Translations under genes and position numbers: made by a program
The notes under the pieces: generated by a model
Told to the model about the DNA's origin: nothing
The model's database searches: none
The model's input: the letters and a program-made list of their open reading frames with translations, nothing else
Source: a virus
Length of the DNA stretch: 53,614 nucleotides
Strand: one strand, 5' to 3'
IMG/VR virus record: IMGVR_UViG_3300024346_000015
Span: 1 to 53,614 of that record
Shown here: positions 1-53,614 of the stretch, in pieces
Numbering within the stretch: the first letter of the stretch is position 1
Layout of the letters: each line of letters starts with the position of its first letter

Positions 1-599
1 TTCTCCTTACCGGAGTAGATACGATGTACATTATTCTGTACATCATAACCATAGTCTTCAAAGTCTTTGTACATCTGTTCCACTAGACTTGTAGTCGGAA
101 CAATAATGAGTGTCTTACCTTCGGTTCGTTCCTGAACCCATCGCATCAGATTATAGATGATGAAAGACTTACCCGATCCTGTCGGGGATAACAGTAACGC
201 CCTCTTCTCTTCTATACCGTGGACGATTGCGTCATACTGATATCCACGTGGTTCGAATGGCGCACCGTAGTCTTTGATCTCCTTCATCAAAGATGGGTGG
301 TCAACCTTGTTCTTAATCTCCGGATGACCAAACTCATCACTGTCCATCAACTGTAACGGGTAGTACCTATCTGCACAGAATTTCTTCAGATGTTTGTACA
401 GTCCAACAGGTAACGTCTTGGTCACCATGTTGAATAGTTTAATCTTCCCGTCCCACCGTCTTGCCTTAAACGCGGGCATGAACTTATGGCCAGGCACAAA
501 GAACGAGAAGTAATCTCGCAACTCTTGCGCTTGATGTGCGTTACACTGCACCATTAATAGTGAGTGACTCTGCAATCCTATGGTGATGTTGTTATCCAT
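1..599 (-). CDS. uvsW: UvsW SF2 DNA helicase, N-terminal part (runs off the left edge)
   Basis: Manual translation from ATG at 599: MDNNITIGLQSHS...LRDYFSFFVPGHKFMPAFKARRWDGKIKLF; Walker A LLSPTGSGKS near 170-195; located downstream of uvsY. Confidence 0.95.
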   Translation of the reverse strand, partial: MDNNITIGLQSHSLLMVQCNAHQAQELRDYFSFFVPGHKFMPAFKARRWDGKIKLFNMVTKTLPVGLYKHLKKFCADRYYPLQLMDSDEFGHPEIKNKVDHPSLMKEIKDYGAPFEPRGYQYDAIVHGIEEKRALLLSPTGSGKSFIIYNLMRWVQERTEGKTLIIVPTTSLVEQMYKDFEDYGYDVQNNVHRIYSGKE

Positions 600-837
600 T
601 GAGGGACTTATTCAACTCCGTGTATCCGCCAATGTGGTTCCACTCTTCACCTTCTACTGTGAAGATCTGAGGAACAGTGCGAAATACTTGACCAGCCACT
701 GACATCAACCGTTCCTGTTCGGTCAATGCGATTTGCGTTAGATCACGGTAATCATACTCCAGACCATTACGTTCCAGTAGATCCTTTGCTTGTCTGCAAT
801 ATCCACAGACGGGTGTTCCTACTACTATATACTTCAT
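592..837 (-). CDS. Glutaredoxin
   Basis: CGYC active site, TVPQIF and HIGGYTEL motifs, 81 aa. Confidence 0.93.
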   Translation of the reverse strand: MKYIVVGTPVCGYCRQAKDLLERNGLEYDYRDLTQIALTEQERLMSVAGQVFRTVPQIFTVEGEEWNHIGGYTELNKSLNG

Positions 838-838
838 C

Positions 839-1288
839 TTATGCTCCTGCCTCGAATTGTTTCCATCTGATCATATTTCCGATCGTTTGATGTCTCCAGT
901 TAAGGTTATTTACTATTTCATTAAGTGTCTCAATTACAGTCTTTAGGTATGCGACCTTCTCTTCACTACGTTGAATCTCCGGATCGGAGTCGTAGTAATG
1001 TTCCATCTCACCTTTCAGTATCTTCAGACCGTTGAACGGGTCTGGTTCCCACCCTTTAGATTTGAGGGTGTTCTCGTCCATCTTACCATTGTAGTACAAC
1101 CACTTATCCTTCAACAGAATCTTCTGTACGTGATCGGCACGTTTCAAGGACAACTTGGCTGTGGACAGGTATTGTAAATATTTTGCGTGTAACATCGGAG
1201 TGTTACGGGACGTTTCGTCCAGTTGATGTGTAGGGATCTGACAGTCTGTCTTCCACTCACTCAATATCAATTCTAAATCTAACTTCAT
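839..1288 (-). CDS. uvsY: UvsY recombination mediator
   Basis: LHAKYL, KWLYYNGK and C-terminal IGNMIRWKQFEAGA typical of T4-like UvsY; synteny g3-uvsY-uvsW. Confidence 0.92.
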   Translation of the reverse strand: MKLDLELILSEWKTDCQIPTHQLDETSRNTPMLHAKYLQYLSTAKLSLKRADHVQKILLKDKWLYYNGKMDENTLKSKGWEPDPFNGLKILKGEMEHYYDSDPEIQRSEEKVAYLKTVIETLNEIVNNLNWRHQTIGNMIRWKQFEAGA

Positions 1289-1291
1289 AAT

Positions 1292-1939
1292 TTATTCCTC
1301 ATTCTTTATATAGTCTACCATATCTAACCAATAGTCTTGATCAAAACCCAATGTAAAACTCAGTGTCATTCTATAACAGTCAGTGTACGCACAGTGATAT
1401 ATGACTGGTCTTTCTTCTTCGTAACTTGCGAAGTATCCTACCTTACACGACCAACCCTTCTTGTCATGCATTGTATTTATCTTTCCGTTATCTACCCATT
1501 TGAACCAACCATCTCCGGTCTCACTCCACGTGAATATCACATTGAACGATGCCGCGTTTGCGTTATTGTGCCAGTCTATGAATCCTTGAGGTGGATACAA
1601 CTGAGACAATGCAGAAGACTGTAACCCCAATTCTGTCTTGAGTCGATCGTTGACTTCCTCGAAGTCTTTCGTGTACAACGCCTTCGCTTCCGCATCCGGT
1701 TGATTATAGTGTTGAGGTTTTATTGGATGCGAGTACGCAGCTCCGGGCAGACCGTCATGATCTGACCCCTTCTTCATTAATTCGTTTAGGTATTCTTCGG
1801 ATGTGAAGTGATTGCCCTCACCAATATGTTGGCTCATACAATCACTCGTCTTCGTGACATCATATTTCTCACGATACAAATAACGAAATCTTTCTAATAT
1901 ATCAAGAACACGTTGGTTCTTCACTTCAATAAACTTCAT
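1292..1939 (-). CDS. Putative 2OG-Fe(II) oxygenase/cupin-fold protein, paralogue of 21625..22338
   Basis: YPPQGFIDWHNNANA...FTWSETGDG...IYHCA...R pattern resembles a double-stranded beta-helix with His-x-Asn...His; family assignment is inference. Confidence 0.6.
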   Translation of the reverse strand: MKFIEVKNQRVLDILERFRYLYREKYDVTKTSDCMSQHIGEGNHFTSEEYLNELMKKGSDHDGLPGAAYSHPIKPQHYNQPDAEAKALYTKDFEEVNDRLKTELGLQSSALSQLYPPQGFIDWHNNANAASFNVIFTWSETGDGWFKWVDNGKINTMHDKKGWSCKVGYFASYEEERPVIYHCAYTDCYRMTLSFTLGFDQDYWLDMVDYIKNEE

Positions 1940-1940
1940 A

Positions 1941-2432
1941 CTACCTCAGTTCAAATGACGAAAATCTAAACTCCACGTTGAATGTTAAGTACTGCACGGT
2001 CGATGTGTTTGCTTGTAACTGTATAGAACTAATGTTTGTTGGTATACAGTCTTTATATAGTATCTGCGTATTGGAGTTGTTATGACTCGTTAAGATACTT
2101 ACTACGATATCCTGATACGGACTAAACTGAGCATCAGTGTTGGATGTCTGAGGCGAGTTGATCGTACTCTCTAACCAAGACTGCATCTCTTTGTATGATG
2201 TCATGTTCTCGTCCAGTATGATATCCAAGGCAAGACTACCGTAAGTGATCTTGTCACCCGCTAATGGAATAGACGTTATGCGTGGCGTACCAAGTTCTAA
2301 CGGAGAAACCGTAGAGCCCGGATGCGTCACACCCTGTGCAAAGTACTCAAGGTTCGGGTAATTTTGCCTACTAATTATAACACGAAACCCAGTCGGTTGC
2401 AAGTAGTTTTTGTTTGCTGTTAGTTCTGCCAT
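1941..2432 (-). CDS. gp3: Tail tube terminator/tail completion protein gp3
   Basis: NKNYLQPTGF...YPNLEYFAQ...GDKITYG...ILDENM..Y.E...W motifs; late promoter upstream. Confidence 0.9.
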   Translation of the reverse strand: MAELTANKNYLQPTGFRVIISRQNYPNLEYFAQGVTHPGSTVSPLELGTPRITSIPLAGDKITYGSLALDIILDENMTSYKEMQSWLESTINSPQTSNTDAQFSPYQDIVVSILTSHNNSNTQILYKDCIPTNISSIQLQANTSTVQYLTFNVEFRFSSFELR

Positions 2433-2452
2433 TGATGTTCTCCTATACCTTC

Positions 2453-2460
2453 TATTTATA
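2453..2460 (-). promoter_or_regulatory. T4-type late promoter for g3
   Basis: TATTTATA on + strand = TATAAATA, 20 nt upstream of the g3 start. Confidence 0.85.
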
Positions 2461-2475
2461 CGATAAATAACTCAC

Positions 2476-3171
2476 ATGAACAGAGATATTAAAAAATTCC
2501 ACGAATGCGGTTATGTCATAGTTACCGACTTTCTCAGCGACTCGCAACATGAGGAGTTGGTGAAAGAATGTCATAATCTTGCCGACTTCGGTATGCATAA
2601 TCCCGATAAGTTTTGGGTTTTAAATGCACCAAACAATCCATGTAAACTTGACGGTGTAATGGAGTTGTCCGGTAAGTTATTTAGACTTGGTAGAAATGAG
2701 ACGTTGGTCAAGTATGCAAGGGAACTGATAGGGCCCGATATAGAGACCTATATCTCTAAGTTCTTTCCCATGATACCAAGGGAAGGATTCTCTGTAGACT
2801 GGCATCAAGACAATCATTACATAAAGGCAGATCCAAATAAGATGATCAGTTGTGATGTGTTTGTTGAAGGTGCGTCCAAAGAGAATGGTTGTCTACGTAT
2901 CATACCCAACTCTCAACATGAACTACTGCCCCACGAATTGACATCTCACGATGTATTCGATTGGATAGAAGATAGACATTGGGACAATATCATAGACATA
3001 GAACTAGACGAACCTTTTGCCATACTCTTTCACCCTCAGTTAATCCACAGTTGTTATCGTAACACTAGTGATCGATTTAGATACAGTGTTGCGTGGGAAT
3101 ATATCACCACCGATAACCACTCACCTATACACCGAGGGCATCATTCTCAAGATCGTTTAAATATCGCTTGA
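2476..3171 (+). CDS. PhyH/phytanoyl-CoA dioxygenase family 2OG-Fe(II) oxygenase
   Basis: FHECGY start, WHQD (HxD), ENGCLRIIPNS, LIHS...N.SDRFR motifs. Confidence 0.9.
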   Translation: MNRDIKKFHECGYVIVTDFLSDSQHEELVKECHNLADFGMHNPDKFWVLNAPNNPCKLDGVMELSGKLFRLGRNETLVKYARELIGPDIETYISKFFPMIPREGFSVDWHQDNHYIKADPNKMISCDVFVEGASKENGCLRIIPNSQHELLPHELTSHDVFDWIEDRHWDNIIDIELDEPFAILFHPQLIHSCYRNTSDRFRYSVAWEYITTDNHSPIHRGHHSQDRLNIA

Positions 3172-3196
3172 CTTAATTTGCTACATACTGTATAAT
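3168..3196 (+). promoter_or_regulatory. Sigma70-type (early) promoter for the DruA-like gene
   Basis: TTGACT (3168-3173), 17-nt spacer, TATAAT (3191-3196); GAGGA RBS before ATG 3222. Confidence 0.85.
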
Positions 3197-3221
3197 GTGT
3201 AACAGATGATGAGGAAAGTAA

Positions 3222-4352
3222 ATGATTTTAGAACATAAAGATGCGTTATACGCAGCAAATGCTTTTGATGAGTTCTTTGGAAACATAGAACGCATCGATG
3301 AATACATGAGACAGATCAAGATGGAACGTATGGAATCCTTTCCGTACTCTCTGCCTGGCATGGGGCCAGAAGAAGATCTGTTCAGCAACTTCGATATCCA
3401 TCCGTCAGAGATGGAGTTTGTAATACAAGAATCACCCGCACAACAGTTCATGTCCTACATGGAGATTGTCACGTCCGCACCCGTGGAAGCGTCAATTCCA
3501 GGCAAGGGACTGAAGTGGGTTATCAAAGAGAAGAATACTAACATGGTTGTTGGTATGATTCGTTTCGGTTCTCCTACTATTAATAGTAGACCACGGAACG
3601 AATGGTTAGGACGACCACTAGACAGTATGAATCCAGACGTAATGAAACGGTTCAATGACTCCGCAATCATGGGGTTCAACATTGTACCGACTCAACCGTT
3701 CGGTTACAACTATCTTGGTGGTAAGTTACTGGCCGCAATTTGTTGTTCCCACCACACACGTGAGGCATTGAACAAGAAGTACAATTCAAACTTCTGTATG
3801 TTCGAGACTACTTCGTTATACGGGTCAACAAAGTCTGCATCGCAGTATGATGGTATGAAACCATTTCTGCGGTTCAATGGTTTGACAGACTCAAACTTCT
3901 TACCACTAATCAATGACAACACTTACCGCAGACTTAGTGCATGGTTCGTTGAAAAGAATGGTGGTGAACCCTTGGTTCCTGTGGACGCCTCATCTCGTAA
4001 ACTAAAAACACAGACCAAGATGGCATCTATTATCAAAGCCTCTCTCAAGGTACATGATGAGAATGCCTATAAGAAGTTCTGTCAAACTTATTCGGATGCA
4101 AAGGGACTGACGGAACGTAAACGTTCTTTCGTGTCTACCTACGGGTACGACAACGTCCCTGCGTATTTGAACCTAGAAACCGATACATTGATCAAGAAAG
4201 AGAATTTCGACAGATTCTCTCTAGAGGGTGTTACTGCATGGTGGAAGAAGAATGCCATCAAACGTTATGACAAACTCAAGAGTGAAGGTCGTTTGCGTAG
4301 ACAAGTAGAGACTTGGAATGTAAATGCAGACGACATTGATATTATAAGATAA
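3222..4352 (+). CDS. DUF4338/DruA-like protein (possible GNAT/Mom-related fold)
   Basis: GSP...PRNEWLG, PFGYNYLGGKLLA and ETTSLYGS..SQYDG motifs recalled for DUF4338 proteins; the fold link is inference. Confidence 0.7.
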   Translation: MILEHKDALYAANAFDEFFGNIERIDEYMRQIKMERMESFPYSLPGMGPEEDLFSNFDIHPSEMEFVIQESPAQQFMSYMEIVTSAPVEASIPGKGLKWVIKEKNTNMVVGMIRFGSPTINSRPRNEWLGRPLDSMNPDVMKRFNDSAIMGFNIVPTQPFGYNYLGGKLLAAICCSHHTREALNKKYNSNFCMFETTSLYGSTKSASQYDGMKPFLRFNGLTDSNFLPLINDNTYRRLSAWFVEKNGGEPLVPVDASSRKLKTQTKMASIIKASLKVHDENAYKKFCQTYSDAKGLTERKRSFVSTYGYDNVPAYLNLETDTLIKKENFDRFSLEGVTAWWKKNAIKRYDKLKSEGRLRRQVETWNVNADDIDIIR

Positions 4353-4433
4353 GAGTCTTATATATACTACTGTGTTCTATAATCCTCAATGAGTTTTATA
4401 TTTCACTTAATTTAATCCAATAGGAAAATAACT

Positions 4434-5420
4434 ATGTCAATCATAACACTAGCTGATTATGTCAGCACAAATACAGACCATATCGCGTTACCCGACTACA
4501 CTGACCTTGGTGTAGAATCCGTAGAAAACATTGTACTATCTTTTGACCAGATTCATATCGATGATATCACTGGCAACGTAGGTAAGGTAGACACCCACAC
4601 TGGCGCTGAGATCGAACAACTTAGGTTGTCTTTCGCTGACGGTGTCGATTCCCAAGAGTTTCCACCCGCAGTTTATTACCGTGGTGCGGCGTTTAGTAAA
4701 CCATACGTCCTTGTATATGGTTACGGTAGATCCGAAGCGATTCGTGCTTTGGGACAAAAAGAGTGGATCTTTACTTTGTTCGCTGGTACACCAGAACAGA
4801 TGGAAGATGTACAGGCACAAGAGAACGAGGGATATCCCAAGCGATTCAACAAAGAAGTCGATATGCGTAAACACCTGAGTCGCAAAGTTGCAAATGGTCG
4901 CATCAAGAATACAGAGAAGGCGATTACCAAAGAGTTCATTAGAATCTACGGTAAGACACGAGATAAGACTTGTCGTAACCGTGTAGTGAAAATGGTTATG
5001 GAAGCGGCAGATACGCCACAACCGTATATCCTATATACCTCTGTCCCTAAAGTACAGGATTGGGTATCTAACCACTCTTCGGTAGAACATGTTATCGGTG
5101 GTGAGTTCAGTGAGGAAACCAACTCATACGGTGTATGTATCGGTGAAGGTTATCAGTATCGTGTTATCATGCAGGCTGTTAATCGTTACATGGAGACAGG
5201 TAAGTTTACCAACCTTATTGGTCATGTAGGCGCACCGACTTCAAAGGCGACACTAGAGATCAAACGAAAGAGATTTGTTGATCAGTTAAATACACACAGA
5301 CAGGCATTAGAGTATTGTGGGTTGACTACATTCCCCGTGAGACTTCTTGGTTTCTTACCACAAGAACAGGGTAAAGAAAGTTTGAAACAATTAGTAAAAT
5401 ATTCCTTGCCAAACAACTAG
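4434..5420 (+). CDS. Hypothetical protein, possibly with a divergent ParB/Srx-like N-terminal domain
   Basis: 328-aa ORF with AGGA RBS; PPAV...YVLVYGYGRSEAIRALG resembles the ParB Y.I.DG.HR..A...LG motif. Confidence 0.55.
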   Translation: MSIITLADYVSTNTDHIALPDYTDLGVESVENIVLSFDQIHIDDITGNVGKVDTHTGAEIEQLRLSFADGVDSQEFPPAVYYRGAAFSKPYVLVYGYGRSEAIRALGQKEWIFTLFAGTPEQMEDVQAQENEGYPKRFNKEVDMRKHLSRKVANGRIKNTEKAITKEFIRIYGKTRDKTCRNRVVKMVMEAADTPQPYILYTSVPKVQDWVSNHSSVEHVIGGEFSEETNSYGVCIGEGYQYRVIMQAVNRYMETGKFTNLIGHVGAPTSKATLEIKRKRFVDQLNTHRQALEYCGLTTFPVRLLGFLPQEQGKESLKQLVKYSLPNN

Positions 5421-5435
5421 AGTTTGTGTTATAAT
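5406..5435 (+). promoter_or_regulatory. Sigma70-type promoter with extended -10 for the tRNA
   Basis: TTGCCA (5406-5411), 18-nt spacer, TGnTATAAT (5427-5435), 13 nt before the tRNA 5' end. Confidence 0.8.
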
Positions 5436-5448
5436 ATACCCATATTAT

Positions 5449-5520
5449 GCGGAGTTAGTATAATGATTACGTTAGGTGTCCAACCTAAAGATGGGGGTTC
5501 AAGTCCTCTGCTCCGCTCCA
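5449..5520 (+). tRNA. tRNA-Gly (anticodon TCC), non-canonical, with encoded CCA
   Basis: Cloverleaf GCGGAGT-TA-GTAT-AATGA-TTAC-G-TTAGG-TGTCCAA-CCTAA-AGAT-GGGGG-TTCAAGT-CCTCT-GCTCCGC-T-CCA; G1-C72, C2-G71, G3-C70 and U73 are Gly identity elements. Confidence 0.9.
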
Positions 5521-5531
5521 AACATTTTTCC

Positions 5532-5555
5532 CCCCACTTCGGTGGGGTTTTTTTT
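5532..5555 (+). terminator. Rho-independent terminator after the tRNA
   Basis: CCCCAC-TTCG-GTGGGG hairpin followed by T8. Confidence 0.92.
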
Positions 5556-5580
5556 GGGTGCCATCCTTGGCTATCTTACT

Positions 5581-5787
5581 CTATTCCCCTTCTGGTGCTG
5601 TTGCATCTGTGCCAGTCTTTTCCGCAACATCTTTAATCAAATTTGATGTCACATCTAACACACCGGCAGTTACACCAAAGACATCTGAACCAACACCTTT
5701 AATAACACCACCAGTACCATCGATAGTTGCATCGACAGTTGAACAAGCAGACAGAACTAATGCGAATGCAATTGCAATAAAACGCAT
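5581..5787 (-). CDS. Small lipoprotein, entericidin-like
   Basis: Signal peptide with lipobox LSAC, then a Gly-rich amphipathic helix; AGGAG RBS; late promoter at 5890. Confidence 0.8.
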   Translation of the reverse strand: MRFIAIAFALVLSACSTVDATIDGTGGVIKGVGSDVFGVTAGVLDVTSNLIKDVAEKTGTDATAPEGE

Positions 5788-5889
5788 AATACTCTCCTGT
5801 TTCTAGATTGCTGGATAACCAGATTCCGACTAACGCTTACCCGTATAGGGCATCCCCCGTTGTTACTTTGTCCAGTTCGTGAACATAGG

Positions 5890-5897
5890 TATTTATA
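5890..5897 (-). promoter_or_regulatory. T4-type late promoter
   Basis: TATAAATA on the minus strand. Confidence 0.75.
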
Positions 5898-5996
5898 CGT
5901 ATAGTAAAATCTTCTATCCAGTAATTCCGGCTGTGGTTTCCTATCCACTCATGTGCAGTACGTACCACTTGATACGCAGAACATCTTCCTTATATC

Positions 5997-6004
5997 TATT
6001 TATA
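5997..6004 (-). promoter_or_regulatory. T4-type late promoter just downstream of the g23 terminator
   Basis: CGTATAAATAG on the minus strand. Confidence 0.75.
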
Positions 6005-6009
6005 CGCAT

Positions 6010-6035
6010 AAAAAAAGGGACTCCGAAGAGTCCCT
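6010..6035 (-). terminator. Rho-independent terminator of g23
   Basis: AGGGACTC-TTCG-GAGTCCCT followed by a T run on the minus strand. Confidence 0.93.
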
Positions 6036-6077
6036 CTAAAATGTGGTGAGTTAACCTCACTCTTATTTTTATACTTC

Positions 6078-7418
6078 TTATGTGAGGATGTTGTCCACAC
6101 GGAAGATGCGGTAGTACTGGTTGCTTTTCGCAGCAGCAAGACCATTGCTAGTAGGTGTAGAACCAACATATGGGTTAGAAGCCATGCCGTAGCGAGTCTT
6201 GAAACCGATTTTTGGTTGGAACGTATCTTCACCAACAGCCTTAACCATCTGTAAAGGAACATATGGGCAGTAGAATACACCACTGTCGTATGCGTTTTGA
6301 CCTTTATAGCCTACAGTACAGTAGTCAGTCTGGGCATATGGATCGATGTACACTTTGATGCGACCGTTAAGTACACCAGCGAAAGTGTTACCAGTGTCAT
6401 CAACCTGAAGGTTGTTAGACATAGCAGGACTGTAGTCCAAAGTACCAGCAGCAGCAAGTGCAGTAGCAACATCTGAAGAACAGATAAGTACGTTACCTTT
6501 ACCACGGCGAGTTTCTTTAGCAATCACGTTACATTCGCGATCGATCTGAACAGTCAGACCTTTGAACTTCTCAGCAGACCAACGACCGTCAGCATCTGAA
6601 GACAGATCGAAGACACCGCTCTTAGTAACGTTAGCTTGCAACGCACCAGTTTTAGCTTGACTGTTGATAGTACGAATTACTTCGCGGTTGATTTCAGCAA
6701 GGATCTCAGTTGACAAGATGTTCGCCAACTCAGTTTCTGCGTCTAGACCGTGGATTGCTTTAAGGTCTTGAGCAAGTTCCAAAGAGTACTCAGCTTTCAA
6801 CGCACGAGATACAGCAGTAACACTTTGCTTCTCGATGGTGAAACCCATTTCTTTGAAAGTAGAACCACCGGAAGAACCAAGTGCTTCAGCAGAACCAGTA
6901 GGCATACCAGTTGCGCCAAGAGCAAGAAGACGGTTGTCGTCTAAAGAACCATCTGGAGTAGCAGAATCAGAGATTCCAGCGAAACCAGAAACGTTGTCAC
7001 TGTCGTGAGTACCAGCAGAGTCGCCAGAGAACTGAGTCTCAGCTTCACCGAAGAGTGCTTCACGTGAACCAGTTGCACCAGAACCATATCGTGCCTTCAT
7101 GGCAAAGATAAGACCAGTGGGGCCGTTCATAGGTTGTACACCACATACATCGTATGCGATAAGGTTAGGCATCGCACGGCGAACCAAAGAGATCAAGATA
7201 GGATCCCAAGTTCCGATTGAACCAGTGTTAGCACCAGCAGGTGCAGCTTCGGTCATGAATCCCATCTCAGCAGAACGTGACTCGGCCATTGCGCGTTCTT
7301 GGTTTTCCAAGATTGCAGCAGTTACCGCTTTACGGTGGTGATCAGTGATTGCGCCAGCAGAACCTTCGTTCAGTACTGGAGACCATTTTTCGATAAGAGT
7401 ATCGTAAGATTGTTGCAT
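6078..7418 (-). CDS. gp23: Major capsid protein gp23
   Basis: LVRRAMPNLIAYDVCGVQPM.GPTGLIFAM, LKAEYSLELAQDLKAIHGLDAE, FQPKIGFKTRYG. Confidence 0.99.
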   Translation of the reverse strand: MQQSYDTLIEKWSPVLNEGSAGAITDHHRKAVTAAILENQERAMAESRSAEMGFMTEAAPAGANTGSIGTWDPILISLVRRAMPNLIAYDVCGVQPMNGPTGLIFAMKARYGSGATGSREALFGEAETQFSGDSAGTHDSDNVSGFAGISDSATPDGSLDDNRLLALGATGMPTGSAEALGSSGGSTFKEMGFTIEKQSVTAVSRALKAEYSLELAQDLKAIHGLDAETELANILSTEILAEINREVIRTINSQAKTGALQANVTKSGVFDLSSDADGRWSAEKFKGLTVQIDRECNVIAKETRRGKGNVLICSSDVATALAAAGTLDYSPAMSNNLQVDDTGNTFAGVLNGRIKVYIDPYAQTDYCTVGYKGQNAYDSGVFYCPYVPLQMVKAVGEDTFQPKIGFKTRYGMASNPYVGSTPTSNGLAAAKSNQYYRIFRVDNILT

Positions 7419-7429
7419 TTTAATAATCC

Positions 7430-8458
7430 TTACTTAATAGTTTTTTTGATAGCGTTAACGTATGCGTCCATTGAACTTGAGATCTCTACGGTTTGATCCG
7501 CGTCTTCTACAATCTGTTCAACTTCTGCGTTATCAACAGGTTCTTTAGCGAAGTGTGACTCGATTACGATACCTACTTTAGACGCGAATGTTTCTTCGTC
7601 AAAGTCGATTCCTTCGATAAGTCCTTTTAACTTCTCTACTTGGGTGTCAGCAAGACCACGAGATGCTTCAGCGATGATTGCATCACGCTTCAATACTTCG
7701 AGTTCTTCGCTTAACTTAATTGCGTCACCAGTAGTTGAGTTAAGTTTTTCTTCCAACTCAGTTACTTGTTCTGCAAGTTCGTCAACTAGGTCAACTTTTG
7801 CTTCAGGGACATCGATGTAAGATTCTACGAATAGATCTTTCATTTTACCCATGAATGATTCAGCGATTTCAGTACGGAGACCGTTCTGTACCGCAACCTT
7901 GTTTTCTTCCATCCAAGATTCAACAACGTAATTCATGTAAGAATCTACTTTCTCAACAAGATCAGCTTTAACAGCAGATACTTCTTCAGACAGTTCTTCT
8001 TTGTACTGCTCTTCTAAACGATCAACTTCTTCGCTTAACTTAGAACGGACAGCAGCTTCAAAAATTACAGCAGTCTTCTCTTTAAACTCTTCTGAAAGAG
8101 TGGCTTCAGATTCTACCAACGCATCCAACTCTGAAGTTGTATCGATAGATTCTGCAACAGACTCTGCCACCTTACCTTTGCCGAACATAGTGTCGTATGC
8201 AGCTTGCAGTTCACCTTTCTTCATTTTAGAAGCGGTGACATACATTGCATTCAACAGACCGGCTTTGGTCTTAGGTGCGGGTGCCTGATTTGTTGCGCCA
8301 GCAGCTTTATCGACAGATGCGAGAGATTCTGGTTCCGTTACCGGAGTATCATCTTTGGCTTCTACGACTTCTGCTTGTGCTTCTTCGAGAGTTTCCTCCA
8401 CAATGTCGTTAATTTCTTCATCGTGAAGTTCAACTTCGACTTTACTTTCTTCAGTCAT
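7430..8458 (-). CDS. gp22: Prohead core scaffold protein gp22
   Basis: LSEEFKEK...IFEAAV, WMEENKVAV..GLRTEIAESF; acidic coiled coil; synteny. Confidence 0.96.
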   Translation of the reverse strand: MTEESKVEVELHDEEINDIVEETLEEAQAEVVEAKDDTPVTEPESLASVDKAAGATNQAPAPKTKAGLLNAMYVTASKMKKGELQAAYDTMFGKGKVAESVAESIDTTSELDALVESEATLSEEFKEKTAVIFEAAVRSKLSEEVDRLEEQYKEELSEEVSAVKADLVEKVDSYMNYVVESWMEENKVAVQNGLRTEIAESFMGKMKDLFVESYIDVPEAKVDLVDELAEQVTELEEKLNSTTGDAIKLSEELEVLKRDAIIAEASRGLADTQVEKLKGLIEGIDFDEETFASKVGIVIESHFAKEPVDNAEVEQIVEDADQTVEISSSMDAYVNAIKKTIK

Positions 8459-8468
8459 AATTGACTCC

Positions 8469-9128
8469 TTACATATTAGATTTGATTAACGAGAGGAAAT
8501 TCTTAAACTCCCGAATCTGCACTTCGGATTGAAATGCTTTCGGTGCGGTTTTAATTTCTGTCTCCATATCTTCAATAATCTGGGGTTCCAAAATGCCGTT
8601 ATTCCAGACCCAATCCACACCTTCCATAATTCCATTGACAAAAGCGTCAGGTGCTGAGGGGTCTTGTACGATATCTACCGTACTAAGAATAAAGTCGTCT
8701 TTGACATACATTGCGCCATTTCTTTGTTCCAGACTTCCCATTCCACGAGTTGACACACCCAATTGTACACCACCATCAAGGAGACCTTTAACAATCTTAC
8801 CCATTGGAGTATCCAATATTTGTGCCTTTCCTACCACATCATTACCTTCGAAACGAAGATCAGTGATGAGGTGAGAAACTTTATCCAAGTTAACCGTAGG
8901 GCCTTCAGGGTGATTCAATTCACCTACCGCACGTTTCTTGCTAACTTGGGTTTCAACGTATGCATTTACTGCCTTCTCCATAATTGGTTTAGGGTAAATA
9001 CGTCCGTTTCTATTCTTTGATTCTGTTTGAATGAAGATTCCTTCAATGACGTAATTCTTCTCGCCATTTTCTTTCTTCTCTACGATACACTCAAGATCGT
9101 TTTCTTTAAATTCGCTAATTAACTTCAT
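8469..9128 (-). CDS. gp21: Prohead protease gp21
   Basis: NRNGRIYP, GELNHP, LGVSTRGMGSL, DIVQDPSAPDAFV. Confidence 0.98.
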   Translation of the reverse strand: MKLISEFKENDLECIVEKKENGEKNYVIEGIFIQTESKNRNGRIYPKPIMEKAVNAYVETQVSKKRAVGELNHPEGPTVNLDKVSHLITDLRFEGNDVVGKAQILDTPMGKIVKGLLDGGVQLGVSTRGMGSLEQRNGAMYVKDDFILSTVDIVQDPSAPDAFVNGIMEGVDWVWNNGILEPQIIEDMETEIKTAPKAFQSEVQIREFKNFLSLIKSNM

Positions 9129-9349
9129 TAGAGTTTACCACCTAGTGCTTTGACAGTTGAGACTAAAGTCTTCATTGCTTCCGACTGCGTCTTGAATACA
9201 TCTAACTTGTCACCGTCTATATACACGCAGTAACCTTTTGGTTCTTTTACAATAACTACCGGAACCTTTACAGACCCTTTAGTCTTCGCAGAGTACACGG
9301 TTTCACCCTTATACTTCTTTGCTTCGCGGATCTGTTTAAATGTTTTCAC
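9128..9349 (-). CDS. Small basic prohead core protein (gp68 position)
   Basis: MKTFKQIRE start; synteny between the gp67-like gene and g21; own late promoter. Confidence 0.65.
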   Translation of the reverse strand: MKTFKQIREAKKYKGETVYSAKTKGSVKVPVVIVKEPKGYCVYIDGDKLDVFKTQSEAMKTLVSTVKALGGKL

Positions 9350-9375
9350 TATAAGTTTTTCCCTGTTTGTACATT

Positions 9376-9383
9376 TATTTATA
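9376..9383 (-). promoter_or_regulatory. T4-type late promoter
   Basis: TATAAATA upstream of the gp68-like/g21/g22/g23 unit. Confidence 0.85.
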
Positions 9384-9412
9384 CAAAAAAAGTTTTTTAG
9401 ATCGAATTATTA

Positions 9413-9721
9413 TTAAGAAAGTTCGTCTTCTTCTTCTTCTTCGACTTCGTCTTCTTCCGACTCATCTTCATCTTCGAGGTCTAATTCTAACTCTTCTATC
9501 TCTTCTTCTTCTGGTGCATCATTAAAGATAGTATCGGCTACCGCAACCTTCTCGGCATCCATAGCATCTTGCATCTTACTACCCAACATATCGTTGAATA
9601 GATCTCCAGCATTATTAAAGTTAGATGCCTGAATCGCATCGACAAACTGATTTAGGTTCAGTTCCATTTGCGTAGGTTCTTGTACTTCAGTTGTTTCTGT
9701 ATCACTCATGATTTTCTCCAA
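9413..9721 (-). CDS. gp67: Prohead core protein gp67-like
   Basis: Small protein with very acidic C-terminus directly after the portal gene; true start may be the internal Met (MSDTE). Confidence 0.75.
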   Translation of the reverse strand: MEKIMSDTETTEVQEPTQMELNLNQFVDAIQASNFNNAGDLFNDMLGSKMQDAMDAEKVAVADTIFNDAPEEEEIEELELDLEDEDESEEDEVEEEEEDELS

Positions 9722-11224
9722 TTAAAATTCGTCTTCATTTCCGGTCTCTGCATTAGATTCAATTGCGATCTGTTTCAAGATAGTCTCAACTTCATCTTCT
9801 TGCATTTGTAACACGTTCTTCCATACCCACTCTTTAGAGAAGTACTCACCAACATACTGAGATACTTGATCCATAGTCTGGAGACGTTCTCTAAGTACTT
9901 CTGCTTCCTTCAGTTCGGTGAAGTGGTTGTCACGTATATAGTCAACCGTGATATCATTCTTCCACTCTTCCCAATCCAACTCAGTGATAATACCTTTAAG
10001 TATTAACTGTTTACGAAGGATATTTAGGAACAACGTTGCGAAGCGTTTTCGCAGACGATCAATAAACTTCTGGAACTTAACTTCGTCTCTGTTGATCTCT
10101 GTTGAACGACCTAAAGAGAACTGAGCCTCTTGTTCTAAACGCGACAGAGGAACATTCAAAGATCTATATAGTCGTTTCTGAAAGTATACAATATCATCGA
10201 TCTGTCCAAGATTCTCACCGCCAGGCAGTGTAGAGATCTCAGTACCACGACCACCTTCTTTACGTGGTAACCAGAAGTCTTCCAACATAGACATATGTTT
10301 ACGGTCATCTTTCAATTGACCCGTGTTCGCATCGTATACCAACTTGTTACGGTAACGAGCCATGATGTCTTTCATGTGTTTCTCTGCCTTCTGTGGAGGC
10401 AAGTTACCCACATCTATGTAAAAGATTCTACGTTCAGGCGCACGTGCGAGACGGTAGATTACCAATGAATCTTCCATCATACGCAATTGGTTAATTGGTT
10501 TGATTGCCTTGTGTAGGAATGATACTACACGTTTTCTAGAAGGATCCAACAGACCAGACGTAACATAGGATACTGAATCCGGACTTAACTTAACACCAGA
10601 CTGCGTACCAGATTTCTCTTGATAGATGTAAAACTCTTCGGTCTTCTCTACAATCTTTGCGTTAGTGGATGGGTCTTTCTTATACTTTACCTCACGAACC
10701 TTACGTACCTTTGCAGCATCGATGGGACGGATCTCTTGGATACCAGCCTTCATATTAGATTCGTTTACCACCAAGTGGTGATACAAACGACCATCTACAT
10801 ACCACGAACGGAACATGTCGTGACCTAACTCATTGAAGTTCAACATCGCGCAGATGCCGTCAAACTCTTCAATGATGTTCTTCTTAATCTTATCGGATGC
10901 TTTTACCTTATCGAGATCCAGACCAACCGGAGATTCCATTTCTGAACCAGAGATAGACTCGTTGATAATATCTTCGATAGCAGCATCGACTTCAGGATGT
11001 TGTGCAACACCCCTATACTTTTGAATTTGTTGTGTGTTGTCCTTAGAGTCCGCACCGTCCATATCAATATATGCACCGAAGTGTGAACCACTGGCAGTAA
11101 CGTACCCAGCACCATCGGGATCAGCCGTTGGTACAATAGAAGGTAGTTTTTCTTTGTCCTTTTCTTTGGTCGCTCTCTTTATTTCAAAACCAAAGAGTTT
11201 TAGACCGTTATTGTCTTCTGCCAT
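9722..11224 (-). CDS. gp20: Portal protein gp20
   Basis: FRSWYVDGR, RAPERRIFYIDVGNLP, EDFWLPRKEGGRGTEISTLPGG. Confidence 0.99.
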   Translation of the reverse strand: MAEDNNGLKLFGFEIKRATKEKDKEKLPSIVPTADPDGAGYVTASGSHFGAYIDMDGADSKDNTQQIQKYRGVAQHPEVDAAIEDIINESISGSEMESPVGLDLDKVKASDKIKKNIIEEFDGICAMLNFNELGHDMFRSWYVDGRLYHHLVVNESNMKAGIQEIRPIDAAKVRKVREVKYKKDPSTNAKIVEKTEEFYIYQEKSGTQSGVKLSPDSVSYVTSGLLDPSRKRVVSFLHKAIKPINQLRMMEDSLVIYRLARAPERRIFYIDVGNLPPQKAEKHMKDIMARYRNKLVYDANTGQLKDDRKHMSMLEDFWLPRKEGGRGTEISTLPGGENLGQIDDIVYFQKRLYRSLNVPLSRLEQEAQFSLGRSTEINRDEVKFQKFIDRLRKRFATLFLNILRKQLILKGIITELDWEEWKNDITVDYIRDNHFTELKEAEVLRERLQTMDQVSQYVGEYFSKEWVWKNVLQMQEDEVETILKQIAIESNAETGNEDEF

Positions 11225-11247
11225 TTAAAACCTCAAAACTGAATAGT

Positions 11248-11281
11248 AAAATGGAAGAGGAGACAATTCCCCCCTTCCATT
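11248..11281 (-). terminator. Terminator-like hairpin between g19 and g20
   Basis: Minus strand AATGGAAGGGGGGA-ATTG-TCTCCTCTTCCATT followed by a short T run; could attenuate portal expression. Confidence 0.7.
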
Positions 11282-11298
11282 CATTACTTATACTAGAA

Positions 11299-11826
11299 TT
11301 AACTAGTAGTATTTGATTCCCAATATTGGATAGCAAATTCTACAGTGAACTCTTCGATCGTATCATTAGTCTCGTAAGACAATGCGATCTCCGACACATT
11401 AGTCGGGAAACAACCACGGAAGTTGTATGTTTTCAATACATCTCCATTGCGGTCTAATTGATCAACTGACAGATCAGCTTCGTAATCTACAGGGTTAGAC
11501 AAACCAGTATTTGCAGCATGTGCATTAATACCATTCATCCAACGCTCCATAGCGTCACGAACACTAAAGTCTGTGTCGTTGATTACAGTTACAGTCCAGT
11601 TAGCGAAAGTACGATCGCCCGCAATCTTCAATTGGCGTCCACGGAACGGAACAGTTACCAGTGCCATTTCTGACACAGGTAATGCCGCTGTCTTACACAG
11701 GAAGGATGCAAGTTCTACATCTCCACCAGCGTAAGCAGGGAAGTTCAATGTTGCCTTGAAGAGATTGGGTCGCGCACCGCCACCACGGAGTTTTGACTTA
11801 AAGTCATCTACACCTAATACAGCCAT
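11299..11826 (-). CDS. gp19: Tail tube protein gp19
   Basis: GGARPNLF, FRGRQLKIAGDRTF..WTVTVINDTDF, QLDRNG. Confidence 0.98.
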   Translation of the reverse strand: MAVLGVDDFKSKLRGGGARPNLFKATLNFPAYAGGDVELASFLCKTAALPVSEMALVTVPFRGRQLKIAGDRTFANWTVTVINDTDFSVRDAMERWMNGINAHAANTGLSNPVDYEADLSVDQLDRNGDVLKTYNFRGCFPTNVSEIALSYETNDTIEEFTVEFAIQYWESNTTS

Positions 11827-11839
11827 TTCTTATCTCCCC

Positions 11840-13624
11840 TTATACCGTGCCAACTACTTCGTCAAACTCAACACCAGTTCTAACTGCAACGAAATTCAAC
11901 GTTACGAAGTTAATAGAACGAGCGGGTTTGATGAAGATTGAAGCGATAAATTCATTTCTATCAATGACAGCCGGTGTGTTGTTTGTTTCGTCACAAACGA
12001 CACGGAAGTCAGTGATACCTCTTCGACCCTGTACTTCACGGAGTAAAGGTTCTACGATGTTTGTAAACTCTGCACGAGTAAACTCGTCATTGAATTCAAA
12101 CATTACGTTCTTGGCAGCAAGAGCAATTTGACGTTCAAGAACAAGGAACAATCTACGAACGTTAATTCGATCGAATGCACTTGGACGTGATTCAAAGGTC
12201 TTGTCACCGAACAGGATAACACCAGCGCCTGGAATGTTGGCGATTGGGTTAACACCTGCTTTGTACAGAGTATCTCTCTGAGTCTTGTTAGGGTTAGATA
12301 GAATGTCTGTTACACCCAAGTAGTTACCACGTCTCTGTCCAGCAGGAGAGAACCACGGTGCAGCTACTGCGTCAGTACCAGCGAATAGACCGGCGGTACC
12401 AGCGTTAGCTGGGATTTGGATGTATTGATCGTTATACTTGTCATATACCTTGAACCAGTTGTTATCAACAACAAGGTAAGATGAACGAGTACAACCACTC
12501 GCAAACGAAGTTGTGCTAGTTACAGGAGTAGTACCTGTAATTGCAGCCTTATCGGGGGAAGTAGTTACAACACAATCTTTACGTCCTTTAGCGATTGCAA
12601 CAAGATCATTTACAACGGTGTTACCGTCAGTCTTGTTAGCGTGAGCAGGAGCAATCAACATGTCCACTTGTACAGTCTCAACGTCTTCGAACAGATCAAA
12701 ACCAGTAGAGTATTCACCAGTGCCGATAGCAGAACCATCTGTTCCTCGACCCAAAGTAACAAGACTCTTTGCGTTTGTCCAGCCTGCCAGAGGTACAGCG
12801 TAATCCTGAGCAGAATCGACAGAAGCGGTTTCTCCGATCAAGTGTCCAAAGTTATCGTGTGCCGAACCAAATGCAGAATCGTCACCGAAGTAACTGTTCC
12901 AAATGTAGTTAGACTTATTGTTGATAACGTCTGAGATGTAGTTCGGGGTTCCATCTGGAGTCGAAGCACCTTTCAGCATAGATACGTGTGGGAATGTTTC
13001 TAGAACAGTTCCTTTAGTACCAGAGATTGCACCAGTACGATCGACAACAGCAACGTGCATTTCATCATTAGTTGATGATTCGTTGATGCTTGACAAGTAC
13101 GGTGAAGTTCCCGCAGATTGGTCGAACGCGCCTGCGTAATCCCAAGCACCAAATGCAGAATCGCCAGCAGGACAGAAGGCAACCGCTAATGCGTTACCTA
13201 ACTCGCCAGGGTACTTAGCGACAAAAGAACCAGTGTTCGATGTTCCGACTACGCCTAGGTTCAATGTGTCGAAATGATCACGGTTGCGGATCTGAAGAAC
13301 CATACCGGAACTATCAACACCTTCGATACCTACTACATGAGAAGAACTTGCATTGAAGGCAGAGTCTGTTGCTTCACGTACAACGTAAAGTGAGTTTGAA
13401 TATTTTAAGAACGATGCAGCAGATATAAAATCTACGGCATTACTTGTGTCGGGTGCAGCGAAGACGCTTACTAGACCAGATTCATCTGCTACTAGTGTGC
13501 GTTCTTGTACAGGCCCCCAACGAAATTTCCCTACAAAGGCGCCAGTCGATGACGTTACACTGGGTACTACACCAGTGAGATCAATCTCTTTGACTACAAT
13601 TGCGGGAGAAGCTGATGTTGCCAT
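11840..13624 (-). CDS. gp18: Tail sheath protein gp18
   Basis: SPAIVVKEIDLT, FRWGPV, PWFSPAG..RG, SAFDRINVRRLF, IKPARSINF. Confidence 0.99.
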   Translation of the reverse strand: MATSASPAIVVKEIDLTGVVPSVTSSTGAFVGKFRWGPVQERTLVADESGLVSVFAAPDTSNAVDFISAASFLKYSNSLYVVREATDSAFNASSSHVVGIEGVDSSGMVLQIRNRDHFDTLNLGVVGTSNTGSFVAKYPGELGNALAVAFCPAGDSAFGAWDYAGAFDQSAGTSPYLSSINESSTNDEMHVAVVDRTGAISGTKGTVLETFPHVSMLKGASTPDGTPNYISDVINNKSNYIWNSYFGDDSAFGSAHDNFGHLIGETASVDSAQDYAVPLAGWTNAKSLVTLGRGTDGSAIGTGEYSTGFDLFEDVETVQVDMLIAPAHANKTDGNTVVNDLVAIAKGRKDCVVTTSPDKAAITGTTPVTSTTSFASGCTRSSYLVVDNNWFKVYDKYNDQYIQIPANAGTAGLFAGTDAVAAPWFSPAGQRRGNYLGVTDILSNPNKTQRDTLYKAGVNPIANIPGAGVILFGDKTFESRPSAFDRINVRRLFLVLERQIALAAKNVMFEFNDEFTRAEFTNIVEPLLREVQGRRGITDFRVVCDETNNTPAVIDRNEFIASIFIKPARSINFVTLNFVAVRTGVEFDEVVGTV

Positions 13625-13690
13625 AACTTTTTCCTTTTTTCGGTTTGCGAATTATAAGTTTGCATGATACGATTTTTTCTTCAATACCTT

Positions 13691-13698
13691 TATTTATA
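13691..13698 (-). promoter_or_regulatory. T4-type late promoter for g18
   Basis: TATAAATA in the g17-g18 gap. Confidence 0.85.
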
Positions 13699-13710
13699 CA
13701 TTCCGGTATT

Positions 13711-15345
13711 TCACCAATCTTGCACACCTACTGTACCATGCGTCCTGTGCATCCAATCTTCCATATCCTCACCATCTAATCTCTGAGACTCTTCATGTTC
13801 GATATAATCTGTCCCGTCATCGATAAATCCGGCTGGGGGAACATCGTTTTCTATTTGTCTCATCTGTTCCTCAAACATCATCTCTTTTAGATTGATGTCT
13901 GTCATATCAGCAAAGAACTGTGTGGACACAAAGTACCCAAACATTACTAGATTCATCATCAAGTCATCATGGTTACCGTCACTCGCCTCGTATGATTGTC
14001 CTTTACCTACGAAGGTTGATATCTCCAAGATGGTATTCTCATCTACGATGTCTAGTTTCTTCTCTTCAAGAATATCCTTGATTGCGGTACAACCTAGACG
14101 TTTAGTCTTGCGGGTCATCTCAATACCAATAGAGTCCGACTTTACCGCAGATGATACAAACACATTCTCGTATTCTAGATCATAGTATAACCCGTTACAT
14201 ACGACCGTACCTTGATCATTCGACTCAATTACCACATAGGCTTCATTGTAGAGATTCGAATACTTATATATAATATTAGGAAAAAGCACAGGCGAAATAG
14301 AATTATTGCGATAGACGGCGACCTGTTTAAAAGGTTTCACGCTAATGTCGATAACGTTAAACGTAGAATAGTCCTGTCCTCTTCCCTTCGATACATCGAC
14401 ACATACAAGGTATTCATGTCCTTTTTGTGGCTTATCGTAAACTAGGAAGTCTCCCCCATTGAGATAGTCTATGGGGTTAGATGCACGTAGTGACAGAAGA
14501 GTCTCTGCGTTAATTAGGGTATCACCTGTTCCGAAGAAGGTGTTACCAAATTCTTGATCGAACTGAAGTTGTGACGTGTTCGCTACTGTCTGTCGTTTCC
14601 ATTCTTCGTCCCTGCCTGGCACATCATGCCAGTTGACCTCAAATGGTTTAAAATCATTTACGCCTTGTTTCGCACCCGTCCAGATTTTTTCGAAGGGATT
14701 CCCAATACCGTTCGCAGTAGACGTGATAATGACTTTAGTATCCCGACCGGCTGATACCACAGGATATGTAGAAGTATAGAATTCATTTGCTCTTTCCACA
14801 AACGCAAACTCATCAAGAAACAAGAGGTTGACAGACATACCACGAATAGAACTGCCTGAAGTGGCAGCTGCAATAATTCTAGAGTTATTACTAAACTCAA
14901 TACTACCTTTATTGAGTGCTTTACAACCTGGCTGTAAAAAGAACGGTAAGTTTTCCAATGCGAGCGTAACACGACCTAACATCTCCCTTGCAGTTGCGCC
15001 TTTGTTTGCTAGAACTGCAATTGTTTTTTCCGGATGAAATATCGCGTACCATAGAATGTAAACCACAGACGAAATACTTTTACCCGACTGACGGCAAGCA
15101 AGCACTACGCAGAAACGATTATCGTTAAAGTGGTTAAACATATTCTCTTGATATGGATACAAGTTAAAGTTAACTAGTCCATCATCAAGCGAGATAATTT
15201 TAACATAGGTGCGAGCAAAATACGCTGGGTCATTCATGCACCGTGCGTACTCTCTTACCGACTCCTCTGTCCACTCCTCTGCAACCCCATCCTTCTTTAC
15301 ATTAGGATTGCCTAGGTAGCTATTCTTCTCTGCTGGATTCACCAT
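13711..15345 (-). CDS. gp17: Terminase large subunit gp17
   Basis: YLGNPN, RQSGKS Walker A, FLDEFAF Walker B, ITSTANG, HDDLMM. Confidence 0.99.
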   Translation of the reverse strand: MVNPAEKNSYLGNPNVKKDGVAEEWTEESVREYARCMNDPAYFARTYVKIISLDDGLVNFNLYPYQENMFNHFNDNRFCVVLACRQSGKSISSVVYILWYAIFHPEKTIAVLANKGATAREMLGRVTLALENLPFFLQPGCKALNKGSIEFSNNSRIIAAATSGSSIRGMSVNLLFLDEFAFVERANEFYTSTYPVVSAGRDTKVIITSTANGIGNPFEKIWTGAKQGVNDFKPFEVNWHDVPGRDEEWKRQTVANTSQLQFDQEFGNTFFGTGDTLINAETLLSLRASNPIDYLNGGDFLVYDKPQKGHEYLVCVDVSKGRGQDYSTFNVIDISVKPFKQVAVYRNNSISPVLFPNIIYKYSNLYNEAYVVIESNDQGTVVCNGLYYDLEYENVFVSSAVKSDSIGIEMTRKTKRLGCTAIKDILEEKKLDIVDENTILEISTFVGKGQSYEASDGNHDDLMMNLVMFGYFVSTQFFADMTDINLKEMMFEEQMRQIENDVPPAGFIDDGTDYIEHEESQRLDGEDMEDWMHRTHGTVGVQDW

Positions 15346-15667
15346 TTATCACCTTTGGTTCATTATGAAGTATTCTTTGCAGATCAGTTGTAGAACCTAT
15401 GAACACATTGTTGTTGGTAGTACCACCTTCAATCTGTTTAGGTTCCTGTTTAATGTCCTTGTTCTTTTTGTTCAAGTCCATCAGTTTATCGTTTACGTCC
15501 GAAATGTTCTTTATCATTCCGGATAACACTTCAAATGCACGGGGGTGTTCTGACTCCCGTGCCACTTCAATCATGAGTTCTAACGACTCTCTACCCTTCT
15601 CGATTAACTCGTAGTAGGTATCACGTGAGTACTCATAATCTGTGTTAACATTCTTATCATCAGCCAT
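15320..15667 (-). CDS. gp16: Terminase small subunit gp16
   Basis: DYEYSR, ESEHPRAFEV, NNNVFIGSTTDLQ. Confidence 0.96.
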   Translation of the reverse strand: MADDKNVNTDYEYSRDTYYELIEKGRESLELMIEVARESEHPRAFEVLSGMIKNISDVNDKLMDLNKKNKDIKQEPKQIEGGTTNNNVFIGSTTDLQRILHNEPKVINGESSREE

Positions 15668-16446
15668 TATTTCTCGATATCATACAGTAGTTCATTAAAC
15701 CCGTAGTCACTGTCAGGCGACACATTAGTGGGACTTGGTGTTATATTTAGTCTTTCGACAAATAAGTCACTGTCGTTGAAACCCTCTTCTTTTAAGAAGA
15801 AGTTTGTGTCAACTTCACGGATGATAGATGATTCTTTCTCTGGGCCATAGAATGACATCTTCATTTCAAAGTCCAGAGTGTATATGATGGTACGTCTTTG
15901 ACCTACCGATCCTTCGAAGTCATCTGAGAAAGTAATACCATTAAGTATAATTGGTACGTCCTCAACAATCTCTGTGTAATCAGTAAATGGTTTTATCGAC
16001 AAAGTATATTGTGGGTTGAAATAAGGTATAACCTGTTCGACTATCTGTAACGCATCATCTTGAGATTTTGCATATACGTTCAACTGAAATCCCATTGTGT
16101 AGGGAACAGATGTATAGAATCTTTTCTTCTTACTAACGTCAGTACCGGATCTGGCAAACTTGTTTACCTTGGGTAACTGTCTCTCCGCATCATATGCCAA
16201 GTTAGTTATCTCGAACGACATACGTGGTAACTTGATGGCTACCCTACGTTCTGCGTCCTCACCCTGTTGCATTTCTTGCAGACGTTCTATAAAGGATCTC
16301 TTAGGTGCATACGATAGGGGAACCTTGACTTGAGAGATAGTCTCTCCGGCAGAGTTCTGTCGCAACACATGAAGATTATTAAATATAGAACCGAATACCG
16401 ATACGGCAGTACGAACTCTCTTGTTATAAAACCAAGATCCAAACAT
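15667..16446 (-). CDS. gp15: Tail sheath stabiliser/completion protein gp15
   Basis: FGSIFNNL, KVPLSYAPK, LPRMSFE, QIVEQVIPYFNP. Confidence 0.97.
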   Translation of the reverse strand: MFGSWFYNKRVRTAVSVFGSIFNNLHVLRQNSAGETISQVKVPLSYAPKRSFIERLQEMQQGEDAERRVAIKLPRMSFEITNLAYDAERQLPKVNKFARSGTDVSKKKRFYTSVPYTMGFQLNVYAKSQDDALQIVEQVIPYFNPQYTLSIKPFTDYTEIVEDVPIILNGITFSDDFEGSVGQRRTIIYTLDFEMKMSFYGPEKESSIIREVDTNFFLKEEGFNDSDLFVERLNITPSPTNVSPDSDYGFNELLYDIEK

Positions 16447-18179
16447 TAGAATGCATCTCCAAATGGATTGGATTCTGAGAAGTCTAGGAAGTCTCCTTCA
16501 AAATCATCAAATATTTTATTCTGGGCTGACTGTTGAATTTGTTGTAGTTCTTCTACAAGTTTCGGAACCCACTCTGCTTCAGACGATACTCCGACTATTG
16601 GCGTAGTGTCAGTGAATGTACGATATTTTCCGTCTGTACTACCCACATGAGCAAGTTGTAATATACGATCACTATCGTTCCAAGAAGTAACTTCACCTTT
16701 GATCGTGTATTCAGTGTTGGTCTGTGTGACAGTTTCACCGACAACGAACCGACCACCGTCTGTAGGTGCATCTATAGTTATTGTTGGGACAGAAGTGTAA
16801 TGTAAACCAGCGTTACCGATATCAACAGAACCGATACCACCGTTGGACAGTACCGCAGTCAATACAGCGTTAGTACCATCAGCACTATTAATCTTAGCGG
16901 TATTAACATCACTATCATACGCAGCAGTTGGGACTACCAAGTCTAAGTTACTGTCAAGTCGGTTATCCAGAATAGTTGCACGATTACCCGCTAAGGCACG
17001 GAACTCATCAATGTAACCATCAAAGATACTATATTCGATACCGTCCGCATTACGTGCAGCCAAACCACCGACTGCATATCCAGTACCATTGATAAGGTCA
17101 TGCGATACAGGTGAAACAGAATCCAAAAGTTCTGAACCATTTAGGTACGCATATAATCGTTTAGGATCTCCACCGGCACTATCGTTATCAACACCAAATA
17201 CAAAGTGGTTCCAACCAGATACAGAGACAGCTGCTGAGGTTAATTCTTTCTGTCCATGTCCATCATTATCATTATAAGAATAGACAAGATTACCCGACTG
17301 ATTAACACCAAACACTTGTTGGTTCTTCAGACTATTGCCACCCGTGTACAACAATGCTTGTTGACCACTTGAGGGTAGATTTCTAACCTTAAAGAATAGT
17401 TCCACACTACCGACATCACTAGTCAATAGATACTGTCGTTCGTCACCGTGACCAAGGAATGCGTGGAAAGATGATGCGCCAAATACGGACTGATTTGAAA
17501 TAACAGGGAAATTCAAGACAGGTGCGGATGTATAACCCGATCCAGATGAATTGACAGTCACTTCACTAATTCTACCTTGATCGTCCAGTACTGGTGTCAA
17601 CGAAGGAAGATTCTGATCACTTGTATTCATTGTAAGTTTATACTGGAACGCACCTTCATACTCAACCGCATCAATAGATGCAATCTCAGTATCAAAGTCT
17701 TCATCACTGTATTCGAATAACTCACACTGCATACGGAATGTAGGTAGGTTACTCAACTGATAGAATGGCGTCTCAGTCTCTACCTTGAGAACCTCGAACA
17801 TAGACTCTGACATAGGCAAGTAAATGACATCACCTTCACGAGGACGGAAACCGTTCTCAGCCAGATTGTCACCCACCATCTTCTTCCAACGTCTACGTGC
17901 GACAACAAAGGTTGCTTGGTCACGTAACTCAATACCGAACTTAGTGAACAAGTCACCCTCTCCATCAAAACCTTCTTGGTTTTCGATGTACATCTCGATC
18001 TTGTAGGCGTCAGAAAAACGTGAGGGGATGTCATCACCAAAGATCTTATCCTTGTTGACGATCTCACGTGGGAGATAGTATACGTCCTCACCATAGAACT
18101 TTAAAGACTCGATTACGATGTCTTCATACAGGTGTTGTTCTGAACGTACCTTTTTGCTTATATATGGATTTGTTGCCAT
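16446..18179 (-). CDS. gp14: Neck protein gp14 with an inserted LamG/ConA-like domain
   Basis: ESLKFYGEDVYYLPRE, FTKFGIELRD, RPREGDVIY, C-terminal DFSESNPFG; insert carries WNHFVF...YLNG...FDGYIDEFR. Confidence 0.95.
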   Translation of the reverse strand: MATNPYISKKVRSEQHLYEDIVIESLKFYGEDVYYLPREIVNKDKIFGDDIPSRFSDAYKIEMYIENQEGFDGEGDLFTKFGIELRDQATFVVARRRWKKMVGDNLAENGFRPREGDVIYLPMSESMFEVLKVETETPFYQLSNLPTFRMQCELFEYSDEDFDTEIASIDAVEYEGAFQYKLTMNTSDQNLPSLTPVLDDQGRISEVTVNSSGSGYTSAPVLNFPVISNQSVFGASSFHAFLGHGDERQYLLTSDVGSVELFFKVRNLPSSGQQALLYTGGNSLKNQQVFGVNQSGNLVYSYNDNDGHGQKELTSAAVSVSGWNHFVFGVDNDSAGGDPKRLYAYLNGSELLDSVSPVSHDLINGTGYAVGGLAARNADGIEYSIFDGYIDEFRALAGNRATILDNRLDSNLDLVVPTAAYDSDVNTAKINSADGTNAVLTAVLSNGGIGSVDIGNAGLHYTSVPTITIDAPTDGGRFVVGETVTQTNTEYTIKGEVTSWNDSDRILQLAHVGSTDGKYRTFTDTTPIVGVSSEAEWVPKLVEELQQIQQSAQNKIFDDFEGDFLDFSESNPFGDAF

Positions 18180-18180
18180 G

Positions 18181-18939
18181 TTATCCTACGAAGAAGACAG
18201 GGCCCACATCTTCCTCTTCCCTAAACCTAACTTTAATTTGTTCGATCTCGTTATTAGCGTCCTCAAAGATAGAACGTCCGTTGATCTGAACACCGCCAGG
18301 CAAGGTCATACCATCAAACTTTAATAGGTTGGTTCCCCATTGCCTTTTAATGAGACTTGTGGTATACTCTTTAAGGAACTTATGGTTCCACAATGAATTG
18401 TATTCTGTTGTTGAATCCGGAGTTCTTATTCCGTACACTTCTGCAACAATGTTATCACCGACCGATAGTTTCTCGGTACTCACATAGAAGTACAGACGAT
18501 TACCTTGTCTGTCGTGTGTCATCTCTGGAATACCCGTTAGTTTCATATCGAGTAATGATAGATGTTGTTGCATTTGTTCGTAGTATGCGATGTCACCGGC
18601 AAAGTTATTTAAGTCGGTCACATCATTCAACATCATTTGATATTTGATGTCAAAGAAATTTGTTGTTTGAGAAACAGTATTGATTGGGAATATACGAACA
18701 ACGGTAGTAATACTATCGTCAGCCAGATCCACATAACCGTTGTCTATATCATCCTGTGTTAACGCGAATGACATGTAGTGTCTTCGAGATCCATCTGGAT
18801 GATTCTCACGAAACCACTGCATGGCTTCATCGACACGATCTTCGATCTGTTCATCATCACAGTTTATTTCGATCACGGGTGAACCCAAACTACGCAAGCA
18901 GTAATCGATCATCTCTTGTCTAGAATTTGGACTTGCCAT
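18181..18939 (-). CDS. gp13: Neck protein gp13
   Basis: YCLRSLGSPVIEIN, KRQWGTNLLKF..LPGGVQING. Confidence 0.97.
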   Translation of the reverse strand: MASPNSRQEMIDYCLRSLGSPVIEINCDDEQIEDRVDEAMQWFRENHPDGSRRHYMSFALTQDDIDNGYVDLADDSITTVVRIFPINTVSQTTNFFDIKYQMMLNDVTDLNNFAGDIAYYEQMQQHLSLLDMKLTGIPEMTHDRQGNRLYFYVSTEKLSVGDNIVAEVYGIRTPDSTTEYNSLWNHKFLKEYTTSLIKRQWGTNLLKFDGMTLPGGVQINGRSIFEDANNEIEQIKVRFREEEDVGPVFFVG

Positions 18940-19139
18940 TAATTGATCCTTGTACCCGAAGAGTTATATACTTTGAGTTGATTAAAATCTATGATATCTA
19001 CCGCACTACTAGAGTCTTCGGTCTTTATATAAATTATACCTTCGTTGGTATTTATCGCAATTTCACCTAGAACGAGATCACTGGTGCCAGGCGCAACGCC
19101 TTTGACCGTGCTCTTCTTATGTTTAATAGTTGTACTCAA
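18939..19139 (-). CDS. Small fibre-module protein (Mtd_N-like fold); TTG start
   Basis: IKHKKS..GVAP...L..GEIAINT.EG.IY motif; GGAG RBS at 19146-19150. Confidence 0.7.
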   Translation of the reverse strand: MSTTIKHKKSTVKGVAPGTSDLVLGEIAINTNEGIIYIKTEDSSSAVDIIDFNQLKVYNSSGTRIN

Positions 19140-19167
19140 GACCTATCTCCGAATAATTATAAGTTTA

Positions 19168-19185
19168 GACTCCCCGAAGGGAGTC
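19168..19185 (-). terminator. UUCG-tetraloop hairpin after the 593-aa fibre gene (weak U tract)
   Basis: GACTCCC-TTCG-GGGAGTC on the minus strand. Confidence 0.6.
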
Positions 19186-19196
19186 GGTACACTTAT

Positions 19197-20978
19197 TTAT
19201 GAGTATGTTCCACCGTCAATTGTACTAATCGCAACAGATCCAGATGTCAACGTAAAGTTCGCAGTTGGGAACTTCGCAACACCAAGATTAGTAGCGGTTG
19301 CGGTTTCAGCTGTAACGGTCAACGAGTTTGATGCATCGGCATACGTAAGATCAATACCTTCACCCGCTAACAATAAGCTTGATACACGGTCATCGATAGT
19401 CTCTGACATACCAAGGATAGTTGCATCAATGGTTTTGTTAGCTACCCACTTATCGCCTGATGCTTCATATAAGAATGTTGGACGATCTCCACCAGTAAAA
19501 GTTGAAGAACCAACGATAAGACCAGCACCATCTGCTTCCGCAGCATTATCAGCACTGTCTCCAAGAATGAGAGTCAGATCATTGATAGTTACTTCGGTAG
19601 AGTGGATAGTGGTTGTAAGACCCTGTACAGTCAAGTTACCCCGAACGACAACGGTACCTGAGTCACCAACAGGATTAGGATCTAAGTAAAGTTCGGTTGC
19701 ACCACCGTTAGTTGTACTAATGGTGTTGCCATCAATACGGATATTATCGACATCGATCTGGGTTAAACCAGCAAGTACTGTGGATGATGCACCAAGTGCA
19801 ATACTAGTACTACCAACTGTGAGACTGTCGTTGTCCAGTTTAGCGTTAGTAACACCACCGTCTTTAATACGGAGTGTATCACTACTTGTCTCGATAGTAC
19901 TGTTATCTACGTTTACATTTAGTGATACTGAACTACCAAGTGCTACTGAACCACCACCACCAAGTCCGTCACCCGCAGTAACGGTTAATGAACTATTTGC
20001 CAGTTTGTTGTTTGCGATAGAACCAGCAAGTTGTGTATTCGATACACCACCAGTCTTAATACTTACCGCACCACTTGAAACTGCGAAGTCTGCCGTAGCA
20101 AAACTTGCAACACCCTTATTGGTTACTGTCGCATCTTCGCCTGTAATAGTAAATTTCTTAGATGCATCATTGAAAGATATATCAATACCCTGAGACGAAT
20201 CACCAACAAACGTTAGTGTGTCAGTAGCTAATGCGATTGTACCCGCTGAGTCTCCATCGGGGCCAGCATTATCTACGGCAACTGCCATAGTAGTTGTGAT
20301 TGCACTAGTAGATGTATTAGTGATCTGACCTTGTTCGTTTACAGTGATAACAGGAATTGCAGTAGCGGAACCATAACTGCCGGCGGTGACAGCTGTGTTA
20401 GTGATGGCGAGACTAACTTGGTTATTCGTTACTGTAGAGGTTATACCTGTTCCACCGGCAAACGTTAATGTTTCGCCAGTAGAGAATAAATCTGAGTCTG
20501 TTCCATCACTGATAGTGAAGTCAGATACGACTGCGCCTACTTGATCATCTACGTATTTTTTAGTAGCAGCGTGTTGATCACCACTTGGATCGGTAACATT
20601 AATGATCTTAGATGAACTAACATCAACATGAGCTGTTCCGTTTGGTGCTAGAACAAGATTTCCGTTCGTATTTGTTGTGCTGATTGTATTGAGATTAAGA
20701 TCGAGGTTATCTACTTTTAAGTTGTCAATCTTTTTGTTAGCATCAACAATCAGTGCTGAACCTGCGGTAAGTGTACCCGCAGCATGATCCAACATACTGG
20801 TGAAATAAACACCACCGATAACACCGATGTTGTCCGCTTCGCCAGGCGTTGTTTCTGCGCCCCAACCTATAAATAACTTTTGATGTCCAGTGGCATAACT
20901 ATATGCCATTTCACCTGAACGTAATGTCGAGGGAGAACCAGTAGTCCCTGAACGTTTTATTAGAATTTTACTTGCCAT
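19197..20978 (-). CDS. Fibre/structural protein with Mtd_N-like N-terminus
   Basis: ILIKRSG...P..L..GEMAYS start, HAATKKYVD, GVSNTQLA/GVTNAKL fibre repeats, C-terminal IDGGTY. Confidence 0.8.
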   Translation of the reverse strand: MASKILIKRSGTTGSPSTLRSGEMAYSYATGHQKLFIGWGAETTPGEADNIGVIGGVYFTSMLDHAAGTLTAGSALIVDANKKIDNLKVDNLDLNLNTISTTNTNGNLVLAPNGTAHVDVSSSKIINVTDPSGDQHAATKKYVDDQVGAVVSDFTISDGTDSDLFSTGETLTFAGGTGITSTVTNNQVSLAITNTAVTAGSYGSATAIPVITVNEQGQITNTSTSAITTTMAVAVDNAGPDGDSAGTIALATDTLTFVGDSSQGIDISFNDASKKFTITGEDATVTNKGVASFATADFAVSSGAVSIKTGGVSNTQLAGSIANNKLANSSLTVTAGDGLGGGGSVALGSSVSLNVNVDNSTIETSSDTLRIKDGGVTNAKLDNDSLTVGSTSIALGASSTVLAGLTQIDVDNIRIDGNTISTTNGGATELYLDPNPVGDSGTVVVRGNLTVQGLTTTIHSTEVTINDLTLILGDSADNAAEADGAGLIVGSSTFTGGDRPTFLYEASGDKWVANKTIDATILGMSETIDDRVSSLLLAGEGIDLTYADASNSLTVTAETATATNLGVAKFPTANFTLTSGSVAISTIDGGTYS

Positions 20979-21202
20979 TAATATTGGCCTCCATTAAGAT
21001 TTTGATCTTCTAAGTCTGTGGTTGCTATAAAGCTGGAAGATGTTTCATCATAAATGAGGACACTACCTTGCACTGCACCGGACGTATCAACTCCCGCCAA
21101 GTTGTTGATATTGCCAGTAGCACTGTTAATTCTTCTCACGGGACGACCTACAACAACTTTCTTTACTCTAGTCGTTCCGTTCGTAGTAACTATAACCGCC
21201 AT
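20978..21202 (-). CDS. Small structural/fibre adaptor protein
   Basis: L.GVDTS....GSVLIYD motif and C-terminal LNGGQY, similar to the DGG end of the neighbouring protein. Confidence 0.65.
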   Translation of the reverse strand: MAVIVTTNGTTRVKKVVVGRPVRRINSATGNINNLAGVDTSGAVQGSVLIYDETSSSFIATTDLEDQNLNGGQY

Positions 21203-21215
21203 CTTTCCTTTTCCC

Positions 21216-21572
21216 CTATCGTGTAACTGATGGGTTAACTTTTATTTTTCCTTCGAGGACACGTTCAATAATAATATTATTGTCTGTATCAACATAAGAA
21301 ACTTCTACATCATATACGTAACGACCAGTCGTAACCAGTTGATCAGTTTGTTCGTTCGTCAGAGACAGGATGGCGATACCATCCGTTGGTGGATTGCCTA
21401 GGGCCGTAGTAAATTCTACTGTACCCTCTGCGCCAGCATTGTAATTTCTTTTCATTTTAGACGTGACTGTATGTGCAGTCAAGTCTTTCTTAGTACCGTC
21501 AGTATCCTGAAGGTGCAATTCAATTGCAACATCTGATCCTTGGTCTATATTGAAATCTTCGTATTCAGCCAT
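21216..21572 (-). CDS. Ig-like (BppU-N-like) virion protein
   Basis: IDQGSD...DLT......MKR...GRYVYDVE...RVLEG...V.PSVTR, common in marine T4-likes. Confidence 0.75.
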   Translation of the reverse strand: MAEYEDFNIDQGSDVAIELHLQDTDGTKKDLTAHTVTSKMKRNYNAGAEGTVEFTTALGNPPTDGIAILSLTNEQTDQLVTTGRYVYDVEVSYVDTDNNIIIERVLEGKIKVNPSVTR

Positions 21573-21603
21573 TAGTCCCGTCTTTAAATATGTTTTCTTG
21601 CTT

Positions 21604-21611
21604 TATTTATA
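21604..21611 (-). promoter_or_regulatory. T4-type late promoter
   Basis: TATAAATA upstream of 21572. Confidence 0.8.
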
Positions 21612-21624
21612 ACAATTGGAATCT

Positions 21625-22338
21625 TTATTCCGACATTATTTCATCTATTATTTCTTCACGGAATAGTTGTGCAACAGGTGAGGTATCGAAACAAAAAGAA
21701 ACCGTTTGTCGCCAACAGTTAGTCTCAGCAGCATGATAGAAAATCTTATCTTCTTCTCTATAACTACCGAAGTATCCTGCTTTCAATTGCCAACCCGGCA
21801 CGTCTTGCATGACCACGATTTCACCTTTCTCTATATCCCAATACTTGAAACAACCATCACCTGTCTCACTGTATGTGAAAATCATATTCCATGCAGCTGC
21901 ATTCGCATTGTTATGCCAAGCGATAAATCCGTCTTTAGGATACGCGGCAGATAATGCATTGTTACGACAACCCATGAAATTAATCATCTTGGTATTCGTT
22001 TCGGTCAACAACTTCATGAACTCAGAACGGAATCTCGCTTCGTCCGAAGATTCCGCATGGTCGTTCTTAAAGAATTTATGCAGTTTAGTATTAACTCGAA
22101 ACTCGTATCCGTACATTGCATCTGGAAAACCTTCGTGTCTTTCACCCTGTGCAATAATTTCCTTGAGGTATTCTTCACCAGTGAACCAATCTTTTTTGTC
22201 TGACGCGTCTGAACACGTCAAGTGCATATACTTTTCGAACCCATCAAGTGCGCCAGCCTTCCTATAGTCATCAAGAATTTCAATTAACTCTGGGTTGTTA
22301 ATAGGGATGGTTTGCATCCTGTAGTCTACTTCACTCAT
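21625..22338 (-). CDS. Putative 2OG-Fe(II) oxygenase/cupin-fold protein, paralogue of 1292..1939
   Basis: YPKDGFIAWHNNANA...FTYSETGDG...GW..K.GYF.SY.E...FYHAA...R shared with the 215-aa protein. Confidence 0.6.
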   Translation of the reverse strand: MSEVDYRMQTIPINNPELIEILDDYRKAGALDGFEKYMHLTCSDASDKKDWFTGEEYLKEIIAQGERHEGFPDAMYGYEFRVNTKLHKFFKNDHAESSDEARFRSEFMKLLTETNTKMINFMGCRNNALSAAYPKDGFIAWHNNANAAAWNMIFTYSETGDGCFKYWDIEKGEIVVMQDVPGWQLKAGYFGSYREEDKIFYHAAETNCWRQTVSFCFDTSPVAQLFREEIIDEIMSE

Positions 22339-23060
22339 AAAATATGTCCGTCCTTATCCAGACCACACGAGTAATGTCTCAATACAACTTCACCATCTGG
22401 TCTCGTTTGTTGCCAATTAAATGCGTTATAGTAATTCCAACGCAAATCATCTTTAAATATTCCTACCTTCAGATCCTTGTACTTCGGATCTTTCTCAGTT
22501 AACCACCAAAGAGAGAACTGATCCCAAGACTTGAGACTGTCTGCATATCCTTCTGGCCACCAAGAGTCATTCATCTGTCTACGAGTCAGATCCCACCAGT
22601 CATCCATGAACTCACGGACAATAGGTTTAGTCATATCATACAGACAGACACCCCCACAAAGAGTAAACTTCGCATTCCCTTCGGGAGTACTAAAGTCTCG
22701 TTCAGCATAAATGTAATCACGATCATCGGTCAATTCAGAGAACATGACATCGTAGTCACCTAACTCATCGTAGACCTTTGCGATGTCTTCGTGTTCACAT
22801 TCCATATCAGCATCAATATACATTGTTATATCATAAGGAGATTTCGCCATGCCCCATAGTTTGGCACGGTAGTGGTTGTCACAATGTATGATTTTATCTG
22901 CTAAGCTTCTTGCTCGTCCATCGATCATCCACGGTTCGCATACCAATGTGATATTAGCATCTTCATGATAATCACGAATAGAATCGATTAAGTTAATCGC
23001 ATAAACATAAAAGTTTGGTTTGTTCGATGCGACAATTACAATGCCTTTACTCTTTTCCAT
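22335..23060 (-). CDS. GT-A fold glycosyltransferase (nucleotide-diphospho-sugar transferase)
   Basis: GIVIVA..Y..A..L..SIR, SPYDITMYIDAD (DxD), GGVCLY, WDQFSL, RWNY, late His (LRHYS). Confidence 0.85.
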   Translation of the reverse strand: MEKSKGIVIVASNKPNFYVYAINLIDSIRDYHEDANITLVCEPWMIDGRARSLADKIIHCDNHYRAKLWGMAKSPYDITMYIDADMECEHEDIAKVYDELGDYDVMFSELTDDRDYIYAERDFSTPEGNAKFTLCGGVCLYDMTKPIVREFMDDWWDLTRRQMNDSWWPEGYADSLKSWDQFSLWWLTEKDPKYKDLKVGIFKDDLRWNYYNAFNWQQTRPDGEVVLRHYSCGLDKDGHIL

Positions 23061-23517
23061 CGACCGCTGCCTCTTCCAGAGCTATCGTATCTTGGAGAAT
23101 CATAATCGCGTACATGTCAACTTCGATTCTACTCTTTGCACGTCTAAGTTTCGCTTTCAATTTACGGTTCTTCGAAGATTTTACTTCTTCTACTTCAAAC
23201 GCTTCCATCTTATAGTTGAAGAGATCTTCTAGTTTACGTGCCTTAGCGTGTTCAACGTCACGTTGTTGTTTCTCTTCTTTCTCTTGTTTCTTGCGAACAT
23301 GACGATCGGTCGTGTTGTCATCAACTAATTTTTCAGTTAATACTTCAATGACTTCTTCGTAATCCTCATTGGGATTACCTTCCTTATCAAGTTTATTCAG
23401 ACGCATGACCTGTCTAGTTACTCGACCAATATCGTCTTCTAATTCTAAAATACAGTTTAGTTCGTTCTTATCTTCAGTTTCCCAAAACGCATTGTCTAAC
23501 CATTTTCTACTGCTCAT
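23047..23517 (-). CDS. Hypothetical protein (possible fibre chaperone)
   Basis: 156-aa ORF with GGAG RBS and charged coiled coil, directly downstream of the giant fibre gene. Confidence 0.7.
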   Translation of the reverse strand: MSSRKWLDNAFWETEDKNELNCILELEDDIGRVTRQVMRLNKLDKEGNPNEDYEEVIEVLTEKLVDDNTTDRHVRKKQEKEEKQQRDVEHAKARKLEDLFNYKMEAFEVEEVKSSKNRKLKAKLRRAKSRIEVDMYAIMILQDTIALEEAAVDGKE

Positions 23518-23559
23518 CTCAATCTCCTCAGTTGTTTCGATGATATATCGTGCAATTAT

Positions 23560-26500
23560 TTATGCAGTTCGTAAGTACAGTGTATAAGTCTCTACAGTGG
23601 ATGTACTTTGTCCAATTGTTGTTCCTGAGTAATTTCCTACAAAAGTTCTACCATAATCACCTGTGTAATCTGCGGTATAGTTTCCAAGGTAAGGTACGAC
23701 ATAATCGCCCGCATAGTTCCCTGTGAACGGAGTTATAGACTCTCTAGTATATGAAGATGTACGGAGTCTATTAAAATTACTGTTTCTCAATCTAGTATAT
23801 ATGGCCACAAAACCACGAGTATATACCGATGATCTATTTCTGGTATATGCGGAAACTCTGGTACGAGAATAATGAGCAACATAGTCTGCGGTATAGTTTC
23901 CGGTGAAATCACCTGCGTATGTACCAACACTTACTCTCAAGAAGTTTCCGACATACTCTCTTGCATAGTTGCCAGTATAGTTACCCGCAAAACTTGAGTC
24001 ACGAACACGTGTAAACCCGCCTGCGTAAGTTCCGGTCGCACCTACGAAGTTTGCGTAAGTACGGGATCTAGCATATGAAGAAGGTCTTGTTCTACTATAT
24101 GCAGATACTCTTGTGACGGTGAAGGCTGTTGTGTAATGAGATGTGTAATTACCTGTGTATTCACCAACAAAGGTTCTAGTGAAATCACCTGTATAGTTAC
24201 CACCAAACACTCTGGTGAAATTGCCTGTGTAGTTACCACCAAATAATCTAGTGAAGTTTCCTACATAGTTACCACCGAAGTTTCTACTATAGGCACCAGT
24301 GTATTCTCCAACAAAACCACGAGTATAGTTGCCAATGTAATCACCAGCAAAACTACGAGAATAACTAGATACTCTAGTCCTAACCGATGTTCTCGTATAG
24401 TTACTTCCGCGAACTCGCGAGTAAACACTAGTACGTGTACGAGTATAGGCTGACGGTCTATTTTCATTACGCAGTCTGGTTGAAGTACGAGCATAACTAC
24501 TCGATCGGACTCTAGTAAATAAAGACGTGTAATTTTCGATTCTGTTTCGTGCATAACTACTGGATCTGGTTCGTGCGTAACTACTGGATCTAGGCGTTAT
24601 ACGAGTTCTGGCGTATGCTGATGAACGAGTAACTGAACTGACACGTGTAGATATTCTTGTGTAGTTACCGACATAATCACCAGTATAATCTCCCGCAAAT
24701 GTTCTACCGTAGTTACCAATGAAGTCCCCGACAAATGCGCGAGAATAGTTACCAGTATAATCTCCCGCGAATGCACGAGCATAGTTACCAGTATAATCTC
24801 CACCGAAGACTCGACTATAGTTTCCTACAAAGGTTCTACCGTAGTTACCAATAAACGTTCTCTGATAATTACCAGTGTAATTACCGGCATAATCACCAAC
24901 GAAGCCACGGTTGTAGTTACCAACAAAACCACGCATATAGTTACCTACGTAGTTTCGACTGTAGGTACCAGTATAATCACCAACAAAACCACGTACATAA
25001 TTGCCAGTATAATTGAATACAGAATTTCGGGTTCTAGTATAAACCAGAGTTGACCCTCTAGCGCGAGTATACACACTTACTCGACTTCTGGTAGAGTTTG
25101 TAATTCTGGTTCGAGTATATGCACTATAACGTGTTCTAGTTGATGTACGAGTATAGTTACTATTCCTAGCACGAGACGATACACGAGTAGAGGTACGAAG
25201 ATAGTTACTGTTCCTAGTACGAGTTGATGTACGAACATAATTACTATTTCTAGTACGAGCTGAGATTCTCGTGGATGTACGAAGATAAGAACTATTCCTA
25301 GTGCGAGTCGATGTACGAGTATAATTACTATTTCTAGCACGAGATGATACACGAGTAGATGTACGGAGATAAGAACTAATTCTATTTCTAGTCGATGTAC
25401 GGAGGTAAGAACTAATTCTAGTGCGAGTCGATGTACGAGTAGATGTACGGAGATAAGAACTGACTCTACTATAATCGGTAATACGAGTTCGCTGATAAGA
25501 ACTTATTCTAGTACGAGTTGATGTACGAGTATAAGAACTGACTCTATTTCTTGCATACGCACCCGAATATGCACTGACTCTATTTCTAGTCGATGTACGA
25601 GTAGATGTACGGGTATAGTTTCTAGCACTAGTACGGGTAGATGTACGTGTATATGCACTACTTCTAGTACGAGTTGATGTACGAGTATATATGCTACTTC
25701 TGTTACGTGCGGACACTCTGGTCGAATAACGAAGATAGTTTCTTGTGCTAGTACGGGTAGATGTACGGAGATAACCAACAGTACGGTTAAACGATGTGTT
25801 CCGACTATAGTTACCTGTATAGTACGCAGTACCGCCTATATAATACAAGAAACGAGTGTAGTAGATTAGATTTGGATAGTAATATCTCGCAAAGGCTTGG
25901 GTTCGAGCGAATGATCCAGCCCTTGTGGATATACGTGTGTAAGCCGCGTTGCCAATATAATATGATGTTCTACTGTAATTACCAACGAAGTTACCGGCAA
26001 ATCCTCGAGCATAGTTACCAGTGTAATTACCAGTGTAATTACCGGCAAATAATCTACTAAAGTTACCGCCATAGTTACCGGCAAAGTTTCTACTAAAGTT
26101 ACCAGTGAAGTTACCGGCAAAGTTTCTGCCGTAGTTACCGATAAAATCGCCAGCGTAGTTTGCTACGAAAGTACGGCTGTAGGCACCAGTGTAGTTTCCT
26201 ACGTAAGTACGGTTGAAGTTACCAGTGAAGTTACCCGCGAAACCACGGTTATAGTTACCAACGAAGTTACCCGTAAATACTAATGTTCGGTTATAGTTAC
26301 CAGTGAAGTTACCAGCATAGTCGCCAACAAATCCTCGGTTGAAGTTACCCGTATAATTACCCGCGAAACCACGGTTGAAGTTACCAGTATAGTTACCAGT
26401 ATAGTCACCAACAAATCCTCGACCGAAGTTACCTAGATAGTTACCAGCAAATGCACGAGCGTAGTTACCAGTATAGTTACCAGTATAGTCACCAACGAAA

Positions 26501-29500
26501 CCTCTGAGGTAGTCGCCAGTATAGTTACCGCCAAATGCCCGAGCGTAGTTACCAGTGTAGTTACCCGTATAGTCGCCTACAAATCCTCGACCGTAGTTAC
26601 CCAGATAGTTACCGGAAAATTCACGAGCGTAGTTACCCAGAAAGTTACCGACATAATCACCAGCAAATGCACGAGTATAGTTACCTGTATAGGTTACTGA
26701 TCGACTATAGTTGCCGGTATAGGCCACTGTTCGTGAGGAGGTACGAGTATATGCACTGTTTCTAGTACGTGCATACGCACCACTATAACTACTAGGTCTA
26801 GTTCTAGCATATGCGGAAAGACGAAGACGAGTGTAAGCAGAGTTACGTGTACGTGCGGATGTACGAGTAGAGACTCTAGTATATGCACTGTTTCTATTTC
26901 TAGTATAAGAAGATGCTCTAGATCGAGTATATGCACTACTTCTATTACGTGTAGAGACTCTAGTGTATGCACTACTTCTATCACGTGTTGAGACTCTAGT
27001 ATATGAACTATTTCGAGGTGTTATACGAGTTCTAGCGTATGTACTAACTCGACCACGAGTACTTACTCTTTGTGACGTTCGGGTATAGTTGCCCGTATAA
27101 TCACCAGTGTAATATGCTATGAAGTTTCTGGTATAGTTACCAGCGAAATCTCCTACGTAGTTCCGACTATAGTTACCAATAAAGTTTCTGGAGTAGTTCC
27201 CTTCGAATGAACGTGTGAAGTCTCCGGTATAATCTCCACCGAAGTTCCGCGAGTAGTTACCGACATAGTTACCAGTATAATCCGCAACGTAGTTCCGGCT
27301 ATAATTACCAATATAGTTACGACTGTACTCTCCAGCGAAATTGCGACTATAGTTACCAACGTACTCACCAACGAAATTTCTGTTGTACGTCTCTACCCTA
27401 GTACGAGTTGATGTTCTAGCATATGCTGAAACTCTTGTTCTACTATAAACACCACTATATGATGAAATTCTGGTTCGGGTAAAGTCTGTTGTGTAGGCAC
27501 TGGTACGATCTCTAGTGAAGACAGTAGTATATGCGCTAGTGCGATTTCTGGTAGATACACGAGTGTAGTTACTGACTCGATTTAGAATAGATACTCTAGT
27601 CGAAGTTCTAGCAAAGTCACCAGTATAGTTACCGATGAACTCTCGTGAATAGTTTCCTACATAGTTTCGACTGTAATTGCCGACATAATTTGGTGCATAG
27701 TTACCGATGAAACTACTATCACGAGTTCGTGTGTAATCAGCTGAGAATGTTGAAAAACGTGACGCTAAGTAGTTACCCGTATAATTAGAGTTTCTCGGTG
27801 TTACACGATTTCTAAGGAAATTAGATGTTCTAGTTCTAGAATAGTTACCGACATAGTCTCGGCTATAGTTACCAACAAATCCACGACTATAATTACTGAC
27901 ACGTGTTCGAGAATAATCACCAGTGTAATCTGCGGTGTAATTACCTGTAAAGTCTCTATTGTAGTTACCAGTATAACTAGAGTTACGGATCCGTTGACTG
28001 GTACGAGTAAAGTTAGAATTTCTGGTACGTGCGAAGTCCCTTGTACTTACACTGGTGTAGTTGGATGCACGAGTTCTAGTATAGACGACATCACTCGTAT
28101 CTTTACGTGTATCGGTTGCCGTTCCTCTTACTGTCCATGTTCCAGATGCTGTCGGAGTACCTTGAGCGGAACTACGTAATTCGTATGATCCAATGTTACC
28201 TAAAGTTGCTCTACGGTTAGCTGCGAGTTGACCAAAGGTGAAACCCATTTGATAGTCAGTCATCTCACGGAAACCTTGGAAGGTTCCTGAATCATACCCA
28301 TCTTCAGCAAGAGTAGATGTCCAACCAACTATAGACTCTTCGTCCCCAGCAGTATCATTTACTCGTAACAAAACAGGTTTGTCGGATTCGAATTTCCACA
28401 GGTTGGCACCACCCGCAAACATTGCGACCGTGGATGCACCGTCCTGATCTCCGGATGCACCGCTTGCACCTGAACCATTGTTACCATTACGGGCAATTAA
28501 GTTGCTAGCATTCATATGGTGGTAATCTAGTACTACCCACTTGTCGTCTGTTGAATCATAATAAGAGACATGAACATTAGTGTCATCATCTCTCGCAACA
28601 AGACAATAATCCTTGAGTGAGTCACCCCAAGAGTAGGTGTTCGATAAGAACTCTTCAGGTAAACCTTGAGTTCCGTCAGAACCAGCACCGTCACCTACTT
28701 TAACTACAAAGACATTATGTGTGGTATCTGTAACGAGGTTGCCAGTGGCAGTTGACGGTACAGTGTTTACAGCTGTTCTCTCGTAAGAATTATACGAACG
28801 ATATACCACTTGTTTCATCGGTGGTATTTTGTACTTATCACCTTGTGCTTCTTTTACCGTAACGACAATATCTTTATTAGATGTAATAAACACGTACTGG
28901 TTATCGATTCCAGTAAATGTTTCGGATGTCACTGTGTTCGCACTTAACGATACGGTTCTAGTCGCAGTACCATTGATACCGTTTGTTTCATTTACAAAGA
29001 ACTCTACGGTACACGCTTCTTTTGCAAATAAGTAATATGTACTATCTCCGTATCTAGTCGATACGTTACCAAACTCTTGACCCCTTAGTGACCAAGGAAC
29101 CAAGACGTGTCCGCCATTATTTTGATGTAACTCAATAGGTCTGTCACCATAGTAACTTCGACCAGCAGTCACATTGAATGAACCTCTTTGTGGTTCAGTA
29201 CCAGTGATCGCTAGTGTACTGGTGGTACCGTTAGTCTGTTTCTCTGTAATGACAGTACTTGGATATATCGCAGAATATCTTACGCCAGTAGCACTTACCA
29301 TAACGATGGTTTCGTGGAGACCGTGATTTCTAACGTCAGTGGCATCAGTGTCATATGACTCTGTGTTACCCATCCAACTAAAGATCGCACGATTATTCGC
29401 ATCTGTGGTTGGGGGTGACGCTAAGTCGGTCTTCACATATAGGTTATAGTTGGTAGCCGCGAGAGTGTTGATTGAATCAGAGAACACTGATGATTGGTGT

Positions 29501-30072
29501 ACCGCCCAAGTATCACCATCACTAGGTGCAGATGTACCCAAGTAATATGTGCCGGGCCAAGTGTTAGTCGCAATGTAACTATTGATTCTATCCGAAAACG
29601 ATTCTGTCTCTGCAAATGTAGGTAGACGCATACCCTTTAGATCTGCATCAAATATCACGGGCCATTTGAATCCTGATTCAGGAAGACCGTTAGATACCAT
29701 TTTGTTATTTGCAGTTGAGATACTAGTGAACAATGGGTTCCTAGTAAATAGATCTGTTGTAGTTGTGGTTACAGATATGCTTGATGACGGGTGAGTACCG
29801 TCTGGTTGACCATATCGGGTATCAATATAGTTACCTATACTAGAACGATTGCCACTTACCGCAAGTGATCCGAATGCTCCGTTACCTATGTAACCAGTAT
29901 AGTTGTCATTTGCGTTTGGAGGAGAATACGACAGTATTTCCTTACCGGCAAGGTACGCTAATATCTGTTCCTGTGTCGGAGAATATTGCGCCAAATCATT
30001 CGCATCAAAGGCAGCGTTGCTGCCGCCTTGATACGATTCTTTGATTCTAATCGGTATATCAGAAAATGCCAT
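23560..30072 (-). CDS. Giant 2170-aa fibre-like virion protein with mirror-complementary repeats
   Basis: N-terminal globular part shared with 30128..33358; about 1490 aa of alternating RTRxSxY and YTGNY blocks; own late promoter. Confidence 0.85.
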   Translation of the reverse strand: MAFSDIPIRIKESYQGGSNAAFDANDLAQYSPTQEQILAYLAGKEILSYSPPNANDNYTGYIGNGAFGSLAVSGNRSSIGNYIDTRYGQPDGTHPSSSISVTTTTTDLFTRNPLFTSISTANNKMVSNGLPESGFKWPVIFDADLKGMRLPTFAETESFSDRINSYIATNTWPGTYYLGTSAPSDGDTWAVHQSSVFSDSINTLAATNYNLYVKTDLASPPTTDANNRAIFSWMGNTESYDTDATDVRNHGLHETIVMVSATGVRYSAIYPSTVITEKQTNGTTSTLAITGTEPQRGSFNVTAGRSYYGDRPIELHQNNGGHVLVPWSLRGQEFGNVSTRYGDSTYYLFAKEACTVEFFVNETNGINGTATRTVSLSANTVTSETFTGIDNQYVFITSNKDIVVTVKEAQGDKYKIPPMKQVVYRSYNSYERTAVNTVPSTATGNLVTDTTHNVFVVKVGDGAGSDGTQGLPEEFLSNTYSWGDSLKDYCLVARDDDTNVHVSYYDSTDDKWVVLDYHHMNASNLIARNGNNGSGASGASGDQDGASTVAMFAGGANLWKFESDKPVLLRVNDTAGDEESIVGWTSTLAEDGYDSGTFQGFREMTDYQMGFTFGQLAANRRATLGNIGSYELRSSAQGTPTASGTWTVRGTATDTRKDTSDVVYTRTRASNYTSVSTRDFARTRNSNFTRTSQRIRNSSYTGNYNRDFTGNYTADYTGDYSRTRVSNYSRGFVGNYSRDYVGNYSRTRTSNFLRNRVTPRNSNYTGNYLASRFSTFSADYTRTRDSSFIGNYAPNYVGNYSRNYVGNYSREFIGNYTGDFARTSTRVSILNRVSNYTRVSTRNRTSAYTTVFTRDRTSAYTTDFTRTRISSYSGVYSRTRVSAYARTSTRTRVETYNRNFVGEYVGNYSRNFAGEYSRNYIGNYSRNYVADYTGNYVGNYSRNFGGDYTGDFTRSFEGNYSRNFIGNYSRNYVGDFAGNYTRNFIAYYTGDYTGNYTRTSQRVSTRGRVSTYARTRITPRNSSYTRVSTRDRSSAYTRVSTRNRSSAYTRSRASSYTRNRNSAYTRVSTRTSARTRNSAYTRLRLSAYARTRPSSYSGAYARTRNSAYTRTSSRTVAYTGNYSRSVTYTGNYTRAFAGDYVGNFLGNYAREFSGNYLGNYGRGFVGDYTGNYTGNYARAFGGNYTGDYLRGFVGDYTGNYTGNYARAFAGNYLGNFGRGFVGDYTGNYTGNFNRGFAGNYTGNFNRGFVGDYAGNFTGNYNRTLVFTGNFVGNYNRGFAGNFTGNFNRTYVGNYTGAYSRTFVANYAGDFIGNYGRNFAGNFTGNFSRNFAGNYGGNFSRLFAGNYTGNYTGNYARGFAGNFVGNYSRTSYYIGNAAYTRISTRAGSFARTQAFARYYYPNLIYYTRFLYYIGGTAYYTGNYSRNTSFNRTVGYLRTSTRTSTRNYLRYSTRVSARNRSSIYTRTSTRTRSSAYTRTSTRTSARNYTRTSTRTSTRNRVSAYSGAYARNRVSSYTRTSTRTRISSYQRTRITDYSRVSSYLRTSTRTSTRTRISSYLRTSTRNRISSYLRTSTRVSSRARNSNYTRTSTRTRNSSYLRTSTRISARTRNSNYVRTSTRTRNSNYLRTSTRVSSRARNSNYTRTSTRTRYSAYTRTRITNSTRSRVSVYTRARGSTLVYTRTRNSVFNYTGNYVRGFVGDYTGTYSRNYVGNYMRGFVGNYNRGFVGDYAGNYTGNYQRTFIGNYGRTFVGNYSRVFGGDYTGNYARAFAGDYTGNYSRAFVGDFIGNYGRTFAGDYTGDYVGNYTRISTRVSSVTRSSAYARTRITPRSSSYARTRSSSYARNRIENYTSLFTRVRSSSYARTSTRLRNENRPSAYTRTRTSVYSRVRGSNYTRTSVRTRVSSYSRSFAGDYIGNYTRGFVGEYTGAYSRNFGGNYVGNFTRLFGGNYTGNFTRVFGGNYTGDFTRTFVGEYTGNYTSHYTTAFTVTRVSAYSRTRPSSYARSRTYANFVGATGTYAGGFTRVRDSSFAGNYTGNYAREYVGNFLRVSVGTYAGDFTGNYTADYVAHYSRTRVSAYTRNRSSVYTRGFVAIYTRLRNSNFNRLRTSSYTRESITPFTGNYAGDYVVPYLGNYTADYTGDYGRTFVGNYSGTTIGQSTSTVETYTLYLRTA
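23623..28083 (-). repeat. Coding low-complexity repeat tract (4-aa periodic; GNY-type and RTS-type blocks)
   Basis: Recurrent tagttacc and gatgtacgagt type words on the + strand. Confidence 0.95.
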
Positions 30073-30109
30073 ATTGACCTGTTCACTCAGTTAGTTTAAA
30101 TCCTAATTC

Positions 30110-30117
30110 TATTTATA
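30110..30117 (-). promoter_or_regulatory. T4-type late promoter for the 2170-aa gene cluster
   Basis: CGTATAAATAG on the minus strand. Confidence 0.85.
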
Positions 30118-30127
30118 CGATTTGGAA

Positions 30128-33100
30128 TTAGGATTTTCTAACATATAGCGTATAAGTATCAATGACACTGGAAGTTGTTGAAACTGTTATCCCTGTGTAA
30201 TTACCCAAGAAAGATTGTGTTGAGTTAGTACCGAAAGCTCTGGTATAAGTTCCGGTGTAGTTACCCACATAGGTTTCTGAACATACTCTAGTATACTCAC
30301 CTATATATGTAGACACTCTATCTCGTGTGTAAGTAGATATTCTGTTTCTGGTAAACGGATTAAGAAGGTTCGTATAGTTACCGGCATAGTTACCAACGAA
30401 GTTTCTAGTATAATCACCAGTATAATTACCAGTGTAATCCGCAGTATAATCACCAGCATACGCAACCGTTCTGGTTCTAGTACTAGTTCGAAGGAAGTTA
30501 CCTACATAATCTTCGGTGTGATCAGTTACAAAATCTCCGACATAACTTGAAGCCCGTGTTCTAGCGAACGCGGAAGAACGTGTTCTCTCGTATGAAGATG
30601 TTCTTGGAGTAACACGAGTCCTTTGAAAGGTCGAGGTTCTTGATCGAGTACTGACTCGACTAGAAGGGGTCACACGTGTTCGTTGAAAATCTCTGGTATA
30701 ATCACCAGCGAAAGATCTAGAGTATCCGGATACGCGATTACGATTGTAATTACCAACGAAGTCTCTTGCGTATGAGGATATTCTGTTACCTGTAAAATCT
30801 CTTGAACTAGTACGAGTTGAAACGTAAACCTCTAAACGAGTAAATACATTGGCGTAGTTGGTATAGTTACCAACGAACCCTCTGCTATAACTGGATACAC
30901 GTTGTCTAGTGAACACGCTAGTACTATCTCTGGTACTGGTTCTGGTTGACGTTCGAGTAAATGCACTAAGTCGTTCTCTAGTGAATATCTGGTCACGTTC
31001 CCTAACGAACGCCCTAGTCGAAGAACGAGTCGAGGTTCTTTGGAAGTCTCTAGTACTGCTTCTAGTAAACGCATTTACATAGTTGACGTAATTACCAGTG
31101 AAGTTAACGTTGCCAGCGAAGTCCAATATAGCTGCATATTCACCAGCGAACATTCGTACAAAATTTCTACTAAAGTTACCGAGGAAACTGGTGGTCGTCA
31201 TGTTGTCGCCCAGAGCTTCATCACCAGTTGCACCAGAATATGTAATTGTACGAGCAGATGCTCTAGGATATGAGGGTATTCTTGCGAATTGTCCACCAGC
31301 GCCAGTATACACTGTCATTCTACCATAAGCGGGGCCAATATAGTTTGGCCCGACAAACGCTACGGGATAGTAAGTAGTTTGATAGAAACCACTTTGATAT
31401 CTCGAAAACGCTTGGTACCTAGTAAATACATTTTGACCAGCAGGAACGGTTATCCCGACTTCGACAGGCGCACCGCCACCATGAGGGCCTTGAACGGCAG
31501 TTACGTATGAAGTGAGACCTGTTGCTATCGCTCTTACTCTAACATATTGTTGACTGTATATAGAGTAACGACCTCTGGAGAAAGTCGATGACCGTGAAAA
31601 GGAACTTGCCTTGGCGCGAGTTCTGGTATATGCACGGGTAAAGTCGCCAATATATGCGTTGACGTAGTTAACGTAATTACCAGTGTAATTACCAGTATAT
31701 TGATTAACGTAGTTAGTATAGTTACCTGTGAAGTCACCTGTATAGTTACCAACAAAAACATTAACGTAGTTAGTATAGTTACCAGTATAGTTACCGGCAT
31801 AATCGCCAACAAAGTTACCAGTATAAGAGTCGGTTATTGTTCGTTGATAGTTACTAGTACGTGTTCTATTGAAGGTAGACGTGCGTTCCTTAGTAAAGTT
31901 ACCAGCGTAGTTACCCGCATAATAAACAGTATTAGTATTGGTGAAATCCCGCGAGTAAGTTGATTCGCGAATCGTGGTGTAGTTACCAACAAAAGTTCTA
32001 GAGTATGATGAATTGCGACTACGAGTAAAGGCTGATATTCTGTTACCTAAGAAGTTACCCGTGTAATTACCAGTGTAATTACCAACAAATGCGTTGATGT
32101 AGTTGGTATAGTTACCAACGAAGTTTCCTACGAAATTTCTGGAATAGTTACCCACATAACTTGACGCTCGGTTTCTATTGAATGACGAGTTTCGAGTAAC
32201 GGTTCGGTTACCTGTAAAGGTAGACGTTCGAGTAGTTGTATAGTTACCAGTATAGTTACCGGCATAATCGCCAGTGTAGTTACCAATAAAATTAGAATTT
32301 CTGAGTCGTGTCGATTCTCTGGTATAATTAGAATTACGTGTACGAAGGTAATTACCTACGTAGTTTCTAGTAAAATTCCCAATGAATCCTCGAGCGTAGT
32401 TACCAGTAAACGCATTAACAAAGTTGGTGTACTCACCAGTATAGTTACCTGTATAGAGTCCAATACTATCGTTAACATATTCTCCACTATAAGTCGATAC
32501 TCGACCAGTATAGTTGTTAAACGCATATGAAGATACGCGAGTACGAGTGTACTGTTTTGGAGTTAGATCGTTTCTAGTGTCGGTTGCACTACCTACAGAC
32601 TTCCAAACTCCGGTCGCAGTTGGAGTTCCTTGTGATGAACTACGTAATTCGTATGATCCAATGTTACCCGCGATTGCACGTCTAGTTTTAGCCCACTGAC
32701 CTAAAGTATACGTAAGGTTAGATTCACTAATCATTTGAATACCGTCATACCCATCACTATCTTGAATATGCGCTACGTCAATCGCTGTCGGTGAAGTCTG
32801 AGTGGTTCTCTGCCATATGTAATATGGGGTCTCTGAGTTATCCGTTCGAGTATCAGAGAACGCTTCGAACCTACTGGTATAATCAGAACCAGGCGAGTTT
32901 GCGCCTAGTTTGTAACACCCAAGATAGTCATTGGTTGCGATGATACTGTTCAGTCTATCGACAAGGACATTCATATCCGAATCAGCAAATTGGTGAATAC
33001 CTTCCTTGCCATTTTTGGTAGAATATGATACGGGTCGTTTGAATTTAGTATTACCGCCCGCCTCTACACCAGAGGTAGTAGCGGTACCGCCCAGTTGATA

Positions 33101-33358
33101 CAAATCTGACGTGACGGTTATGATATTAGTTCCGTCTACCGGATGGTCACCCACAGGTTCAAGATACTTTGTATCAATATGAGAACCCACTGATATTGCG
33201 TTAGACGTGGATGTATTTCTCAGATCGCCTACAGACGTACCGGCAGAGTTCTTCATCTGGATACCCGCTCGGTACGCTAGGTAATTTTCTTCTGAAGAAG
33301 TTATTTGTTGCAAATCACCATTTGCAGCCTTTAACTTCAGTACTAGATCTGTGGACAT
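30128..33358 (-). CDS. 1076-aa paralogous fibre-like protein with mirror-complementary repeats and a central tip domain
   Basis: Shares E..LAY.AG, DT.Y..P.G.HP, GNIGSYELRSS.QGTPTA.G.W and C-terminal TYTLY.R with the 2170-aa protein. Confidence 0.85.
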   Translation of the reverse strand: MSTDLVLKLKAANGDLQQITSSEENYLAYRAGIQMKNSAGTSVGDLRNTSTSNAISVGSHIDTKYLEPVGDHPVDGTNIITVTSDLYQLGGTATTSGVEAGGNTKFKRPVSYSTKNGKEGIHQFADSDMNVLVDRLNSIIATNDYLGCYKLGANSPGSDYTSRFEAFSDTRTDNSETPYYIWQRTTQTSPTAIDVAHIQDSDGYDGIQMISESNLTYTLGQWAKTRRAIAGNIGSYELRSSSQGTPTATGVWKSVGSATDTRNDLTPKQYTRTRVSSYAFNNYTGRVSTYSGEYVNDSIGLYTGNYTGEYTNFVNAFTGNYARGFIGNFTRNYVGNYLRTRNSNYTRESTRLRNSNFIGNYTGDYAGNYTGNYTTTRTSTFTGNRTVTRNSSFNRNRASSYVGNYSRNFVGNFVGNYTNYINAFVGNYTGNYTGNFLGNRISAFTRSRNSSYSRTFVGNYTTIRESTYSRDFTNTNTVYYAGNYAGNFTKERTSTFNRTRTSNYQRTITDSYTGNFVGDYAGNYTGNYTNYVNVFVGNYTGDFTGNYTNYVNQYTGNYTGNYVNYVNAYIGDFTRAYTRTRAKASSFSRSSTFSRGRYSIYSQQYVRVRAIATGLTSYVTAVQGPHGGGAPVEVGITVPAGQNVFTRYQAFSRYQSGFYQTTYYPVAFVGPNYIGPAYGRMTVYTGAGGQFARIPSYPRASARTITYSGATGDEALGDNMTTTSFLGNFSRNFVRMFAGEYAAILDFAGNVNFTGNYVNYVNAFTRSSTRDFQRTSTRSSTRAFVRERDQIFTRERLSAFTRTSTRTSTRDSTSVFTRQRVSSYSRGFVGNYTNYANVFTRLEVYVSTRTSSRDFTGNRISSYARDFVGNYNRNRVSGYSRSFAGDYTRDFQRTRVTPSSRVSTRSRTSTFQRTRVTPRTSSYERTRSSAFARTRASSYVGDFVTDHTEDYVGNFLRTSTRTRTVAYAGDYTADYTGNYTGDYTRNFVGNYAGNYTNLLNPFTRNRISTYTRDRVSTYIGEYTRVCSETYVGNYTGTYTRAFGTNSTQSFLGNYTGITVSTTSSVIDTYTLYVRKS

Positions 33359-33370
33359 TCGGGTCTACCC

Positions 33371-36052
33371 TTAATTATTCAGTAGAGTTCCGCTCGCATC
33401 GTAAACATCTATAATTCTATCTGCTACACGATTTAAAGCGGTCACTATATCTTGGTTATGTGAATCGTAGAAACTAGATAAACTTGTTCTCGTACCAAGA
33501 TCGCTATCTACTTCATTGATCGCACCGACAAGATCGGTTGCAGTAGTATTTAGTGTTGTGCCAGGCGTGATAGTTCCAGCCGTTGTAACATTCGCACCAC
33601 TGAATGTCAATACAGTGGTATCACCAGATCTTACTATCAAGTTACCCGAAGTATTCTGGAATCTACCGAACTGAGTTCCACCGTCTTTAAGTAGTACGTC
33701 ACCACCGTCTGCATCTAGTACTATGTCACCAGCAACATCCATAGTCAGACTACCACCAAAGACTTTCATCTCAGTACCAGCGCTTGGTGCATGATTGTAA
33801 TCGAACTCGACTCTTGTCGTATCAGCAGAGTCTCTGAAGAATACCTGACCATCATCTACATCAAAGTAAAGATTCTTCTGAGTGTTTGTGATAAGACTTC
33901 TGTTATGTACTGTCATGTAGGCGACATCAGCAGTACTGGCACCTAGATCAAAGGATATACCATTTGAGTCCGCAGTCTTGAATACAATGTCTTCACCACG
34001 AGAGTTTAATACGATATCACCGCTTGCATCAAGGTTGATACCACCAGTAGTATTCTTTATCGTGTTGCTGTTGATATTGAAGTTTGCGATAGTACCACTA
34101 TCACCATCTAGGTTGTCCGCAAATACTGTTCCGTCAAACCATGCGTGTCTCCATTGAAGAGTGGACGATCCAAGATTGTTTGCGTTAGTTGTTTTTGGTA
34201 AAATATTAGTATCAACTTTACCGTTTATAGAAATGTCATCTGCAGCCGCATTACCCAGATCAACATGACCATTCAATGTAGTATTACCATCTACATTCAG
34301 TGTTCCATCAACATCAAGGTTGTCCTCAATGTTTACGTCTGAGTTAAATACTACATCTGAATCGTTGAATGATGCAGCAAGGATTCCGTTTGAGTAGATA
34401 CCTAATTGGTTATCACCGATGTGTTTGAATCGACCAAACTCTGTTCCGTTGTCTTTAAGAATAACGTCATCTGCAGCTGCATCTAGGATGATATCTCCAG
34501 TTGCATCTACAGTAAAGTTCCCAGCAACGTCTAGTTCTAGACCGCCTTGTGAGTACAACTGTCGAACTAAGGTAGCGTCTCCCGCCATACCCATTTGAGT
34601 CTTGACGAATTGCGTACCTTGTCTAGAGAAGATAAGGTCACTGTCGCCAACATCTAATGTAAGGTCATTCTGAACATCTAATGTTAAACTACCTACTACA
34701 TCGATTTCTTGATCAGCAGCGAAGTTGAAAGTAAACTTGTTTACTCCATTGTCTTTCATGACGATGTCGGCACCATTCGCATCTAGGACAATATCGGTTT
34801 CCGCATCTAGTGTGATGCTACCAGTTGTCTTTACGAGAGTGTTACCAGTAGTATCAATTTCTAGGTCACCGCCAGTCACAACATCGAGTGTTCCTCGTGT
34901 ATCGATGTCCATGTTTCCAGTCGCACCGATATGGTATGTACCAACTGCACTGTCCGATACATTACCTGTAACCGTTTCGGTTCGGTTACCAGTTGTTGCG
35001 ATTGTGGTTGTTGTGCCTAGAGTATATTCTTGACGTGTTGTACCACCATCTTTTAATCTTATATTGTCTCCACCGGCATCAATGATGATATCGTTAGCTA
35101 CATCAAGTGTCAGATTATTTGGAGTAGTGACAGTAAGGTTTCCATCATTAGCAAGATTGATCTGTGCAGAATCAGCACCCGCTCCATTTCTGAAGACTAG
35201 GTCATTACCATCCGCATCTAGGATGATATCTCCAACCACATCAAGTGTATAGGAGCCTGGAGCAGTAACCGTATATCCAGCACCATTCGCAAGAGTATGA
35301 GTTACTTGGTCTGCGCCAGTACCATTCTTAAAGATAATGTCGTTACCGTCTGCGTCCAGAGTAATATCTCCGGATACATCTAGATTAAGATTTCCAGCAA
35401 CGTCTAGTTCTAAACCACCCTGTTGATATAATTGTCTTGTTAAAGTATCATCACCTTCCATACCCATCTGAGTCTTGACAAAGACGGTACCTTGTCTACG
35501 GAAGAAGATGTCACTGTCACCGGCATCAAGGATTACGTCTGCGCCAGCGTCCAGTATGATATCATTAGATGCGTTAAGGTCAATATGTCCACCTGTCGCA
35601 TTTACTACTAACGCACCCAGTGTGTCTATATTGTGATTGCCAGTTGTTGTTATTGATCTAATACCACCAACAGAATCAGTAAAGTTCCCTTCAGTATTAA
35701 CAATGTAGGTTCCGGAATAGTCACCCTCAAAATTAACACTGGTCAGTTCGATATCCGCAACCGCATCAACAAGAAAGTCTCGACCAGCATCGATATCAAT
35801 GTCCGTACCACTACTTTGATTAGTACTAATCTTTAGTCGTGTCTGAGTCTCCCCCGCTTGTCCGTTGGGATATAAGATCTCACCAGCAGATGCGTCAAAT
35901 GTGGCTTCGATTTCATTAATTACTGTGACAAGATCGCTGTCTTGATAGGTATTCAGTTGTAATGGGTCGCCTACGTTATTAGATAATATATTGAACTTGT
36001 CAACAAATATCTTAAACGATTCTTGCATTCTTACTATTGGTTTTCGTGACAT
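33371..36052 (-). CDS. Fibre/baseplate-associated protein with repeated DI.LDA.G.DI.F units (probable trimeric beta structure)
   Basis: 893 aa, many LDA repeats, DLV.AINE motif at both ends, NLGSSTLQWR motif. Confidence 0.75.
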   Translation of the reverse strand: MSRKPIVRMQESFKIFVDKFNILSNNVGDPLQLNTYQDSDLVTVINEIEATFDASAGEILYPNGQAGETQTRLKISTNQSSGTDIDIDAGRDFLVDAVADIELTSVNFEGDYSGTYIVNTEGNFTDSVGGIRSITTTGNHNIDTLGALVVNATGGHIDLNASNDIILDAGADVILDAGDSDIFFRRQGTVFVKTQMGMEGDDTLTRQLYQQGGLELDVAGNLNLDVSGDITLDADGNDIIFKNGTGADQVTHTLANGAGYTVTAPGSYTLDVVGDIILDADGNDLVFRNGAGADSAQINLANDGNLTVTTPNNLTLDVANDIIIDAGGDNIRLKDGGTTRQEYTLGTTTTIATTGNRTETVTGNVSDSAVGTYHIGATGNMDIDTRGTLDVVTGGDLEIDTTGNTLVKTTGSITLDAETDIVLDANGADIVMKDNGVNKFTFNFAADQEIDVVGSLTLDVQNDLTLDVGDSDLIFSRQGTQFVKTQMGMAGDATLVRQLYSQGGLELDVAGNFTVDATGDIILDAAADDVILKDNGTEFGRFKHIGDNQLGIYSNGILAASFNDSDVVFNSDVNIEDNLDVDGTLNVDGNTTLNGHVDLGNAAADDISINGKVDTNILPKTTNANNLGSSTLQWRHAWFDGTVFADNLDGDSGTIANFNINSNTIKNTTGGINLDASGDIVLNSRGEDIVFKTADSNGISFDLGASTADVAYMTVHNRSLITNTQKNLYFDVDDGQVFFRDSADTTRVEFDYNHAPSAGTEMKVFGGSLTMDVAGDIVLDADGGDVLLKDGGTQFGRFQNTSGNLIVRSGDTTVLTFSGANVTTAGTITPGTTLNTTATDLVGAINEVDSDLGTRTSLSSFYDSHNQDIVTALNRVADRIIDVYDASGTLLNN

Positions 36053-36282
36053 TATAGTTTCTCTAGTAGTTGGGAAAGCATACTTTTCATGTCTGAGATA
36101 TCACTCTCTAGACCCTCTACCTTTGCCTTCAATTCCTGTTCTTCTTTTCTCTGCAATCTTCGTATACGTTTCCGTTCACGCGATTCCTGAATCTTATTAC
36201 TATTTATATTATTAATCGCCCCAGTTTCTGGGTCACGGACTAAATCCGCGTGACCCTCCACTGGAATAAAGTTAGTCTGCAA
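36052..36282 (-). CDS. Conserved small hypothetical protein
   Basis: VEGH..LVRD..TGAI.N plus coiled coil, typical downstream of the DUF4815 gene in marine T4-likes. Confidence 0.75.
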   Translation of the reverse strand: MQTNFIPVEGHADLVRDPETGAINNINSNKIQESRERKRIRRLQRKEEQELKAKVEGLESDISDMKSMLSQLLEKL

Positions 36283-39200
36283 GTGCGATACACCTCAAGT
36301 CTTTAATCAACGGTACGCTAGCTGAGTTAGTACTACCGAACACCATCTTCAACTGGAACTGATCGAATGGATCTATTGTTCCGGTAAGTCCACCAATTAA
36401 GAATCCATACTCACGGAAAGTGTTTCTGTTAGTATCCGCAGGCATATCATTCTGTGTTGGTACTGGAGTCCAGTGCAACCCTTTGATGTTTGTATCTTTA
36501 GATGCAGTTCTGTAGTATAGAACGAAACCAGTCTCTGGCGGTCGGTTAACACTCATCATTACTCGTAGACCAACAGCAGTTTCTGCAAGTTTGATTGGGA
36601 TACAAACGTGTTTCGCAGCCGCAGTACCTTTGCCAGGGAATACTTCATCGACAAATAAGATTCTGTCAGAGTATTTCTCATTCAAGTATGTGTTAACGAC
36701 ACGTTGATCAGATGCATCAATGATGTTACTAGTCAACTTCAGATCCGTAGATTCCAAATCCAATACAGGACTTACACGTGGATCTGTTGTTGTGAAAATA
36801 ACATTTGATGTCAACGAGTGTTGTTCGTTAGCAATCAGAGTAGTCTCCGATCCTTCTTCGAACTGGTTGTAGACGGCAAATGGTCTGGTCAACGTTGTAT
36901 TATTCTTGTTAGGTAATACTTGGAAGTTGTTGTCCACTTCGAATCTACCTGTATCAGAATCACACAGAGTAGAGTTAGTAGTCATCTTAAACGATATTGT
37001 AGCGTTAGTCGTCTCTGGTTGAGTCAGATCAAAGTCTGGTCTGATTGTTTCGTATGGTAAGTGTTGTAACATTCTTACCTTACCACCACCAGTTCGACCA
37101 GATGCAGTAGCGTCCGAATCAGATGCGAATGATATGGAGTTAGCGTCTACCGAAGTAACAATACGGTTGTAACCAGTACCATCCATGATAGATGAACCTA
37201 AGATACCGTTGTATCGAGTATTCGCATCCAAACCAAAGATTCGAGTCTTATCACCTCTACGCATACCGTGTGAATCCCTAGGCCCTAACTTCATGGTGAC
37301 GATATTACTACCTTCAGTGGTCATGATAGGATTAGATACCAAGGTCTGTGGTCTTAGGTTACGGTTGTGTAGGAATGCAGTACCAGAAGACTGGAAGTCA
37401 GCACGATACAACACATATGCAAGATCCTGTTTACCACGTGGTTCCCAAACGTCTGTGTTCTGAGACACGAATAACGAACCAAGAGTAGGTTGCTTCATGA
37501 TACGTCTTTCGGTAGAACCTAACTGGAACTGTTCAACTTCAGAGATGTACATCTTGTACTTCATAGAAAGTGAACGAACGATGATCGCATAGTTTGAACC
37601 ACCACCCTGTAGGAATACGGGTTCGTCAAAGATAAAGTCTGTACCGTTGGCAACCATACTACCGATAGATTCGGTCGGTACAGTACGAACTTGAGATGGG
37701 ACAGCTTCTTTAAACGAGCCAGGCACTCTTCGTGTACGATCTGGATAACCATTAGGTGCTTGAGTGATCGCGACACTAACAGTGTGTTGTTCATCATTAG
37801 CGCCAGGTTTCTCAGCAAAGTACAAACGTAATCGAGTTATGTAGACACCATTTGGATCAAGAACTTCGAACGACTGTGCAGTCGGATCTTCGTCCTTATT
37901 ATGTTTCATGGCATTCTTTTGATACTGTACTTGTCCGGCAGCATTTGCAACAACTGGATCGTCCGGATCATACACCTTACCATCAATGGTAAATGTAGTA
38001 CTTGGGTTAGTAGTACCAGTACCAGAACCAGCGTTGGCAGATCCTGCCGGTGCTTGTGAGTATTCTGTACCGGAGTTAGACGTAACCAATACTGTGGTAT
38101 CACCCACAATTTCAGTGTTTGTTTCTACGTTACCATAGACCTGAGTCCGAGTAGTTTCGGTTGTTCCGTTAGTTTCGGTCTCAGTAGTAACAACTGTATC
38201 TGTGGAGACAGTCGATTCACTATGAACACCAGTAGTAGTAGTTGTGGTTTGACCACCAACAATCTCTAACACTCGTGTGTTAGTAATAGTATAGTCACCA
38301 GTCAAGTTCTCGATAACACCAGCAGATGTGTAGAACTGAGCACAATATGAAAGTGCGTGACCCACGTCTGGTTTACTGATATCGAATAACGAGAATACCG
38401 CAGAACCACTCTTGAATCGCATTGGTGGATTGACCAAGTTTGGAATCTCAAATTCACCTTCAATGATACCATTGGAGTTAGAGATCAAATCACCAGAACC
38501 TTCGGAGTGACCTAAGCCAGGCGGAATGTCTATCTGAGTAACCATGTTGGTTCCGTCATCCGCAATAGTGTAATCGGGATCTGGATAAGTCGATGACTTG
38601 TAGAAAGTCTTCGGTTTACAGAAATCTTTCACATCTGTGTTATTGAAGAATGGGAAGTAACGTGTGTTCGGACGTAAGTTAGTCGCTTTGAACGATACCT
38701 TACGTGATCGCATAAACGGTACGTGAATGATTTGTAATTCACGATTATCGACAACTTCAGTAAGAACACTTTCACTAGCGATACGGTTCACAGTAGATGA
38801 AGTATCGGTGGTGGTAGTAAATTCTTGAGTAGTCTCAGTCTCAGTTTCGGTAGTTACCGTATTAGTTCTTTCGTAACTAGTATTGGTAACTGTCTCAACT
38901 GTACTGACATCACGGTGTGAAGTTGTTATGGTATCGGTGTTGGTCTGATACACATTGACAGTAGTTGTAGTACCTACGCCACCAAGACCAAATGTTACAG
39001 TGTGTACACCATTGAGACTGCTTGTAGATGCACCTTGACCAGTACCATTGTTGATGTAGAAGTATAGGTGACATGAACCAGTCTTCTTACCGACAAGTTT
39101 TACCTTCATGCCACTGCTGATGGAAGTAGTGGTGTTAGTGATTAGTGTCCAAGCACCACCACCGGAATTCTGTTTGTATAGGTCTGCGATATCTCTGTGA

Positions 39201-42200
39201 GCACCACATCGGAAGACTCTACCCCAAGCACGGGTAGCAGTAATTACGATTTCGTCCTTGACCTTTGCCTCAATCGCAGATGCTCCATTCGACCAAGTAG
39301 ACCCGCTCGGAGGTTCATTCTTATTAATCGTCTGACCAGTATATGCAGCTTCAGATGTTGTAGTAGCGACTACAAAGTCACCAGCAACTTGGTTATGATC
39401 GCGTGAAAGAACTTCGACACCACTACCGATAACTTCACTAGTAGAAGTCGAACCAGTCTCAACCCAATCACCATGATCTACAGTGACATCTTCACCTGTT
39501 TGACGGGTAGACTCACCTGTCACCGCTACGGACTGTGAACTTGATACTAACGGAGAGGTTTGCATTCCAACACGCAAGTCGTTTACGTTAGTACCACCCC
39601 ATGCATATTCTTGTTCGTTCCAAAGAAGTGCTTGAGATGCGTCAAACTCTGTACCACCATCGACAACCATCGGTGCGTCTTGTTTGAACGACTTCCAAGT
39701 ATCTTTAGATGGAGACAGTACTAAGTCACCATAAGTCTTTTCAACATGGAATGGGTTGACATTAATTGTCTGAGATGCCATGTTCTGTGCGAAGTATTGT
39801 ACTTCAGTGTGATCCAGATAAAGGTTATCACCCTTCTGAACCATACGATTGGTACTACTATGATTGGAGTCGAATAACATCTCGACAGTATCACAAGTAT
39901 AGCCAGGACGGATGACACCCTTTGTGGGATCATGTGACGCACGGTGTTCTATAGACTTAGTGTCCATGAACTTCTGGTTCTTGAAGTTATCAACAAAGAA
40001 ACCAGTGTGGATACGTTCGTTACCATCGGAGTCAAACAATCTTTCGTTAGTCGCATTAAGTTCCAACAAAGAAAGAGTGGTTGCTTGTTCTAGACGGTCT
40101 ACACGTTTGTCCAGTTTACCGATATCTTCCATCGTGTAACCACGTCTTGGAATGATAGTGGTTTTGAGATCCTTAGTGTGTAATGTGTTTGCACCAAGTT
40201 CGATCTTATAGAGATCAATACAATCTACCGGAGTAGATGGGAACTTAGGCATCATTGAAGATACACCCTGAATGTAACGCAACTCACCACTCTTAGACAA
40301 TACTAATTTGTCCAGACGTGGCATGTAGTATTCTGCATCAGCGTTAACAAGATTATTACTTGAGGGCAGACCAAAGATTAGTGGACTAGAACCGAAGACA
40401 CCGTTGGAGTCAACCGAAGGACGGAAATCTAAAACGTCTCGTAGACTGACCAATCGACCTTTTTCAGTTCTATGTACCGGAATGTTTGAGTAATCAACGG
40501 TACCGTCATATGAGTTTACACCAAAGAACTCACCATCACCAGTTTGGTGTTGGAAGTGTTTGAATGAAACGTGGATATTCTGTCCCGCAGAATCAAGGCC
40601 AGAACCACCGTAGAGTAGTTTACCTAAGTCATAGTGAGTGTCACGTTGACCGTAATCTATACGGAATAGGTTTAATAGGTTTTTACCGTTAGCACTATCT
40701 TCTCGTACACCATCGATACTATAGATGTCAGTCTTTCTCAAGTTAATGAACTGAGTACCTGAACTATCTGAAGATAAGTTAAATGTATCTGCGACAGGCG
40801 TCAGAGTTTTAACTCGTTGTTGAGCGTTAGAGATCTTCTCAAAGTACTGGATAGTGTAGACAGTGTTATTGGCTAGTTCACTAACAGTAGTAGAAGATGC
40901 ACCAAAGTTGATTATAGCACCATCAACTCGTGCTTCGGTCGCAGATGAAACTATCCAGTTACCTACGTTGTCTAATGCATTACCACTAGAAGCAGTGACA
41001 GAAAAGTTACCACTACCATCGGATGTAATAACCTTACGCTTAGCAACAGTAAGAGAGATGTCACTGAAGATTTTAGGACGTGAGATAGGTGTGTCAAACA
41101 ACAATGGACGTTTGTCGGATTGTTGTAATGCAGCACGCTCAGATCGGTTTGTACCTAAACCAGCAGTAAGAATTACGTTATAGTATAACCCACCATTAAC
41201 ACCGATCGAACGTATGTCACGGATACTCTTGGCTGCGTTAGAAATTCTTGTATTGAATACAAATAGATGTATACGATCATCACCTATTGGACTAGATGCA
41301 CGTACACGTGTAGTACCAATTACGTTACCACCGGCATTCACTGCATCAAACAGTTGCAGTTCTTGAACATTCTCAAAGTCAGCCATACCTTGACTAGACG
41401 CTGCGTTTATGATAAAGTAGTTACCATAGTTGACAGTGATTGAATCGTTGTTTCTAGATAAAGTCTTTATTGGTTTCTCAACAATGATTGTGGACTCAGC
41501 GTCCTTGTTGATACGGTAACCCTGAACATATGCAGTTCCGGGCGTGACCTTCAACTTCATTGTAGTGAGATCGTTTGGTTCGAACGAAGAACGGAAGTAA
41601 CGTTTAACATAGTCACCCGCAGTTTCGCGAGTACGTGTTGCCATCTCTTCTTTGATAGACTTGAAACCAGAACTAGCGGTTACTGCACTAACAATGTCAC
41701 CACCTAAAACTTCGATTACCTGAATGAAGTTCTTAGCGACTGTGGTAGTACGACCATCAGCAAGTGTTAAAGTGATACGATAACGGTCAGCGCCAGGCGA
41801 TGTTAAGTTTGGAGTCTCACCTTGGTTGTCGTATAGAGTCGTGTCATCATCGACAGTAACAATCTCTTGATCGATAAGGAATCCGAATCGACTAGATTGG
41901 TTAGTAGAGTACTTACCGAATATCAGACTTTGTGGTGGACAATATACAACACGTCCCTGAACAAAGAAGTGTCCTTCATCAACCGATATCTCTGACGCTA
42001 AACCGACAGCTGGGTTGTTAGAAGTATTGATCGACTGTACTTCGAATGTGAATCCACCTGTAGTACTCGTAATGGTACTACCTGAACCAACTCTAGTAGA
42101 TGTTGCACCCGTGTTTGTATCTGACGTGTATTCTACATAGAGAGTATCGGGATCACCGTCTACCGCTGCAATGTACTGAATGACACGGAATTTAATTGTA

Positions 42201-42517
42201 GGGTTTAAATTGTTTACCGAAAACTCAACACCTTCCAAGACTGACGGATCAGAAGGAAATGGTGTTAATGGGTTTATCTTGATGAATTCAAGACCATTGT
42301 CTACCTTGAAAGATCCCGGCGTGATTGCAGAACCTTCTTCGAAAAGATTGCCTCCAATCTGAGAGATTTCAGACTGAATAATAGTCTGCATCTGTGTAAG
42401 TTCACGAGCCTGAAGCGCCTTACCACTATTGAACAACACACGATGATAGTTCTTAGTCTTATCGTAGTCGTCCTTATAAGTGGATGGAAAGCTTGATTTT
42501 GTGTAAATAGTCGGCAT
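36272..42517 (-). CDS. Large virion structural protein, DUF4815/VrlC-like
   Basis: YKDDYD..KNYHRVLF.SG.ALQARELTQMQTI, PGADRY, YTMEDIGKL.KR, GFFVDNF, DPTAQSF, P.IKDLR.IAL. Confidence 0.9.
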   Translation of the reverse strand: MPTIYTKSSFPSTYKDDYDKTKNYHRVLFNSGKALQARELTQMQTIIQSEISQIGGNLFEEGSAITPGSFKVDNGLEFIKINPLTPFPSDPSVLEGVEFSVNNLNPTIKFRVIQYIAAVDGDPDTLYVEYTSDTNTGATSTRVGSGSTITSTTGGFTFEVQSINTSNNPAVGLASEISVDEGHFFVQGRVVYCPPQSLIFGKYSTNQSSRFGFLIDQEIVTVDDDTTLYDNQGETPNLTSPGADRYRITLTLADGRTTTVAKNFIQVIEVLGGDIVSAVTASSGFKSIKEEMATRTRETAGDYVKRYFRSSFEPNDLTTMKLKVTPGTAYVQGYRINKDAESTIIVEKPIKTLSRNNDSITVNYGNYFIINAASSQGMADFENVQELQLFDAVNAGGNVIGTTRVRASSPIGDDRIHLFVFNTRISNAAKSIRDIRSIGVNGGLYYNVILTAGLGTNRSERAALQQSDKRPLLFDTPISRPKIFSDISLTVAKRKVITSDGSGNFSVTASSGNALDNVGNWIVSSATEARVDGAIINFGASSTTVSELANNTVYTIQYFEKISNAQQRVKTLTPVADTFNLSSDSSGTQFINLRKTDIYSIDGVREDSANGKNLLNLFRIDYGQRDTHYDLGKLLYGGSGLDSAGQNIHVSFKHFQHQTGDGEFFGVNSYDGTVDYSNIPVHRTEKGRLVSLRDVLDFRPSVDSNGVFGSSPLIFGLPSSNNLVNADAEYYMPRLDKLVLSKSGELRYIQGVSSMMPKFPSTPVDCIDLYKIELGANTLHTKDLKTTIIPRRGYTMEDIGKLDKRVDRLEQATTLSLLELNATNERLFDSDGNERIHTGFFVDNFKNQKFMDTKSIEHRASHDPTKGVIRPGYTCDTVEMLFDSNHSSTNRMVQKGDNLYLDHTEVQYFAQNMASQTINVNPFHVEKTYGDLVLSPSKDTWKSFKQDAPMVVDGGTEFDASQALLWNEQEYAWGGTNVNDLRVGMQTSPLVSSSQSVAVTGESTRQTGEDVTVDHGDWVETGSTSTSEVIGSGVEVLSRDHNQVAGDFVVATTTSEAAYTGQTINKNEPPSGSTWSNGASAIEAKVKDEIVITATRAWGRVFRCGAHRDIADLYKQNSGGGAWTLITNTTTSISSGMKVKLVGKKTGSCHLYFYINNGTGQGASTSSLNGVHTVTFGLGGVGTTTTVNVYQTNTDTITTSHRDVSTVETVTNTSYERTNTVTTETETETTQEFTTTTDTSSTVNRIASESVLTEVVDNRELQIIHVPFMRSRKVSFKATNLRPNTRYFPFFNNTDVKDFCKPKTFYKSSTYPDPDYTIADDGTNMVTQIDIPPGLGHSEGSGDLISNSNGIIEGEFEIPNLVNPPMRFKSGSAVFSLFDISKPDVGHALSYCAQFYTSAGVIENLTGDYTITNTRVLEIVGGQTTTTTTGVHSESTVSTDTVVTTETETNGTTETTRTQVYGNVETNTEIVGDTTVLVTSNSGTEYSQAPAGSANAGSGTGTTNPSTTFTIDGKVYDPDDPVVANAAGQVQYQKNAMKHNKDEDPTAQSFEVLDPNGVYITRLRLYFAEKPGANDEQHTVSVAITQAPNGYPDRTRRVPGSFKEAVPSQVRTVPTESIGSMVANGTDFIFDEPVFLQGGGSNYAIIVRSLSMKYKMYISEVEQFQLGSTERRIMKQPTLGSLFVSQNTDVWEPRGKQDLAYVLYRADFQSSGTAFLHNRNLRPQTLVSNPIMTTEGSNIVTMKLGPRDSHGMRRGDKTRIFGLDANTRYNGILGSSIMDGTGYNRIVTSVDANSISFASDSDATASGRTGGGKVRMLQHLPYETIRPDFDLTQPETTNATISFKMTTNSTLCDSDTGRFEVDNNFQVLPNKNNTTLTRPFAVYNQFEEGSETTLIANEQHSLTSNVIFTTTDPRVSPVLDLESTDLKLTSNIIDASDQRVVNTYLNEKYSDRILFVDEVFPGKGTAAAKHVCIPIKLAETAVGLRVMMSVNRPPETGFVLYYRTASKDTNIKGLHWTPVPTQNDMPADTNRNTFREYGFLIGGLTGTIDPFDQFQLKMVFGSTNSASVPLIKDLRCIALAD

Positions 42518-42532
42518 CTTTAAGTACTACCC

Positions 42533-43948
42533 TTAGAGTTGTATGATGATTTTAAGGTCTTCAATTTGTTCCGCAGATCGATCTACAGCGGCCCTATTAT
42601 CTATGTAAAGAAGTTCGCCTGTCATCGGATCAAAACTTCCTTTTAATATCTTATTTATTGTACCAGTATTACCACTTGGATCTGTCACAGTAGTTCCGGA
42701 ATCAAATGCAGTAAATCCTGTACCTTCATTCTGGTGAATGAACAGTCTAGCAGTAAGTGCTGAACCGTTAAGTGAATCTACTGTATCTATATATGCCTTC
42801 GCACCAGCTGCGTCCGTGATGTAGGTATCTTCAACAAACGTACCACTAGTGGAAGTCAGTTCTAACTTATCGACACCCAATCCAGTAGATTCCGTGAAGA
42901 ATGCACCAGCACTGTCATAGTTAGCAATCAAAGGATTACGTAACAGACATACTTGACGGAAGGTGTTGGTACCTAAGATAAAGTCACCGTTCTCCGAACC
43001 ATCAATCTTAGAGTTAAACATTACCGCAGATGAACGTAGATCGTCACGTGGATCCGCACCTAAACCATTAGGTGAACCAAGTATCGCAACACCAGCTGCA
43101 TCGTCACCCACACCAGCAATCACAACATTGGCGCGAGTATAACCCGAACCACGGTATGAACCTGTTGCCCAACCCAATGGGTTATTACCAGAAAGGTTAC
43201 CGGCAGAATCTTCTTTTATTTTTAAGTTTACAAGTGAGTTACCAGAGATCACTGGAGTCACTATCGCACCTGTACCATCACCAACAATAGTTGCTGTAGG
43301 AGTAGATGTATATGATGTACCACCGGCGGTTACTCGTAGACCGATAATCTGACCTTTAATTGCAGCAAGTTCTACCGCACGTTGTTCTACTTGTTCCGCA
43401 GTCGCATCAACAGATGCAGCCGTGTCTGAGTCAACAAACTGTACAGGCATATAGGCAGAAGAAAGGAACTTAGATGCATTCAATGCACCGATAGAGTACA
43501 GGAACTTCCAGACGTAATCGTCAGAAGTACGGAAAGGTGTACCAGTAGTATTACCTGTCGGTTGAATAGTAGAGTTCTGAACAACACCAGCCGCATCTTT
43601 ACCTTGTTGTAAACAGATGTATACTTCTTGGTTACTGTTCATAACATAGAAAGGTTGTAGAGGATATCCTACATGGTTATCATCAAACGCAGAATACTGT
43701 GTACCAGAAGACCAGTTGTATCGAGGAATCGCGAATGTCTTATCCGTAATGTTCTTGATAGACTGCATGTTCAGTCGTGCGTCACGTTCGTCTCTTACAC
43801 GATTCTGTGGGATAATAGCGGTATCACTATCGTTCCAACCTTCCGACCTAGCGATACCAGCGTAGTATCGAACAGAACCGGCGTCAAAGTCCGCAAACAA
43901 TTCCTCTAGAAAGAGTTTTTTAATTTTATCAGTTACTATGGCAGCCAT
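42533..43948 (-). CDS. gp8: Baseplate wedge protein gp8
   Basis: IPRYNWSSG, FYVMNS...VYICL, DDYVWKFLYSI, GELLYIDNR, EDLKIIIQL. Confidence 0.93.
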   Translation of the reverse strand: MAAIVTDKIKKLFLEELFADFDAGSVRYYAGIARSEGWNDSDTAIIPQNRVRDERDARLNMQSIKNITDKTFAIPRYNWSSGTQYSAFDDNHVGYPLQPFYVMNSNQEVYICLQQGKDAAGVVQNSTIQPTGNTTGTPFRTSDDYVWKFLYSIGALNASKFLSSAYMPVQFVDSDTAASVDATAEQVEQRAVELAAIKGQIIGLRVTAGGTSYTSTPTATIVGDGTGAIVTPVISGNSLVNLKIKEDSAGNLSGNNPLGWATGSYRGSGYTRANVVIAGVGDDAAGVAILGSPNGLGADPRDDLRSSAVMFNSKIDGSENGDFILGTNTFRQVCLLRNPLIANYDSAGAFFTESTGLGVDKLELTSTSGTFVEDTYITDAAGAKAYIDTVDSLNGSALTARLFIHQNEGTGFTAFDSGTTVTDPSGNTGTINKILKGSFDPMTGELLYIDNRAAVDRSAEQIEDLKIIIQL

Positions 43949-43957
43949 CTATATGTC

Positions 43958-44956
43958 CTATGAAATCGTTGCGGTTGAGCTTACTACATACCACTCTGTG
44001 GTGGACAAACTATAAACCAGATGTGCAGTCTGTCCTGAAGCTATTGTTAATGTGTCTCTGGATGCGGCGTTGTTACTGATAGTAACTGTCGCTGTACCAG
44101 AATTGATATTTATTAGATATTTAACTTCACCATCTACCGTACCGTCACCCATAGTTGCAGTGACCGCAGTACCCATGTTGAAGAATGTTATCGGTGCAGT
44201 CAATGCAACCGTTGCGGGGGTGGCAGTTATATTCTGAGTACCAAGTGCAAGTTTAGTTTCAATTGCAACCGCACCAGTACCCTTAGAATGAAGTTCTAAA
44301 TTGATGTCTGCGTTACTACCTACCGATCGGATCTCCGGATGAAGAAGGTGCGAAGCATTACCAATACTGATATTGTTTATCGCATTATTATCGGGAGAAA
44401 ATGTAATCAGTTCGTTACCAGCACTATCCTGAAGATTAGTTCCGATACGGAACGTTTCAATCAATGGATCGACCAGAGTCTTGTTAGTCAAAGTCTGAGG
44501 ATGGTTATTGAACGTGAACTCATCGTGATTAGTCAATACAGGTAGAGTTACGTTTCGGTTAGCTGCAACATCAGATGCAACTAAATTGAAAGAATGGTTG
44601 CCACCAGCATCAGTTAGTGTTAAACTAGAGATAGTCGGACTAGTAAGTGTTTTGTTCGTTAGTGTCTGAGTCGCAGTACTAAGTACAAAGTCACCGTTCG
44701 CATCCGGAAGACTCAAGACACGGTCAGCAGTTGGGTTCACTACGGTCAGTTTAGTTTCAAACTGATCTAAACTTGTTCCTTCAAAGATGATACCATCATC
44801 CACGAAAGATACACCACCGGAGAGGGTGTCACTATCACCACCTAGAAACTTATATAGTTCTACGAAGTTGGCGTTGATCTTTAAACCGGCAGTACGTAGT
44901 GTATCACCCGTACCATCGTTAGCAACTGTTCCTCTGTTTAATACTTGTCTTGTCAT
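43958..44956 (-). CDS. Baseplate protein with gp9/gp10-type N-terminus
   Basis: G..ANDGTGDTLR.AG.KIN.NF.ELY motif; QTLTNKTL repeats. Confidence 0.85.
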   Translation of the reverse strand: MTRQVLNRGTVANDGTGDTLRTAGLKINANFVELYKFLGGDSDTLSGGVSFVDDGIIFEGTSLDQFETKLTVVNPTADRVLSLPDANGDFVLSTATQTLTNKTLTSPTISSLTLTDAGGNHSFNLVASDVAANRNVTLPVLTNHDEFTFNNHPQTLTNKTLVDPLIETFRIGTNLQDSAGNELITFSPDNNAINNISIGNASHLLHPEIRSVGSNADINLELHSKGTGAVAIETKLALGTQNITATPATVALTAPITFFNMGTAVTATMGDGTVDGEVKYLININSGTATVTISNNAASRDTLTIASGQTAHLVYSLSTTEWYVVSSTATIS

Positions 44957-44986
44957 TAGTCTCTTCTACCTAAAGATTGATACTTC

Positions 44987-44994
44987 TATTTATA
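44987..44994 (-). promoter_or_regulatory. T4-type late promoter
   Basis: CGTATAAATAG on the minus strand. Confidence 0.85.
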
Positions 44995-44998
44995 CGTT

Positions 44999-46066
44999 TT
45001 ATAGCAGTTCGTCCAGAGTTATTTCTCCGTCCGAATCACCTGTTTGTCCTACAGCTGGATTGTTACCATCAGTCCTTAACACATTGCGCCAAGTGAATTG
45101 TTCTTGGTCAATAGTCTCCAGACTAGACAGACCCATAGCGGATCCACTGTCATCGGTATCTTCATCGAATGTTGGTGAGTTGGGTTCTAAGTACTCTAGT
45201 ATGTTACTCTGTAACCCATGTACCTCACCGATAGTGATGTCACCAACGTCTTTAATATCGTTACCGCCAGGGTTCGGATAAGATGATGAACTTCCCATGT
45301 TTGTTCTGAATATCATCTCGTCTCCATCTGGATTGATTGCCACATCGAATAGTGCGGTGTGTTGTGCGTAACCTTCTGGATGTCTCATAGTAGCAATACC
45401 CTCGATTTCTTTCGGTGGTAGATCCAGTGTGCCAGGAAATGGTTGATTCTCGATATCCAAATCGACCGATCCTACCAACTGTACTTGAGAACCCAAATAC
45501 ATACCAGCTGGGTGTACAAACAACTTATACACCTCTCTCCACTTGGAGATTGCCAGTTCACTTCTAATCTGTATCGCATAGTTCTGATACAGTTTATCGT
45601 CTGTTATATACCTCTGTGAGGATGCACCGATCTCCGAAGCGTTTAACGTAAACACATTCTTCTTAGTGTAAACGATATCGGGATCAATGTTAAAGAACGT
45701 CCGAAAGAACTGTTGAATAGAGTACTTAGTACCCTTAGAACGATACAGTGTATTAGAGTACTTTGCAGCCTCTCTCTTATCCGCAAATCCTTCGAAGTAC
45801 GACTGACCCAACAACAACTCATCTTCAACAAAGGATAACAAATCTATATCCGTCTGTGTGATATCCTTGATTAAGAATAACTCATTGAGTAACGTAGTCG
45901 GAGAAACATCTTCCTCTTCAAAGTTATAGTACTTTGTCAACAAAGTTACTAACTTAGGAAAACTAGAGATTATATGATCGGGAAGTACTTCCTCAATCTT
46001 ATAATGTCGTAGATTTATTTCCCTACGGTTTAAGTCATCGAATGTCTTGTCTAAGTGTCCGGCCAT
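44999..46066 (-). CDS. Baseplate wedge protein, short gp7-like
   Basis: LYRSKGTKYSI..FFR, YQNYA..I.S, VHPAGM motifs; follows gp6. Confidence 0.8.
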   Translation of the reverse strand: MAGHLDKTFDDLNRREINLRHYKIEEVLPDHIISSFPKLVTLLTKYYNFEEEDVSPTTLLNELFLIKDITQTDIDLLSFVEDELLLGQSYFEGFADKREAAKYSNTLYRSKGTKYSIQQFFRTFFNIDPDIVYTKKNVFTLNASEIGASSQRYITDDKLYQNYAIQIRSELAISKWREVYKLFVHPAGMYLGSQVQLVGSVDLDIENQPFPGTLDLPPKEIEGIATMRHPEGYAQHTALFDVAINPDGDEMIFRTNMGSSSSYPNPGGNDIKDVGDITIGEVHGLQSNILEYLEPNSPTFDEDTDDSGSAMGLSSLETIDQEQFTWRNVLRTDGNNPAVGQTGDSDGEITLDELL

Positions 46067-47892
46067 TAGTTAGTCGCTGTCGTTATGATGCCAGTTGTCT
46101 GTGATCGAGATTCGTCATAATTGAGGACATCGTTTCTTTGTGGAGTAATCGCAGACTGGTTAGCAGGGAGTACAGATATTTTAACTGTGGTCTGTCCACC
46201 CGTGATACTATCGATCTGAAGTCCTACAAAAGAAACAACACCATTTACGTCAAACGATCCTACGTTGTCAACCAATACTCTGTTGTCGTTAAGATCAATG
46301 ACCTGTAACACATTAGAGTTCAACTTGTTTCGAATCGAACAGTTGATGTTTTGGAGTACAAAGTTAGTTGATGTTACGATATACTCTTCATCGTCAAACT
46401 CTTCGATCATTACCGGAAACTTCAAAGTGTGATTCTGTATTCTACCAAGTATCGGAGTAACACTCTGTTGCATCTTGACGGTCGCACGTGAAGACAGGAT
46501 AGCTGGAGATATATCATCAATCAAACTCAGTAGATTAGATCGTCTAAACGACTGATCAAACTTACCAGTATTTTGAGTAAAGTATTGACGGGTTACGTCT
46601 TCTACTTGTGACTTAATAGTGTTCATTGTCAACGAAGTTAATCGTTCGTTAAACTGGAACTTAGTATCGAGTTCAACACTAGTTCTAACTGGATCGGAAA
46701 ACTTCAAGTCAAATGATGCAATAGACAACTGAGACGCTAAGTCTAAGATGGACTGTTTGGTTGCATCGACAGTAACTTGAGGAATAGTAGAGTTAAAGAG
46801 GACAGACATAAAGACTGCACCATACTCTTTAACAATGTTATCTTCTCCACCCCAAGACTTGATATCACTGATCAAAGAAGAGAAGTTACGTAATACAAGA
46901 GCGGAGTAATCCGAATGCGTTACCATTCTGTTCTGAGATGCATATTGGAAAGGTGCGTTCTTACGAATCGATTCTAGAGATTCTTTCTCTGCACCACCAG
47001 ATGAAACTGATTCTGTGGTTATCGTTGGTACCAATTCGGTATTCGCATTGATCTGAACAGCATTAACTGGTTCGAATGTCTCTGCGAAGTTTGAATCGGG
47101 GCCGTTGGTGGACAGATATTCAACAACAATCTTGTTGCCTGGCGCTGGGGTTCTACCCAAAGTAGTACCGTTACCGAACGTCAATTCAAAGAAACCATTA
47201 GGCATCTCCTTCATGATGTATATGGTTGAATCGGTATCAATGACGCTTGTATTCAAAATGTTTTTATATGCGGTAAAGTCCAATGATGTTGAACTAGGGT
47301 GTACCTTAACTACCGCAGTACTGAGATCTAGGTTCTTATCCGGAATGATGTATGTGATGTTTTCAGAGTTATCACCAGAGATAAACGTCTTAGTCTTTGA
47401 ACGACCTTCCTTAATAGGAATGATGTTGGAACCGTTCTGTTGTTTGAACTCATAGAAACCAAAACCATCGTCTGAAGCAGAGATTGTTTCGGTTGTCTGG
47501 AAAGTGAATTCAAGACTATCAACCGTAGATACAAACTGGTAACCAGCTGAGATAGATAATCGTGGACTACGGTCAACAATACCAGATAGGTTCAATGACA
47601 TCTTGACAAACGCCTGTGATGCGTTCTTACTATCCGGAACATAACCGATACCTTCGGACAAGGAGACCAACGAACTACGTAGTTGGGCCGTTCCAAGGAA
47701 TGATTCGTTCAAGGCGAAGTTGGCAGTCAATGCATTCATGTGTGTATTGTATGCCAATACATCCAGTATGTTAGACAGACCGGACGCTTCGAAGTTGTAG
47801 TCCTTGAACTCTTGTTGTTGTTCTAGGTAAATCTTCAGGTTGTTCTTGATTGCCTGAAAATCTAGTGCTGTTGATTTAATCGTTGTCGCCAT
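46066..47892 (-). CDS. gp6: Baseplate wedge protein gp6
   Basis: LDF..IK.NL, DYNFEASGLS.ILDVLAYNTH, NESFL.TAQLRSS, SQNRMVT..DY, WGGEDN. Confidence 0.97.
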   Translation of the reverse strand: MATTIKSTALDFQAIKNNLKIYLEQQQEFKDYNFEASGLSNILDVLAYNTHMNALTANFALNESFLGTAQLRSSLVSLSEGIGYVPDSKNASQAFVKMSLNLSGIVDRSPRLSISAGYQFVSTVDSLEFTFQTTETISASDDGFGFYEFKQQNGSNIIPIKEGRSKTKTFISGDNSENITYIIPDKNLDLSTAVVKVHPSSTSLDFTAYKNILNTSVIDTDSTIYIMKEMPNGFFELTFGNGTTLGRTPAPGNKIVVEYLSTNGPDSNFAETFEPVNAVQINANTELVPTITTESVSSGGAEKESLESIRKNAPFQYASQNRMVTHSDYSALVLRNFSSLISDIKSWGGEDNIVKEYGAVFMSVLFNSTIPQVTVDATKQSILDLASQLSIASFDLKFSDPVRTSVELDTKFQFNERLTSLTMNTIKSQVEDVTRQYFTQNTGKFDQSFRRSNLLSLIDDISPAILSSRATVKMQQSVTPILGRIQNHTLKFPVMIEEFDDEEYIVTSTNFVLQNINCSIRNKLNSNVLQVIDLNDNRVLVDNVGSFDVNGVVSFVGLQIDSITGGQTTVKISVLPANQSAITPQRNDVLNYDESRSQTTGIITTATN

Positions 47893-48351
47893 TTATCTTA
47901 ACCTACTTAATACGGTAGTAAATTCTACGAGTTCTCCAGTGTTGATTATCTTAAAGATAACCGTAACTTCCACTGCATTGTCATCCGGTTGCATGTTAAC
48001 AATTACTCTCAAAGAGGATATGTCAACACGGGGTTCATACACTTCAATCACGTTTCTGATTTCACGAATGATGTTCTTCTCTGTAACGGGATCTGCCAGT
48101 TCAAACAAGAAGTTGTATAGGTTACCGCCACAATAGGGATTGAATGGTTTCTCTCCCTGATTAGTCAGTAACAAATTCTTAACTGCGAACTTGACAGATT
48201 CGACATTACGTTTTCGGAATACGTCTTTGGTTGTCGGAGACACGGCCAATGACAGATCCAGATCTGAATACTCTCTGTTCTTGGTTGCCTGTACGGTAGA
48301 TGACGCTTCTAAGTTTCTGTCTTCTATCGATAGTGATCTTGTGATTGCCAT
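47893..48351 (-). CDS. gp25: Baseplate wedge subunit gp25
   Basis: YSDLDL, VKNLLLTN.GEKPFNP, YEPRV, L.RLR. Confidence 0.95.
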   Translation of the reverse strand: MAITRSLSIEDRNLEASSTVQATKNREYSDLDLSLAVSPTTKDVFRKRNVESVKFAVKNLLLTNQGEKPFNPYCGGNLYNFLFELADPVTEKNIIREIRNVIEVYEPRVDISSLRVIVNMQPDDNAVEVTVIFKIINTGELVEFTTVLSRLR

Positions 48352-48377
48352 ATTAGTCTCTTAAATAACCTTGTATC

Positions 48378-48385
48378 TATTTATA
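48378..48385 (-). promoter_or_regulatory. T4-type late promoter
   Basis: CGTATAAATAG upstream of g25. Confidence 0.85.
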
Positions 48386-48389
48386 CGAT

Positions 48390-48986
48390 TTAATCTAGCT
48401 TAACTTCGATTAATTCCCCACCAGACAACTGTTTTCCGTTATAATTGGTAGAGATACTAAATCCGAAGTTTAGGTCAAATGATTCCGTTACTTCGGGCAT
48501 CTCAACAACAATCTGAGATGTCAACGAACCGTCTGGATTGTAGATGTCATAGTCAAGTGTAATCTTCTCATAAAAACAATAGTCTTTCCAATACTCCGCA
48601 ATATCAAATGTCGCAGAGTGATCTATGTTACCTTCTCTATCGATTACCTGATATGCCACAACACGACCATCTTCCTTCTTCAGATTGTCACCCCCTACAG
48701 TCTCCAGAGGGCCACCTTTGTAAATACCTTCACTCACAATAAGACGTACATTGTTGAACAAGTCTGTGTTACCATTGATCGTTCGATACATCTCTGCATG
48801 GAGATAAAGGTTACGTGCAATTTGTTTACGTTCAGATGCGGGGCCTACATGGGAGAACGGTGTCTTATCCCCATACGCACCAAGGTACTTTGCGATGGTT
48901 ACGCCTGGCGCAAGTTTAGTTCTAGATGAGATCTGATCCCCATCAAGAAAGTTTGGGTTGTATAACGGATCTGGTAATATGATCAT
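48390..48986 (-). CDS. Hypothetical baseplate-region protein, possibly a degenerate peptidase M15A-like fold
   Basis: KL.PG.TI..Y, I.RNL, IVSEG.Y pattern and position after gp5; Zn ligands not evident. Confidence 0.5.
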   Translation of the reverse strand: MIILPDPLYNPNFLDGDQISSRTKLAPGVTIAKYLGAYGDKTPFSHVGPASERKQIARNLYLHAEMYRTINGNTDLFNNVRLIVSEGIYKGGPLETVGGDNLKKEDGRVVAYQVIDREGNIDHSATFDIAEYWKDYCFYEKITLDYDIYNPDGSLTSQIVVEMPEVTESFDLNFGFSISTNYNGKQLSGGELIEVKLD

Positions 48987-50425
48987 CCTTTAAACCTCTT
49001 TCCTCTATTCTCAATTGAATTACCTATAGGCACCATACCAAATCTTGAAGACGGTTTAGCATTAACTGCACGTCCTATCTTCGGTGGACTAGTGTTATCA
49101 TAGTCAGAATTAAGTCTACCTTCACCTACCATCTTGTTTCCAATCAAAGAACGGTTAGCGGTGTCACGAATCTTAGACCTAAGTTCTTGGGTTGTCGGGA
49201 TCTTCTCGAACAGTCCTTCGTAATCGTCACGTAGAAGAATCTTATTCTTGAGAGAGTCAGCCGCATCAACCGATATGGCACGTACTGCAAAGTCACCCAT
49301 TGTCATCATTGCACCAATCGCATCTGCAAGTGGTACTGGTTTCTTCGGTGTTGGAGTCTCTTGTGCTTCGACTGCCTTCTTAACGGTAGGATCACTCGCA
49401 GCACCAGCCGCACCTAACGCACCAGCAGTTGCCGCTTTCTGTGCTTGGAATGCAGTCTTCGCCTTGTCTGCTACGTTTGCGTTGTATGACTTGATTGCCT
49501 CTGATGCCTGTCCGTGGAACGATCCATAGAACGCAGCACCGGATGCAAAAGGAACCGCACCCATTGGCCCCATGTAAACGGGGGAAGTCATCTCTACCTG
49601 TTCACCACCGATCACACCCTTCATACCCATGACAGATAGTTCCGATCCAGTGATCGACATGACAGGTGAGGTTAAAATACATTCTGTACCCGCAGTCATA
49701 GTAAGACGATTGTCCGTCATTATCTGGATCTCTCCCTGAACATGGTTCTTGTAGTAACCCTTAGTCCAGTTAGAGTTTTGACCCAGAGTAATCTCAGCCC
49801 TATTCTCTACGGTCTTGTATGACGCAGATCCTTTAGTCGTATATTCGGTGTTCTTCGATACTTCGGTACGTTTGTTCAACAATACACTTTGACGAGAGTT
49901 ACCGTGTATGTTTAGATTGTGATTACCACCCACGTCCATATTCCAGTCACCTGTAACCGTCTGGTTCAGATTACCCTTATAGACCATCTCAGCATCACCC
50001 TCTACGATGACCGTATTGTCTCCTCCGGTCACCTCGACTTTATTGTTCGGAGATGATATAATGATAGAACCATCAGCACGCATTTCGATACCACCACCCT
50101 TACGGTGTTTGATAAGAATACGTTCACCGCCTGGCGTATCATCATGTTCAATGACATGACCTGATGCGGTCTCCATGACCTGATTGAACGGGTACTGTGA
50201 TGGTTGTTGATCTTCTATATTAAGTGATACGTTAAAGTCACCACCCCCAACATAGAGTTCATTTACCTGAAACCCACGTGCAGCTTGGTTTATACTAGAC
50301 GTATAATGATAGTCCGTTCTAGGAAACTCACCAGTAGGATCTTGAAACCCTTCCTGTGGTACACCAAGAGTTCTGTCCTTGGCTGTATTCTTCCCTAACG
50401 AATTTTTATTTGATTCTGTTGTCAT
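48983..50425 (-). CDS. gp5: gp5 C-terminal (beta-helix needle) protein
   Basis: FQDPTGEFP, YPFNQVMETASGHVIE.DDTPG.ERI...H, V.GD-type repeats. Confidence 0.88.
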   Translation of the reverse strand: MTTESNKNSLGKNTAKDRTLGVPQEGFQDPTGEFPRTDYHYTSSINQAARGFQVNELYVGGGDFNVSLNIEDQQPSQYPFNQVMETASGHVIEHDDTPGGERILIKHRKGGGIEMRADGSIIISSPNNKVEVTGGDNTVIVEGDAEMVYKGNLNQTVTGDWNMDVGGNHNLNIHGNSRQSVLLNKRTEVSKNTEYTTKGSASYKTVENRAEITLGQNSNWTKGYYKNHVQGEIQIMTDNRLTMTAGTECILTSPVMSITGSELSVMGMKGVIGGEQVEMTSPVYMGPMGAVPFASGAAFYGSFHGQASEAIKSYNANVADKAKTAFQAQKAATAGALGAAGAASDPTVKKAVEAQETPTPKKPVPLADAIGAMMTMGDFAVRAISVDAADSLKNKILLRDDYEGLFEKIPTTQELRSKIRDTANRSLIGNKMVGEGRLNSDYDNTSPPKIGRAVNAKPSSRFGMVPIGNSIENRGKRFKG

Positions 50426-52329
50426 TGTGGTTTCTTCGTTATCAATTCAGATGGAGTAAAAGACGTATCTTTCGATAGATCTTCGTATACGGACTTCTTG
50501 CGGAATACCGTTTCTACATATTGTGATACATCAAAGTATGGGTCAGTCACTAAGGGTTGTATTTCGTTGTGACCAAACACTTGTCCACCATGATATCTTC
50601 TATAGAATGCTTCACATACTGATTCAAAGGTTGTCATCTGTTCACGAGTGAATGACTGTGAGGAACGATACTGATCCGGATTATCACATCCTGTCGCACA
50701 GTTTAGACCACCTACCAGACATATCTCGATCACAGTATCCGTGTGACCATTAACCACATTACTGGTCGATCTATCCATCGGTCGGGCTCTCTGTAAACGT
50801 CCGTCTCTACGTATCACCAAGTGATATTGAATACCATCGTCACCCGCACTAGTATGGTCAACGTGTAACTCTTCTGCACCAATGTTTTGGTTAGTGTATG
50901 TGTCTGACGCATGTACAACCATTCCGGTTATAGGACGTTTTATAAGTCTAAATTCTGTCCCCAGTTCTTCCTTAGAATCAATATAAGTGTATGCCTCAAA
51001 CGCACTACTCTGTCCATCAAACTTAGCGAGTGTCTCAGTGAGATCAAAGTCTTTAACTACAAATGAATCTGAGGTAGTAATAAGTGAACCGGAGATCGTG
51101 GTATCCAGTGCAGAGAAATCTGCCTCAGCAGCGAAGACACGTTGTTGTGTTGCCTCGATCTCTGCATCCTCGATACCTGCGGCCTTCGCCTTTACCTTAA
51201 CCTCATTCACAAACTCATCGTTAGTCTTACCTTCGGGAATCGATCCGATAACAGCCTTCATTTTAGGACTGAGTGTTTTATCTTCTCTGATTGTCGATTG
51301 TGTCGCCTTTGCGATACCTTCTAAAGTACCGTCCAATGCAGAAGAAACGATCTCAGTGACCTTACCTAATCCAAGGTTTGCGTTACTGGTAACACCTCGT
51401 ACTAGACTAGTCGCAGCGTTGGTGATGTCCTCTGTGATATCTTGTAACATACCAAGACCAGTCTTTACCGGAGACTTATCGAAGAACTCTTGCAATGCAC
51501 CCTGACTCTTTTCTAATCCTTTCAACGGTGCGTTGACTCCACTAGTAATCGCAGCACCTAGATCAGAAGCAGTTGCAGAGATAGAGTTTAAATTTCCTTG
51601 TAGATCGGTACTCATAGTACCAATATCGTTCTTAACATTACTCAATAAGTCTGCGGCAGGGTTCAATGATTGAATAGATGATACCTCTGAGGTAATATCC
51701 GCAACCATACCTTCTGCTTTCTTTATGGTATCGGTAATCGCACCTAGTCCACCAGTTGCGCCACCACCTGTTCCAGATGCAGCCTTTACTTCACTCGCAA
51801 CCCCTTGGATCTTTGACTTCAATGCACTAGACTTACCCTCAACATCTGTTGCGGTTGCACTGATTGCGTCTAGAGATGATGCACCTAGTGTCTCCACTTC
51901 TAGTTTAGCAACAGGTGCGCCTAGTCCAGTTAACTGAACAACCACGTCAGATACAGATTGTTCTTCTTGATCACCCGCGACAATAGTGGTTTCCGCACCC
52001 GAATCCAATCCCACCGATACTGTGAGAGAAGGGGCAGACAGAGTCATCAGAGAAGATGCGGGATCTGCGACACCGGATAGTCCGGTTACCTGATCACCGA
52101 AAGAACACATCGCATCACCCATGGCGGTCTGCCCTGCGTTATCGATCTTAGACTCCATACTAGTAATACCACCGAACACCGCACCCGTTTCACTACCCAA
52201 TAGTGTCGCATTCTTTGCGAACGTATTTTCGGTTAACGCTTTTGCGGAGGCATCGAGACTAGCACCAATACTTGAACCAGCTTGGTTGTCTGTTAATCTA
52301 GAATTAAGTTGACTTTTATTTAAAGGCAT
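50422..52329 (-). CDS. Baseplate-region protein with C-terminal N-acetylmuramoyl-L-alanine amidase (T7 lysozyme-like)
   Basis: VVHASDT, IQYHLVIRRDG..QR.RP, ICLVGG, FT.EQ, VFGHNE....DP.FDV; Ala/Ser/Gly-rich N-terminal part. Confidence 0.85.
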   Translation of the reverse strand: MPLNKSQLNSRLTDNQAGSSIGASLDASAKALTENTFAKNATLLGSETGAVFGGITSMESKIDNAGQTAMGDAMCSFGDQVTGLSGVADPASSLMTLSAPSLTVSVGLDSGAETTIVAGDQEEQSVSDVVVQLTGLGAPVAKLEVETLGASSLDAISATATDVEGKSSALKSKIQGVASEVKAASGTGGGATGGLGAITDTIKKAEGMVADITSEVSSIQSLNPAADLLSNVKNDIGTMSTDLQGNLNSISATASDLGAAITSGVNAPLKGLEKSQGALQEFFDKSPVKTGLGMLQDITEDITNAATSLVRGVTSNANLGLGKVTEIVSSALDGTLEGIAKATQSTIREDKTLSPKMKAVIGSIPEGKTNDEFVNEVKVKAKAAGIEDAEIEATQQRVFAAEADFSALDTTISGSLITTSDSFVVKDFDLTETLAKFDGQSSAFEAYTYIDSKEELGTEFRLIKRPITGMVVHASDTYTNQNIGAEELHVDHTSAGDDGIQYHLVIRRDGRLQRARPMDRSTSNVVNGHTDTVIEICLVGGLNCATGCDNPDQYRSSQSFTREQMTTFESVCEAFYRRYHGGQVFGHNEIQPLVTDPYFDVSQYVETVFRKKSVYEDLSKDTSFTPSELITKKPQ

Positions 52330-53237
52330 TATTCACCTATTAGTTCCTGAAGACCAATGCAGAGTCTCTCTACACTTTCGAAGTCACTCTCTTTCTTTAC
52401 ACCAAGATAATACTTTGCAAAGACTCGTTGACAATTGTTCTTTAGACCTTTTTCGTTAGTATCTGTTTTACGTAAACGAATGTTTGCGGCCGCTTGACTA
52501 CTATTTAGTTCAAATTTAGTGAAGACCAATTGAGTCGCATATTTCGACCAATCGTTACTAAAGTTCTTGAGTATAAGTTTACGTTCGTTTTCCCATCCCG
52601 CAATACCTAGAGGGTTATCTTCACCCGCAACCTCTACGCCAGTCTCATTAAGTCTTGACTTGAAAATAAGTCCTGCCATAATACCGACTGATTGTTTCAA
52701 TGAGTAACCAGCACTGAGGAAGTATTTGACTCCCTCTAGTTGACGAGCCTGCATTGTATTACCATAGACTCGACCGACATTATCGTTCTCGACCTTCACT
52801 GTATCGATAACACTTATTTGTTGTTCAAAGAATACCACGTCTTGCGAGATTCTCTCTTGTACAGTCTTGAACTGAACATTACGTTGAACACGTGTAGGAT
52901 ACTCTATCTTAGGTATAGATCCCAACACCAATGGTATCTGTGAAGCGACACCATCCATGAAGAATCCGAATACCGTTGCACCTGAAGTCAGTCTAGGTGT
53001 TTTACCTAAACCAGACACACCCGCCTCTGTGGTAGGTAGTACTACTTGGGCCCAAGGTAGATCGTTCTGTGGTATCTCTCTTGTAGATGGATTGTGTACA
53101 CCGTGGACACGAATCTTGACACGACCTTCCAAACCATATGGGGGTGTGTGGTCAACAACATCTGCGATAAACCAACGAGTATTGTCACCGTAGTATTCTG
53201 TTTGGATTGCTTTCATTATCCCCTCACCAACTTGCAC
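52329..53237 (-). CDS. gp5: gp5 N-terminal OB-fold fused to a degenerate phage tail lysozyme domain
   Basis: WFIADV...GRVKIRVHGVH...DLPWAQV..P, VFGFFMDG...Q.PLVLGS; then GYS..Q.VGIM, GIAGW, QL.F...EL; true start probably MKAIQ. Confidence 0.85.
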   Translation of the reverse strand: MQVGEGIMKAIQTEYYGDNTRWFIADVVDHTPPYGLEGRVKIRVHGVHNPSTREIPQNDLPWAQVVLPTTEAGVSGLGKTPRLTSGATVFGFFMDGVASQIPLVLGSIPKIEYPTRVQRNVQFKTVQERISQDVVFFEQQISVIDTVKVENDNVGRVYGNTMQARQLEGVKYFLSAGYSLKQSVGIMAGLIFKSRLNETGVEVAGEDNPLGIAGWENERKLILKNFSNDWSKYATQLVFTKFELNSSQAAANIRLRKTDTNEKGLKNNCQRVFAKYYLGVKKESDFESVERLCIGLQELIGE

Positions 53238-53614
53238 ACTGTCATAACAACATCATGACGTGTGTTCTTGAATGTATGTCTTGTGTTATAGATTAGGAAC
53301 TCACCTGTTCGCAATAAGTCGAAAGGTTCTGTTGATTGTGGATCACCATCATCGGAGATTGTTTGGATCTTAACTATATCACCAACACTGGCTTTGGCAA
53401 CAATGAATCCTGCGCCTGGAACAGTTAATTCAAATTGATTCTTGTATAACATATTTCTTATAGCAACGTTTCCGACCTTAGTCTTGAAACTGCCTGGCTT
53501 CATTTCATCATGATAACTCTTGAACGTACCATATGTACCTGTAGATGTAATCTGATGATATATTCTAGAATCTAATTGATCAACGTATTCATCATTTAGC
53601 TTAAATTCTTCTGG
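53216..53614 (-). CDS. Probable baseplate hub protein, C-terminal fragment (frame open to the right edge)
   Basis: No stop codon upstream of 53503 up to the window end; VPG....VGD.V...GEFLI...RH.F C-terminal motif; position before gp5. Confidence 0.7.
   Translation of the reverse strand, partial: PEEFKLNDEYVDQLDSRIYHQITSTGTYGTFKSYHDEMKPGSFKTKVGNVAIRNMLYKNQFELTVPGAGFIVAKASVGDIVKIQTISDDGDPQSTEPFDLLRTGEFLIYNTRHTFKNTRHDVVMTVCKLVRG

Follow-up and report, generated by a model that had tools for sequence, protein, structure and literature searches.

Flank-conditional avoidance of restriction sites in a marine T4-like phage and its association with a DruA-like GNAT gene

The Mom protein of phage Mu is a GNAT-fold DNA adenine carbamoylmethyltransferase that modifies its base in a short context and blocks many restriction enzymes. 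In Synechococcus phage S-B43, also a marine T4-like phage, the CmoA-CmoX-CmoY system marks cytosines in a GC context and blocks restriction; 5-(glycyl)carboxymethyl-cytosine was found at ~75% of GC sites, the GpC cytosines being modified by CmoX (PMC12783734). Phage C5-methyltransferases with GpC[C/T] specificity have been reported, and in uncultured aquatic phages they act together with TET/5mYOX and glycosyltransferase enzymes in a hypermodification with a presumed anti-restriction role (PMC8256090). Classical palindrome avoidance is seen as a strong depletion against codon-preserving nulls, with site sets that differ among related phages.

The marine T4-like phage described here shows these same signs of palindrome avoidance, but the loss of sites depends on a single flanking base, extends to amino-acid usage and appears to read out the phage's own putative mark. 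No description of flank-conditional restriction-site avoidance was found in a literature search. The candidate writer of the mark, a DruA-like protein, shares the Pfam family PF14236 with DruA of Druantia type I, but the phage gene is stand-alone, with no DruB-DruE partners, and is proposed to act in counter-defence, not in defence. Structurally, the DruA-like protein is matched best by Mom, likewise a GNAT-fold phage protein, but it belongs to another Pfam family (PF14236/DUF4338) and has no detectable sequence similarity to Mom; Mom targets A, whereas the G-C-[C/T] context proposed for the DruA-like protein would make its target C or G. The CmoA-CmoX-CmoY system leaves the same footprint and occurs in sister lineages (cmoX in G003, G009, L228 and L124), but CmoX is a C5-methyltransferase homologue, and the system was not found in the contig of this phage, in its complete relative G006 or in the corresponding gap of its closest relatives. 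The GC[C/T] context of the C5-methyltransferase/TET/glycosyltransferase system is shared, so that G-C-[C/T] is a context already known to be targeted by anti-restriction marks of phages; the families PF00145 (C5-methyltransferase) and PF12851 (TET/JBP), however, had no homologue in the contig or in its relatives.

Flank-conditional survival of restriction sites

The window, that is, the whole stretch of DNA analysed (53,614 nt), lies inside a 122,343-bp genome contig that is incomplete, a ~20-kb stretch from uvsX to uvsW being missing. Expected counts were obtained from 200 synonymous-codon shuffles that kept the protein sequence and codon usage. Counts written as a/b; c/d give observed/expected numbers of unflanked and then of G/C-flanked sites, a flank being a 5' G or a 3' C. 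Short palindromes were depleted relative to this null, and the set of avoided sites varied among related phages, as host-specific enzymes would predict. The features of the footprint are:

1..53614, no strand: compositional footprint in which CCNGG, CCATGG, CTGCAG, CTCGAG and CTTAAG survive only where a G precedes or a C follows (codon-shuffle null)
490..494, no strand: first surviving CCNGG in the window, context GCCAGGC
53493..53497: last surviving CCNGG in the window, context GCCTGGC
52119..52124, no strand: sole CCATGG in the window, context CCCATGGC, 3' C flank
34240..34245, no strand: CTGCAG survivor, context TCTGCAGC; a second at 34471-34476 has the identical context
26004..26009, no strand: CTCGAG survivor, context CCTCGAGC; a second at 32389-32394 has the identical context

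All 33 CCNGG sites of the window had G at -1 or C at +1, which bears out the first-pass annotation, where CCNGG forced by Pro-Gly pairs was said always to be preceded by G or followed by C. HCCNGGD was absent from the window (54.0 expected), and GCCNGGC occurred 16 times against 2.7 expected. In the whole genome, CCNGG was found 54 times against 160 expected, with HCCNGGD at 0 against 114+-8.5 and GCCNGGC at 24 against 4.7. The annotation had noticed no CCNGG outside obligate Pro-Gly positions; genome-wide, 52 of the 54 sites lie in frame 0 (Pro-Gly). The probability that all 52 Pro-Gly sites would be flanked is ~1e-23. A dose effect was also observed: among 41 Pro-Gly positions permitting both flanks, 23 had both, 18 had one and none had neither. 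In the two avoidable reading frames, G/C-flanked CCNGG was found once against ~25 expected; flanked sites were still purged there, so any protection is partial. GGC codons were followed by C in only 1/43 cases, and the context of CCNGG is a single base on each side, not GGCC. The avoidance reaches amino-acid usage, with 52 Pro-Gly dipeptides against 90 and 40 Gly-Pro against 90.

The same rule was found at four unrelated hexamers. Across CCNGG, CCATGG, CTGCAG, CTCGAG and CTTAAG, 70/70 survivors were flanked, and unflanked sites numbered 0 against ~184 expected; the hexamers by themselves gave P = 5e-9. Genome-wide counts were 0/85; 44/32 for CCWGG, 0/36; 10/12 for CCSGG, 0/15; 6/7 for CCATGG, 0/23; 5/11 for CTGCAG, 0/12; 4/5 for CTCGAG and 0/13; 1/5 for CTTAAG. 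When four lineages were pooled, unflanked sites were again absent (CCWGG 0/273, CCATGG 0/43, CTGCAG 0/67, CTCGAG 0/33, CTTAAG 0/49).

Within this genome, relief was limited to GCC and GCT edges. None was seen with the control flank pairs A..T, T..A and C..G or at CG-, A-, G- and T-starting sites, and neither GCG edges (0/55), GCA edges nor internal GCA/GCG showed rescue. The relief of GCC and GCT edges, and its absence at sites starting with CG, A, G or T, define the protective edge context as G-C-[C/T]. The suggestion that the mark sits at GCC or at any GpC was right about the GCC edge, but GCC alone is too narrow, as GCT edges are rescued, and any GpC is too broad, as GCG and GCA edges are not. 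Sites with an internal GCT were still depleted (AGCT 0.39, GAGCTC 2/10.5, AAGCTT 7/23), which counts against a G-C-Y mark.

Flank relief among related phages

To see how the rule is distributed, large or complete genomes were compared by genotype. GCC-edge flanked sites stood at 293/408 in DruA-positive genomes (this phage, G006, G001, G011, G017, S-PRM1 and S-CAM9), at 98/127 in CmoX-positive genomes (G003, G009 and S-B43) and at 5/146 in genomes with neither gene (G007, G008, C48C1, S-BM3 and S-CAM8), a comparison of phylogenetically related genomes that amounts to only ~3-4 independent contrasts. GCT-edge sites in the comparison gave 46/104 against 0/69. Among phages of Synechococcus WH 7803, CCGG stood at 0/108; 32/56 in the DruA-positive S-PRM1, and at 0/93; 0/35 and 0/96; 0/41 in S-BM3 and S-CAM8, which are without DruA. 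The cultured, DruA-positive S-CAM9 retained G/C-flanked CCGG at 37/58. Flank relief is a clade-level heritable trait with nested losses along the phage tree, and, as read from the genomes, it follows the DruA-like gene across phages.

Several genomes deserve separate mention. The DruA-positive G016 had CCGG at 0/6; 0/5, with very few sites expected. The relief loci L003, L011/L012 (that is, G002) and L030 had no DruA-like gene beside the capsid gene in their contigs, which are incomplete, so that DruA or CmoX may lie elsewhere in them. G-starting sites also follow the rule in HTVC008M (GATC 0/198; 83/129), and a G-C-Y mark by itself does not account for this.

S-B43 served as a positive control. 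CmoX is a C5-methyltransferase homologue characterised by an SPPC motif and by an arginine that binds Cx-SAM. In S-B43, CCGG survivors were 8/46 when flanked and 0/143 when unflanked, and CACGTG gave 6/8 and 0/7, respectively. CmoX of S-B43 rescues GCA edges too; no GCA-edge site is purged in the present genome, so the motif there is not comparable with that of CmoX.

The DruA-like gene and the putative mark

The first-pass annotation had suggested that the modifying enzyme may lie either outside the window or in a plus-strand island. The island does hold a likely candidate, a DruA-like GNAT gene with which relief tracks in cultured phages of one host. The features of the island are:

2476..3171, + strand: PhyH-type 2OG-Fe(II) dioxygenase, island neighbour, missing from G006 and not tracking the footprint
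3222..4352, + strand: DruA-like / DUF4338 protein, 376 aa, GNAT fold, candidate writer (PF14236, AF2 model, Mu Mom match)
4434..5420, + strand: 328-aa island protein matching neither Pfam nor PHROG, not tracking the footprint
5449..5520, + strand: tRNA-Gly (UCC), which closes the island

The DruA-like protein matched PF14236 with E 1e-10 and 41.7 bits (curated Pfam cut-off 27), and its AF2 model had a pLDDT of 92 and a pTM of 0.88. The match lists of VIA-align and Foldseek contained GNATs throughout. The top match among 48,161 chains was phage Mu Mom (8bv8; Z 10.0, rmsd 3.7, 167 aa aligned), within 1 Z unit of the generic GNATs next in the ranking (Z 9.6-9.0); the fold thus offers a lead towards a Mom-like function but does not prove it. 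One homologue carries the depositor annotation 'methylcarbamoylase mom'. DUF4338 has been independently assigned to GNAT (PMC10853773). The protein is 94-98% identical in G006 and the KOBI relatives, against a genome-wide median of 75%. More than 6,600 homologues were found. The subfamily is huge and nearly all viral, with members in thousands of contigs from marine phages and in ~20 cyanophages and pelagiphages in culture; the hosts of these phages include Synechococcus and SAR11. On the T4 map, DNA-modification genes lie between DNA polymerase and uvsX. The DruA-like gene of HTVC008M is flanked by DNA polymerase (gp43) and uvsX; in the present genome its neighbours are PhyH, the uncharacterised ORF, the tRNA, and tail-tube and capsid genes. 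Elsewhere in this genome, glycosyltransferases are encoded at 70-76 kb, unlinked to the footprint.

For the CCNGG rule, the best explanation appears to be a context-specific mark that is borne by the phage and overlaps the edge of the site at GCC, since the rule extends to four unrelated hexamers, S-B43 shows the same footprint, and relief tracks the DruA-like gene. The genome comparisons show the footprint, how general it is, its motif and its association with the gene; we infer a covalent mark, the base carrying it and the GNAT as its maker. The phage would be under strong pressure from Type II restriction and would have lost the sites of many enzymes by synonymous change, and its DNA most likely bears a covalent mark at 5'-G-C-[C/T]-3' steps. 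When a CC- or CT-starting site follows G (or precedes C, on the other strand), the C:G pair at its end would fall inside the marked step and cleavage would be hindered, with one flank giving partial and two flanks full protection. Such sites would then be tolerated, and forced Pro-Gly CCNGG would be steered into GCCNGGC. The writer is most likely the DruA-like / DUF4338 GNAT-fold protein at 3222-4352, whose simplest action would be the acylation of an exocyclic amine (N4 of C or N2 of G, for example); in sister lineages, CmoA-CmoX-CmoY cytosine carboxymethylation would fill the same role.

We put the probability that a G-C-[C/T] mark protects site edges and is most likely written by the DruA-like GNAT at roughly 0.6. 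It is rather unlikely that the mark is real but written by another phage gene travelling with the DruA-like gene, the GNAT doing something else. The association is correlative and, given the few independent contrasts, the mark could in truth be written by a gene linked to DruA. There are several clade-specific uncharacterised ORFs, among them a small JmjC protein and, beside uvsW, a 144-aa ORF, both present in all relief genomes and absent from G007/G008; a sugar/radical-SAM/carbamoyltransferase cluster lies at 70.5-81 kb. However, the DruA-like gene is the only candidate common to the distant relief genomes S-PRM1, S-CAM9 and G017 (MCP 56% identical) and to the phage's own clade, its varying genomic position among relief genomes argues against simple linkage, and Methyltransf_24 proteins also occur in G007/G008, which show no relief. 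The DNA may instead be unmodified, the nucleases cutting poorly after G so that the true avoided words are HCCNGGD, HCTGCAGD and the like. Nucleases of the CCGG/CCNGG module family cut beside the flank base, the outer base is also recognised by several of them, and the gradient between one and two flanks would suit half-site discrimination; this account is nevertheless very improbable, as the same G exclusion is found in six unrelated site types, WH 7803 phages that purge one and the same site show relief or lack it according to their own genotype, and G007/G008 purge CTGCAG without relief (1/23; 0/23).

As far as can be judged from the sequence, no C5/N4 methyltransferase, a class that the first-pass annotation suggested looking for, is involved: no C5-methyltransferase, TET or TGT was found in the contig, in the complete G006 or in the closest relatives. 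The lack of a classical DNA methyltransferase, TGT or TET in G006 and the contig would fit a mark made by a conserved host methyltransferase, but there is very little chance of this, since on WH 7803 relief is present in S-PRM1 and absent in S-BM3 and S-CAM8, and the trait follows descent in the phage tree. We give similarly slight credence to a C5 cytosine modification of the CmoA-CmoX type with its genes in the missing uvsX-uvsW stretch. G003, G009, L228 and L124 do carry cmoX in precisely that interval and show relief, G003 with cmoA and cmoY as well. Against this, the closest scaffolds (KOBI21-1, 80-90% nucleotide identity) span the interval with no C5-methyltransferase, the complete G006 and G001 also lack one, and DruA and CmoX never co-occurred in the sampled contigs. 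Searches for CmoX (PF00145, CmoX-HMM and motif) found no match in the incomplete contig, G006 or the KOBI gap scaffolds, and phmmer and tblastn found neither CmoA (Cx-SAM synthase) nor CmoY (amide ligase) in the contig or G006.

Returning to the DruA-like GNAT as the probable writer, we see about even odds that DUF4338/DruA-like GNATs are a new post-replicative DNA-modifying family, which would make an acyl-type G-C-[C/T] mark with variants (HTVC008M) and substitute for CmoX/C5-methyltransferase systems. If confirmed, an enzyme family very abundant in the ocean would join the known phage DNA modifications, and a first functional clue would be at hand for DruA/DUF4338, a domain that Druantia shares with other defence systems. 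A single flank base at surviving restriction sites can expose the presence and motif of a mark from plain sequence, uncultured viruses included, and flank-conditional avoidance could be used to read such marks should the DUF4338 reading be true.

Avoidance without flank relief

GGNCC sites behaved differently from CCNGG. GGWCC was absent both from the window (0 against 31.9) and from the whole genome (0/86), while GGSCC was retained (25 against 9.0 and 64/39, respectively). As claimed, Gly-Pro is written with GGC or GGG only, in 40/40 pairs genome-wide. The earlier idea that one mark accounts for both site types is supported for CCNGG through the G-C-C edge rule, but not for GGNCC. GGSCC outside Gly-Pro occurred at a normal rate (21 against 25.8), relatives without flank relief also retain GGSCC, and GGWCC is not avoided in G011 (62/87), where CCNGG relief is complete; the same holds for L032. 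The GGNCC half is therefore plain GGWCC avoidance of the ordinary AvaII/SinI type, with a separate agent. With HCCNGGD at 0/114 and GGWCC at 0/86 genome-wide, far from normal frequencies, the original observation on CCNGG and GGNCC is confirmed and is stronger than first reported.

Other sites were purged as well. CGWCG was found at 0/156 genome-wide, CGTACG, GACGTC, GTCGAC, GTGCAC and TGCGCA were all at 0, and ACGCGT was at 1/18. ACCGGT was at 0/41, although CCGG overall was at 196/212. The statement that GATC, CCGG and GAATTC are not avoided thus stands for CCGG overall, but not for GAATTC (9/52 in the genome, 5/23.6 in the window); GATC is even enriched (703/570).

Site avoidance and the flank rule

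The genome under study is a single linear IMG/VR contig of 122,343 bp (completeness 74% by CheckV) from an uncultured marine T4-like myovirus, and most of its genes are carried on the minus strand; the window covers its first 53.6 kb. The capsid protein is 69% identical to that of phage C48C1, 60-61% to those of Melnitz (OM43 myophage) and HTVC008M (SAR11 myophage), and 56-58% to those of Synechococcus myophages; megablast among phages matched a single distant record. The contig breaks off within uvsX and within uvsW. One island lies on the plus strand:

2476-5520, plus strand: PhyH dioxygenase, DruA-like protein (DUF4338/PF14236, 3222-4352), 328-aa ORF and tRNA-Gly(UCC)

Expected site counts were obtained by calling ORFs and shuffling synonymous codons within genes (n=200). 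Sites with a 5' G or a 3' C are called flanked, the survival of flanked sites where unflanked ones are purged is called relief, and paired values give unflanked and then flanked observed/expected counts. The first-pass annotation had proposed that CCNGG and GGNCC survive only where overlapped by GCC, as the footprint of one modification. For CCNGG, exhaustive counting bore this out: all 33 sites in the window were flanked, and HCCNGGD was absent genome-wide against 114±8.5 expected, with CCNGG at 54/160 and GCCNGGC at 24/4.7. The context is a single base on either side; GGCC as the protective context was rejected, and a requirement at base -2 was looked for and was absent. Pro-Gly codon pairs accounted by reading frame for 52 of the 54 genomic sites, and in the two avoidable frames only 1 flanked CCNGG was found against ~25 expected. 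Flanked sites are thus tolerated but not neutral, and any protection in our phage is partial. Where a Pro-Gly site allowed both flanks (n=41), 23 had both, 18 had one and none had neither, a dose effect far above the need for one flank. Pro-Gly (52 vs 90) and Gly-Pro (40 vs 90) were both depleted relative to amino-acid composition, and therefore selection extends to the protein level.

The unification with GGNCC did not hold. GGWCC was absent from the window by exhaustive count and from the genome (0/86), with GGSCC at 64/39, but GGSCC outside Gly-Pro was normal (21 vs 25.8). Among relatives the two rules were separable: the CCNGG rule was kept with GGWCC unavoided in locus L032 (11/9) and genome G011 (62/87), and loci L014-L016 avoided GGWCC and lacked the flank rule. 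An AvaII/SinI-type enzyme therefore suffices for GGWCC avoidance, and the GGNCC half is separate, ordinary avoidance.

The flank rule extends to further sites. All survivors in our genome were flanked for CCWGG (44), CCSGG (10), CCATGG (6/7 expected), CTGCAG (5/11), CTCGAG (4/5) and CTTAAG (1/5), the flanked hexamers being near expectation, and unflanked copies of the six site types summed to 0 against ~184 expected (hexamers alone, P = 5e-9). When our phage, its relatives G006 and G001, and the ENA KOBI21-1 (KOBI) scaffolds were pooled, unflanked counts were 0/273 for CCWGG, 0/87 for CCSGG, 0/43 for CCATGG, 0/67 for CTGCAG, 0/33 for CTCGAG and 0/49 for CTTAAG. Control flank pairs (A..T, T..A, C..G) had no effect. 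In our genome relief was absent from A-, G- and T-starting sites and from CG-starting sites (CGWCG 0/110; 0/45; also CGTACG and CGSCG), and internal GCA or GCG was unprotective, with GTGCAC, TGCGCA, ACGCGT and CGCG all purged. The protective edge is therefore G-C-[C/T]. A blanket exemption of GCC-containing words was rejected (CGSCG 17/80, AGGCCT 1/7.5, CGGCGC 0/12), as was GCGC as a second rule-following site, since TGCGCA and words containing CGCG account for its unflanked depletion, with AGCGCA at a normal level.

Other words were also purged: CGWCG (Hpy99I-type) was wholly missing (0/156) and is unavoided in relatives G003, L053 and L054; ACCGGT stood at 0/41 and ACGCGT at 1/18, and CGTACG, GACGTC, GTCGAC, GTGCAC and TGCGCA each at zero. 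GAATTC, which the annotation had listed as unavoided, was depleted (9/52 genome-wide). GATC exceeded expectation in our phage (703 vs 570) and was absent from some close relatives (L006, L022, L023, L025, L030), suggesting that only some of the hosts practise GATC-specific restriction. Apart from the flank rule, AGCY words were depleted (AGCT 0.39, AGCC/GGCT 0.47 of expectation) in our phage, G006 and S-B43, internal-GCT sites of the AGCT family being ~2.5-fold depleted in our phage and likewise in S-B43; AGCT, GGCC, AGSCT and GGSCC were purged far more strongly in relatives G007 and G008.

Relief in phages with known and candidate modification genes

A proven mark leaves the same kind of footprint. 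In Synechococcus phage S-B43 the CmoA-CmoX-CmoY system places a carboxymethyl group on C5 of cytosines within GC motifs, to which glycine is then added (Yang et al. 2025, PMC12783734). The mark is present at ~75% of GC sites and protects against HhaI (PMC12783734). The sites purged near zero in its genome all lack GC (CCGG 8/190, CCSGG 1/36, ACCGGT, TCCGGA, CTCGAG, GTCGAC, GACGTC), and CCWGG and GGWCC are unavoided. Its survivors were all G/C-flanked (all 8 CCGG and all 6 CACGTG; unflanked 0/143 and 0/7), and therefore the flank rule there is what a proven GpC mark leaves behind. GpC[C/T], the motif inferred for our phage, is also reported as the main recognition context of phage C5-methyltransferases that are coupled to TET and glycosyltransferases (Burke et al. 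2021, PMC8256090).

We found that relief follows the phage genotype, as scored on whole contigs because short DruA-positive loci alone have too little power.

Unflanked; flanked observed/expected counts in phages with and without the DruA-like gene
Phage; DruA-like gene; counts
S-PRM1 (host WH 7803); present; CCGG 0/108; 32/56, CTCGAG 0/10; 3/5
S-CAM9; present; CCGG 0/119; 37/58
HTVC008M; present; CTGCAG 2/25; 9/18, CTTAAG 1/15; 4/5
G017 (metagenomic, capsid 56% identical to ours, no C5-methyltransferase); present; CCGG 0/86; 8/28
G011 (metagenomic, no C5-methyltransferase); present; CCWGG 0/68; 25/21, CTGCAG 0/22; 4/11
S-BM3 (host WH 7803); absent; CCGG 0/93; 0/35
S-CAM8 (host WH 7803); absent; CCGG 0/96; 0/41
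C48C1; absent; CCSGG 0/42; 0/20
G007/G008 (outside the relief clade, no methyltransferase; negative controls); absent; CTGCAG 1/23; 0/23

GCC-edge flanked sites stood at 293/408 in DruA-positive genomes (n=7), 98/127 in CmoX-positive genomes (n=3) and 5/146 in genomes with neither gene (n=5), an association with few independent evolutionary contrasts behind it (~3-4); for GCT-edge flanked sites the consolidated table gives 46/104 versus 0/69. The two genes were never met in the same genome among those sampled, and a C5-methyltransferase was found in 0/6 complete cultured genomes tested. G002 and some short loci had relief, and their available sequence contains no DruA gene; DruA-positive G016 gave CCGG 0/6; 0/5. 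On the capsid tree, 18/18 relief genomes fell in one clade (support 94/87), with the CmoX-positive genomes as a subclade and three nested relatives that lost relief. In loci L014, L015 and L016, nested in this clade, the remaining CCNGG sites are confined to Pro-Gly codons and have no G/C flanks, and L015 has no DruA-like gene in the position where its sister L005 carries one.

The pattern could in principle come from the host, through its methylation or through a flank preference of its nucleases. Such a preference is unlikely to be shared by nucleases of unrelated folds, so the cause should be in the phage DNA. S-PRM1 differs from S-BM3 and S-CAM8 in relief although all three share strain WH 7803 and the same CCGG purge, and neither host methylation nor nuclease preference explains this difference. 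These results support a phage-borne, context-specific DNA mark, which from comparative genomics we put at a probability of roughly 0.8; a look for Nanopore runs containing this phage turned up none among those listed. The central proposal of the annotation, a phage-borne mark around GCC made from the plus-strand island, is thus favoured on comparative evidence, without its extension to GGNCC.

GCA edges are rescued in CmoX-positive S-B43 but not in S-PRM1 and S-CAM9 (flanked CACGTG 0/6 and 0/6), as expected if the DruA type is more narrowly specific, for G-C-[C/T]. HTVC008M follows a broader rule (GATC 0/198; 83/129, GAWTC 0/144; 28/39, GASTC 0/60; 15/22, GANTC 0/204; 43/61), which goes beyond what a G-C-Y mark alone explains and suggests that specificity varies among DruA subfamilies.

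The DruA-like protein, a candidate writer, and the search for others

The candidate DruA-like GNAT from the plus-strand island would write the proposed mark at G-C-[C/T]; the mark and this writer taken together have somewhat better than even odds. The protein shares 94-98% identity with its counterparts in G006 and the KOBI relatives, against a genome average of 75%, and is absent from G007 and G008. Its invariant residues include G167-K168-L169, Y209 and W341. Over window 3178-4352 the gene is 95.7% identical in nucleotides to KOBI loci L299 and L301, against 79-84% for its flanking genes, indicating recent exchange or very strong constraint. Its model (40-sequence alignment; pLDDT 92, pTM 0.88) has a GNAT fold, and DUF4338 was independently called GNAT (PMC10853773). 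The best match among 48,161 PDB representatives was phage Mu Mom (8bv8; Z 10.0, rmsd 3.7 A, 167 residues), with generic GNATs within one Z unit behind, so the predicted Mom kinship is a lead, not proof. The family is huge and almost wholly viral; HTVC008M and ~20 cultured Synechococcus myophages carry homologues with 43-55% identity, mostly next to polymerase or clamp-loader genes, and one carries the depositor annotation 'methylcarbamoylase mom'.

Family searches and catalytic-motif scans detected no C5-, N4/N6- or Dam-type methyltransferase, TGT/DpdA or TET/JBP in our contig, in G006 or in the KOBI sequence across our gap. The complete 144-kb genome of G006, which is collinear with ours and has terminal repeats, follows the rule fully (HCCNGGD 0/123; CCGG 0/98; 9/42; CTGCAG 0/21; 6/10), and the KOBI scaffolds (<=150 kb, 80-90% nucleotide identity), the nearest relatives found, cover the entire interval. 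Six-frame HMM and catalytic-motif scans likewise gave no hits. The genes of the KOBI interval are limited to T4-type replication genes, a small Methyltransf_24, sugar-nucleotide enzymes and two oxygenases; a second 2OG-Fe(II) oxygenase lies there, with gp47 and gp46 on either side.

G003 encodes CmoA, CmoX (E 3e-154 to PDB 8yf3) and CmoY, and its cmo genes and those of locus L228 fall in the stretch that our contig lacks, with the polymerase gene gp43 on one side and a conserved gene of unknown function on the other; G001 and G006 carry no insertion at this junction. In G003, an uncultured non-cyanophage T4-like phage, cmoY-cmoA-cmoX is complete (G003:C1:14083-18549; L081, L082), and the cluster also occurs in L228, G009 and L124.

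Several other candidates were rejected. Methyltransf_24 proteins occur in no-relief genomes too, and the entire island (PhyH, 328-aa ORF, tRNA-Gly) does not co-occur with the rule as a unit; the DruA-like gene alone does. JmjC, a 144-aa ORF and ThyX offered too few contrasts as clade-specific candidates, and the substrates of ThyX are mononucleotides. The small JmjC protein and the 144-aa ORF beside uvsW (G006 40754-41293, 49759-50193) are present in all covered relief genomes and absent from G007/G008.

Beyond the window, a cluster at G000:C1:68551-80815 of our contig encodes three glycosyltransferases (two GT25 and one GT8) together with a zeta-toxin-like kinase, a carbamoyltransferase, a radical-SAM/SPASM enzyme and a Methyltransf_24 protein. 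Some of its ORFs without known function have homologues adjoining cmoX in G003, and the cluster is possibly an island for glycans or hypermodification. Unknown ORFs in the 70-83 kb cluster and beside cmoX had no PHROG or PDB sequence matches.

Follow-up and report, generated by a model that had tools for sequence, protein, structure and literature searches.

A conserved phage tRNA-Gly with G33 and a D-loop without GG, encoded next to a DruA/DUF4338-family GNAT gene, as a possible carrier of glycine outside translation

Comparative sequence analyses indicated that the tRNA-Gly(UCC) gene carried by the window is functional and under selection. The window is the whole stretch of DNA analysed here, namely the initial 53.6 kb of an IMG/VR viral contig of 122 kb whose completeness was estimated by CheckV at 74%. 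We tentatively propose, giving the proposal somewhat under an even chance, that this tRNA is a stable and chargeable carrier of activated glycine which serves mainly a GNAT of the DruA/DUF4338 family and not a boost of translation. The evidence that favours this reading is the selection on the gene, its status as the sole tRNA, its linkage to the GNAT gene, the predicted fold of the GNAT, the co-occurrence of the two genes in other phages, a parallel in the Pelagibacter phage HTVC008M and the codon use of the clade.

The source phage is a T4-like myovirus in which the major capsid, scaffold, protease, portal and tail-tube genes were recognised with PHROGs. It belongs to a clade of uncultured marine phages, and judged by the capsid protein it comes closest to the isolates Phage C48C1 (69%), OM43 phage Melnitz (61%) and SAR11 phage HTVC008M (60%). 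The tRNA-Gly gene lies at the end of a plus-strand island located between the capsid and tail-tube genes, which adjoin each other in C48C1. Ahead of the tRNA the island contains a PhyH dioxygenase gene, the gene of the DruA/DUF4338 protein and an ORF of 328 aa (Table 1). The PhyH-family gene was found in some relatives only. The 328-aa ORF gave no match in Pfam or PHROG and was kept, swapped or missing among the loci retaining the GNAT gene together with the tRNA. Because of this swapping and absence in many loci, the ORF is unlikely to be a member of a dedicated three-gene system. Look-alikes of the 328-aa ORF provide a lead only, ParB_N being present on 12% of the members of one atlas cluster. 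The 68-aa ORF beyond the terminator gave no family match.

Table 1. Position of the tRNA-Gly gene, its signals and the neighbouring genes in the window.
Feature	Position	Strand	Basis or remark
PhyH-family 2-oxoglutarate/Fe(II) dioxygenase gene	2476-3171	+	Pfam 88.9 bits; heads the island
DruA/DUF4338-family protein, 376 aa, predicted GNAT fold; candidate glycyl-tRNA user	3222-4352	+	PF14236 41.7 bits, phrog_19197
328-aa ORF between the GNAT gene and the tRNA	4434-5420	+	Variable passenger, probably outside the core
Sigma-70-type promoter of the tRNA gene, TTGCCA-18-TATAAT with TG extension	5406-5435	+	11/12 consensus positions
tRNA-Gly(UCC): G33, GG-less short D-loop, encoded CCA, full presumed GlyRS identity set	5449-5520	+	ARAGORN, Rfam
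Intrinsic terminator: 6-bp GC-rich hairpin (5532-5547), then a run of eight T	5532-5555	+	
68-aa ORF between the tRNA terminator and the capsid gene	5581-5787	-	91-96% conserved in many relatives

ARAGORN called a single tRNA in the window, the tRNA-Gly(UCC), and a search with Rfam RF00005 scored it at 44.4 bits against a gathering score of 29, so that both programs recognised the gene that a preliminary description had proposed; Rfam detected no second tRNA anywhere in the record of 122 kb. The features on which that description was built, namely G33, a short D-loop without GG, an encoded CCA and a promoter and terminator of its own, could all be read in the sequence. The acceptor end consists of G1-C72, C2-G71, G3-C70 and U73 with the encoded CCA. 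The anticodon loop UGUCCAA places a G at position 33 ahead of U34, C35 and C36, and the D-arm GUAU/AAUGA/UUAC has one G and no GG, its loop being of 5 nt if the U13-U22 mismatch is counted as stem and otherwise of 7 nt on a 3-bp stem. The T-loop is the canonical UUCAAGU and the minimum-energy fold is a cloverleaf.

The acceptor positions G1-C72, C2-G71, G3-C70 and U73 together with C35 and C36 make up what we take to be the GlyRS identity set. These positions were invariant across all nine variants of the tRNA family, in agreement with the earlier claim that the set is intact, and on their account the tRNA can probably be charged by GlyRS. The wobble pairs U7-G66, G49-U65 and G51-U63 that had been noted earlier are present in the window tRNA, but the last of them is a minority state, being found in three of the nine variants, while A51-U63 occurs in most relatives. 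A promoter equivalent to that of the window, TTGACA-17-TATAAT/TACTAT, was found at the same distance in nearly all related loci, and the terminator stem varies compensatorily in relatives (CCCCTC/GAGGGG, CCCCAC/GTGGGG and CCCCGC/GCGGGG). Comparison with the 251 other distinct tRNAs that ARAGORN called in all the phage loci fetched revealed that none of them has G33 (247 have U33) and that one, the tRNA-Gly of HTVC008M, is without GG in the D-loop region.

The tRNA was recovered from IMG/VR viral contigs by two pattern scans and one protein-anchored scan, as a family of 44 loci with nine distinct sequences, the window being included in both numbers. When these relatives were inspected for a canonical U33 or GG, every carrier of the family was found to keep G33 and the short GG-less D-loop (44/44 loci). 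The D-loop is AAUGA, AACGA or AAUUA, and loci L128 and L129 are without any G in it. All 180 stem cells of the nine variants are standard pairs, and three pairs, 6-67, 28-42 and 29-41, carry compensatory changes on both sides; no change on both sides was seen in any of the slid controls of the stem alignment. G6-C67 is replaced by A6-U67 within the family, and L128 and L129 replace two adjacent anticodon-stem pairs. No variant departs from U34 or A37. Conservation extends to the promoter hexamers and the terminator hairpin while the spacer, the leader and the upstream sequence have diverged, and the identity of the neighbouring proteins among relatives is as low as 64-77%. A 144-kb relative, 100% complete and with terminal repeats, has the G33 tRNA-Gly as its only tRNA.

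A pseudogene, against which the preliminary description had already argued, or a sequencing error is ruled out by the conservation of nine variants over 44 loci, by the compensatory changes and by the kept promoter and terminator. A bacterial or prophage origin was also rejected, since a pattern made of the T-arm and acceptor of the tRNA-Gly found no match in 185,579 species genomes. The tRNA of the window was found in no isolate phage by blastn. In the most divergent members of the family (L128:1122-1193 and L129:1598-1669) no terminator hairpin lies downstream and the tRNA leads straight into the start of an ORF; their context is rearranged, with the capsid gene on the other side.

The distant relative G002 is without the G33 tRNA and has elsewhere, beside tRNA-Arg genes, a canonical tRNA-Gly(UCC) for which no close isolate match was found. 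Since this canonical tRNA has the same acceptor 5' strand and the same D-stem, the G33 tRNA looks like a derived normal phage tRNA-Gly. About a dozen substitutions separate the nine variants, and with so few the conservation of G33 shows that G33 is ancestral and tolerated, not that G is preferred over U.

In all loci whose upstream sequence was long enough, the DruA-like gene precedes the tRNA gene on the same strand at a distance of 50-1500 nt, and swapping or absence of the gene between them does not break this linkage. The neighbouring protein was assigned to Pfam DruA and not to FemAB. Its AF2/AlphaFold model (pLDDT 75.8) revealed a GNAT core, with long helices at residues 232-297 between core strands. 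An exhaustive search with the model in VIA-align placed Mu Mom (8bv8) at rank 1 with a Z of 9.7, an rmsd of 3.8 and 167 residues aligned, dozens of GNATs being within 1 Z, and S. aureus FemA (1lrz) at rank 2 with a Z of 9.5; FemX had a Z of 8.3, and these Fem matches are tied with ordinary acetyltransferases. Foldseek returned weak GNAT matches only. A search of all 122 kb of the record with the Pfam Mom family PF25680 gave nothing at E <= 10, and the DruA-like protein had no match among PDB sequences, so that no sequence-level relation to Mom or to a solved structure was found.

DruA-like homologues were present in 31 phage records. Those of isolates are 43-55% identical and lie inside the replication module, between the clamp-loader genes gp44 and gp62 or directly after the DNA polymerase gene gp43; the homologue of S-SCSM2R was named 'methylcarbamoylase mom' by its depositor. 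DruA-like homologues number more than 6600 and are mostly without such an aberrant tRNA, and in G002 and in locus L127 the GNAT gene is present and the G33 tRNA absent. The DruA family occurs in Druantia defence systems, though the YprA paper makes no mention of DruA, and we know of no biochemistry for any DUF4338 protein. A study of 2026 showed that Mom takes glycine from Gly-tRNAGly and attaches it to N6 of adenine in dsDNA (PMC13219725), and Fem enzymes use Gly-tRNAGly for peptidoglycan bridges (PMC7826273).

If the GNAT consumes Gly-tRNA, phages that carry the GNAT should tend to carry a tRNA-Gly. This premise was tested on tRNA sets listed from whole records by Rfam search and ARAGORN (Table 2). 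A tRNA-Gly was found in 15/16 DruA-like-positive against 4/15 DruA-like-negative marine T4-like lineages (one-sided Fisher p = 1.6e-4, with kinship ignored), the genomes having been hand-picked before their tRNA content was known and the lineages not being independent. Among the phages with five tRNAs or fewer, tRNA-Gly occurred in 5/6 positives and 0/8 negatives (p = 0.003). Mosig, which was scored as negative, has a weak DUF4338 match. The DruA-like-negative phages with small tRNA sets retain Arg(UCU) and Leu(UAA) instead of Gly. In Synechococcus phage Syn19 (GU071106.1, L250/L256 region) ARAGORN called a tRNA with the anticodon CUA, labelled Pyl, which would be an amber-suppressor-type tRNA in a cyanophage.

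Table 2. Occurrence of tRNA-Gly in marine T4-like lineages with and without a DruA-like gene.
DruA-like gene	Lineage	tRNAs	tRNA-Gly
+	This clade	1	Yes (sole)
+	HTVC008M	1	Yes (sole)
+	G002	3	Yes
+	Sf-CH8	3	Yes
+	S-SSM7	5	Yes
+	S-T4	7	Yes
+	S-PRM1	8	Yes
+	S-CAM9	8	Yes
+	S-SRM01	at least 8	Yes
+	S-SCSM2R	9	Yes
+	Sf-FS3	10	Yes
+	SynMITS9220M01	10	Yes
+	S-SM2	11	Yes
+	DSL-LC02	12	Yes
+	S-CREM1	25	Yes
+	S-B68	4	No (exception)
-	S-BM3	11	Yes
-	S-SKS1	at least 10	Yes
-	DSL-LC03	13	Yes
-	Syn1	6	Yes
-	C48C1	7	No
-	Melnitz	4	No
-	Mosig	3	No
-	S-CAM8	5	No
-	Syn33	5	No
-	S-SM1	6	No
-	Syn19	6	No
-	S-ShM2	1	No; the one is Arg(UCU)
-	S-SSM5	4	No
-	P-RSM4	3	No
-	P-SSM7	4	No

The Pelagibacter phage HTVC008M (KC465899.1 91140-91210; L167:1501-1574) provides a parallel, since like the clade of the window it is a DruA-like-positive T4-like marine phage whose sole tRNA is a tRNA-Gly (49.5 bits). 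The HTVC008M tRNA resembles that of the window in its D-stem GUAU/UUAC, its GlyRS identity set, its encoded CCA and its D-loop without GG, but it differs in having the anticodon ACC (A34), a U33 and the T-loop AGCGUUA, which is without UUC. It is located 8 kb from the DruA-like gene and does not share an island with it, while the window tRNA shares the island of its DruA-like gene. The HTVC008M tRNA was identical in 11 IMG/VR contigs; the pattern scan gave identical copies only, which hold no covariation information. Placed side by side, the two sequences indicate that two related lineages have each damaged different ribosome-facing parts of a tRNA-Gly and spared the charging parts, and separate damage of this kind would be expected of a gene that decoding has ceased to constrain.

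The preliminary description had supposed that the wobble pairs of the T-stem weaken the binding of EF-Tu. Affinities were predicted additively from the T-stem contributions that Schrader and Uhlenbeck published (PMC3239215 Table 2), on a baseline of -10.1 kcal/mol (Table 3). The window tRNA receives terms of -0.9 from G49-U65, which is the tightest pair at its position, 0.0 from G50-C64 and +0.8 from G51-U63, and the resulting affinity is ordinary. With an outlier threshold of 1.3 kcal/mol from the class mean (PMC3239215), neither the window tRNA nor the majority variant of its family is an EF-Tu outlier in the additive model. Weak EF-Tu binding via T-stem wobble pairs is not supported by this published model, and the supposition was abandoned.

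Table 3. EF-Tu binding predicted by the additive T-stem model.
tRNA	Predicted binding (kcal/mol)
Window tRNA	-10.2
Majority family variant (A51-U63)	-9.9
G002 canonical tRNA-Gly	-9.5
HTVC008M tRNA-Gly	-9.6
Bacterial Gly(UCC) class mean	-10.8
Staphylococcal non-proteogenic tRNA	-9.5

The same description had called the tRNA unfit for the ribosome. The rare G33 accompanied by the lost elbow GG stands, but the wording was too strong: the T-loop is canonical, and tRNA-Ser(CAG) of Candida albicans has G33 and decodes CUG (PMC8178436), so that G33 alone does not preclude decoding. The remaining oddity is the combination of G33 with a lost G18G19 elbow contact; U33 normally forms the U-turn of the anticodon loop, and G18G19 of the D-loop pair with psi55 and C56. 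Analysis of Gly codons showed that GGA and GGG together account for 26% genome-wide, GGA alone for 20%, and that in the major capsid genes of the clade GGA/GGG have a median of about 5% of Gly codons, as in phages without tRNA-Gly. Codon use may be taken as a weak hint for a non-translational role.

From these data we infer how the tRNA would be charged, kept from the ribosome and used by the GNAT, and also the acceptor. Host RNA polymerase would transcribe the tRNA early from the strong sigma-70 promoter, and RNase P and 3' trimming would release a tRNA already bearing CCA, which the host GlyRS would charge via G1-C72, C2-G71, G3-C70, U73, C35 and C36. The G33 and the lost G18G19 elbow contact would reduce use in the ribosomal A site and leave a pool of Gly-tRNA for the GNAT. 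If it acts like Mu Mom and the Fem transferases, the GNAT would pass this glycine to an acceptor outside the ribosome. DNA would be the likeliest acceptor because in other phages the homologues belong to the replication module. The non-proteinogenic glycyl donor of the preliminary description survives in this form, with the GNAT linkage, the tRNA-Gly co-occurrence and the HTVC008M parallel in its favour, but it has lost its EF-Tu argument.

Several points speak against a dedicated glycyl carrier. The EF-Tu affinity predicted by the additive model is ordinary and stronger than that of the canonical tRNA-Gly of G002, the T-loop is canonical, and the anticodon loop is invariant, its U34 and A37 being as expected of a decoder; G33 tRNAs can decode, as that of Candida does. 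DruA-like genes are very widespread and mostly without an aberrant tRNA, as in G002 and L127. A dedicated carrier is not required, because Mom accepts every tRNA-Gly isoacceptor. The structural matches of the predicted model to Mom and FemA are tied with those to ordinary GNATs and come with no sequence-level link to Mom. The co-occurrence is drawn from hand-picked related genomes and has an exception in S-B68.

It is also conceivable, in our opinion unlikely, that the tRNA-Gly translates GGA/GGG and that its G33, perhaps with the altered elbow, resists an anticodon-loop nuclease that destroys host tRNA-Gly(UCC). This reading and that of a glycyl carrier are not mutually exclusive. In its favour, PrrC-type nucleases cut at the 33/34 junction. 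The evasion of tRNA-targeting defences by phage tRNAs via changes of the anticodon loop is established (PMC10264068, PMC11464382, PMC11555353). The strong early promoter, the 20% share of GGA in the Gly codons of the phage and the normal look of the EF-Tu affinity and the T-loop would all agree with a resistant decoder, and the canonical tRNA-Gly(UCC) kept by G002 suggests a standing need for the isoacceptor. However, no tRNA-Gly-specific nuclease was found in the literature on phage tRNAs and tRNA-targeting defences, and the eLife paper on phage tRNA anticodon loops contains nothing on position 33 or glycine. Resistance to a nuclease leaves the loss of G18G19, the GNAT linkage, the co-occurrence and the HTVC008M tRNA with its A34 and degenerate T-loop unexplained, and GGA is avoided in the capsid genes.

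We also consider it improbable that the gene is an ordinary codon-supplementing tRNA in which G33 and the short D-loop are tolerated near-neutral quirks fixed in the ancestor of the clade. Many T4-like cyanophages have a tRNA-Gly(UCC), the Candida G33 shows that decoding does not strictly depend on U33, and the nine variants are so few substitutions apart that retention of G33 by descent alone is not improbable; yet a single G-to-U reversion would restore U33 and was never seen. Two near-universal features would moreover have been lost together, although GG is lacking in 1/251 and G33 present in 0/251 of the other phage tRNAs. The GNAT-less marine T4-like phages with few tRNAs keep Arg(UCU) and Leu(UAA) and in 0/8 cases Gly, and the most expressed late gene has few GGA/GGG codons. 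That the gene encodes a decoy or regulator, a tRNA-shaped RNA titrating a host factor (a defence sensor, a tRNA-modifying toxin, GlyRS or RelA) with no need for glycine delivery, would fit an RNA that is apparently early-expressed, stable, tRNA-shaped and altered in its ribosome-facing parts, but is very improbable in view of the strictly conserved GlyRS identity set and encoded CCA, which point to charging, of the GNAT linkage, which a decoy does not predict, and of the lack of any known candidate target.

Extending the glycyl carrier to other phages gives a more doubtful proposal, according to which many marine, and perhaps freshwater, T4-like phages would possess a two-part modification system made of a DUF4338/DruA GNAT and a phage glycyl-tRNA carrier that in several lineages was progressively withdrawn from translation. 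The withdrawal would form a series from the canonical tRNA of cyanophages through the G33/GG-less tRNA of this clade to the tRNA of HTVC008M with A34 and a degenerate T-loop. If the two-part system is true, the carrier would provide the first example of a viral tRNA dedicated to a task outside the ribosome. The roles usually assigned to phage tRNAs are codon supply and, lately, escape from tRNA nucleases; non-ribosomal aminoacyl transfer would add a third. The DruA/DUF4338 family, with thousands of homologues in marine and other metagenomes, would gain a testable biochemical activity, and abundant ocean phages, including the cultivable SAR11 phage HTVC008M, would carry an unrecognised modification, probably of DNA. 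Even under the rival explanations, the strict conservation of a G33 tRNA that has lost the G18G19 elbow offers a rare natural experiment in which the tolerance of the bacterial ribosome and of EF-Tu is probed.

Both components have precedents, the tRNA in the non-ribosomal tRNA-Gly of staphylococci and the enzyme in Fem and Mom, which are GNATs dependent on aminoacyl-tRNA; the pairing of a carrier encoded by a phage with a DUF4338 enzyme would be a new form of these. The phage tRNAs that escape defences, such as tRNA-Lys of T5 against PARIS, tRNA-Tyr against retron Eco7 and the mycobacteriophage tRNAs (PMC11464382, PMC11555353, PMC10264068), are like the window tRNA in being phage-encoded, in their anticodon-loop difference and in their early expression, but they keep U33 and normal elbows and serve translation, while the window tRNA has G33 and a GG-less D-loop. 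The tRNA-Ser(CAG) of Candida albicans (PMC8178436) shares with the phage tRNA a natural and conserved G in place of U33; in contrast, it is a eukaryotic cytoplasmic tRNA with a normal D-loop which decodes CUG, and its G33 lowers mischarging by LeuRS.

Mu Mom (PMC13219725; 8bv8) is a phage enzyme whose GNAT fold has a helical insertion, and it ranks first, in a tie with ordinary GNATs, among the structural matches of the model of the neighbouring protein, likewise a phage protein with a predicted GNAT core. Its activated donor is glycyl-tRNA, the same donor being proposed for the neighbouring GNAT. No sequence-level relation between the two proteins was found, and Mu carries no tRNA of its own, Mom using any host isoacceptor, whereas the window phage encodes a tRNA. 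The staphylococcal tRNA-Gly(UCC) species NP1-3, donors for FmhB, FemA and FemB (PMC7826273), are like the phage tRNA in their UCC anticodon and their lack of G18G19, and they are charged by the normal GlyRS, as the phage tRNA would be. They are bacterial and have the T-loop UGC/UGU, in which the U that becomes psi55 is missing, while the window tRNA is phage-encoded and its T-loop keeps UUC; the predicted EF-Tu binding is -9.5 kcal/mol for the NP tRNA and -10.2 to -9.9 kcal/mol for the phage tRNA. G33 is present in the phage tRNA, and PMC7826273 names no U33 change among the NP features. A Fem-family gene was not found for the phage tRNA, its candidate partner being the DUF4338 protein; the consumer in staphylococci is a GNAT-fold aminoacyl-tRNA transferase, the same kind of enzyme as that proposed here.

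Follow-up and report, generated by a model that had tools for sequence, protein, structure and literature searches.

Mirror-matched repeat arms in a 2170-residue protein of a marine T4-like phage suggest a fold-back fibre

Background

How is a fibre-like protein of 2170 residues built when its repeats read in opposite order on either side of a single centre? The question is raised by an intact open reading frame (positions 23560..30072 on the minus strand, as are all features below; protein P0001) in the window analysed here, a 53,614-nt stretch of DNA from an uncultured marine T4-like phage (myophage). An initial annotation, made from the letters alone, had described two arms of mirror-complementary repeats and proposed that they pair as one antiparallel hairpin. 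Very long thin phage fibres set the reach of a virus for its host in dilute seawater.

Genomic setting and layout of the protein

Typed by PHROGs, the upstream neighbours are genes for the baseplate wedge and hub and the downstream ones are for neck, sheath and portal, which places the gene in the baseplate/fibre module of a tailed phage. Synteny extends to Phage C48C1, where the adjoining genes are annotated as tail fibre assembly and chaperone. We predict a tail or baseplate fibre that is present in the virion and attached to the baseplate. Sequence and profile searches of Pfam, PHROG and PDB with the protein and with its family profile returned no match, whether to gp37 or to any other fibre protein of solved structure. 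Upstream lies a paralogue of 1076 aa (30128..33358) that shares the base domain, the R/G units and the C-terminal strand; scored with the matrix learned on the 2170-residue protein, it gives a weak mirror signal. A reading of three downstream genes as glycosyltransferases or oxygenases was rejected (no Pfam match at E ≤ 0.01).

The N-terminal base domain (residues 1–665, 28078..30072) consists of a conserved N-terminus of ~ 50 aa and a conserved segment at ~ 590–665, flanking a lineage-specific insert. The outbound arm follows, with an outer segment (residues 666–793, 27694..28077) and an inner segment (798–1384, 25921..27681), and leads to a Tyr-rich turn (1385–1417, 25822..25920) with P1400-N1401-L1402 at its exact centre. 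The return arm comprises an inner segment (1418–2004, 24061..25821), a bulge (2005–2020, 24013..24060) and an outer segment (2021–2148, 23629..24012), after which a closing segment with the stop codon (2149–2170, 23560..23628) ends in ...VETYTLYLRTA. The bulge, in which 16 residues stand opposite four (794–797) of the outbound arm, a 12-residue excess, is the sole asymmetric one in the arms.

In composition the stalk is rich in Arg (15%), Tyr (12.5%), Ser (12%) and Gly (10%), lacks Lys, Cys and Trp, and contains 0.1% His; R-blocks are almost without Gly. Strict two-residue alternation and a high content of Thr, Tyr and Val are features of beta strands. With ~ 15% Arg against 3.4% Asp plus Glu, the net charge of the stalk is very large and positive. 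This would be a burden that a bare ribbon must tolerate, and it counts against the fold-back ribbon proposed below.

Mirror register and residue-pair code

Alignment of the protein with its own reversed sequence, performed without any segmentation into units, gave an ungapped mirror register at i + j = 2802 (1-based) spanning 587 residues per arm (798–1384 with 1418–2004). With the pair matrix learned on the protein itself, this register scored 642, the runner-up 185, and direct alignment, used as the non-mirror control, 152 at best. Beyond the 12-residue bulge the alignment resumes at i + j = 2814 for the outer 128 residues of each arm (666–793 with 2021–2148). The arms measure ~ 735 and 747 aa, close to the 736 and 750 aa originally estimated, and the claim that each block faces the opposite block type on the return arm proved stronger than stated, since the mirror alignment is gapless at the level of residues.

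Pairing across this register is highly selective. No R:R, Y:Y or G:G pair was found among the 587 pairs, while R:Y occurred 119 times, G:R 46, G:S 43 and F:S 34 times; the 183 arginines of the gapless part have as partners Tyr (119), Gly (46), Phe (15) and Ala (3). A separate count over 575 pairs gave 115 R:Y pairs (21 expected), 45 G:R, 43 N:T, 42 G:S and 34 F:S. When the order of units was permuted 2000 times within blocks of the return arm, Arg:aromatic pairs averaged 97.6 ± 6.2 with a maximum of 116, compared with 134 observed. In cross-validation, a pair matrix learned on C48C1 only recovered i + j = 2802; it scored 437 at this register, 103 at the runner-up and 108 in the direct control.

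The exact cross-strand register, which we infer from pair statistics only, is not fixed, because mutual information falls little between the proposed register (1.21) and register −2 (1.15). Covariation of point substitutions at mirrored positions was likewise weakly peaked, with 38 double changes at shift 0 versus 24–34 at other even shifts.

The same symmetry is visible in unit lengths. Units were cut automatically before each xR following Y or F, and in the innermost G-block (residues 1133–1366) these cuts gave the series 16,12,16,12,16,12,16,12,16,14,12,12,16,12,12,16,12. The series of the R-block at residues 1435–1668 is its exact reverse when two spots are split manually, as in the initial annotation (SGAY + ARNRVSSY and QRTRITDY + SRVSSY, where the automatic rule gives 20 + 8 and 8 + 6, the sums being unchanged). 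A lone 14-mer and a TGAY/SGAY landmark occupy mirrored places in the two blocks, and the next block pair matches as well (10,14,8,4,8,8,16,8,8,12,12,12,16), so that the initial annotation was confirmed in the reversed unit lengths of both block pairs and in the 14-mer and landmark of the innermost one. Units of G type (xRxF followed by xGNY tetrads) always stand opposite units of R type (xRxS/xRxR tetrads ending in xSxY).

A family of homologues with matched arms

Sequence comparison suggests a new family, defined here by the base domain, a variable middle and a C-terminal ETYTLYVR strand, with 672 cluster representatives at E ≤ 1e-3 that are wholly unannotated. The base-domain end ...IGSY[EQ]LRSS.QG.P...GTW... 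is present both in the 2170-residue protein and in the family consensus. The motif ETYTLY[VL]R stands within the last 12 residues here and was found in 85 of the 150 best representatives and in every complete locus. The resemblance once noted between the C-terminal TYTLYLRT and NYNLYVKT in the N-terminal domain concerns two motifs that were both found and are both conserved in the family consensus. Phage C48C1 was the sole match among 50,697 phage records (53.5% identity over residues 587–657), and a literature search found no paper on it. A homologue search with residues 1–660 found none within a length band of 1193–3798 aa.

The mirror-coded R/G hairpin stalk, recognised by a mirror signal clearly above the direct control, belongs to a subset of the family that includes this protein. 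Nested mirror arms were found in almost all full-length homologues with these repeats, extending from the end of the N-terminal domain to ~ 20 aa before the C-terminal strand; arm length ranges from ~ 100 to 930 aa, with the two arms staying matched. The matrix from the 2170-residue protein gave gapless mirror arms of 422 to 519 residues in C48C1 and the close relative L002, and nested arms in homologues L003–L016, while distant metagenomic members (P0005, P0010, P0072 and others) share the mirror design. The centre varies, being a tight turn here, a domain of ~ 65 aa in C48C1 and larger domains in other members.

Because of a shared four-residue period and xTGN-type tetrads, tblastn also matched structural proteins of the S-RIM2 RW081112_094 cyanophage type. 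These proteins lack Arg-type blocks, have another N-terminal domain and C-terminus, and gave no mirror signal (mirror 37 versus direct 32); they were rejected as relatives, the likeness being compositional and not homology.

Paired length changes

It had been proposed that changes in length would need paired insertions or deletions in distant parts of the gene, and both close pairs available bear this out. Each arm of the inner hairpin is 14 aa longer in L007 than in L006 (90% identity). Relative to L002 (83% identity), the 2170-residue protein lacks 68 aa per arm, and one 12-aa deletion mirrors the other to within one residue. The paired changes among these close relatives are 14 + 14 aa, 12 + 12 aa, and 56 versus 36 + 20 aa. 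Each of the 14-aa inserts is 90–95% identical to the adjoining unit in its own arm, which identifies two separate tandem duplications, and the inserts are not reverse complements of each other (47% reverse-complement identity).

A related strain, roughly 90–98% identical over the aligned contigs, was traced in other seawater runs. Its Logan contigs are fragmented across the repeats, with many short-sided joints typical of repeat mis-joins, and on the covered parts the firm repeat-region indels lie in the turn (+1 aa) and the bulge (−4 aa).

Structure prediction

AlphaFold2 modelling of the 542-aa member P0072 with a 79-sequence alignment placed the C-terminal strand onto the N-terminal domain, base and strand reaching pLDDT values of 86–97. 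This supports the suggestion that the C-terminus returns to the base. At the stalk base, strands 263–273 and 276–298 of the model mirror 530–540 and 503–524 about the sum of 803 found from sequence, which, together with the matched arms across homologues, supports antiparallel pairing of the arms.

Single-sequence AlphaFold2 of residues 1133–1669 of the 2170-residue protein gave an all-beta model with an unbroken strand of 79 residues at a mean pLDDT of 39.8, a weak hint as to secondary structure. Stalk pLDDT was below 50 in both folds, and the long strands of the stalk models, symmetric about the mirror sum, are of correspondingly low confidence. A triple beta-helix or beta-solenoid would be expected to have direct repeat symmetry and short strands stacked crosswise to the fibre axis; here the mirror signal is far above the direct one and the models show very long strands, but confidence in the stalk is low. 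A three-copy prediction of residues 1287–1515 scored 0.00 and is evidence neither way. Foldseek comparison of the model with PDB returned none at E ≤ 0.001, and VIA-align scores reached Z = 6.1 at most.

A proposed fold-back fibre and its alternatives

Taken together, these data make a fold-back fibre probable in our judgement, with a stalk formed by an antiparallel beta ribbon that runs out and back and has its register fixed by irregular units of 8, 12, 14 and 16 residues. The N-terminal domain would form the base, from which the chain would run outward as one beta strand of ~ 735 residues, turn at the Tyr-rich tip (YYYPNLIYY) and return antiparallel over ~ 747 residues, so that the last strand (ETYTLYLR) could dock onto the base domain. 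On one face, Arg would stand opposite Tyr/Phe or Gly, Gly opposite Ser/Arg and Phe opposite Ser; the second face would pair Asn/Asp, Thr, Val and Ala among themselves, mainly as N:T and T:T. The pairing would presumably be that of a hydrogen-bonded beta ribbon within one molecule, with the centre as its probable distal, receptor-facing end. The irregular order of units would permit one register, and a long repetitive ribbon therefore could not slip. We also lean, if only slightly, towards the fuller reading that a side-chain pairing code and an aperiodic barcode of units specify the unique register of a single ribbon of ~ 700 residues per strand, its length being tuned by compensatory unit duplications in both arms. 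In evolution, a unit in one arm would be duplicated or deleted together with its partner unit in the other. Such a ribbon could be up to ~ 0.2 micrometres long, the 240 nm originally calculated being an upper bound for full extension.

An inverted DNA duplication that codes on both strands, or a hairpin in the mRNA, could leave a mirror pattern as a by-product with arms not in contact, and the former automatically yields a reversed order of unit lengths. We regard this origin as very unlikely and largely refuted: a repeat search of the gene found no inverted repeat except a 31-nt palindrome, antisense and shifted-frame translations of G-blocks are unlike R-blocks and vice versa, and the innermost blocks, compared as reverse complements, show no single identity peak (maximum 0.34, periodic). 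The recent paired inserts arose independently in each arm, and a gapless register would not survive, without selection on pairing, in homologues with differing unit patterns. Sense-antisense peptide pairing was rejected too, R:Y and N:T being unrelated as codon and anticodon by the genetic code. The composition of the stalk and its low fold confidence would also suit a disordered, sticky low-complexity domain with FUS-like Arg-Tyr stickers, coating or condensing on something. Disorder, however, gives no reason for a position-specific mirror register over 715 residues, for zero R:R and Y:Y pairs or for paired indels, and it is at odds with the strand-like alternation and composition; we give it hardly any credence.

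Antiparallel pairing between head-to-tail extended chains, with the C-terminal strand on the base domain of the partner (domain swap), would satisfy the mirror code and the paired indels equally, and the monomer AlphaFold2 model cannot separate a swap from an intrachain contact. We nevertheless judge it unlikely: the very different central inserts across the family are more readily explained at a distal tip than halfway along a rod, and base domains at both fibre ends are hard to square with attachment to one baseplate. The fold-back may instead be real but oligomeric, for example a trimer forming a six-stranded gp37-like tube, or superhelical, the stalk then being much shorter or thicker than a bare 240-nm two-stranded ribbon. 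Most phage fibres are trimers, and one ribbon face (N, T, V, A) is small enough for packing against other ribbons; the gp37 needle is six-stranded and antiparallel, formed by three out-and-back chains, as summarised in PMC9659904. The proposed ribbon is polar on both faces, which is what a solvent-exposed sheet would show. In the model, base domain and C-terminal strand form a compact domain of one chain (pLDDT ~ 90), unlike the typical intertwined domains of trimeric fibres, which leaves the oligomer improbable.

If the fold-back structure is confirmed, it would represent a new fibre fold and architecture, a directly testable case of long-range insertion co-evolution within one protein, and a compact, natural and programmable design rule for long beta ribbons and beta-ribbon nanomaterials.

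Comparison with known systems

Literature searches for a comparable fibre found none relevant, and the closest parallel is the T4 gp37 needle. In that structure the chain extends to a distal head and doubles back, with antiparallel strands along the axis (Bartual et al. 2010, as summarised in PMC9659904); the same source describes the needle as the last ~ 215 residues of a trimer, and its length is ~ 15 nm (PMC3004832). The protein proposed here would share the out-and-back chain, the proximal meeting of N- and C-terminal parts and a receptor-binding part at the turn. It differs in its arms of ~ 735 aa and in a residue-pair code with irregular units that is absent from gp37. The gp37 needle is held together by His-x-His iron sites, and no HxH periodicity was found in the sequence here. 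Nor was the Gly-X-Y triplet period of collagen-like phage fibres, the period here being four, with Gly at position 2 of the xGNY tetrads.

The sole structural neighbours of the modelled stalk were pore-forming hairpins (gasdermin, MACPF/perforin and aegerolysin), which are likewise long and two-stranded with alternating residues; these matches are weak (VIA-align Z 4–5.3, Foldseek E > 0.1) and fall on low-confidence parts of the model. In pore formers, hairpins of a few tens of residues enter the membrane and together build giant barrels. In Borrelia OspA the central sheet is a water-exposed single layer with cross-strand side-chain pairs and no hydrophobic core; its few hairpins are short and lie between two globular domains. 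Such an exposed sheet resembles the proposed ribbon with its two polar faces, which would however be one repeat-coded hairpin with strands of ~ 700 residues.

The likeness to an RNA stem-loop lies in arms that match in reverse under a pairing rule, in change tolerated in loops and bulges, and in compensatory change in the form of paired unit indels; unlike RNA, the polymer is a protein and the pairs are classes of side chains (R-Y/F/G, G-S/R, F-S, N-T) with no nucleotide complementarity. We know of no description of compensatory paired indels as a protein equivalent of RNA-stem covariation. Fibre construction and length evolution are known for few folds, namely coiled coils, triple beta-helices and spirals, and the gp37 needle; the sequence and its many homologues appear to indicate a different principle, in which one chain zips onto itself under a residue-pair rule.

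Genomic setting of the putative fibre gene

The window carries the structural module of a T4-like myophage, in which portal, tail sheath, large terminase, neck, baseplate wedge and hub/lysozyme genes could be typed with PHROG. The closest portal of a GenBank phage was that of Phage C48C1 (73% identity, Kyanoviridae), followed by those of cyanophage, pelagiphage and OM43-phage at ~53% identity. The gene of the window protein (23560..30072, minus strand), a single intact ORF of 2170 aa, has baseplate genes on one side and neck genes on the other, and gave no match in Pfam, PHROG or PDB sequences. The part of it that encodes the N-domain was found again in metagenomes of marine and seawater origin, sampled by many studies.

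Directly after the fibre gene are three small genes (156, 241 and 237 aa; window 21625-23517, minus strand) with no Pfam or PHROG match. The same set, in the same order and with similar sizes, stands behind the C48C1 homologue, a 3347-aa protein encoded at the equivalent position. These genes are candidates for dedicated chaperones or maturation factors.

Mirror register of the window protein

From residue ~666 onward, the window protein follows a strict four-residue period and is composed of two unit types: Gly-type G-units (xRxF, then one to three xGNY tetrads) and Arg-type R-units (xRxS/xRxR tetrads with a terminal xSxY). The initial annotation had stated that unit lengths on the outbound arm recur in reverse on the return arm. 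Automatic segmentation, with cuts placed before xR preceded by Y/F, divided the innermost G-block (residues 1133-1366) into units of 16,12,16,12,16,12,16,12,16,14,12,12,16,12,12,16,12, and the R-block at 1435-1668, when cut as in that annotation, gave the exact reverse of this series. Under the automatic rule the R-block differed at two spots (20+8, 8+6), with sums unchanged. Unit lengths were likewise matched in further block pairs outward.

Stronger evidence was provided by a segmentation-free mirror test. Residues 798-1384 aligned to the reversed residues 1418-2004 with zero gaps at a single register, i+j=2802 (residue i facing residue 2802-i), which scored 642; the runner-up register reached 185 and the best direct (non-mirror) control 152. 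After one bulge (4 vs 16 residues), residues 666-793 aligned with 2021-2148. The chain from the N-domain to the last 22 residues thus forms one nested mirror.

The pairing matrix derived from aligning the arm with the reversed arm, a check proposed in the initial annotation, followed a strict rule across 587 gapless pairs. Opposite the 183 Arg of this part were Tyr (119), Gly (46), Phe (15) and Ala (3), and not one of the 587 pairs was R:R, Y:Y or G:G. The remaining pairs were mostly G:S (43), F:S (34), N:T (43/575) and T:T (27/575). Arg:aromatic pairs numbered 134, compared to 97.6 ± 6.2 (maximum 116) in 2000 within-block shuffles of unit order in the return arm. Circularity was removed by applying a pair matrix built from C48C1 only, which recovered i+j=2802 on the window protein with a score of 437, where the next-best register had 103 and the direct control 108.

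Conservation of the mirror among homologues

Sixteen more loci were retrieved from IMG/VR. The 1144-aa protein of one homologue locus (L016), used as query in an exhaustive phmmer search, returned 672 cluster representatives at E<=1e-3. Among the best 150 of these, 85 looked complete and shared the N-terminal domain and a C-terminal ETYTLYVR strand. The window-protein matrix found long gapless mirror arms in homologues, which start where the N-domain ends and stop ~20 residues short of the C-terminus: 422 residues in C48C1, 519 in locus L002, 427 in L016, 378 + 149 in L006/L007 and 395 + 160 + 158 in L003. Members vary in unit pattern, arm length (about 100 to 930 aa) and mirror centre: the window protein has a tight turn there (residues 1385-1417), C48C1 a domain of ~65 aa and other members larger domains. 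Globular inserts form bulges in the return arms of C48C1 and L006. In many family members the R/G stalk is absent altogether and a different middle stands between the base and the C-terminal strand, both of which are retained, which makes the stalk an extension module in a conserved out-and-back frame.

The return arm of C48C1 (L001:11012-21055) contains a globular insert of ~300 aa, then four copies of a globular domain plus G-block, and has a near-exact internal duplication at residues ~2080-2190; judging from sequence, the G-blocks between globular knobs would pair with the outbound R-type arm. Most family members have a base domain of ~260 aa, and in the window protein and L002-L004 this domain has a ~400-aa insert inside (residues ~60-590, window 28078-30072), for which no family match was found. 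Two adjacent query-matching ORFs of ~815-829 aa and a 368-aa piece occur at L010:9938-15975, which suggests that some relatives carry tandem fibre-gene paralogues.

The window itself encodes a 1076-aa fibre paralogue upstream (window 30128-33358, minus strand), with the same base domain (..GNIGSYELRSS..) and the C-terminal strand IDTYTLYVRKS. Its middle consists of R/G-type units, an extra TNYVNAF-type unit and a non-repeat centre of ~100 aa. The mirror signal in this protein was weak with the window-protein pair matrix (best score 40, several nested pieces). An exact 32-bp repeat is located at the base of both paralogues (window 28169-28200 and 32637-32668), its 150-bp flanks being just 40-48% identical, and Logan contigs from other samples end exactly at it. 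This repeat is a possible recombination point for the exchange of whole stalks.

Paired length changes and origin of the mirror

The initial annotation had predicted that length changes would need paired indels in distant parts of the gene, and matched gains or losses in the two arms were present in both close pairs compared. Relative to L006 (90% identity), L007 has 14 aa more in each inner-hairpin arm, the other small indels being confined to the globular insert. Each 14-aa insert duplicates in tandem the unit next to it in the same arm (nucleotide identity 95% and 90%). The two inserts do not match as reverse complements (47% identity) and are two events, one compensating the other. Between the window protein and L002 (83% identity), arm 1 differs by 56+12 aa and arm 2 by 12+36+20 aa, a total of 68 aa in each arm. 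To within one residue, the 12-aa difference at 1339-1350 mirrors that at 1451-1462, and because both proteins are still gapless mirrors, the larger deletions must be mirrored as well.

A related strain from other seawater runs (roughly 90-98% identical over the contigs compared) showed two firm repeat-region indels in the incompletely covered gene: the P-N-L turn has gained 1 aa and the single bulge has lost 4 aa; a 9-nt insertion at 27113 (minority depth, short-sided joint) was excluded. These indels would back the pairing as supporting evidence only. Mirrored double substitutions numbered 38 at the proposed register versus 24-34 at other even shifts, a weak covariation.

An inverted duplication of DNA would alone yield reversed unit lengths, and inversion was tested for that reason. 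Beyond a 31-nt palindrome, no inverted repeats were found in the fibre gene. Antisense and frame-shifted translations of either block type bore no likeness to the other type, and reverse-complement identity between the innermost blocks merely rose and fell with a 12-nt period (maximum 0.34), so that no single offset stood out. The repeat search, the translations and the reverse-complement scan together largely rule out the mirror as a nucleic-acid feature.

Structure prediction and proposed architecture

Single-sequence AlphaFold2 modelling of residues 1133-1669 gave an all-beta structure of low confidence (pLDDT 39.8), in which the R arm contains one continuous strand of 79 residues and the strand regions are symmetric about the mirror sum. 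P0072, a 542-aa metagenomic family member with 120-aa arms, was modelled with a 79-sequence family alignment; pLDDT was about 90 in the base, 86-97 in the C-terminal strand and below 50 in the distal stalk. Strands 263-273 and 276-298 of this model mirror 530-540 and 503-524 about a sum of 803, the same sum as obtained from P0072 sequence analysis. In this model the C-terminal strand is docked on the base domain, in agreement with the earlier expectation that the C-terminus returns to the base.

Structural neighbours were weak: beta-prism/MABP-like domains for the base (Z 5-6) and the long hairpins of gasdermin and MACPF pores for the modelled stalk (Z 4-5). The base with its docked strand (P0072 53-285 + 520-542) matched MACPF C-terminal MABP/beta-prism-like domains at Z 5.2-6.1 and rmsd 3.5-3.9 over 109-119 residues, a weak resemblance that is too low to claim a shared fold.

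The sequence observation of the initial annotation is confirmed, and its antiparallel fold-back reading finds support in the comparison with relatives and in the part of one model that has high confidence. We propose that the chain folds back as an antiparallel beta ribbon, one face of which would carry a ladder of Arg/Tyr/Phe/Gly/Ser, with each Arg lying on an aromatic ring or above a Gly that adjoins one, and the other Asn/Thr/Val/Ala. The irregular order of 8/12/14/16-residue units may act as a register barcode, by which a highly repetitive ribbon would be unable to slip, and the unit lengths, all even, would keep the faces in phase. The distal tip would lie at the mirror centre, with the hairpin locked onto the base by the C-terminal strand. 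With 715-735 paired residues at about 0.33 nm each, the stalk could reach at most about 240 nm; twist, coiling or oligomerisation would make it shorter or thicker.

The stalk (residues 666-2148, window 23629-28077) has an extreme composition, dominated by R (15%), T (14%), Y (12.5%), S (12%), G (10%) and N (10%). Lys, Cys and Trp are absent and Asp+Glu make up just 3.4%, so that each chain has a net charge near +170. It is speculation that such a strongly cationic stalk favours contact with anionic cell surfaces.

Comparison with known fibres

Our literature search found no paper on a mirror-complementary repeat code or on paired indels in a fibre. In the T4 gp37 needle, three out-and-back chains form a six-stranded antiparallel structure (PMC9659904) of about 15 x 2.5 nm (PMC3004832). 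This needle is the nearest known design, and the window protein shares its topology idea. The needle is built around a His-iron core; the window protein is unlike it in sequence, in that core, in scale and in repeat code, and is not a member of the T4 gp37 needle family.

Follow-up and report, generated by a model that had tools for sequence, protein, structure and literature searches.

A marine T4-like phage protein with mirror-ordered repeat arms as a candidate single-chain fold-back fibre

A 1076-residue protein, P0001 (30128-33358, minus strand, stop codon included), is encoded in the window, the whole 53,614-nucleotide stretch of viral DNA that was analysed, and is most probably, at roughly two chances in three, a virion fibre of an uncultured marine T4-like myophage formed by a single chain that folds back on itself. 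The first ~250 residues would form a beta-prism-like base, from which the chain would exit as a long beta-strand (residues 252-278), run outward through ~343 residues of period-4 repeats, turn in a unique Tyr/Gly/Pro-rich segment of ~105-125 residues, and come back through ~342 residues aligned antiparallel with the N arm, until a conserved strand (1046-1074) re-enters the base as the chain end. Tyr or Phe of one arm would lie opposite Arg of the other, and Gly opposite Arg, Ser or an aromatic residue, with aromatic-aromatic and Arg-Arg facing pairs disfavoured; beta-ribbon geometry would then give a Tyr-Arg cross-strand ladder on one face. The thin stalk, roughly 100-115 nm, would hold a hypervariable turn away from the baseplate to contact the host. 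We infer the beta-ribbon along the whole arm, its length in nanometres, the binding of a receptor at the tip and the anchoring of the fibre on the baseplate. No published description of such a fold-back fibre design, with tyrosine facing arginine, was found.

The neighbours of the P0001 gene are all T4-type baseplate, neck and tail genes, and it sits between the VrlC/DUF4815 gene and gp14, the region defined as the host recognition cluster (PMC7029224). Upstream lies P0003, an 893-aa beta-helix-like fibre or baseplate protein (33371-36052, minus strand), and upstream of both genes is the T4-type late promoter motif TATAAATA (36201-36208, minus strand), which is the sole such motif from 36208 to 30117; the window as a whole has 11 matches to the motif against 3.2 expected. 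Judged from this arrangement, P0003 and P0001 are probably co-transcribed. A long paralogue of 2170 aa, P0002 (23560-30072, minus strand), has its own late-promoter motif at 30110-30117 (minus strand), and three small downstream genes (21625-23517) have no Pfam or PHROG match.

Along P0001, with all coordinates on the minus strand, a family-conserved N-terminal base domain, modelled at a pLDDT mostly >90 and containing a putative MABP-like beta-prism (aa 1-251; 32606-33358), is followed by an outgoing stem strand in the AlphaFold2 model with a conserved GxW...YTRTR motif (aa 252-278; 32525-32605), an N arm in which R blocks and G blocks of period-4 repeats alternate and five stutters of 7 residues occur (aa 279-612; 31523-32524), a non-repetitive, Tyr/Gly/Pro-rich centre that forms the putative tip (aa 613-716; 31211-31522), a C arm of period-4 repeats with three 7-residue stutters, whose blocks complement those of the N arm in reverse (aa 717-1045; 30224-31210), and the returning stem strand with the conserved C-terminus, ending in DTYTLYVRKS (aa 1046-1076; 30131-30223). 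An earlier note on this DNA had placed a non-repetitive centre at 31210-31520, which is confirmed. The break in period 4 spans about aa 597-725, and the midpoint of the centre (~664) is the midpoint between the end of the base and the C-terminal strand.

Period-4 sequence covers aa 270-612 (343 aa) in the N arm and aa 717-1058 (342 aa) in the C arm. The repeat unit is x-[G/R]-[N/D/T]-[Y/F/S], with an aromatic autocorrelation of 0.41 at lag 4. The mirror order of R and G blocks suggested earlier can be located by residue in three facing pairs: the R block preceding the centre (575-607) with the G block following it (710-755), the G block 513-561 with the R block 764-823, and the first R unit (266-278) with the final G block (1031-1058). 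The extra unit type, TNYVNAF, also maps to both arms, as eight 7-residue units of the TN(Y/F)VNAF type, each of which shifts the period-4 phase by one; the N arm has five of them and the C arm three. A DNA palindrome was rejected as the origin of the mirror; inverted repeats in the gene are limited to three that are short and imperfect, so the mirror is a property of the protein and not of the DNA.

The base domain and C-terminal strand are common to P0001 and the 2170-residue paralogue, as the earlier note had observed: aa 15-194 match aa 26-224 of P0002 (E 2e-14), aa 202-274 match aa 591-668 (E 2e-22), and the C-terminal 47 aa are 45% identical to the paralogue's C-terminus. A 32-nt stretch just upstream of the segment for the outgoing strand (32637-32668) is identical between the two genes. 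P0001 has no Pfam or PHROG family at E <= 0.01 and no megablast match in the phage collection, and no relative >70% identical to it is present in the collections searched.

A pairing matrix was learned solely on P0002 and then applied to the arms of P0001, where it gave an alignment score of 46.5 bits in the antiparallel direction versus 0.8 bits in the parallel direction. The gapped reversed-arm alignment recovers unit by unit an antiparallel register, as the block order in the earlier note had suggested, with facing residues i and j summing to 1328-1338 throughout 326 pairs. Along this register, aromatic-Arg pairs number 57 (14.4 expected), aromatic-aromatic pairs 0 (9.9 expected) and Arg-Arg pairs 2 (4.9 expected), and the partner opposite Arg is Tyr or Phe in 57/81 cases and Gly in 19/81. 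The significance of the alignment depends on the null, ranging from 0/100 up to 6%. Shuffling the C arm in chunks of 12, 24 and 48 aa gave z 4.7 (0/100), z 3.65 (0/100) and z 2.35 (1/100), respectively; circular shifts matched the real score in 0/38 cases, block permutations in 5/300, and natural decoy windows in 2/368 for the N arm, whereas 23/368 decoy windows paired with the Arg-rich C arm as well as or better than the real N arm. A block-level fold-back alignment under whole-region permutation was not significant for P0001 (z 1.29, 6/60), and the ungapped, smoothed G-minus-R antisymmetry is weak (r -0.47, centre 664).

The looser match noted previously is borne out, with ~15 register breaks in P0001 versus almost none in P0002. 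The register of P0002, i+j = 2802, is free of indels through most of residues 790-1380 (26/29 windows of 24 residues), its G-R profile is antisymmetric at r = -0.80 over 747-aa arms, and its mutual information is highest at i+j = 2800 and 2802. On these alignment statistics, the antiparallel match of the P0001 arms is real though looser than that of the paralogue, and the evidence for fold-back is weaker in P0001 than in its 2170-residue neighbour.

The ease with which alternating block types align, as seen in the whole-region permutation and the C-arm decoys, is also what would be expected of a conventional parallel fibre, in which three chains lie side by side, anchored by their N-termini and with their C-termini at the far end, while G and R blocks are merely alternating repeat flavours whose mirror order is coincidental. 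To our knowledge, all well-studied phage fibres are parallel trimers, and the arms of P0001 are left unmodelled by AlphaFold2, both of which favour such an arrangement. It is nevertheless unlikely, given the near-zero parallel score set against the antiparallel one, and given that conservation in this family is highest in the C-terminal strand, which is modelled within the N-terminal base in two members, that variability is concentrated in the middle instead of at the C-terminus, and that covariation tracks the antiparallel register.

A base-domain profile search found 477 clusters at 50% identity, an unannotated family, in agreement with the suggestion that the architecture defines a family. 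About 129 of the best 150 members are complete proteins that share this base and finish in ETYTLYVRxA, and they range from 397 to 2282 aa in total length. The C-terminal motif G.TI......ETYTLYVRxA is present in about 123/157 listed members; P0001 ends in SVIDTYTLYVRKS, and T1068-R1074 are almost invariant across the family. Residues 1-275 of P0001 are 47-53% identical to P0005-P0008. In the 41 members with one non-arm segment detectable by a composition HMM, which misses P0001's own centre because that centre is Tyr-rich, the relative tip position is 0.495 +/- 0.10 (51% within 0.45-0.55) and N-arm and C-arm lengths are correlated (r = 0.60, slope 0.99), so that arm lengths are related in homologues, although the arms are unequal in several relatives, whose tips lie at relative positions 0.29-0.35 and 0.61-0.81. 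In related phages, two members that differ in length also occur in tandem (1129+2490 aa and 1083+634 aa), consistent with the idea of two reach lengths. The proposed reach of ~110 nm per arm holds as arithmetic (343 aa x ~0.33 nm = ~113 nm) and not as a measurement.

Column covariation was computed on 115 relatives, with columns anchored on conserved motifs, and peaks at an offset equal to i+j = 1326. The peak beats 200/200 permutations up to ~66 residues beyond the anchor, and at this register aromatic-Arg pairs are enriched 2.5-3-fold and aromatic-aromatic pairs depleted 5-fold family-wide. Ungapped mirror correlations are weak across the family (|r| <= 0.2) but peak at one lag. The rule that G faces R, which the earlier note had read from the block order, is not universal, as just 17-23% of members reach z > 2 and some, P0057 among them, pair like with like.

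AlphaFold2 models of P0001 and a 436-aa relative were built on alignments of 52 and 48 rows. In P0001, strands 252-278 and 1046-1074 are confident (pLDDT 84-97 for 1046-1074) and imply i+j ~1326; the relative likewise has confident strands at 260-295 and 397-434. The best fold matches of the P0001 base are four MABP-type beta-prisms (Z 7.3/7.1/6.1/5.3), and the same four top the list for the relative's base (Z 7.1/6.7/5.8/5.2), values that lie below 8 and so, on the tool's own scale, may reflect a common arrangement. The matches align 115-124 residues, with the next-ranked matches at Z 3.4 and 2.8 in the two models, and the C-terminal strand belongs to the base, because the base fold matches extend to the final residue. 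No match was found in Foldseek searches against PDB and BFVD, and a base profile gave nothing below E 0.2 against PDB sequences. The two models suggest that the P0001 base may contain an MABP-like beta-prism, at Z 5.2-7.3 across both (below 8) and without a sequence match.

The arm alignments would fit equally well if the N arm of one chain paired with a second chain's C arm, in a head-to-tail dimer or a lattice that has bases at either end, since by symmetry a mirror-complementary sequence suits a hairpin and an antiparallel homodimer alike. That pairing between chains is very unlikely follows from the models, in which the stem strands pair within a chain and the C-terminal strand docks in its own base at a pLDDT of 84-97, and from the non-repetitive centre at the midpoint, which suits a turn, whereas a dimer would have to accommodate it as an unpaired bulge.

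Residues 279-1046, the tip included, are left unstructured by AlphaFold2 (pLDDT ~30), so that pairing of the arms is modelled in the stem only. These 768 residues without predicted secondary structure, together with a composition made up mostly of T, S, G, Y, R and N, could point to a largely disordered low-complexity whisker or decoration, a long flexible loop clamped at its conserved ends, with a block pattern that records repeat expansion as opposed to stable pairing. Such a whisker is improbable in view of the strict period of 4 over hundreds of residues, interrupted by single-residue stutters only, the complete lack of aromatic-aromatic facing pairs and the family covariation at one register; low AlphaFold2 confidence is, moreover, expected where repeat alignments are unreliable. 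Within the single-chain fold-back reading, the stalk may be a two-stranded ribbon if the protein is a monomer or a six-stranded needle if it is a trimer; no solved structure of a two-stranded ribbon with ~340 residue pairs is known to us.

The globular tip domain that had been proposed for the centre is not supported: the centre is modelled at a pLDDT of ~35 with no secondary structure, and searches for the tip in 150 family representatives, in Pfam and in a word search of 5.8 billion proteins gave no match. Tip-to-tip comparisons of P0001 with P0008 and of P0005 with P0010 were not significant, and the relatives P0005 and P0007 have bases that are 88% identical and tips that are just 39% identical over 51 aa. 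As far as these comparisons go, tips are hypervariable across relatives, yet no case was found of one tip on different stalks, and the notion of exchangeable tips is thus not upheld.

P0001 has its base, C-terminus, period-4 units and aromatic-Arg rule in common with P0002 and with a hypothetical protein of 3347 aa from Phage C48C1 (OQ984149). P0001 differs from P0002 in being half as long, in its 7-residue stutter unit and in its centre of ~105 aa, where the paralogue has a Tyr-rich turn of ~45 aa. The best register of the C48C1 protein is i+j = 2666, off its global midpoint, and P0010 carries a second non-repeat insert, hinting that giant members may contain several stems or side branches. 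A tentative extension, which we rate at slightly under even odds, is that the facing code (aromatic opposite Arg, Gly opposite Arg, Ser or aromatic, and like never opposite like) is a protein analogue of nucleic-acid stem pairing that zips a single chain into a stalk with hardly any limit on its length, which would then evolve via matched insertions in both arms.

If the fold-back reading is true, it would provide a structural reading for a large unannotated family (477 clusters) that lies in the host recognition cluster. The abundant marine T4-like phages that carry it include relatives of SAR11 and OM43 phages, the tail fibres of which have hitherto escaped annotation (PMC7029224). It would also explain how fibre length is set (397-2282 aa) and why paired fibres differ in reach, and would mark the variable centre as the place to seek host-specificity determinants. 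A natural, very long, core-less beta-ribbon with a Tyr-Arg ladder and a readable pairing rule would be relevant to protein design and to the solubility of thin beta structures.

The closest known systems are the needle of T4 gp37 and the MABP domain. The gp37 needle, a domain of the tip protein of the T4 long tail fibre as summarised in PMC9659904 from Bartual et al. 2010, has a chain that runs out to a receptor-binding tip and then back, so that strands from before and after the tip lie antiparallel in the stalk, an arrangement that P0001 probably shares on statistical and model evidence. The needle is a six-stranded trimer with roughly 70 residues per arm, whereas the P0001 arms have ~340. 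No fibre family in Pfam or PHROG, gp37's included, resembles P0001 in sequence. The gp37 needle is held by His-x-His iron sites; P0001 contains only six His and no HxH motif, and has instead the rule that Tyr or Phe faces Arg. The base of P0001 finds its best fold matches in MABP (MVB12-associated beta-prism) domains (PDB 6sb1, 3tow, 2qp2 and 8b6v; Z 5.3-7.3, again below 8), to which it has no Pfam match at E <= 0.01, no sequence match and no Foldseek match. In MPEG1/perforin-2, an elongated beta-hairpin projects from the MABP domain and its tip touches the target surface (PMC6753088). This hairpin, which lacks a repeat code, measures tens of residues, whereas the arms of P0001 extend over hundreds.

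The 1076-aa predicted fibre protein P0001 (30128-33358, - strand) and its 2170-aa paralogue P0002 (23560-30072, - strand) share a conserved N-terminal base domain (E 2e-22 and 2e-14), which in P0002 is interrupted by an insert of about 370 aa relative to P0001. The last ~47 residues also match, bearing out the earlier note that base and C-terminal strand are common to both proteins. Residues ~270-1058 of P0001 follow a period of 4, x-[G/R]-[N/D/T]-[Y/F/S], with an aromatic autocorrelation of 0.41 at lag 4, and the only shifts of phase come from eight TNYVNAF-type units of 7 residues, of which five are in the N-terminal repeat half (N arm) and three in the C-terminal half (C arm). Each arm alternates between G-rich and R-rich blocks, and reading the C arm backwards with G and R exchanged gives the block order of the N arm. 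The period is interrupted at residues ~597-725, and the midpoint of the centre (residues 613-716) is 664, identical to that of the outer arm ends ((270+1058)/2 = 664). The extra unit type, the facing of R-blocks and G-blocks and the non-repetitive centre had all been described earlier and are upheld here. No DNA-level inverted repeat accounts for the mirror pattern of P0001, and this source was ruled out. The P0001 (32637-32668) and P0002 (28169-28200) genes have an identical stretch of 32 nt, which encodes GNIGSYELRSS and is flanked by many synonymous differences; it may mark a site of gene conversion or recombination just ahead of each stalk.

A facing rule was learned on P0002 alone and applied to P0001 as an 8-class matrix. 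In an antiparallel register the sum of facing residue positions (i+j, or S) is constant, and the mutual information between residues i and S-i of P0002 was maximal at S = 2800 and 2802 (0.98 vs about 0.70 background), with register 2802 indel-free over most of residues 790-1380 (26/29 24-residue windows). Pair scores were +2 bits for aromatic-Arg, +1 for Gly-Arg, -2.7 for aromatic-aromatic and -2.3 for Arg-Arg. Alignment of the P0001 N arm (270-612) to the reversed C arm (717-1058), as proposed earlier, scored 46.5 bits, vs 0.8 bits in parallel, along a path with i+j within 1328-1338. The 326 pairs on this path include 57 aromatic-Arg (14.4 expected), no aromatic-aromatic (9.9) and 2 Arg-Arg (4.9). 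Shuffling of the C arm in chunks of 12, 24 and 48 aa gave z 4.7 (0/100), 3.65 (0/100) and 2.35 (1/100), respectively, and none of 38 circular shifts reached the real score. Harder controls were less clear-cut: C-arm block-order permutation (5/300), whole-region block permutation (6/60), and natural 342-aa windows from other family members, of which 2/368 outscored the true partner of the N arm and 23/368 that of the Arg-rich C arm. By these sequence statistics the register can be recovered and is not random, with a significance of about 0.01-0.05 for P0001 alone.

Covariation was analysed in 115-126 complete relatives, with the conserved motifs GxW and TYTLY as anchors. Between columns of the N side and the C side, APC-corrected mutual information was maximal at the offset equal to i+j = 1326 in P0001, and exceeded 200/200 permutations breaking the N/C link, in windows to about 66 residues past the anchor. 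At that register, 4600 family pairs are enriched 2.5-3-fold in aromatic-Arg and depleted 5-fold in aromatic-aromatic. For the 41 relatives in which a single segment of distinct composition stands between the conserved ends, the relative position of this presumed tip is 0.495 +/- 0.10, falling within 0.45-0.55 in 51% (vs roughly 13% for random position), with outliers at 0.29-0.35 and 0.61-0.81. Arm lengths, whose unrelatedness in homologues had been named as grounds against the reading, are correlated in these relatives (r 0.60, slope 0.99). The base-domain profile suggested earlier drew 477 clusters (50% identity) from 1.84 billion representatives, with complete members of 397 to 2282 aa; no family relatives were found in Pfam, PHROG or PDB sequences. 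The facing of G with R depends on the lineage (z > 2 in 17-23% of members, with a mean z of 0.86). Mirroring of like with like also occurs, for example in P0057, with inner GNPxIxY and outer TFE-type (GTFExxF) units.

Other facing arrangements were observed among relatives. P0044 carries another facing code, seven GVR(D/N)VNF units and, after them, five GPQPQ(N/S)F units. The 3347-aa protein of Phage C48C1 (OQ984149; 14995-25038 of its locus) has a top aromatic-Arg register of i+j = 2666 (10.4% of pairs vs 3.7% median), placing the stem centre near residue 1333 and away from the global midpoint (near 1800), a hint that one chain may contain several stems or branches. P0010 (locus L004, 10001-13252) has a second non-repetitive insert in its C arm (aa 900-957), and its N arm (~133 aa) fits the C arm only when residues ~852-1003 are taken to form a side hairpin with a separate tip.

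AlphaFold2, run on P0001 with 52 aligned relatives, modelled the base with pLDDT above 90 and two long strands (252-278 and 1046-1074, pLDDT 84-97) corresponding to i+j of about 1326, and gave no structure for arms and centre (pLDDT about 30). The 436-aa relative P0015 gave the same picture, with strands at 260-295 and 397-434. Structural matches to the base reach the final residue in both models, which makes the C-terminal strand part of the base. P0001 would form a fold-back stalk, in which the chain runs out, turns and returns with both ends clamped in the base. Following standard beta-sheet geometry, all facing pairs on one face of the antiparallel ribbon would fall in one hydrogen-bonding class, Tyr/Phe-Arg pairs alternating with small Gly- or Ser-containing pairs, and the opposite face would carry Thr/Val and Asn/Asp. 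The 7-residue stutters align opposite 8 residues, and these mismatches would be bulges. At about 0.33 nm for each of 343 residue pairs the stalk would reach about 113 nm, near the about 110 nm calculated earlier, and less if the ribbon twists. We assign the fold-back reading a probability of roughly two-thirds for P0001; it is stronger for the family than for P0001 alone.

The centre had been proposed as a globular and exchangeable tip, and both properties are putative; it has no fold in AlphaFold2, and no homologue in family representatives, Pfam or a large protein collection. Tips diverge faster than bases (relatives P0005 and P0007 have 88% identical bases and tips 39% identical over 51 aa), which fits a surface under host-driven selection.

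The window is a single structural module of a T4-like myovirus, with genes on a consistent strand: gp5-like, gp25, gp6 and gp8-like wedge genes, a 2081-aa DUF4815 (VrlC-type) giant, an 893-aa beta-helix-like protein (P0003, 33371-36052, - strand), P0001, P0002, three small ORFs, and neck, terminase, sheath, portal, scaffold and major head genes. In the major head protein, identity is 69% with Phage C48C1 and about 60% with pelagimyophage HTVC008M and OM43 phage Melnitz; in such phages the VrlC-to-gp14 stretch has been described as a 'host recognition cluster' with tail fibres (PMC7029224). T4-type late promoter motifs are found ahead of P0003 (36201-36208, - strand) and P0002 (30110-30117, - strand). 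With no such motif separating P0003 from P0001, these two probably share a transcript. TATAAATA occurs 11 times in the window on both strands (3.2 expected), 10/11 on the - strand, several inspected copies lying directly upstream of gene starts, a distribution that fits T4-type late promoters. Tandem pairs also occur on related contigs (1129+2490 aa; 1083+634 aa), each pair coming after a P0003-like protein whose ends are conserved and whose length varies, and ahead of three small genes. These genes (about 155, 245 and 235 aa) lie downstream of the fibre gene(s) in all related loci examined (window 21625-23517; L002 20965-22890; L004 15206-17065; C48C1 25133-27013) and have no Pfam or PHROG match. 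P0003-type proteins start M(A/S)RKPIV... and finish ...VYD(E/A)(N/S)GTLLNN, with lengths of 244, 893, 1141 and 1398 aa (L004 9251-9985; window 33371-36052; L003 6548-9973; L002 5777-9973), and constitute a second predicted length-variable fibre family of the same cluster.

The nearest functional analogue is the T4 gp37 needle, in which the chain reverses at the receptor-binding head and the stalk is antiparallel (PMC9659904). P0001 lacks two defining gp37 features, having neither HxH sites nor sequence kinship. The closest structural matches of the base are MABP beta-prisms, at Z 5.2-7.3 in the two models and clearly ahead of the following hits. In perforin-2 an elongated beta-hairpin projecting from the MABP domain touches the target (PMC6753088), a suggestive but unproven structural parallel to the putative P0001 stalk.
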